Shown here piece by piece: positions 1 to 20,000 of a DNA stretch of 20,000 bases. The notes under the pieces are model-generated. The model did no database searches. It saw nothing but the letters and a program-made list of their open reading frames with translations, and was not told the origin of the DNA. How positions within the stretch are numbered: position 1 is the stretch's first letter; the number at the start of each line of letters is the position of its first letter. Position numbers and translations under genes: made by a program. This DNA comes from an uncultured virus (IMG/VR IMGVR_UViG_3300046007_006189) (lineage: Duplodnaviria > Heunggongvirae > Uroviricota > Caudoviricetes). Where the stretch lies: the IMG/VR virus record IMGVR_UViG_3300046007_006189. The stretch is one strand, 5' to 3'.

Positions 1-3000
1 AAATCCGGTAACAGTTGTATTTAAACTAGTCGATGAATTTATTGTTGGTGTAGATCCAGCACCACTAACATAACTCCATTCTGTTGTTACTGATCCTCCA
101 TCTGGATCAGCAACACTTGCACCACTTCCAATTGTTATAGATTGTGATGATCCTCTATAAGTATCAGTAACATTATTAAGACTATTAATCGTGGGGGATG
201 AACTATTTACTACAACATTTGTTGTTTGTGATGTTGTATTTGTGCCATCAGAAACATCTACTTTAAACGTATATGTTCTACTTGATGGTGTGGTGGAGGA
301 AGAAAAAGGCACAGTCATTCCAGAAACTGTTGCTGTGTTTGCACTAGTACCAGAACCGGGTACTATTGTTGCTAATGGCGTGGCCGGAGAAGTTTGACTA
401 AAACTATAAGTTAATGGTTGAGAATTAGGATCGGTTGCACTTACAGTTAATGATGTACCAGCAGAACCGTCTGATATAGTTACTGATGTTGGGGTTGCAG
501 TAAAACTATTAATACTTGGTGCGGGATTTGCGTTTACTGTTATTTGTCTTGTAACAGCAGTAGATTGTCTTCCATTATTGTCGGTTACTATTAGTTGTAC
601 TGTATAACTTCCTGCTAAATCTACAGTTAATGTTGGATTAGAAACACTAGTACTATTCAATGATGCATTACTTCCGTTTGGTTTTGCTGTTATTGACCAA
701 GCGTATGTAGAGATAAATCCATCGGAATCGGATGCAGAAGAAGCCAATGAAACTGTGTTTACGGGTAAAGTTATAGAAGTTCCGTTAATTACAGGTGAAG
801 TAATTGTTGCGGTTGGTGCTGCATTTCTTTTTATGGTATAAGATCTTGAGGCTCCAGTTGAATTTGGATCCCTTACTACTAAAGTAAATCCATATGTTCC
901 ACCTATTTGCGGATCTGTAAAAAATATATTAGTTTTTCCATCACTTGATGATGGAGTTATTATGTTTGGAGTTCCTGCCCCTGCGGGTCTTATTGCAGTA
1001 CTTGCAATCCAACTAAAGGTGAAAGGCCCTGCGGGGTCGTTTACATCGTTTGCTGTTATATTAAATAAACTTGTATTAAATGATGTCGAAACTCCATCAA
1101 AATTTTGAACTAATGTTCTAGTCGTTTCTGTTATAGATGGAGAAGAATTTGCAAATGCTAAGTTTTTTCCTGAAGATATTACAGTCTGACCTTCATCATC
1201 TGTTATTCTAAAAGAAAAAGTATATCCGCTAGCTGTTCCACTAGGAATTAATCTTGGTCCTAAAGTACAAGTTGAACTATATGTTGTTCCTGCGCCGCTT
1301 GTAGATGATATGGTTGGATTTGTAAATGATATATTTCCAGTATAAGTAGAAGGGAATGCATCACATGTAAATGTAGGTGAAGTTAATGAACCTCCATCTG
1401 GATCATTTGCAAAACCAGTAATACCAAAACTATAAGGATTATTAAAATTTACATTATTAATTAGAATTGAAGGTAAAAATACTTGCGCCGTTGGGGCTTG
1501 ATTATTTACTACAACATTTACTGAATTGGAAGTTACAGTTTGATAGTCATCAGATGCCTTTGCAACAAAAGAATATGTTCTTGGAGTCCCATTTGTATTT
1601 GGTATTAATCCAGATATTATTCTTGTCCATGTTGTTGGACCATTTAAAACTGGTGTTACTGTATATTCACTATAACCATTGGTTTCCTCAATATTCAAAG
1701 AAGTAACATCGGAAGATGTTGTTGCAGTTAATGTAACACTATTACTGGGTAGAGTTATATCGCTTGTAGAAGTAATAAGATTTACTGTCGGCGGAGCATC
1801 AGATATTAATTGAATTTGAACTGTGTCTTCCGAAGAAGTATTTCCATTATTATCAGTTATTGTTAAACCAAATACATACACTCCAAAAGTAGAAATATTG
1901 ACTACTGTATTTTGAGAAATTGGAGGAACTAAAGATGCAGCATTTCCGGGATTTGTAATTATTCTCCAAGAATATGCAGAAATAGAACCACCAGATTGAT
2001 CTGTTCCTGAACCAGTTAAATTAAATTGTTTTGGCCAAGAAGTATTTGCTGCATATGTGTATGATTGATCGTTTCCTGCATTTGCAATTGGATTTGGATC
2101 AGTCACATTTAATGTTAATGTACTGGTTGATGTTGAACCAGAGGCATCTGTTACTGAAACGGTAGCAACATGTGTTCCGCCTTTGTTCAATCCAGAAAGA
2201 ATAGTTGTTCCGCTTGTAGAATTGTTTGGTGTAAATGTATATGTTGTACTCGGCCCGCTCAAACTCCAATTATATGTAAATGTGGATTGATCTGGATCAG
2301 TCGCAACTGCTGTTATTGATTGTGATGTTATTGGTAATGTTAATGATGTTGGATTAGCCGGGGATGTTATTTGAACTGTTGGACCAGTATTGACAACAAA
2401 AAATGTATATGTGCTGTCAGTGAATGCAGTACAAGTATCAGTTGCTCTGACTTTAAAAGAAAATCCATTTGTTACACTTACAAAGTCAGCAGCAGTTTTA
2501 GTTGGATCTTTATTTAAGAAAATACTAAAAGTATTATTTGCTGAATTGAAAGAATTAACACCACGGGTAAAATATCCCGTTGGTTGTAAAGACCCAAGAA
2601 CAAATGCAATATTTGATATGCCATTAGAATCTGCTGCACTGAAATCAAATGGTCCTATAGTCGCAGGAAGTGGATTTGAAAAATTTATAGAAGTCGGATT
2701 TGTTATTACTGGTGGATTATTAATTTCTTGTGTTACACTAATGAAAACATCTTTTGTTACACTTTGAGAAATAGTAGAATCTGAAGTGTTTGCAAAACCC
2801 TGTTCAGTCACTGATACTTTAAATACATAAGTACCAGCACCAGTAATGTTAAAAATTGAAGTTATTGTATTATTTTGTGTACTAGTAGAGACAAATTGAG
2901 CATTTATTCCTGCTGTTGATTGGATAGCATCAAATTGTATTTGTGTGATTAATTGATTTACTGGCGTTAAATCGTCAGTTACATTTGCTACAATTGCAAT

Positions 3001-4955
3001 ATTTTTTCCAGTAATTAGTTCAGAACAACTAGCAGATATGGAAGTTTGTGTCTGGGTAGTGTCAATTACTGGTAATTCATTTCTAACAATTTGAAAAGTT
3101 TTAGTTAAAACTGTACTTTGTTGTCCTTCGTTGTCTATTGAATAATGGGAAAGATTAAATGTTCCTGTTCTTGCAAATGTCAAAGTAGGAGTAGAAGAAT
3201 TAGCATTTGTAATAACAACACCACCAGCAGGAGAACATGTTGTATTATACGAAACAATAGACCCGCCATCTGGGTCTGTTGCGTTTAAATTACAATTTAG
3301 TATAAAATTAGATCTTAAATTTGTTGTTAGAGTACCATCAGAAAGGACTTCAGTAAATCGATATATTGGTGCGTCAATTGTAGGAGAATAGGTTGCAGAT
3401 ATTGTTGGTATTTGTGATACAACAGTTATTTTTGTACTCTTTGTTGTTTCGTTACCAAGAGAATCTTTGACATATAATGTTGCATAGTATATTTTATCTG
3501 TCAATCCACCCGGTCTACCACCCGCCACGTTATATGATGAAGTAGATGACAATAATGAAGCATATGGAATCTCTGTGTCTATAATACCATCTACTGTGTC
3601 TTTAGTGAGAACCCATTTAAATTCAAGTGCATCGTTTTCTGGATCCGATATTCCACTTGCAAAAACTGTAAAACTTGTATCTGGATTTACATTAAAATCC
3701 GAACTTATTGTTGTGATTATTGGCGCACCACTACGATTTATTATAATCGAAATGGTTGCCTGCGCTGTTGCTCCAGATGGATCCGTGACCGTGCATCTAA
3801 ATTGATATGTACCTGTATTTCTCAGATTTACTGTTATAGATGAAGTAGTTGGATCGGTTATTGAGTTTACTGTACCCGAAATAACAGCCCAATTATATGT
3901 TAAAGTTTCATCATCGATTGCGGTTATACTAAGAGTTCTTGTAATATTTACTGCTTCTGTTGCATTTACAGTAATTGTTTCATCTGGTGTTTGTGATGTA
4001 ATTACTGGATTATTATTTGTTACTATGAATGATACTTCTTTTGTAACTGTATTGAATGCATCAAAAGGATCTTGTTGTAAAGTAAATCTTGCTTTATAAG
4101 TACCAACCATAGTAGATGGTATTATTTTTTGAATATTTGCAACACCAGATAGTGGTGGAAGATTTTCATATTCCGTAGAGGTTATAGAAGAATCAGGATA
4201 AATCGTATCCCACTTATATTTTAAATTTCCTTGATTTGCATCTATTTGTGCCTTTGCTGTAAATGAAGTTCCAACATTTCCAGATGCGGGTGTTACTGTT
4301 AATGTGAATGTTGGTAATAAATCTCTTGTAAAGGCCAGAACAGTATTTCTTGTTGAAGTCTGACCTTCATCATCAGTTACTGTGCATTTTACTGTAATAA
4401 AGAAAGAATTTACTTCATCCGAGGGAGCATCTACAGAAAGTTTAACAGAAGATTCTGTAATTGGTGTTATGGTTGTTTGAGAGTTTCCTGTATTTGTTAA
4501 TACTTCAAATTGATATGTTACATCTCCACCATCTGGATCATATGCTTGGGCAGCAATTGTTCTTTCAATTGTGGTTGGTAGAGATTGTAGCGTTATTACA
4601 TCTGGAAATTCTGTTAAGGATTCAATAACCGGATTTTGTGTTTGTATGTTCAAAGATACTGATTTTGTTGTTACATTATTTCCAGTATCTTTGAGTGACA
4701 CTATTATTTCATAACTTGTAGTTTCTGTACCAAATTGTTGCAATGCTTGTGTTGTATATGATGTAAGTTGTAAATTTGGTAAAGAAACAAATTCAGTTCT
4801 ATAAACTTCTGTAGTAGATGGTTGTAATCTATTTACTATGACTCTATATGTAAGTGCATTATTTTCTGGATCAGATGCATTTAGAATATTAATCGTTGCA
4901 GTTTCATTCGGCAACACAGTTGGTGTCGTTAATACTAAATCAAAAACCGGAGGAT
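1..4955 (-). repeat. Tandem array of about 16 divergent PKD/Ig-like domains (~95-120 aa each) inside the giant CDS
   Basis: Recurrent pattern N-x-x-P...(A/S)xDP(D/E)G..(L/I/V)(T/S)Y.W...G.Y.(F/V)...V(T/S)D..G. The Asp motifs lie near 105, 430, 725, 1035, 1400, 1710, 1998, 2292, 2628, 2972, 3272, 3642, 3915, 4235, 4533 and 4868 (spacing ~290-370 nt). One unit has the classic PIANAGNDQ start (~2070-2095) and others have ITLP-type motifs. Confidence 0.82.
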
Positions 4956-6525
4956 TGTTTACTGGGGGTGTGTCTGTGCCACCAACACATCTGCAATTTA
5001 CATTCTCGCATCGCTCTTCTTCACCCATAAAAATGCCATCATATTCGGCACTTTTGCATTCTGCTGGAGTCAAATCATCAAAGCAAAGAAGATCTTTAGC
5101 AGCACATGCACAGCAAGCACCTCTTCCTATATTCTTCTCGCAGCAATTTGTAGTAGAACAATCTCCGCCTGTAAATGATCTACCGCCCAAAATCAACTCA
5201 CATTGTATTCTGGAAAGTTGATCACCTATACAGTTTCCATCTTTACAGCATGACAATTTTTCAGTTTCACATGGGTCAAAGCACAAACGACCTTCTGTTA
5301 TAACGCTTTCATAATTTTTTCCACTAGAATTGTTTGGATAGGTTCCACAAGCAATGCCAGAATAGAAATTTCCACCAAAGAAAGAACATTCTTCTACACT
5401 TACATTTTCTATGCATTGTCCGTTTGAACAACAAAGACCCAATTCAGTACCACATGATTCTACACAAGAAACAAGAGGAGAGAATCTACCACCCAATAAA
5501 TCACATTGATCTTTTGTAGAATAATCTAAACAATTTAATGTATTTTCTGGATATTTGGTATAGCAGCAAGAACCAGTTGAAAGTGCAGGAACGCAAGATT
5601 CTATATTGGCAAAGGTATCCCTATTTGTATAGGTTAAATCTATTCCTCTTTGAGAAACTACTGCATACCAGTTGTTTCCTGCGTCAAAAGAAAATAGATT
5701 GACTATGCTTTTACCACAAGTAAAGTAGTTTTCATTCTCTTCAAAATAAACATTTTCTGGGAACTTCCAGATATCATCAGAAGTAAATAGAACGGTTGCA
5801 GTTATAATTTCATTTTGTTTAAATGAACCAGTAAATCCTGCAATGCCAATTGGTGTTTGTAGAACGTAAAAACCACCATTCTCTAGATCAATATAAATTC
5901 CACCAGTTGTTCCTATGGTAAAATTTTCTAGTTCTCCATTGACACCAACATATTGATTTTTCTTAACCGGCCCTACTCTTTTTGTATAAGCAGAATCGTT
6001 CAAAAAGAATTGGTTCTGGAAGTTCATATTTCCAGTACCGTCTAGTTTGACCCGCGTACTTGATGCCAGATTAGATCCCTTTAGATACATTAAAGTATCT
6101 GCGGACAATCCGAGCGAGTACAAATTTCCCACCGTAGATGTGTAAGTCGTATCAATTAATAAATTGTTATTCGTTGTAGTGACAACAAGAGAACCAACAC
6201 CACTGATACCTTTGATATTTAATTGACCTTCAGAAGAAGATCCGACTATAGAAATACCCTCACCTACAGATTCTGGTATTTCAGTATTACCATATCCGGT
6301 CGTTCCGCGAAATGTTCCTTTTATTTCAGAAGTCACTCCGTCAGAAAATGTTAATACTACTCCGGTGGTTATTCCTTGAATAGAAATTACATATTTACCA
6401 TATGTACCTGTTGCTCCAGTAGCACCTGTTGTGCCAGTAGCACCAGTAGCACCAGTTCGTCCTATAGGACCAGTGGGGCCATCCGGGCCTAGCATTTTGA
6501 TTGATGAAATTGAGCTACTATACAT
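1..6525 (-). CDS. Giant putative virion fibre/adhesin, >2175 aa, 3' end outside the window: collagen-like N-terminus, beta-sandwich fibre domain, 4 GxCC Cys repeats, >=16 PKD/Ig-like repeats
   Basis: Not in the ORF track. ATG at 6525-6523 gives MYSSSISSIKMLGPDGPTGPIGRTGATGATGTTGATGATGTYGKYVIS..., paralogous to 6543..10070. The same frame is still coding-like at 541-840 (NAAPTATITSP...ITLPVNTVSLASSASDSDGFISTYAWSITAKPNGSNASLNSTSVSNPTLTVDLAGSYTVQLIVTDNNG) and at 1-120 (ASVADPDGGSVTTEWSYVSGAGSTPTINSSTSLNTTVTGF). The track lists no closed minus-strand ORF here, consistent with no in-window stop. Confidence 0.92.
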   Translation of the reverse strand, partial: MYSSSISSIKMLGPDGPTGPIGRTGATGATGTTGATGATGTYGKYVISIQGITTGVVLTFSDGVTSEIKGTFRGTTGYGNTEIPESVGEGISIVGSSSEGQLNIKGISGVGSLVVTTTNNNLLIDTTYTSTVGNLYSLGLSADTLMYLKGSNLASSTRVKLDGTGNMNFQNQFFLNDSAYTKRVGPVKKNQYVGVNGELENFTIGTTGGIYIDLENGGFYVLQTPIGIAGFTGSFKQNEIITATVLFTSDDIWKFPENVYFEENENYFTCGKSIVNLFSFDAGNNWYAVVSQRGIDLTYTNRDTFANIESCVPALSTGSCCYTKYPENTLNCLDYSTKDQCDLLGGRFSPLVSCVESCGTELGLCCSNGQCIENVSVEECSFFGGNFYSGIACGTYPNNSSGKNYESVITEGRLCFDPCETEKLSCCKDGNCIGDQLSRIQCELILGGRSFTGGDCSTTNCCEKNIGRGACCACAAKDLLCFDDLTPAECKSAEYDGIFMGEEERCENVNCRCVGGTDTPPVNNPPVFDLVLTTPTVLPNETATINILNASDPENNALTYRVIVNRLQPSTTEVYRTEFVSLPNLQLTSYTTQALQQFGTETTSYEIIVSLKDTGNNVTTKSVSLNIQTQNPVIESLTEFPDVITLQSLPTTIERTIAAQAYDPDGGDVTYQFEVLTNTGNSQTTITPITESSVKLSVDAPSDEVNSFFITVKCTVTDDEGQTSTRNTVLAFTRDLLPTFTLTVTPASGNVGTSFTAKAQIDANQGNLKYKWDTIYPDSSITSTEYENLPPLSGVANIQKIIPSTMVGTYKARFTLQQDPFDAFNTVTKEVSFIVTNNNPVITSQTPDETITVNATEAVNITRTLSITAIDDETLTYNWAVISGTVNSITDPTTSSITVNLRNTGTYQFRCTVTDPSGATAQATISIIINRSGAPIITTISSDFNVNPDTSFTVFASGISDPENDALEFKWVLTKDTVDGIIDTEIPYASLLSSTSSYNVAGGRPGGLTDKIYYATLYVKDSLGNETTKSTKITVVSQIPTISATYSPTIDAPIYRFTEVLSDGTLTTNLRSNFILNCNLNATDPDGGSIVSYNTTCSPAGGVVITNANSSTPTLTFARTGTFNLSHYSIDNEGQQSTVLTKTFQIVRNELPVIDTTQTQTSISASCSELITGKNIAIVANVTDDLTPVNQLITQIQFDAIQSTAGINAQFVSTSTQNNTITSIFNITGAGTYVFKVSVTEQGFANTSDSTISQSVTKDVFISVTQEINNPPVITNPTSINFSNPLPATIGPFDFSAADSNGISNIAFVLGSLQPTGYFTRGVNSFNSANNTFSIFLNKDPTKTAADFVSVTNGFSFKVRATDTCTAFTDSTYTFFVVNTGPTVQITSPANPTSLTLPITSQSITAVATDPDQSTFTYNWSLSGPSTTYTFTPNNSTSGTTILSGLNKGGTHVATVSVTDASGSTSTSTLTLNVTDPNPIANAGNDQSYTYAANTSWPKQFNLTGSGTDQSGGSISAYSWRIITNPGNAASLVPPISQNTVVNISTFGVYVFGLTITDNNGNTSSEDTVQIQLISDAPPTVNLITSTSDITLPSNSVTLTATTSSDVTSLNIEETNGYSEYTVTPVLNGPTTWTRIISGLIPNTNGTPRTYSFVAKASDDYQTVTSNSVNVVVNNQAPTAQVFLPSILINNVNFNNPYSFGITGFANDPDGGSLTSPTFTCDAFPSTYTGNISFTNPTISSTSGAGTTYSSTCTLGPRLIPSGTASGYTFSFRITDDEGQTVISSGKNLAFANSSPSITETTRTLVQNFDGVSTSFNTSLFNITANDVNDPAGPFTFSWIASTAIRPAGAGTPNIITPSSSDGKTNIFFTDPQIGGTYGFTLVVRDPNSTGASRSYTIKRNAAPTATITSPVINGTSITLPVNTVSLASSASDSDGFISTYAWSITAKPNGSNASLNSTSVSNPTLTVDLAGSYTVQLIVTDNNGRQSTAVTRQITVNANPAPSINSFTATPTSVTISDGSAGTSLTVSATDPNSQPLTYSFSQTSPATPLATIVPGSGTSANTATVSGMTVPFSSSTTPSSRTYTFKVDVSDGTNTTSQTTNVVVNSSSPTINSLNNVTDTYRGSSQSITIGSGASVADPDGGSVTTEWSYVSGAGSTPTINSSTSLNTTVTGF
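4993..6525 (-). repeat. Copy B of the duplicated 511-codon N-terminal module (copy A at 8538..10070)
   Basis: Translations align throughout, e.g. LYSLGLSADTLMYLKGSNLASSTRVKLDGTGNMNFQNQFFLNDSAY is identical in both. The offset is 3545 nt at both the ATG and the last shared Cys. Confidence 0.93.
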
Positions 6526-6534
6526 GGTATAAAG

Positions 6535-6542
6535 TATCTATA
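6535..6542 (-). promoter_or_regulatory. Possible T4-like late promoter variant TATAGATA
   Basis: Minus strand reads TGA-TATAGATA-CTTTATACC-ATG, one mismatch to the T4 gp55 late consensus TATAAATA. It sits in the 17-nt intergenic gap with no obvious Shine-Dalgarno. Confidence 0.4.
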
Positions 6543-9500
6543 TCAGCAAAGTTCATATGATGACATATCTGTTTCTGTAACTATAGGAACACAATCATAA
6601 GTTTCATCGATATTATATATTTTTACAAATGTTATTGGTGTATTAATTGTAGTAAATGGTGAAGATGTTGTTGGTGGTACTGGGGAACCAAAGTCTCCAT
6701 TGCAAGATATTGTCATTCTTCCGGGCATTTTAATCGTAGGAACACCTTTGCCTGGAGAATTTGGATTATAAGGGCCACTTCCTGATGTGCCTGGGAACCA
6801 ATCAGGATAAGTTGCTTCCTTTGTCCAACCGCCTGGCGCACATTTTGGGCATCCAGTTACATGCCATACTGGCGGTGATTCTTGTGGACTATCTGAAGTA
6901 CCCGGATTTGGAAATGTTTTCGGTGTTTGAATTTCATCGTCATTGCCTCCGGGTACAGTTTTATCCCAATCTTTTATATACTGATTATAACATGGATCTT
7001 TCATAAACATACAAACAGTATCGCCCTGACAGAACATTCCACAAATACCATTTGCAAGACAATATCCTGTATTGTTTTCTTGTGCGGGTTTATCATCGGC
7101 GTTTATGACTCCACCATTATCTGGATTACCACAGCATTTACCATAATCAATATTTCCATTGCCACTTCCTTGGCCCTTTCCGCCACCTTCTCCGTTTTTA
7201 TTTCCACCCTTACATCGGGGTTGTCCATTTGGGGCCACTTCCCAGTCTGTACCATCCCCTCCTCCACCTGGTCCTTTATCTCCAGATGGTCCAAGATTTT
7301 TTTGTGATGGATCATTTAAACCTTTGCATGGGGGGTCTTTATATAGCGCACACGGAAAAGGAGTACAGTTAGCTCCAACCTTTTTTGGGCAATAGCATTC
7401 AAATTTTACATTACTATTTTTGCCTTTAAATATATCAACAAAACTATCTGGTAGGTTTTCTGCATATTTGCACGGATCGGAACCAAAATTAAATGGACAG
7501 CTTAAATTAGTATTAGCATTATTCAATATCTGTGAACAATCTTCACCAGGCACGGCACCGCTAAATGGACAACCTCCGTGGCCAGGACATAATGCGTCTT
7601 TTTCTTCATTCGTTCCAGATGTCATTGTTTTCTTAGCTTTACAGCAAACAAAGAATTTCATCATCTCTTCGTAGCAATCCATGCGACAAAGAACCTTACT
7701 GAAATCTGGACAGCCAGCATCAACTCCACAATTTGGCATTATAGCAAACTGTGCGCCTTCCTCTTCACCTGCTGGAGTACCAGATGATGGTCCTCCAGCC
7801 GGTGGAGCTTGTTTTTTCCAGAAAGGAATATGTGAATCGTCCCCATTTTTACATGGTGAAACATATTTACCGTCTTTGAAGTGGTACGGATTCTTATGGC
7901 GATAGCAGCATCTGTTTGTGTAATTATCTGGATTTCCAAGATCGCCAGCTGGATTGGGCGAGCCGTCTGGATTTTTTAAAGGTCCAGTAGCACCACCATC
8001 TAATGGTTCATCTTTAATAATTTCTTTGCCCCAACCAGTATAGTTGCAACTTGGACATATATTTTTGGGTGGTCCCGTTTCGCCCGGGCCTGCACCTCCG
8101 CCTGATCCTGTACCCTGCCCACCACCTGTCTGTGTGCCGCCGTCTTCTCCTCCAGTATCTGTGCCACCACCATCATCCGGACCTGAGGGATTACTGGGAT
8201 CTCCATCTCCGTTGTCTGTTCCTCCAGTTTCTCCACTTTCTCCACCTGTGCCGCCAGTTTCACCTTCACATGTGGTTGATCCGCATATTACGCCATCTCC
8301 TTTATATACACCACCGGCACTAGAACATTCTGCATATGTTTTTGTACTACAAGTAGTTCCAATACAACATGCACCTTTTCGTTGTTCACATTCTGTATCG
8401 CTACAAACATCTCCTGCTTGACCCGGAATTCCACCTAGTGATATGCACTGAGAACGAGGAACATCAACGCAACTTCCATCGGTCTTACAGCAGGGAACAT
8501 TTGGATCTTCTGGTGGGATATTAGCACAAGAACAATCACAATTTAAATTCTCACACCGCTCACCTTCACCCATGAATATTCCGGTGTATGCAGAATTTAT
8601 AGACTTTGCATATTTTGTGCATTGAGATTTTGTTAAGTCATCTTTGCATTCAACTGACTTTCCTGCGCTGTTATTACATACACAGCAAGCACCCGTACCT
8701 ATATTATTTTCACAACAATTTATAGTGGAACAATCTCCACCAGTAAAAGATTTACCACCAAGTATTAATTCACATTGTATTCTTGAGAGATCATCGCCTA
8801 TGCAATTTCCATCTTTACAGCAGGCCAATTTTTCAGTTTCACAAGCATCAAAGCATAGTCTTCCTGCTTCTATCGGATAACCATAATTAGGGCCTGCTGG
8901 ATTATTTGGATAAAACGAACAATTTATAGTTGAATAGAATCTACCACCAAAGAATGTACATTCTTCGACATCTACGTCAGCCAAGCACTGACCGTTTGAA
9001 CAGCAAATACCGCCTTGAGCACAAGTCTGACTGCATGAAGAAAGTGCGGTAAATTCACCACTCAACAATTGACATTCATCTTTTGTTACATACTCAACAC
9101 AGTTCTTCGTGTTTTCTGGGTATTTTGTATAGCAGCAAGATCCTTTACCAAAGGAAGACTTACATGCATTCAGGAATTCTACATCCAACCCACGCTGAGA
9201 AACGGTAGCATACCAATTGTTTCCTGCATCAAATGTGAATATATTGACTATGCTTTTGCCACATGTAAAGTAGTTTTCGTTTTCACTGAAGTATACATTT
9301 TCAGGGAACTTCCATATCTCATCTGATTCTATTATTAATGTTGCATTTAGAATTTCATTTCGTCTGAATGAACCAGTAAATCCTGCAATACCGATTGGTG
9401 TCTTTACCAGATATAGACCGCCATTCTCTAAATCAATATAGATTCCCCCCGTGGTTCCTATAGTAAAGTTTTCTAAGGCTCCGGTGATGCCGACATATTG

Positions 9501-10070
9501 ATTTTTCTTTACAGGTCCAACTTGTTTTATGTATGCAGAATCATTTAAAAAGAATTGGTTCTGGAAGTTCATATTTCCAGTACCATCCAATTTTACTCTG
9601 GTACTTGATGCCAGATTAGATCCCTTTAGATACATTAAAGTATCTGCGGATAGACCGAGGGAATAAAGATTTCCTACAGTTGTTTTGTATATCGTGTCTA
9701 TTTTTAGGTTACTATCATCAACCGTTATTGCTAACGATCCAATGGCACTTATGCCTTTTATGTTCAGTTGACCTTCGGAGGAAGAACCAACTATTGATAT
9801 TCCTTCTCCTACCGATTCTGGAGTTTCTGTATTACCATAACCAGTAACACCCTTTAGGTTTGCGGTTACTCCGCTTGTGGTTCCATCTGAGAAAGTTAAT
9901 ATTATTCCGGTAGTTGCACCTATAGCAGAAATTACATATTTGCCATATGGTCCTGTATTTCCTGTTGCTCCGGTTGTTCCCGTCGCTCCAGTTGCACCAG
10001 TTCTACCAATTGGGCCGGTGGGGCCTAGAGGGCCAAATAAAGAATTTTTAGATATTGCGCTGCTGTACAT
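6543..10070 (-). CDS. Putative virion fibre protein, 1175 aa: collagen-like G-X-T triplets, beta-sandwich fibre domain, 6 GxCC-type Cys repeats, Gly/acidic linker, unrecognised Cys/Pro/Gly-rich C-terminal region
   Basis: Long ORF, ATG to TGA. Contains GPLGPTGPIGRTGATGATGTTGATGNTGPYG and IDLENG...IWKFPENVYF...FTFDAGNNWYA, which resembles the common phage 'DGGTTWYG'-type tail domain. About 77 Cys by manual count. Confidence 0.9.
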   Translation of the reverse strand: MYSSAISKNSLFGPLGPTGPIGRTGATGATGTTGATGNTGPYGKYVISAIGATTGIILTFSDGTTSGVTANLKGVTGYGNTETPESVGEGISIVGSSSEGQLNIKGISAIGSLAITVDDSNLKIDTIYKTTVGNLYSLGLSADTLMYLKGSNLASSTRVKLDGTGNMNFQNQFFLNDSAYIKQVGPVKKNQYVGITGALENFTIGTTGGIYIDLENGGLYLVKTPIGIAGFTGSFRRNEILNATLIIESDEIWKFPENVYFSENENYFTCGKSIVNIFTFDAGNNWYATVSQRGLDVEFLNACKSSFGKGSCCYTKYPENTKNCVEYVTKDECQLLSGEFTALSSCSQTCAQGGICCSNGQCLADVDVEECTFFGGRFYSTINCSFYPNNPAGPNYGYPIEAGRLCFDACETEKLACCKDGNCIGDDLSRIQCELILGGKSFTGGDCSTINCCENNIGTGACCVCNNSAGKSVECKDDLTKSQCTKYAKSINSAYTGIFMGEGERCENLNCDCSCANIPPEDPNVPCCKTDGSCVDVPRSQCISLGGIPGQAGDVCSDTECEQRKGACCIGTTCSTKTYAECSSAGGVYKGDGVICGSTTCEGETGGTGGESGETGGTDNGDGDPSNPSGPDDGGGTDTGGEDGGTQTGGGQGTGSGGGAGPGETGPPKNICPSCNYTGWGKEIIKDEPLDGGATGPLKNPDGSPNPAGDLGNPDNYTNRCCYRHKNPYHFKDGKYVSPCKNGDDSHIPFWKKQAPPAGGPSSGTPAGEEEGAQFAIMPNCGVDAGCPDFSKVLCRMDCYEEMMKFFVCCKAKKTMTSGTNEEKDALCPGHGGCPFSGAVPGEDCSQILNNANTNLSCPFNFGSDPCKYAENLPDSFVDIFKGKNSNVKFECYCPKKVGANCTPFPCALYKDPPCKGLNDPSQKNLGPSGDKGPGGGGDGTDWEVAPNGQPRCKGGNKNGEGGGKGQGSGNGNIDYGKCCGNPDNGGVINADDKPAQENNTGYCLANGICGMFCQGDTVCMFMKDPCYNQYIKDWDKTVPGGNDDEIQTPKTFPNPGTSDSPQESPPVWHVTGCPKCAPGGWTKEATYPDWFPGTSGSGPYNPNSPGKGVPTIKMPGRMTISCNGDFGSPVPPTTSSPFTTINTPITFVKIYNIDETYDCVPIVTETDMSSYELC
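8065..8267 (-). repeat. Low-complexity Gly/Thr/Asp/Glu linker
   Basis: Encodes EGETGGTGGESGETGGTDNGDGDPSNPSGPDDGGGTDTGGEDGGTQTGGGQGTGSGGGAGPGETGPP; locally GC-richer. Confidence 0.8.
8538..10070 (-). repeat. Copy A of the duplicated 511-codon N-terminal module (copy B at 4993..6525)
   Basis: See copy B. Includes nucleotide-identical blocks 9547-9584 = 6002-6039 and 9601-9650 = 6056-6105. Confidence 0.93.
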
Positions 10071-10077
10071 GATTAAT

Positions 10078-10085
10078 TATTTAGG
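10078..10085 (-). promoter_or_regulatory. Possible T4-like late promoter (CCTAAATA) overlapping the upstream stop codon
   Basis: Minus strand reads CC-TAAATA-ATTAATC-ATG. TAAATA is the core of the gp55 late consensus, 7 nt before the ATG at 10070. No Shine-Dalgarno visible. Confidence 0.45.
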
Positions 10086-13000
10086 AAGAACAATTATCAT
10101 AATCGAAGCAAGACGGACATGTTTGGAAATTATATTCACTGTATGCATCAATTATTTCTATATCGGAGCATCCGACAACTATTGGTATTCTTCGGACAGG
10201 TCTTAGTCTGCACAGAGTCTGTCTATCGAGACTCAATACTTGACCATACGCACCATTAGCTGCTTTGCCGAAGTTTTGTGCTAACATTTTTTGACCATTG
10301 CAAATTTGATGAGAAAGGTCAAATGCTTGGGCATCAGATAGTCCAAAATCAATAGATAAGAATCTAGATTTATTGTTTATGGTGTCACTTGTTGATTCTA
10401 AAGTATACAAATCTTTTATTGTGTGGTTTTGATTATTCCATGATTTAACTCTGCAAACACTTGTCGATGTCCAATAAATGGTATCTCGTGTGTCGTTATC
10501 ATTATCATAGAAAGTACCAGAACCCTCAAAGTTCCAATTACGCATTAATTCGTGATCATCATCGCCAATTGTAAGAATAGATTGGTTTATCTCTCCAATA
10601 TACTTTGCAATATAATTCATTTCTACTATGCTTGGAATATACCAATCATCGTATCCATAGAAATTGATTTCATTTGCTTTTGATATTTGTCTTATTGCTG
10701 TATTTTCTGGATTTAATTTTTCCCACAATTGAGAATAGTAATATGCAAATGTATCTTTATCTGTTTCGATTTCTTGTTTGACTTCGTTTTCGACCAAGTT
10801 CCATTGATTTATATTTTGCGAAACGAATCGATTATATGCCAATTCATCTATTCCATCACCATCATAATCTCTAAACCAGAATTCTGGTTTGCTCTTAGAA
10901 TATGAATCGTGTATTCTTGTATTGAGCAATCCATCCACAGGCGAAGTTGCAACGGGTTCGATGAAATAGTTTGGTAACTTTGCTTCCGAACCCGGTCCTA
11001 CGCGAGACTCAAACATATTAGACCACTTCATATAACCAAATGTAACACCGGCATAATTTGTATATAGATCTCTTGGTGCTAAGATCAATGCCCATGAAAT
11101 ATGAATTGCTCTTTTACCATAGAACTGCTCTGCCATATATTTGTATAGACTAGAAGATGGTGTGCCCAATCCAACAACTTCAGTCATTATATTGCAAGTT
11201 TGATTATCGAAGGAAAGATACATTGTTGGTTGATAAGTATCTGTTCCCTCGAACATAGTTTGACTTGGCCAAGACACATCATTTCCGATATCAGTAGTAC
11301 CAGATACCAATTGTGTGATATATGGTGCTCCTGCTTTCAACAAGCATTTGTTTGCATACATTTTGAGAGTCGGTACTCTTGGATGTGTTCTGTTGAAATA
11401 TTCACGGTAGTATGCACTTGTTGATGGTATTTCGCCTTGATATGTTTTGCAGTTTTTAAATTTCCAAGTTTCGGATTGGTCGCCTGCAACTTCACCTCTT
11501 GGATTGCATAGGCACTCAAGTGGTTCTCCAAGTGCAGTTTGTGGTTGTGAGAAAGTGGTGCAGGAATTTGGTGCTCCTATTATTGCAACTAGATATCCAC
11601 CACCAATTCTTGTACCCGGCGCATTACACGGATCGTTTGATGTTTGTCTGCATGTGGTGGATTCTTTGTAATATTCTGGAGAATACGAAACACCACAGCA
11701 ATTAATTTCTTCACATAGTGTTCCCAGTCCCATGAATACACCACCAGCACTAGAACATTCTTCTGGTCTTTTTCCGCCTTCACAGTTACTATTACCCTGA
11801 CCATCAGAGAAGCAACATGCACCAACATAATTAGAAACGCTGCAACAATAATCAGTATCATTTATCTTCGGTAATTCGTCGCACGATTTTCCAAGAATAA
11901 ATACTGTGTCTGGAATTGCATTACATTCTGCTTGATTTAAATTTAGACATCTTCCCTTATAGCAGCAGGAACCAAGACCAGTAGAGCAAGCATCCGGACA
12001 AGAGAACGCTGGTTCTCCTTCTATGATTGTTGTAGAGCACAATTCATCAGGGAAGAAAACTCCACCATATTTTGTGCAAGATTCAAGATTTGTATTTACG
12101 CACTTTCCATTTACACAACATGCACCTTCTGGAAAACAATCTGTAGTTCCTGCACGTTCGACACAAGATCTATTACTAAATTGACCACCTATATCAACGC
12201 AATAATCTCTATTGCAGTAATCTATGCATAGTTTGTCGTTTGTGCCTTGAGGACAGAAACAGCACGAACCAAATTTATCGTCTGTTAAAAGTTGTGGAAG
12301 GAATTGAAATAAACCTTTGGTAAATGTAATTCCCTGAGACAAGAATTGTACTTTAGTACCGCTTCCGCTTCCGGTCGTTCCAAAGAAATATTTTTGTTGA
12401 ATATCAAACTGATTATTCGGAATATCGTAAACACCATTATTTGATACAAAAGAATCCGATCCATTCCATTTTTCTATTATTTGCATTTTACCGGCAGTGA
12501 AACCACCGGAAAGAGTTTGACCAAATTGAGAATATGTACTGAAAATTTGGGTATTTCCATAACTCCAAATGTTTCCAGTATTTCCAGAAATAGGTTGTCT
12601 GAATGTATCAAAACCAACAGTAAGTTGATTTATAATATCATTATAAAATGTCTCTCTTGCTCCAATTGCAACACCATTGCTCAAATACAAGAGTTCTCCT
12701 GTATTTCCTATTGGATATGTGTCGAATGTCTTGCCTCTTATAATTATTTGATTGGTGTTTTCAACCACACTTTCAATCTCACCATTCAATGAAGTGAATA
12801 GTAAAGATTTTACTTTTGGTGTTTCGTTGTATCCTATTTCAATTTTATTTGTGTCTTTTTCAAGATCATCCGTTGTATAGAACGGAGAGAATAAAGTTAT
12901 ACCACTTGCATTATTATTATCAAGAGTAGAACCAGAAAGCACGACAAAAGAATTGGTTGCATCTGTTCCAGCAGAACCAGTAATCCCGATTGTTACCGTT

Positions 13001-13212
13001 CCGGTTCCGCCAATGTAAAATGTAATATATCCACTTGATGTGGAAGTTGCCCCGGTAATACCATAACCAGTATTTCCGGTATAACCCAATATGCCACCAC
13101 CCGTCGGTCCAGTGGGTCCTGTAGGGCCGGTAGGTCCAGTTATACCAGTAAATCCGGTAACACCGGAATACTGCATTATGATATTTGAACTTCCGTATAT
13201 AAAATTAGTCAT
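10081..13212 (-). CDS. Putative virion fibre protein, 1043 aa: collagen-like N-terminus, 4 GxCC Cys repeats, C-terminal DUF1566/Lcl-like (C-type-lectin-fold) domain
   Basis: Long ORF. GITGPTGPTGPTGPTG; GSCCF/GACCV/GSCCY/GACCF repeats; C-terminal motifs GTRIGGGY, DGLLNT, GYDDWYIPSIVEM, YWTSTS and LRPVRR match the recalled DUF1566 pattern. Start overlaps the upstream gene by 8 nt. Confidence 0.88.
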   Translation of the reverse strand: MTNFIYGSSNIIMQYSGVTGFTGITGPTGPTGPTGPTGGGILGYTGNTGYGITGATSTSSGYITFYIGGTGTVTIGITGSAGTDATNSFVVLSGSTLDNNNASGITLFSPFYTTDDLEKDTNKIEIGYNETPKVKSLLFTSLNGEIESVVENTNQIIIRGKTFDTYPIGNTGELLYLSNGVAIGARETFYNDIINQLTVGFDTFRQPISGNTGNIWSYGNTQIFSTYSQFGQTLSGGFTAGKMQIIEKWNGSDSFVSNNGVYDIPNNQFDIQQKYFFGTTGSGSGTKVQFLSQGITFTKGLFQFLPQLLTDDKFGSCCFCPQGTNDKLCIDYCNRDYCVDIGGQFSNRSCVERAGTTDCFPEGACCVNGKCVNTNLESCTKYGGVFFPDELCSTTIIEGEPAFSCPDACSTGLGSCCYKGRCLNLNQAECNAIPDTVFILGKSCDELPKINDTDYCCSVSNYVGACCFSDGQGNSNCEGGKRPEECSSAGGVFMGLGTLCEEINCCGVSYSPEYYKESTTCRQTSNDPCNAPGTRIGGGYLVAIIGAPNSCTTFSQPQTALGEPLECLCNPRGEVAGDQSETWKFKNCKTYQGEIPSTSAYYREYFNRTHPRVPTLKMYANKCLLKAGAPYITQLVSGTTDIGNDVSWPSQTMFEGTDTYQPTMYLSFDNQTCNIMTEVVGLGTPSSSLYKYMAEQFYGKRAIHISWALILAPRDLYTNYAGVTFGYMKWSNMFESRVGPGSEAKLPNYFIEPVATSPVDGLLNTRIHDSYSKSKPEFWFRDYDGDGIDELAYNRFVSQNINQWNLVENEVKQEIETDKDTFAYYYSQLWEKLNPENTAIRQISKANEINFYGYDDWYIPSIVEMNYIAKYIGEINQSILTIGDDDHELMRNWNFEGSGTFYDNDNDTRDTIYWTSTSVCRVKSWNNQNHTIKDLYTLESTSDTINNKSRFLSIDFGLSDAQAFDLSHQICNGQKMLAQNFGKAANGAYGQVLSLDRQTLCRLRPVRRIPIVVGCSDIEIIDAYSEYNFQTCPSCFDYDNCSS

Positions 13213-16096
13213 TTATCACATTCTCATCTAGTCTAGTTATTCTCCAGTATTTATTATCTGAAGACGTATTATTAAAATAACTTTTATCACATCTTATTAA
13301 TTTGATTGGTCTGACTTTATATTTATTTTCTATTCTGTGTGCCTTTTTAGTGGTAAACTGATCAGTTAATCCATCAGAATCAAATTTAATTGCCCAAGAC
13401 ATTGTGCCGTGGGTCAGACCAGATGGATGATTCAGTACATATTCATTTGTGGTTCCATCAAATGTTCCGGTAGAAGACCAATACCATCCGTCCATTGGAG
13501 TTCCACCATTTTGTAATAGTTTTGCATTTACATTATCTTCTGAATCAGACAAACAGTTCTTAGCAATAAATGCCAATTCATCGTAACTTGGAATAAACCA
13601 ATCTGATATGAAATTATTGGTTTCTTCGTATGCTTTATTGAATAAAGACAATGCTCTTGCACTTGTAATTTCAGTTGCGTCTTGTGTTGGTGTATATGTG
13701 GTTTGAGTAAAATTAGAACCAGTTAGACCATAGTAGTATGCATATTCAGAATTTACCATTCTTATGGTATTCATTAATCCATAATTACGGAACCATTTAC
13801 CATTAAATGAACTATTTGGATTATTTGTGAGCCAAGAACTTGGTTCATTTGTCTTTCTTACAAATCCACAATCTATAAACGAATTTATTGTTAGATTTTG
13901 TTTTGTGTTTTCGTCTGTATAATCGTAAATGTAACCTTCCTTGTAGTTTAATTTATCTGAAGTTAATTCGGAAACTAAACCAGTAAATGGATTTACTAGT
14001 GGACCCCAATAGTTTCCACCGTGACTCCATATAAATTCTGTGGTATCAGAACTGGTTCCGGTATATTCTACAATTTCATTTGATTCATTTATTGTGATTG
14101 GATGCAAAGACATCAGAACAATGTAAGAATCCGATTCTGCATCACAAATGCTATCTCCTGTAAATCCATAACCCACAAAATCATAAATTGATTTATAATC
14201 AGAACAACTTATTTCTTCTTCTAATTCCTCAGTTAATTCTGCATATGTTGCAGATTGATTTGATCCAAATATTGGATTACCGAAGCACTTAGTTCCCTTC
14301 GGATTAAAGATTCCACAGACCATTCCGTTTTCATAGATATCACCAAAATTTAATGTTTCATTTGGAATTATTCCATAACAAGGAATTCCCTTAATGCGAC
14401 AATCGAAATCTATGCAAGAAGTTCCATCTCCAAAATATGTTTTATTATTGGAAATACAATCAGGACCATATACAGAATTTTCACAAGTTATTCCAGAATC
14501 ACAGCAGGATCCTGTGCCTCCATAGCAAACGGGAACTTGTTTTGATGATATACAATTAATTCCATCTCCCTGATAATACCCACCAATTGAAATGCATTGG
14601 TCTTTAGTTAAGGATTGACAGTTTCCATTACCATCGCAGCAAGCACCAAAGGACTCTAGTGCATTTGCACAATTAAAATCCAAGCAGGATTGCTTTGAAT
14701 TTTTAAACTCATACCAAGAATATTGCAATCCAGAATTATCTGCAATGCTTGCACAGTCACAAAATTTTAATTTCTGACATGGTAAAACTTTATTATTTGA
14801 ATCGCGCAAACAACATGCACCCAATTTACCACAGAATGTAGTTCCTTGTGCAGAAGTAAGACCAGCAATAAAGAATCCATCACATAGAATATTTAAAGTA
14901 TCAGATATAGTACAATCTGAATTGCAACAAATTCCTGCGGTAACTCCGGCGTTTGTTCCGTATGGAAGTTGTAATGCTCTTGTGAAAACAGTACCAACTT
15001 CACTACGACAGGAATATAATGTTGTTCTATCCGTTGTACTTGAATTATTAAAAGTAGCTCCAACGCTAGACATATTGGTAATATTAAAACCAATTACATT
15101 ACCATACCATATTCCACCTATTGAAACAAAATTTAAAAAGGTGTATGCATTTGCAGTACTAGAAAAACAAGGAACTTCACCTAAAGGCCATACCACAGGT
15201 GATATGTCCTTCAGTGACCAATTACTAATATCACTAAACGAATTTACTGTCGCGTATTCCACGGGAAGGGTTGTTGTATTTCCCGGAGGAATTATTATAG
15301 TAATAGAATGTGAATTGTTTGTATTTTGTGGTGCTTTGAGTACTATAAAATATCTACTAGTTGATACATTTCCACCAGAAATTGTAGTCGGCGATAAGTA
15401 AAAAGCATTTCCAACTGATGGATCTATTTCCCAATATTTTACTTGATTAGTTGTACCAGTTGCAACAGATGGAGTAGTTATTAAAAATCTCTGAGTTATG
15501 TTACTTGCTTGAGCATCTATTGTTTTAGATGATGTATTATAAGCAGTACCAGTTTCGCCTGTTTGGTAATTTCCTAGTGTATTTTTTAGTAACTGACCGT
15601 CGCTTCCACCGCTTATGCCCAAGAAAGAAATACCAATAAGATTATATTTAATCTCAATTGTCTTTCCATCATTCTCAACGATTGTAATATATGGATTACT
15701 ATTTGTTGATATATTTCTGAAAGTGACCATATCTACCGTGTAAGTAGAACCGTCATTTCTTGTATATAATTGATCATTTAAATCAGACTTTAGTACATTG
15801 TAAATATCTAAACTGGTTCCTGCAATTTGTAATTGAAAATTGCCAGTAATTCCTTGTATCTTACCTGTACTGTTTATAATTGTATTATCGTTAAAATAAT
15901 GCTGTAAGTAGTTGTTGGAATCTTTTGAAATGAAGATCAAAGAAGGTCCAGTGTTTCCTGTACTTCCTCTTTTATCTGGTCCAGTATTTCCCGTAACACC
16001 AATAGGGCCGGTTGGACCAGTAGCACCAGTAAGTCCCGAAATATTCGAGACTGTCTTTACTGGTATATTACTACTTCCGTATATAAAATTTGGCAT
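13205..16096 (-). CDS. Putative virion fibre protein, 963 aa: collagen-like N-terminus, beta-sandwich fibre domain, 4 GxCC Cys repeats, C-terminal DUF1566/Lcl-like domain
   Basis: Long ORF. GLTGATGPTGPIGVTGNTGP; VVWPLGEVPCFSSTANAYTFLNFVSIGGIWYG; GICCN/GACCL/GACCD/GSCCD; YGLMNT, DWFIPSYDEL, WYWSST, WAIKF and VRPIK. Confidence 0.88.
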   Translation of the reverse strand: MPNFIYGSSNIPVKTVSNISGLTGATGPTGPIGVTGNTGPDKRGSTGNTGPSLIFISKDSNNYLQHYFNDNTIINSTGKIQGITGNFQLQIAGTSLDIYNVLKSDLNDQLYTRNDGSTYTVDMVTFRNISTNSNPYITIVENDGKTIEIKYNLIGISFLGISGGSDGQLLKNTLGNYQTGETGTAYNTSSKTIDAQASNITQRFLITTPSVATGTTNQVKYWEIDPSVGNAFYLSPTTISGGNVSTSRYFIVLKAPQNTNNSHSITIIIPPGNTTTLPVEYATVNSFSDISNWSLKDISPVVWPLGEVPCFSSTANAYTFLNFVSIGGIWYGNVIGFNITNMSSVGATFNNSSTTDRTTLYSCRSEVGTVFTRALQLPYGTNAGVTAGICCNSDCTISDTLNILCDGFFIAGLTSAQGTTFCGKLGACCLRDSNNKVLPCQKLKFCDCASIADNSGLQYSWYEFKNSKQSCLDFNCANALESFGACCDGNGNCQSLTKDQCISIGGYYQGDGINCISSKQVPVCYGGTGSCCDSGITCENSVYGPDCISNNKTYFGDGTSCIDFDCRIKGIPCYGIIPNETLNFGDIYENGMVCGIFNPKGTKCFGNPIFGSNQSATYAELTEELEEEISCSDYKSIYDFVGYGFTGDSICDAESDSYIVLMSLHPITINESNEIVEYTGTSSDTTEFIWSHGGNYWGPLVNPFTGLVSELTSDKLNYKEGYIYDYTDENTKQNLTINSFIDCGFVRKTNEPSSWLTNNPNSSFNGKWFRNYGLMNTIRMVNSEYAYYYGLTGSNFTQTTYTPTQDATEITSARALSLFNKAYEETNNFISDWFIPSYDELAFIAKNCLSDSEDNVNAKLLQNGGTPMDGWYWSSTGTFDGTTNEYVLNHPSGLTHGTMSWAIKFDSDGLTDQFTTKKAHRIENKYKVRPIKLIRCDKSYFNNTSSDNKYWRITRLDENVIND

Positions 16097-16097
16097 A

Positions 16098-17249
16098 TTA
16101 TAGTAGCAATCTTGCTTCTACAGCAGATAGTCTTGTTTCCAAATCATCCAAAATGGTTCCAATATTATCATTAGATGCTTGTGTTCCTAATTTAATTGTT
16201 GATATGGTTGCTTCTGATATTACAACATTTTGTGGAATATTGACAGACAACTCAGATGGATCTAATTTCATGATTGGTATCATGGAAACATTTACAGATT
16301 GTCCAGCAGTATCAAAGACACCAAATGTATTATTTAAACTGACCTTTGGTGTATAAATTGAATATGTTGAAACTGATTGTACTCCCAAAAAAGTTCCAGA
16401 TATTTTTAATTGCTGAGATGTAGTAGTGGATGCTGCTCCGCCTGGCCATTTAATATAATATTTGGTGTCACCACTCGTAGCAACTATTGATCCGCTTGTA
16501 GTTTCGTCGCCAGTTCTTGTGACGAGTTTGCCAATGTTTGAAGCATTTGCAATATATCCAGATTGTAAAGTAATTTCTTCGACAAAACCAAATTGTGTTC
16601 CATATTTAGAATAAAAGTTTGGATACAGACTTACTAGCAACTCTTGTGAGGTTCTTGCATCAATAAAGTTGTCTGGAATGTCGGGGGAATTTGTACCAAT
16701 TATTGGTATGAATGAGAGTTGACCAGTTAATGATTGTGCAGTAGAATCAAACGCTTGTATTTCTCCACCCAATCTATAACCGATGTAATTTATAATAGTT
16801 CCAGTATAAGAACCACCGTGTGGTGCTGCTTGATATATTGGTTTGATTACAGACCCAACAGTAGTTGGTGCTTGAACTTGTATCTTTCCTGAAGTTTCGC
16901 TTAGGAAATAAACATCAGCACCTCCTGCACCACCTGTAGCACCCGAAATAGTATTAATTGCAGAACTGGGTAATACAATTGAACCATATATTACTACATT
17001 TAAATTATATGATGGGCCGCCGACATCAGTAATAGTTTCGACTAAACCAAAAACTTCAGCAGTATTAGATGCACTGGCATTTGATTTTTCGTATTGTCCA
17101 CCGATTGGATTATAAAAAATTACATCTCCGGCAGTTATACCTGCTGCATAACTTCCAGAGGGTATAGTTGCAGTTAGACGAGAACCGCCTTGTGTTACTG
17201 TTACTAGAGTTTGTGATGATCTTATGTTGCTGCTACTTGAACAAGGCAT
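16098..17249 (-). CDS. Putative virion structural/decoration protein, 383 aa, with a short C-terminal coiled coil
   Basis: ORF with SD-like AAGAGG upstream. The segment ITAGDVIF...NTAEVFGLV...VYFLSETSG...APTTVGSVIKPI resembles a domain in the neighbouring 757 aa protein. C-terminus ILDDLETRLSAVEARLL shows heptad periodicity. Confidence 0.8.
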   Translation of the reverse strand: MPCSSSSNIRSSQTLVTVTQGGSRLTATIPSGSYAAGITAGDVIFYNPIGGQYEKSNASASNTAEVFGLVETITDVGGPSYNLNVVIYGSIVLPSSAINTISGATGGAGGADVYFLSETSGKIQVQAPTTVGSVIKPIYQAAPHGGSYTGTIINYIGYRLGGEIQAFDSTAQSLTGQLSFIPIIGTNSPDIPDNFIDARTSQELLVSLYPNFYSKYGTQFGFVEEITLQSGYIANASNIGKLVTRTGDETTSGSIVATSGDTKYYIKWPGGAASTTTSQQLKISGTFLGVQSVSTYSIYTPKVSLNNTFGVFDTAGQSVNVSMIPIMKLDPSELSVNIPQNVVISEATISTIKLGTQASNDNIGTILDDLETRLSAVEARLLL

Positions 17250-17254
17250 GTTTT

Positions 17255-17262
17255 ACCCTCTT
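17255..17262 (-). promoter_or_regulatory. Shine-Dalgarno-like RBS for the 383 aa gene
   Basis: Minus strand reads TAA-AAGAGGGT-AAAAC-ATG. Confidence 0.55.
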
Positions 17263-19536
17263 TTAAATTGGATAGTCTGCATCCGCTACTATGTGATAAA
17301 ATATATTATCATAATCAACAGCACCACCAGAAACACAAAGTTTTAATCCGTATTTTGTTGCATCCTTGAGTAGAGTATCGACACCCAATCGCGCAACTCT
17401 ATTCTGTGAAGCATAACCAATTGTACCTGAACTATTTCTAAGATCTCGGTTAGAAGATCTATTATATGCATCATTTGCGGTTCCTGTACTTGGGGAGTAT
17501 ATTGTCACGGTGGGTGTTGTTCTTAGTTCAAATGGCCATTGAAGGAATCTACATAGACCATTCGGAAGAACCATATGATGTTCTGTATTATATGTTGGTT
17601 CTTCTGTATTTATCATTGTAGTCGAACCTTGGGTCTGATCTAATGCATAAGTTGAGTAATAATATTTTCTGCAAATATTTAATCTCTCTTGTAGAGATTT
17701 ATGCGTGTCATATGGCAAGGTCTGACTTCCCAGATAAACGCAGACAGATGCAATACTTGCATATAGATTAGTTCCCAAAGCAACCGAATTTGTATTTGCT
17801 TCGTTTATTAATGGTTTGAAATTAAACCCAATTTCAAAATAATCATCTGCTAGAGCACTTCCCGGATTTGGTAAGGTTGGGACGGTATATTGAACAACAT
17901 ATTTTGTCCATGTTGTGTCTAATCCGTGTTCTTCTATTTCGTTATAGTCTATTAAACTTGCACCATTATATCTTGAAATATAAGATGTAAGAGAATAGTC
18001 ACTATACGAACATTTTGCATAGAAACTAAAAGTTATTATTTGAGAATCTAAACTTTTTGCATTTGGTATGACATGTCCAACAGTTAGATAATCTTTACCA
18101 AATCCATATGTTGCACCAGTGCCACCACTAAGTCCTAGTGCTTTAATATCAACATAATATTTGGGGTTTCCTTCTACGTCAGATTGTATATCGGCAAATG
18201 CTTGTCTTTGTATATAATAAGATTTTGTTGCACTTCCACCAGATACACCATCATGTCTTCTCCACATGTCAGCGAATACTAGACTTCCTGTGCTAGTATA
18301 CTGTGAGTCTCTTCCGGTACTTGGTCTTTGCCATATAGCAAAATCTCCATTTACTACCAGATTTTCTCCTTGACCTGATCCCGATGAAGAAGTTGCTAAT
18401 GCGGCGGCACCAAGAAATCCTGATGCTTTCTTGGGATTATTTACTACTGTAAATCTATCTGCTGCATATTGTATACCAAATATTTTTCCGGGATATGTGG
18501 GTTGCTCTGACACTAAATTCGTAGGGTCTACGGATGCATTAAAATCTGTTTTTATATAATATACACCAACTGCGGAACTTCTAGCAACATCACCATTTGT
18601 TGCAATTTCTAGTAATGTATTTCCAAGACCATCTGTGCTTGTTCCGACAATTAGACCAACAACAAAGTCATCTTCATAACTCAATCCAGCGATACCCGAA
18701 CTATTTGTGGATTTACTTAGGAACCAACCATTTATAAAAACTCTATTCGATCCTGTATCGTCTGAAATTGCTTCTGATAATTTTGGATTATATGAAATTG
18801 CTCGACCTACTATGAATTGAGCAGCAGATGCCGTAGGTATGAGAGCATATATTCTATTAAGACCTGTAGCACCGGAAACGCCAGATGCACTCGAATCCAA
18901 ATAGTGTCCTCTATATGGCAACACCATACCTGAAGTTGCACCTAGACCCAGAAGAATTGGTTTGGAAACTTGACCAGTTGTAGTTGGTTCGGTTGTTGTT
19001 ATACCTCCTGTTACACTGGGTGAGAGGAAATAGAAGCAACCTGCGGAAAGAGTAGCTCCTGCATTTACTGAAGTAAAATCGCCATCTACTTTTCCTAGTA
19101 TGGTAACATATACACCGGATGCATCAAGATTGGAGATTATTCCAATTGTTTCTGCGGCCGCTTGACTATTTGCTTTTCCTGCGGTATATCCGGTGCTTGT
19201 TATTCTTACCGGCATACCAAAACTTATACCAGATGTACCAGAGGTCAATCCGGTTATTTTATAACTGACATTTGGAAGATCTACTAGACCCTTAAAACTA
19301 ACTCCACCATTAAATGTCAATCCAGATTGAATAACACCAGAAGTTCCACCGATACTGAGACTTAATAATCCACTTGTATTGGTTGAAGCAAGAATACCAT
19401 CCCCACCAGTTGCACTATATACCTGCAAAAGATTTAATTTTGCAATTATTTCATCGTTTTCTTTTACATACCAATCGTAAAAGGTGGTATTTCCCTGAAG
19501 AGTCGGTATTACATATGTGTTATTCGTTACTGGCAT
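17263..19536 (-). CDS. Putative tail-fibre-like structural protein, 757 aa, with a C-terminal carbohydrate-binding-like (jelly-roll) domain
   Basis: Long ORF. N-terminal TTFYDWYVKEN resembles the 'TF..WR.KTN' start seen in structural proteins of T4-like aquatic phages (recalled). C-terminal NLVVNGDFAIWQR...ITFSFYAK...LDTTWTKY...LNICRKYYY...LRTTPTVTIYSP follows a common phage tail-fibre pattern (NxxxNGDFxIWQR...LCQRYY). Confidence 0.82.
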   Translation of the reverse strand: MPVTNNTYVIPTLQGNTTFYDWYVKENDEIIAKLNLLQVYSATGGDGILASTNTSGLLSLSIGGTSGVIQSGLTFNGGVSFKGLVDLPNVSYKITGLTSGTSGISFGMPVRITSTGYTAGKANSQAAAETIGIISNLDASGVYVTILGKVDGDFTSVNAGATLSAGCFYFLSPSVTGGITTTEPTTTGQVSKPILLGLGATSGMVLPYRGHYLDSSASGVSGATGLNRIYALIPTASAAQFIVGRAISYNPKLSEAISDDTGSNRVFINGWFLSKSTNSSGIAGLSYEDDFVVGLIVGTSTDGLGNTLLEIATNGDVARSSAVGVYYIKTDFNASVDPTNLVSEQPTYPGKIFGIQYAADRFTVVNNPKKASGFLGAAALATSSSGSGQGENLVVNGDFAIWQRPSTGRDSQYTSTGSLVFADMWRRHDGVSGGSATKSYYIQRQAFADIQSDVEGNPKYYVDIKALGLSGGTGATYGFGKDYLTVGHVIPNAKSLDSQIITFSFYAKCSYSDYSLTSYISRYNGASLIDYNEIEEHGLDTTWTKYVVQYTVPTLPNPGSALADDYFEIGFNFKPLINEANTNSVALGTNLYASIASVCVYLGSQTLPYDTHKSLQERLNICRKYYYSTYALDQTQGSTTMINTEEPTYNTEHHMVLPNGLCRFLQWPFELRTTPTVTIYSPSTGTANDAYNRSSNRDLRNSSGTIGYASQNRVARLGVDTLLKDATKYGLKLCVSGGAVDYDNIFYHIVADADYPI

Positions 19537-19539
19537 TTA

Positions 19540-20000
19540 TTATCCTATTTTAAGATTATTTAGGTACTGACAAACTGTAGTCGTTCCAACTGTTACCAGT
19601 TCTGCTATTGGTCTGGATGGATTTATTGAGACATCCAAAGAATTGTTTATTGTTACTTTATATCTGTGTGCGCCGCATGAATTGCCATTATTAAAACCAG
19701 CAGAATTGTCAGTAAAAACATAACCTTCGGCACTTTCTGATTCACTACAAGAAATAAACTGAAAACTAAGACTAAACCCAATTTGCTGACCAGTAGTTGC
19801 AGCTGCTGTTAAATTGTTTTGATTATATAACCAATACTTCAAACCATTTCCCACAGTAACCAAGTACCAACCTTCTCTAACAGTAACTATACCATTTTCA
19901 AATATTACAGCATTTGGATTATATGGCACAGCACCATTCCACATTGGATATTTTAAAGTTGCACCCACTTGACCTACTTCCCCAGTAAGTGGCCAATTAG
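19540..20000 (-). CDS. 3' part of a hypothetical (probably structural) protein; start lies beyond the window
   Basis: The frame stays open upstream of the GTG at 19968 to the window edge (NWPLTGEVGQVGATLKYP...). It ends in tandem TAA TAA directly before the ATG at 19536. Confidence 0.75.
   Translation of the reverse strand, partial: NWPLTGEVGQVGATLKYPMWNGAVPYNPNAVIFENGIVTVREGWYLVTVGNGLKYWLYNQNNLTAAATTGQQIGFSLSFQFISCSESESAEGYVFTDNSAGFNNGNSCGAHRYKVTINNSLDVSINPSRPIAELVTVGTTTVCQYLNNLKIG

Follow-up and report, generated by a model that had tools for sequence, protein, structure and literature searches.

A gene cassette for putative collagen-stalked fibres with one exchangeable payload position in an uncultured T4-like phage

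Introduction

In cultured phages it is a general rule that a conserved N-terminal anchor is combined with a swapped C-terminal receptor-binding part, and in the modular exchange of their tail fibres and tailspikes the distal part is replaced between close relatives. In the uncultured T4-like phages, which are abundant in marine and fresh waters, host recognition is largely unannotated. For the Synechococcus phage S-PM2 the annotation of the interval from gp8 to gp13 lists virion structural and tail fibre proteins. The corresponding interval of pelagi- and cyanomyophages is described in PMC7029224 as a hypervariable host recognition cluster with collagen repeats and carbohydrate-binding domains, and ORFs of P-SSM2 with G-X-Y repeats were proposed to be fibres (PMC1079782). 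A collagen region combined with an Lcl_C-type head is known from the Legionella protein Lcl (PF07603; structure 8q4e), three tandem paralogous collagen chains are known from C1q-like proteins, and DUF1566/C-type-lectin receptor-binding domains are targeted by diversity-generating retroelements.

Here we analyse a stretch of 20,000 nucleotides (the window) which is completely contained (100%) in a 32,429-bp IMG/VR record (G001) of an uncultured aquatic T4-like myovirus, corresponding to about 14% of a genome. The original prediction, made from the letters of the window, assumed four consecutive genes for paralogous fibres, in which a shared chassis of N-terminal peptide, collagen run, spacer and Cys-rich repeats presents tips of three kinds. 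We compared this cassette with 74 related IMG/VR viral contigs, which comprise 30 non-redundant complete loci.

Results

The gene order in the record is baseplate wedge, p219, p757, p384, the four fibre genes, p500, p178, gp13, gp14, gp15 and the small and large terminase subunits. The genes upstream of p219 match a baseplate wedge family (phrog_438, E 8.1e-21) and PF23786, and the genes gp13, gp14 and gp15 were assigned by profile to phrog_211 (E 3.6e-34), PF11649 and PF16724, respectively. The fibre genes have the baseplate-wedge genes on one side and the neck genes gp13/gp14 on the other, a position in the T4-type structural module which is also that of the tail-fibre genes in cultured relatives and of the annotated interval in S-PM2. 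Identity of the large terminase subunit to those of cultured phages does not exceed 57%, and a megablast search with the whole window against deposited phages gave no match.

All four genes are encoded on the minus strand. According to their position in related loci they are named slot 1 (P0004, 963 aa, 13205..16096), slot 2 (P0003, 1043 aa, 10081..13212) and slot 3, which is present here as copy A (P0002, 1175 aa, 6543..10070) and copy B (P0001, 1..6525). The latter is open at its 3' end; 2175 of its 2906 aa are encoded in the window, and the gene continues in the record for 731 codons past window position 1. Orthologues of P0004 occupy the same position in the related loci.

The translations confirm that the proteins start with MPNFIYGSSNI (P0004), MTNFIYGSSNI (P0003), MYSSAIS (P0002) and MYSSSIS (P0001), to which the pattern [I/Y]-[G/S]-S-S-x-I is common. 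Then comes an uninterrupted run of G-X-Y triplets of the PF01391 type, for which 7-10 triplets had been given and 7-11 were counted. P0004 contains 7 triplets at residues 21-41 and three more past a break of two residues (together 15941-16036), P0003 contains 8 (residues 17-40; 13093-13164), and P0002 (9936-10034) and P0001 (6391-6489) contain 11 each at residues 13-45. Because the run is short, the Pfam Collagen family scores P0001 with 18.7 bits (E 0.0015) and therefore below its cut-off of 27.2. The spacer, assumed to measure about 250-330 aa, is present and beta-rich (9156-9935 in P0002), and about 266-348 residues separate the collagen run from the first CC repeat. A motif W-x-F-P-x-N-V-Y-F is conserved in the spacer.

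The CC repeats, small Cys-rich units made of a beta-hairpin plus helix, follow the pattern G-x-CC ... C ... C ... GG-x-[FY]-x-G ... C and are encoded at about 14399-14929 in P0004, about 11698-12264 in P0003, 8271-9155 in P0002 and 4987-5586 in P0001. Their presence in all four proteins was correctly predicted, whereas the predicted number of four is exceeded in P0002: a strict regular expression finds three in P0004, three in P0003, six in P0002 and four in P0001, with a fourth copy in P0003 and P0004 seen by eye. In an AF2 monomer of P0002 the pLDDT is 70-89 over the CC repeats and below 50 over residues 1-42. As a lead only, the CC block resembles unnamed clusters of the ESM Atlas (0.85-0.86; one viral, two of Planctomycetota). 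The high Cys content in proteins which are made in a reducing cytoplasm was counted against their reading as fibres.

P0001 and P0002 share 72% identity over residues 1-513, and P0003 and P0004 share 41% over residues 1-116. The Cys block of P0003 matches those of P0001 (E 1.5e-21) and P0002 (E 9e-15). Homology of the chassis in all four genes, without which the original prediction would have had to be given up, is supported by profile comparison, in which the spacers of all three types are connected. When aligned to the slot-1 spacer by hhalign, the slot-3 spacer reaches a probability of 98.4 and the slot-2 spacer one of 97.1, the latter over the first half only; the probability between slots 3 and 2 is 90.7. 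All four proteins match PHROG families of tail fibre, collagen-like minor tail and virion structural proteins, besides two families of unknown function, with E-values from 3.7e-05 to 6.4e-03 and mostly over the collagen part. Against the PDB the chassis profile finds collagen chains; BclA (1wck, E 2.9e-08), a phage hyaluronidase (6x3m) and a fibre protein (6v8i) are matched over the G-X-Y run only (profile positions about 12-47, to 106 in 6x3m). Outside the collagen run there is no Pfam or PHROG match to the families of T4 tail fibres (gp34-gp37, gp12) or fibritin, and gp34 of T4 appears in Foldseek only in non-significant rows (E 0.056 and weaker). NCBIfam gave nothing meaningful for the proteins of the window (best E 0.0037, far below the cut-offs). 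No Pfam family was found, even at E<=5, for the CC block alone, the spacer alone or the C-terminal region behind the PKD array.

Four genes are not the ground plan of this cassette. Three collagen genes are present in 29 of the 30 complete non-redundant loci, the record analysed here being the exception, and the order slot 1-slot 2-slot 3 is kept in 23 of them; p500, p178, gp13 and gp14 follow downstream in the related phages. Judging from these sequences, the ancestral state is the three-slot cassette, and the four genes of the window arose by duplication of slot 3. The median of total collagen triplets is 10, 10 and 11 for slots 1, 2 and 3, respectively. The collagen is typically interrupted in slots 1 and 2 (median of two runs per protein) but not in slot 3 (median of one).

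The family consists of 47 clusters at 90% identity. A search with the chassis profile found 207 representatives of 50%-identity clusters at E<=1e-30, and with the threshold relaxed to E<=1e-10 their number is 1,578; among the 150 matches listed, nearly all alignments that include the profile start lie at the N-terminus of the protein. Almost none of the family members has an informative name. A tblastn search with the 513-residue chassis, P0003 and p500 gave no match in 50,697 deposited phage genomes, so that no annotated homologue backs the naming as fibres. The family is widespread and yet absent from deposited phage genomes, and in this the cassette differs from the cyano- and pelagimyophage clusters mentioned above. 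In the prokaryote genome collection the chassis occurs in only two loci, both on MAG contigs and one of them titled Terrimicrobiaceae, which gives no host assignment. The architecture had been taken for undescribed, and the papers listed in the literature searches likewise contain no description of the chassis, the CC repeats, the three-slot order or the chassis/tail boundaries; none of the matches listed combines "cysteine-rich repeat" with phage terms.

The two predicted DUF1566-like domains are recovered as Pfam Lcl_C in P0003 (E 9.2e-05, 23.1 bits) and P0004 (E 0.0052, 17.5 bits), both below the gathering cut-off of 34.9 bits. They correspond to the C-terminal region of P0004 (13208-14389) and to the expanded head of P0003 (10084-11697). 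All 35 slot-2 C-termini match Lcl_C at E<=0.01 (best 3.6e-09), and the C-terminal profile of slot 1 aligns to the slot-2 C-terminus with an hhalign probability of 98.5 (E 1.5e-15). The heads of both slots can be assigned to the C-type-lectin-like fold of the solved Lcl C-terminal domain. The proteins share with Legionella Lcl the collagen and the fold of the head and are here encoded by a phage. They differ from it in a head which large insertions extend to about 500 residues, in a spacer of 270-350 residues and four CC repeats that separate collagen and head, in a collagen run of just 7-11 triplets, and in sequence scores below the Pfam cut-off. Fixed tips without exchange had been named as an outcome that would speak against the original prediction. 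Slots 1 and 2 are orthologues with fixed DUF1566-type heads across the related loci, so that this is the outcome for two of the four genes.

For one gene position, slot 3, the proposed exchange between close relatives of the part beyond the chassis is borne out. Among 37 protein pairs with 70-90% identity in the chassis, 13 have payloads which are less than 15% alignable. In DNA, the loci L022 and L048 show 90% identity as far as the end of the chassis and again from the start of p500; the segments in between are unrelated and measure 3,054 bp and 1,797 bp, i.e. a clean cassette swap. Clustering sorts the 90 unique slot-3 proteins into 32 unrelated payload types, and the payloads measure 88 to 2,493 residues. 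Constant are the 513-residue chassis and usually a C-terminal Cys tail of 35 residues, for which the HMM matches 61 of 90 slot-3 proteins (29 without match), none of 47 in slot 2 and none of 50 in slot 1. Since the extreme C-terminus is conserved as well, the variable part is internal: the payload itself is real, its description as a tip has to be replaced by that of a segment bounded on both sides, by the chassis N-terminally and by the tail C-terminally. This retained C-terminus (61/90) and the two fixed sister slots are what distinguishes the cassette from modular tail-fibre exchange in cultured phages.

Both copies in the window fit this description. P0002 carries a Gly/Pro/Cys-rich payload (6651-8270) and the Cys tail (6546-6650); as predicted, Cys, Gly and Pro are abundant in residues 601-1175 (6.1%, 16.9% and 11.0%, respectively). 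The predicted PKD array of P0001 extends from about 4938 to beyond position 1. PKD families reach 150 bits with the part in the window, against a cut-off of 27, and 204.6 bits with the full protein; the families PF22352, PF18911 and PF00801 were tested, repeated copies were found, and by iterated search the array comprises at least 14 PKD-like domains (residues 644-2401). Since about 500 aa of non-PKD sequence and the conserved tail come after it, this array is an internal shaft and not the tip. Of 31 payload types searched against Pfam the PKD/Ig type is the only one with a convincing match; the other 30 are without match in the payload and therefore form a putative reservoir of unknown surface-binding domains.

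The sharing of modules is also not limited to the four genes. A fifth gene, p500, contains one CC repeat and an Lcl_C-like domain, and by its N-terminal peptide p384 is a sixth. This conserved upstream neighbour without collagen (P0053, 383 aa, 16098..17249, minus strand) starts with MPCSSSSNI, an SSxI-type peptide as in the fibres, and has no Pfam family even at E<=5. The next gene, p757 (P0054, 757 aa, 17263..19536, minus strand), is conserved in position in the related loci; its C-terminal half is similar to proteins annotated as tail fibres in other myoviruses, and by tblastn residues 391-685 match 18 phage records (best E 2e-12). The 3' part of p219 (P0186, 19540..19998, minus strand; 219 aa in the full record) adjoins the baseplate-wedge genes.

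Discussion

The four genes probably encode paralogous, collagen-stalked virion fibres, and these are probably trimeric. The N-terminal peptide would dock the fibres at equivalent sites of the baseplate or tail; the SSxI peptide and the similar total collagen length of all slots are compatible with such a docking. The short collagen run would trimerise the fibre and set the length of the stalk, the CC repeats may form a rigid spacer stabilised by disulfides or metal, and the Lcl_C-like heads may bind carbohydrates of the host surface. Payload exchange in slot 3 probably changes what the virus sticks to: recombination at the conserved chassis end and at the gene end would alter adhesion or host range. 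Of the two slot-3 copies that arose by duplication, one carries the Gly/Pro/Cys-rich payload and the other the array of at least 14 Ig-like domains together with an unknown domain.

Proteins of this kind could also decorate the virion as appendages of neck, collar or head, like the fibritin whiskers or Hoc of T4, and would then attach the virus weakly to particles, mucus or cell surfaces, or would sense the environment, leaving primary host recognition to other proteins such as p757. The whisker gene of T4 is located immediately upstream of the neck genes gp13/gp14, and the fibre genes are likewise found directly upstream of gp13 and gp14. Long Ig-like arrays are moreover typical of accessory adhesion domains, and the annotated tail fibres of cultured myoviruses match p757 and not the collagen genes. 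Two fixed lectin-fold heads combined with a hypervariable third slot are, however, the pattern expected of receptor-binding proteins, and the cassette comes directly after the baseplate-wedge genes, so that we regard a decoration as rather unlikely. That the proteins are not part of the virion at all, being secreted or exposed on the cell surface during infection, e.g. for a change of the host surface or a block of superinfection, is hardly credible. Glycosyltransferases and other non-fibre genes do occur in the same region of pelagimyophages (PMC7029224), and one protein encoded on a 5.3-Mb cellular contig also contains CC repeats. Yet the genes form a dense row within the structural genes, all on one strand, with an overlap of 8 nt between slots 1 and 2 and other gaps of 10 and 17 nt, no signal peptide is obvious by eye at the translation starts, the collagen and the fibre-like architecture speak for a structural role, and two MAG contigs are all that carries the chassis among the prokaryote genome contigs.

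A different question is whether the slots form separate fibres. Co-assembly as chains of one heterotrimeric collagen fibre, in the manner of C1q and here with either slot-3 copy as third chain, would agree with the fixed paralogue order, with three tandem collagen genes in all complete loci except this record, with the similar collagen lengths and with the homologous spacers. We consider it improbable for several reasons. The spacers differ in median length (335, 271 and 282 residues), in slot 2 the second half of the spacer is unalignable, the first glycine is found at different positions (median 20, 20 and 15), and slot-3 payloads of 88-2,493 residues are hard to fit in one fibre of fixed geometry. 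The heads, moreover, have the Lcl_C fold, no gC1q domain or other C1q family being among the Pfam matches, and the solved Lcl C-terminal domain is a homotrimer (PMC11162425). More broadly, the cassette might build one composite adhesion organelle, either by such co-assembly or by docking of the slot-3 Cys tail to p500, which we regard as unlikely. In the docking version all fibres may terminate in a lectin head of the Lcl_C-like kind, which would be part of the protein itself in slots 1 and 2 and an added piece in slot 3. The swapped payload of slot 3 may then be a replaceable shaft with a fixed connector at either end. Cited as basis for the composite organelle were the exactly three Lcl_C-like domains of the cassette (slot 1, slot 2 and p500) and the trimeric state of the solved Lcl head (PMC11162425).

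The proteins follow a common grammar of putative docking peptide, short collagen stalk, spacer and Cys-rich repeats, ending in a fixed lectin-fold head or continuing in an exchangeable payload. The conserved three-slot order can help to annotate the host-recognition region of phage genomes from metagenomes. Payloads are naturally swapped at clean breakpoints, of which one is the end of the chassis and the other the end of the gene. In contrast to the lectin-type domains diversified by retroelements, diversity is supplied here by paralogy and cassette replacement. A repeat pair of the retroelement type was looked for in the window and rejected, as no template/variable repeat pair was found, and there is no reverse transcriptase among the genes of the record, which covers about 14% of a genome. 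Direct repeats of at least 40 nt in the window are confined to the collagen runs, to the duplicated slot 3 and to one weak pair within the PKD array of P0001, an array in which the DNA repeats D2-D7 are 73-80% identical.

The three-slot cassette

All large ORFs of the window lie on the minus strand, and the four fibre genes P0004 (13205-16096, minus strand, 963 aa), P0003 (10081-13212, minus strand, 1043 aa), P0002 (6543-10070, minus strand, 1175 aa) and P0001 (1-6525, minus strand, extending past the window edge) are packed in an operon-like manner, with one 8-nt overlap followed by gaps of 10 and 17 nt. The translations begin with the N-terminal peptides that the original prediction had given. 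These peptides are followed by runs of 7, 8, 11 and 11 G-X-Y triplets, a spacer of about 266-348 residues and Cys-rich units of the pattern G-x-CC ... C ... C ... GG-x-[FY]-x-G ... C (CC repeats), which together are termed the chassis here. By the strict pattern P0004 and P0003 contain three CC repeats each, P0002 six and P0001 four; a fourth was recognized by eye in both P0003 and P0004. According to BLASTP, P0001 and P0002 are 72% identical across residues 1-513 and P0003 and P0004 41% across residues 1-116, and the Cys block of P0003 is similar to P0001 and P0002 (E 1.5e-21 and 9e-15).

Searching IMG/VR with the chassis alignment gave 229 matching stretches, of which 117 encode a relative; the best 80 of these 117 were kept and form 74 loci. 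ORFs of at least 100 aa were called on the plus strand, removed where more than 30% overlap with a longer ORF was seen, and labelled by phmmer with the proteins of the window's record. Collagen genes were assigned to slots, slot 1 by a P0004-like C-terminus, slot 2 by a P0003-like C-terminus and slot 3 by a P0002-type spacer. The gene order in nearly all loci is p219, p757, p384, slot 1, slot 2, slot 3, p500, p178, gp13, gp14, gp15. Three collagen genes were found in 29 of the 30 non-redundant loci spanning p384-p500: 23 show the order slot 1-slot 2-slot 3, in four the slot-2 C-terminus is unrecognized by the marker, in one both slots 1 and 2 are unrecognized and one extra collagen-less gene is present, and in one slot 2 is unrecognized and two extra Cys-rich collagen-less genes are present. 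Four collagen genes, in the order slot 1-slot 2-slot 3-slot 3, are found in the window's record alone. Therefore, the four genes of the window represent three ancient paralogues, of which slot 3 has recently been duplicated; over the chassis its two copies (P0002 and P0001) share 73-80% DNA identity. The shared chassis of the predicted four-gene family is retained, and four genes are not its ground plan. Two slot-3 genes are also present in L008, L060-L062, L067 and L003 (one copy of the last being 5'-cut), all of which span the interval incompletely.

Homology and predicted structure of the chassis

Profile comparison, which could have exposed the chassis segments as non-homologous, links the spacers of all three slots. 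Local hhalign of the spacers, aligned from 64, 39 and 43 unique sequences, gave a probability of 98.4 (E 4.9e-15, 252 columns) for slot 3 versus slot 1, 97.1 (E 4.8e-11, 144 columns, first half only) for slot 2 versus slot 1 and 90.7 (E 1.3e-06, 114 columns) for slot 3 versus slot 2; residual G-X-Y residues at the alignment starts may slightly raise these scores, but the alignments reach far past them. The control, spacer versus C-terminal domain, gave a probability of 0.1. In every slot the N-terminal peptide has the general form [I/Y]-[G/S]-S-S-x-I, and the median total collagen length is 10, 10 and 11 triplets in slots 1, 2 and 3. The upstream neighbour p384 carries a variant of the peptide, M-P-S-C-S-x-S-S-N-I.

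The AlphaFold2 model of the chassis (36 sequences) has a mean pLDDT of 65.5. The CC repeats are predicted to fold into two strands, a short helix and a further strand (pLDDT 70-89), and their cysteines may form disulfides or bind metal; the second spacer half reaches 60-80, and most of residues 1-180 fall below 50, as would be expected if this region folds only as an oligomer. The most economical reading has homotrimeric fibres of three kinds, this phage having four. Such putative trimers would dock to the virion via the common N-terminal peptide, with a stalk of fixed length. Two kinds carry constant lectin-fold heads and one a swappable payload.

Constant heads of slots 1 and 2

Comparison of the C-terminal alignments pairs slot 1 with slot 2 (hhalign probability 98.5, E 1.5e-15) and both of them with the C-terminus of p500 (probability 97.1, E ~6e-11). 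Pfam Lcl_C was found at E<=0.01 in all 35 slot-2 C-termini (best 3.6e-09); the window's own slot-2 fragment scores 23.8 bits, which is below the cut-off of 34.9. Residues 506-1043 of P0003 were modelled by AlphaFold2 (35 sequences) with a pLDDT of 84.5 and a pTM of 0.90. Foldseek returned nothing at E<=1e-3 for this model, its first two rows being 4eps and 8q4e_A, the Lcl C-terminal domain. VIA-align, run on 168 Foldseek candidates, gave a runner-up of 5.7 and, in the lower rows, C-type lectin domains except for one PorK/PorN row. Since the alignment covers model residues 15-504, the small Lcl core of the head carries large insertions. Lcl is described as a collagen-stalked adhesin whose trimeric head binds sulphated glycosaminoglycans (PMC11162425); the phage heads may bind host-surface carbohydrate. 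Papers on diversity-generating retroelements list DUF1566 among the variable domains that bind ligands; no repeat pair of such an element was found in the window.

Payload exchange in slot 3

Ninety unique complete slot-3 proteins were split where the chassis HMM ends, which leaves remainders of 88-2,493 residues (median 728). Among 28 pairs with 90-100% chassis identity the payload is less than 15% alignable in two and at least 50% alignable in 26, and among 37 pairs with 70-90% identity in 13 and 24, respectively. The BLAST comparison was run with low-complexity filtering, and truncated proteins, e.g. P0006, may account for some of the discordant pairs. The clearest swap is seen between L022 and L048. 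Their DNA is 90.4% identical across 11.4 kb, ending at position 11467 with the chassis; 3,054 and 1,797 bp without similarity follow, and identity resumes at the p500 start (90.1%). Exchange of the part after the chassis, as originally predicted, is found in slot 3; slots 1 and 2 carry constant heads. The exchange in slot 3 may alter adhesion or host range.

Single linkage at >=50% mutual coverage yielded 32 payload clusters. In a Pfam scan of 31 representatives, one for each cluster except that of the window's record, the PKD type was the only convincing family inside a payload; other matches at E<=1e-4 were one sub-threshold Mucin and one N-terminal Collagen.

The C-terminal ~35 residues of slot 3 are again conserved (consensus ...KIYINxxDYxCVPIxCxxxCxxYELC). 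An HMM of this tail matches 61 of 90 slot-3 proteins and none of the slot-2 (0/47), slot-1 (0/50) or other proteins (0/13); 11 further matching ORFs are 5'-truncated slot-3 genes or chassis-less CC-repeat proteins adjoining slot 3. Both slot-3 copies of the window carry it, P0002 ending in ...YDCVPIVTETDMSSYELC and the full PKD protein P0001 in ...YECVPVLYDPDLIKQYELCES. The PKD array, which had been regarded as a tip, comprises at least 14 domains (residues 644-2401) and is followed by about 500 residues without a Pfam family and then the tail. Because the full protein also ends in the tail, the array is an internal shaft.

Some distant relatives encode extra proteins consisting nearly entirely of CC repeats (L006:11951-15583, L006:15723-17378 and L076:13518-18596), with 15-18 pattern matches, no collagen or chassis and a C-terminal slot-3 tail motif; 192 Cys were counted in the first. 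At L037:5861-9150 and L033:1-3242 slot 3 is seemingly split into a chassis ORF (706 and 677 aa, the latter 5'-truncated) and a short CC/tail ORF (396 and 402 aa), which could be a real split or an assembly frameshift. At L051:2633-4765 three stop codons lie inside the tblastn match to the chassis; this may be a broken gene or a match across two ORFs.

Distribution of the chassis family

With P0002 residues 1-600 as query (7,994 candidates scored) 47 clusters were found (674-2044 aa). Where a source name is given, it is 'hypothetical protein' except for one 'YgcG' label and two uninformative strings, and cluster look-ups gave no further informative name. Of 1.84 billion representatives, 13,883 match the chassis profile A2 (36 sequences) at E<=0.001; 1,578 of them pass E<=1e-10 and 207 pass E<=1e-30. 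Among the 150 matches listed, alignments that start with the profile are located at the protein N-terminus in nearly all cases, and lengths reach 3,347 aa. Weaker matches include proteins with only the collagen run or only CC repeats, e.g. P0166 and P0173. P0173 (Laminin_G_3 and 11 matching stretches) is cellular, since it is encoded on a 5.3-Mb contig. CC-type repeats also occur outside the chassis family, as in P0173 and in P0166 (PKD, beta-helix and 21 matching stretches), and the ESM Atlas gives a weak pointer (0.85) to unnamed Planctomycetota clusters.

Deposited phage genomes gave zero matches, and the genome_contigs scan of prokaryote genomes two loci only, each on a MAG contig. One of them, L079, is a 27.7-kb contig from a MAG with the title Terrimicrobiaceae (Verrucomicrobiota). 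This contig is probably phage DNA that was binned with the genome, and at most a weak hint to the host.

Phage fibres with collagen-like repeats, receptor-binding domains of lectin fold and the modular exchange of fibre parts are already known. In the databases and literature searched we found no description of this chassis family, of CC repeats serving as a fibre module, of a conserved order of three slots or of a variable part bounded on both sides.

Genome context and neighbouring proteins

The window is contained in reverse orientation in the virus record G001 (32,429 bp, CheckV completeness 14), which has all four fibre genes. There the PKD gene frame is open for ~2,910 codons, and its complete ORF encodes 2906 aa. 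The gene order there is baseplate wedge genes (phrog_438, E 8.1e-21; PF23786 weak), p219, p757, p384, the fibre genes, p500, p178, a gp13-like adaptor (phrog_211, E 3.6e-34), the neck protein gp14 (PF11649, E 2.9e-37), gp15 (PF16724, E 8.2e-62) and the small and large terminase subunits. Of 2,594 records matching the large subunit, the closest cultured phage, Synechococcus phage S-CREM1, reaches 57.2% identity; the source virus is therefore a divergent T4-like myovirus. In S-PM2 the gp8-gp13 interval includes genes with the annotations 'virion structural protein' and 'tail fiber protein'. The equivalent interval is named host recognition cluster, with mention of collagen repeats there (PMC7029224), and G-X-Y ORFs of P-SSM2 were put forward as fibre candidates (PMC1079782).

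The 500-aa p500 (P0052; L002:10895-12397 in G001, just past window position 1) follows slot 3 in nearly all related loci. Its N-terminus is conserved (M-S/A-I-Q-F-R-S/T-R-...), it contains a single CC repeat and many more cysteines, and its C-terminal domain is a homologue of the Lcl_C-like heads; docking peptide and collagen are absent. Because the slot-3 tail is conserved and p500 is nearly always present, p500 might cap slot 3. In L049 its length exceeds 2,589 aa and its CC repeats number 10. Between p500 and gp13 lies the small conserved p178 (P0185, L002:12417-12953), for which no family match was found; with its cysteine cluster of the C-x-G-x-C-G-C-G type it might be a metal-binding assembly factor.

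On the other side, p384 (window 16098-17249, minus strand) starts with MPCSSSSNI, an SSxI-type peptide as in the fibres, has no collagen and ends in residues resembling a short coiled coil; L012 contains three tandem copies. Residues 391-685 of p757 (window 17263-19536, minus strand) match 18 phage records (best E 2e-12), annotated as tail fiber, hypothetical protein or glycosylase, from Ralstonia, Stenotrophomonas, Rhizobium, Ochrobactrum and Desulfovibrio phages, and the N-terminus of p757 shows strong conservation among the related loci.
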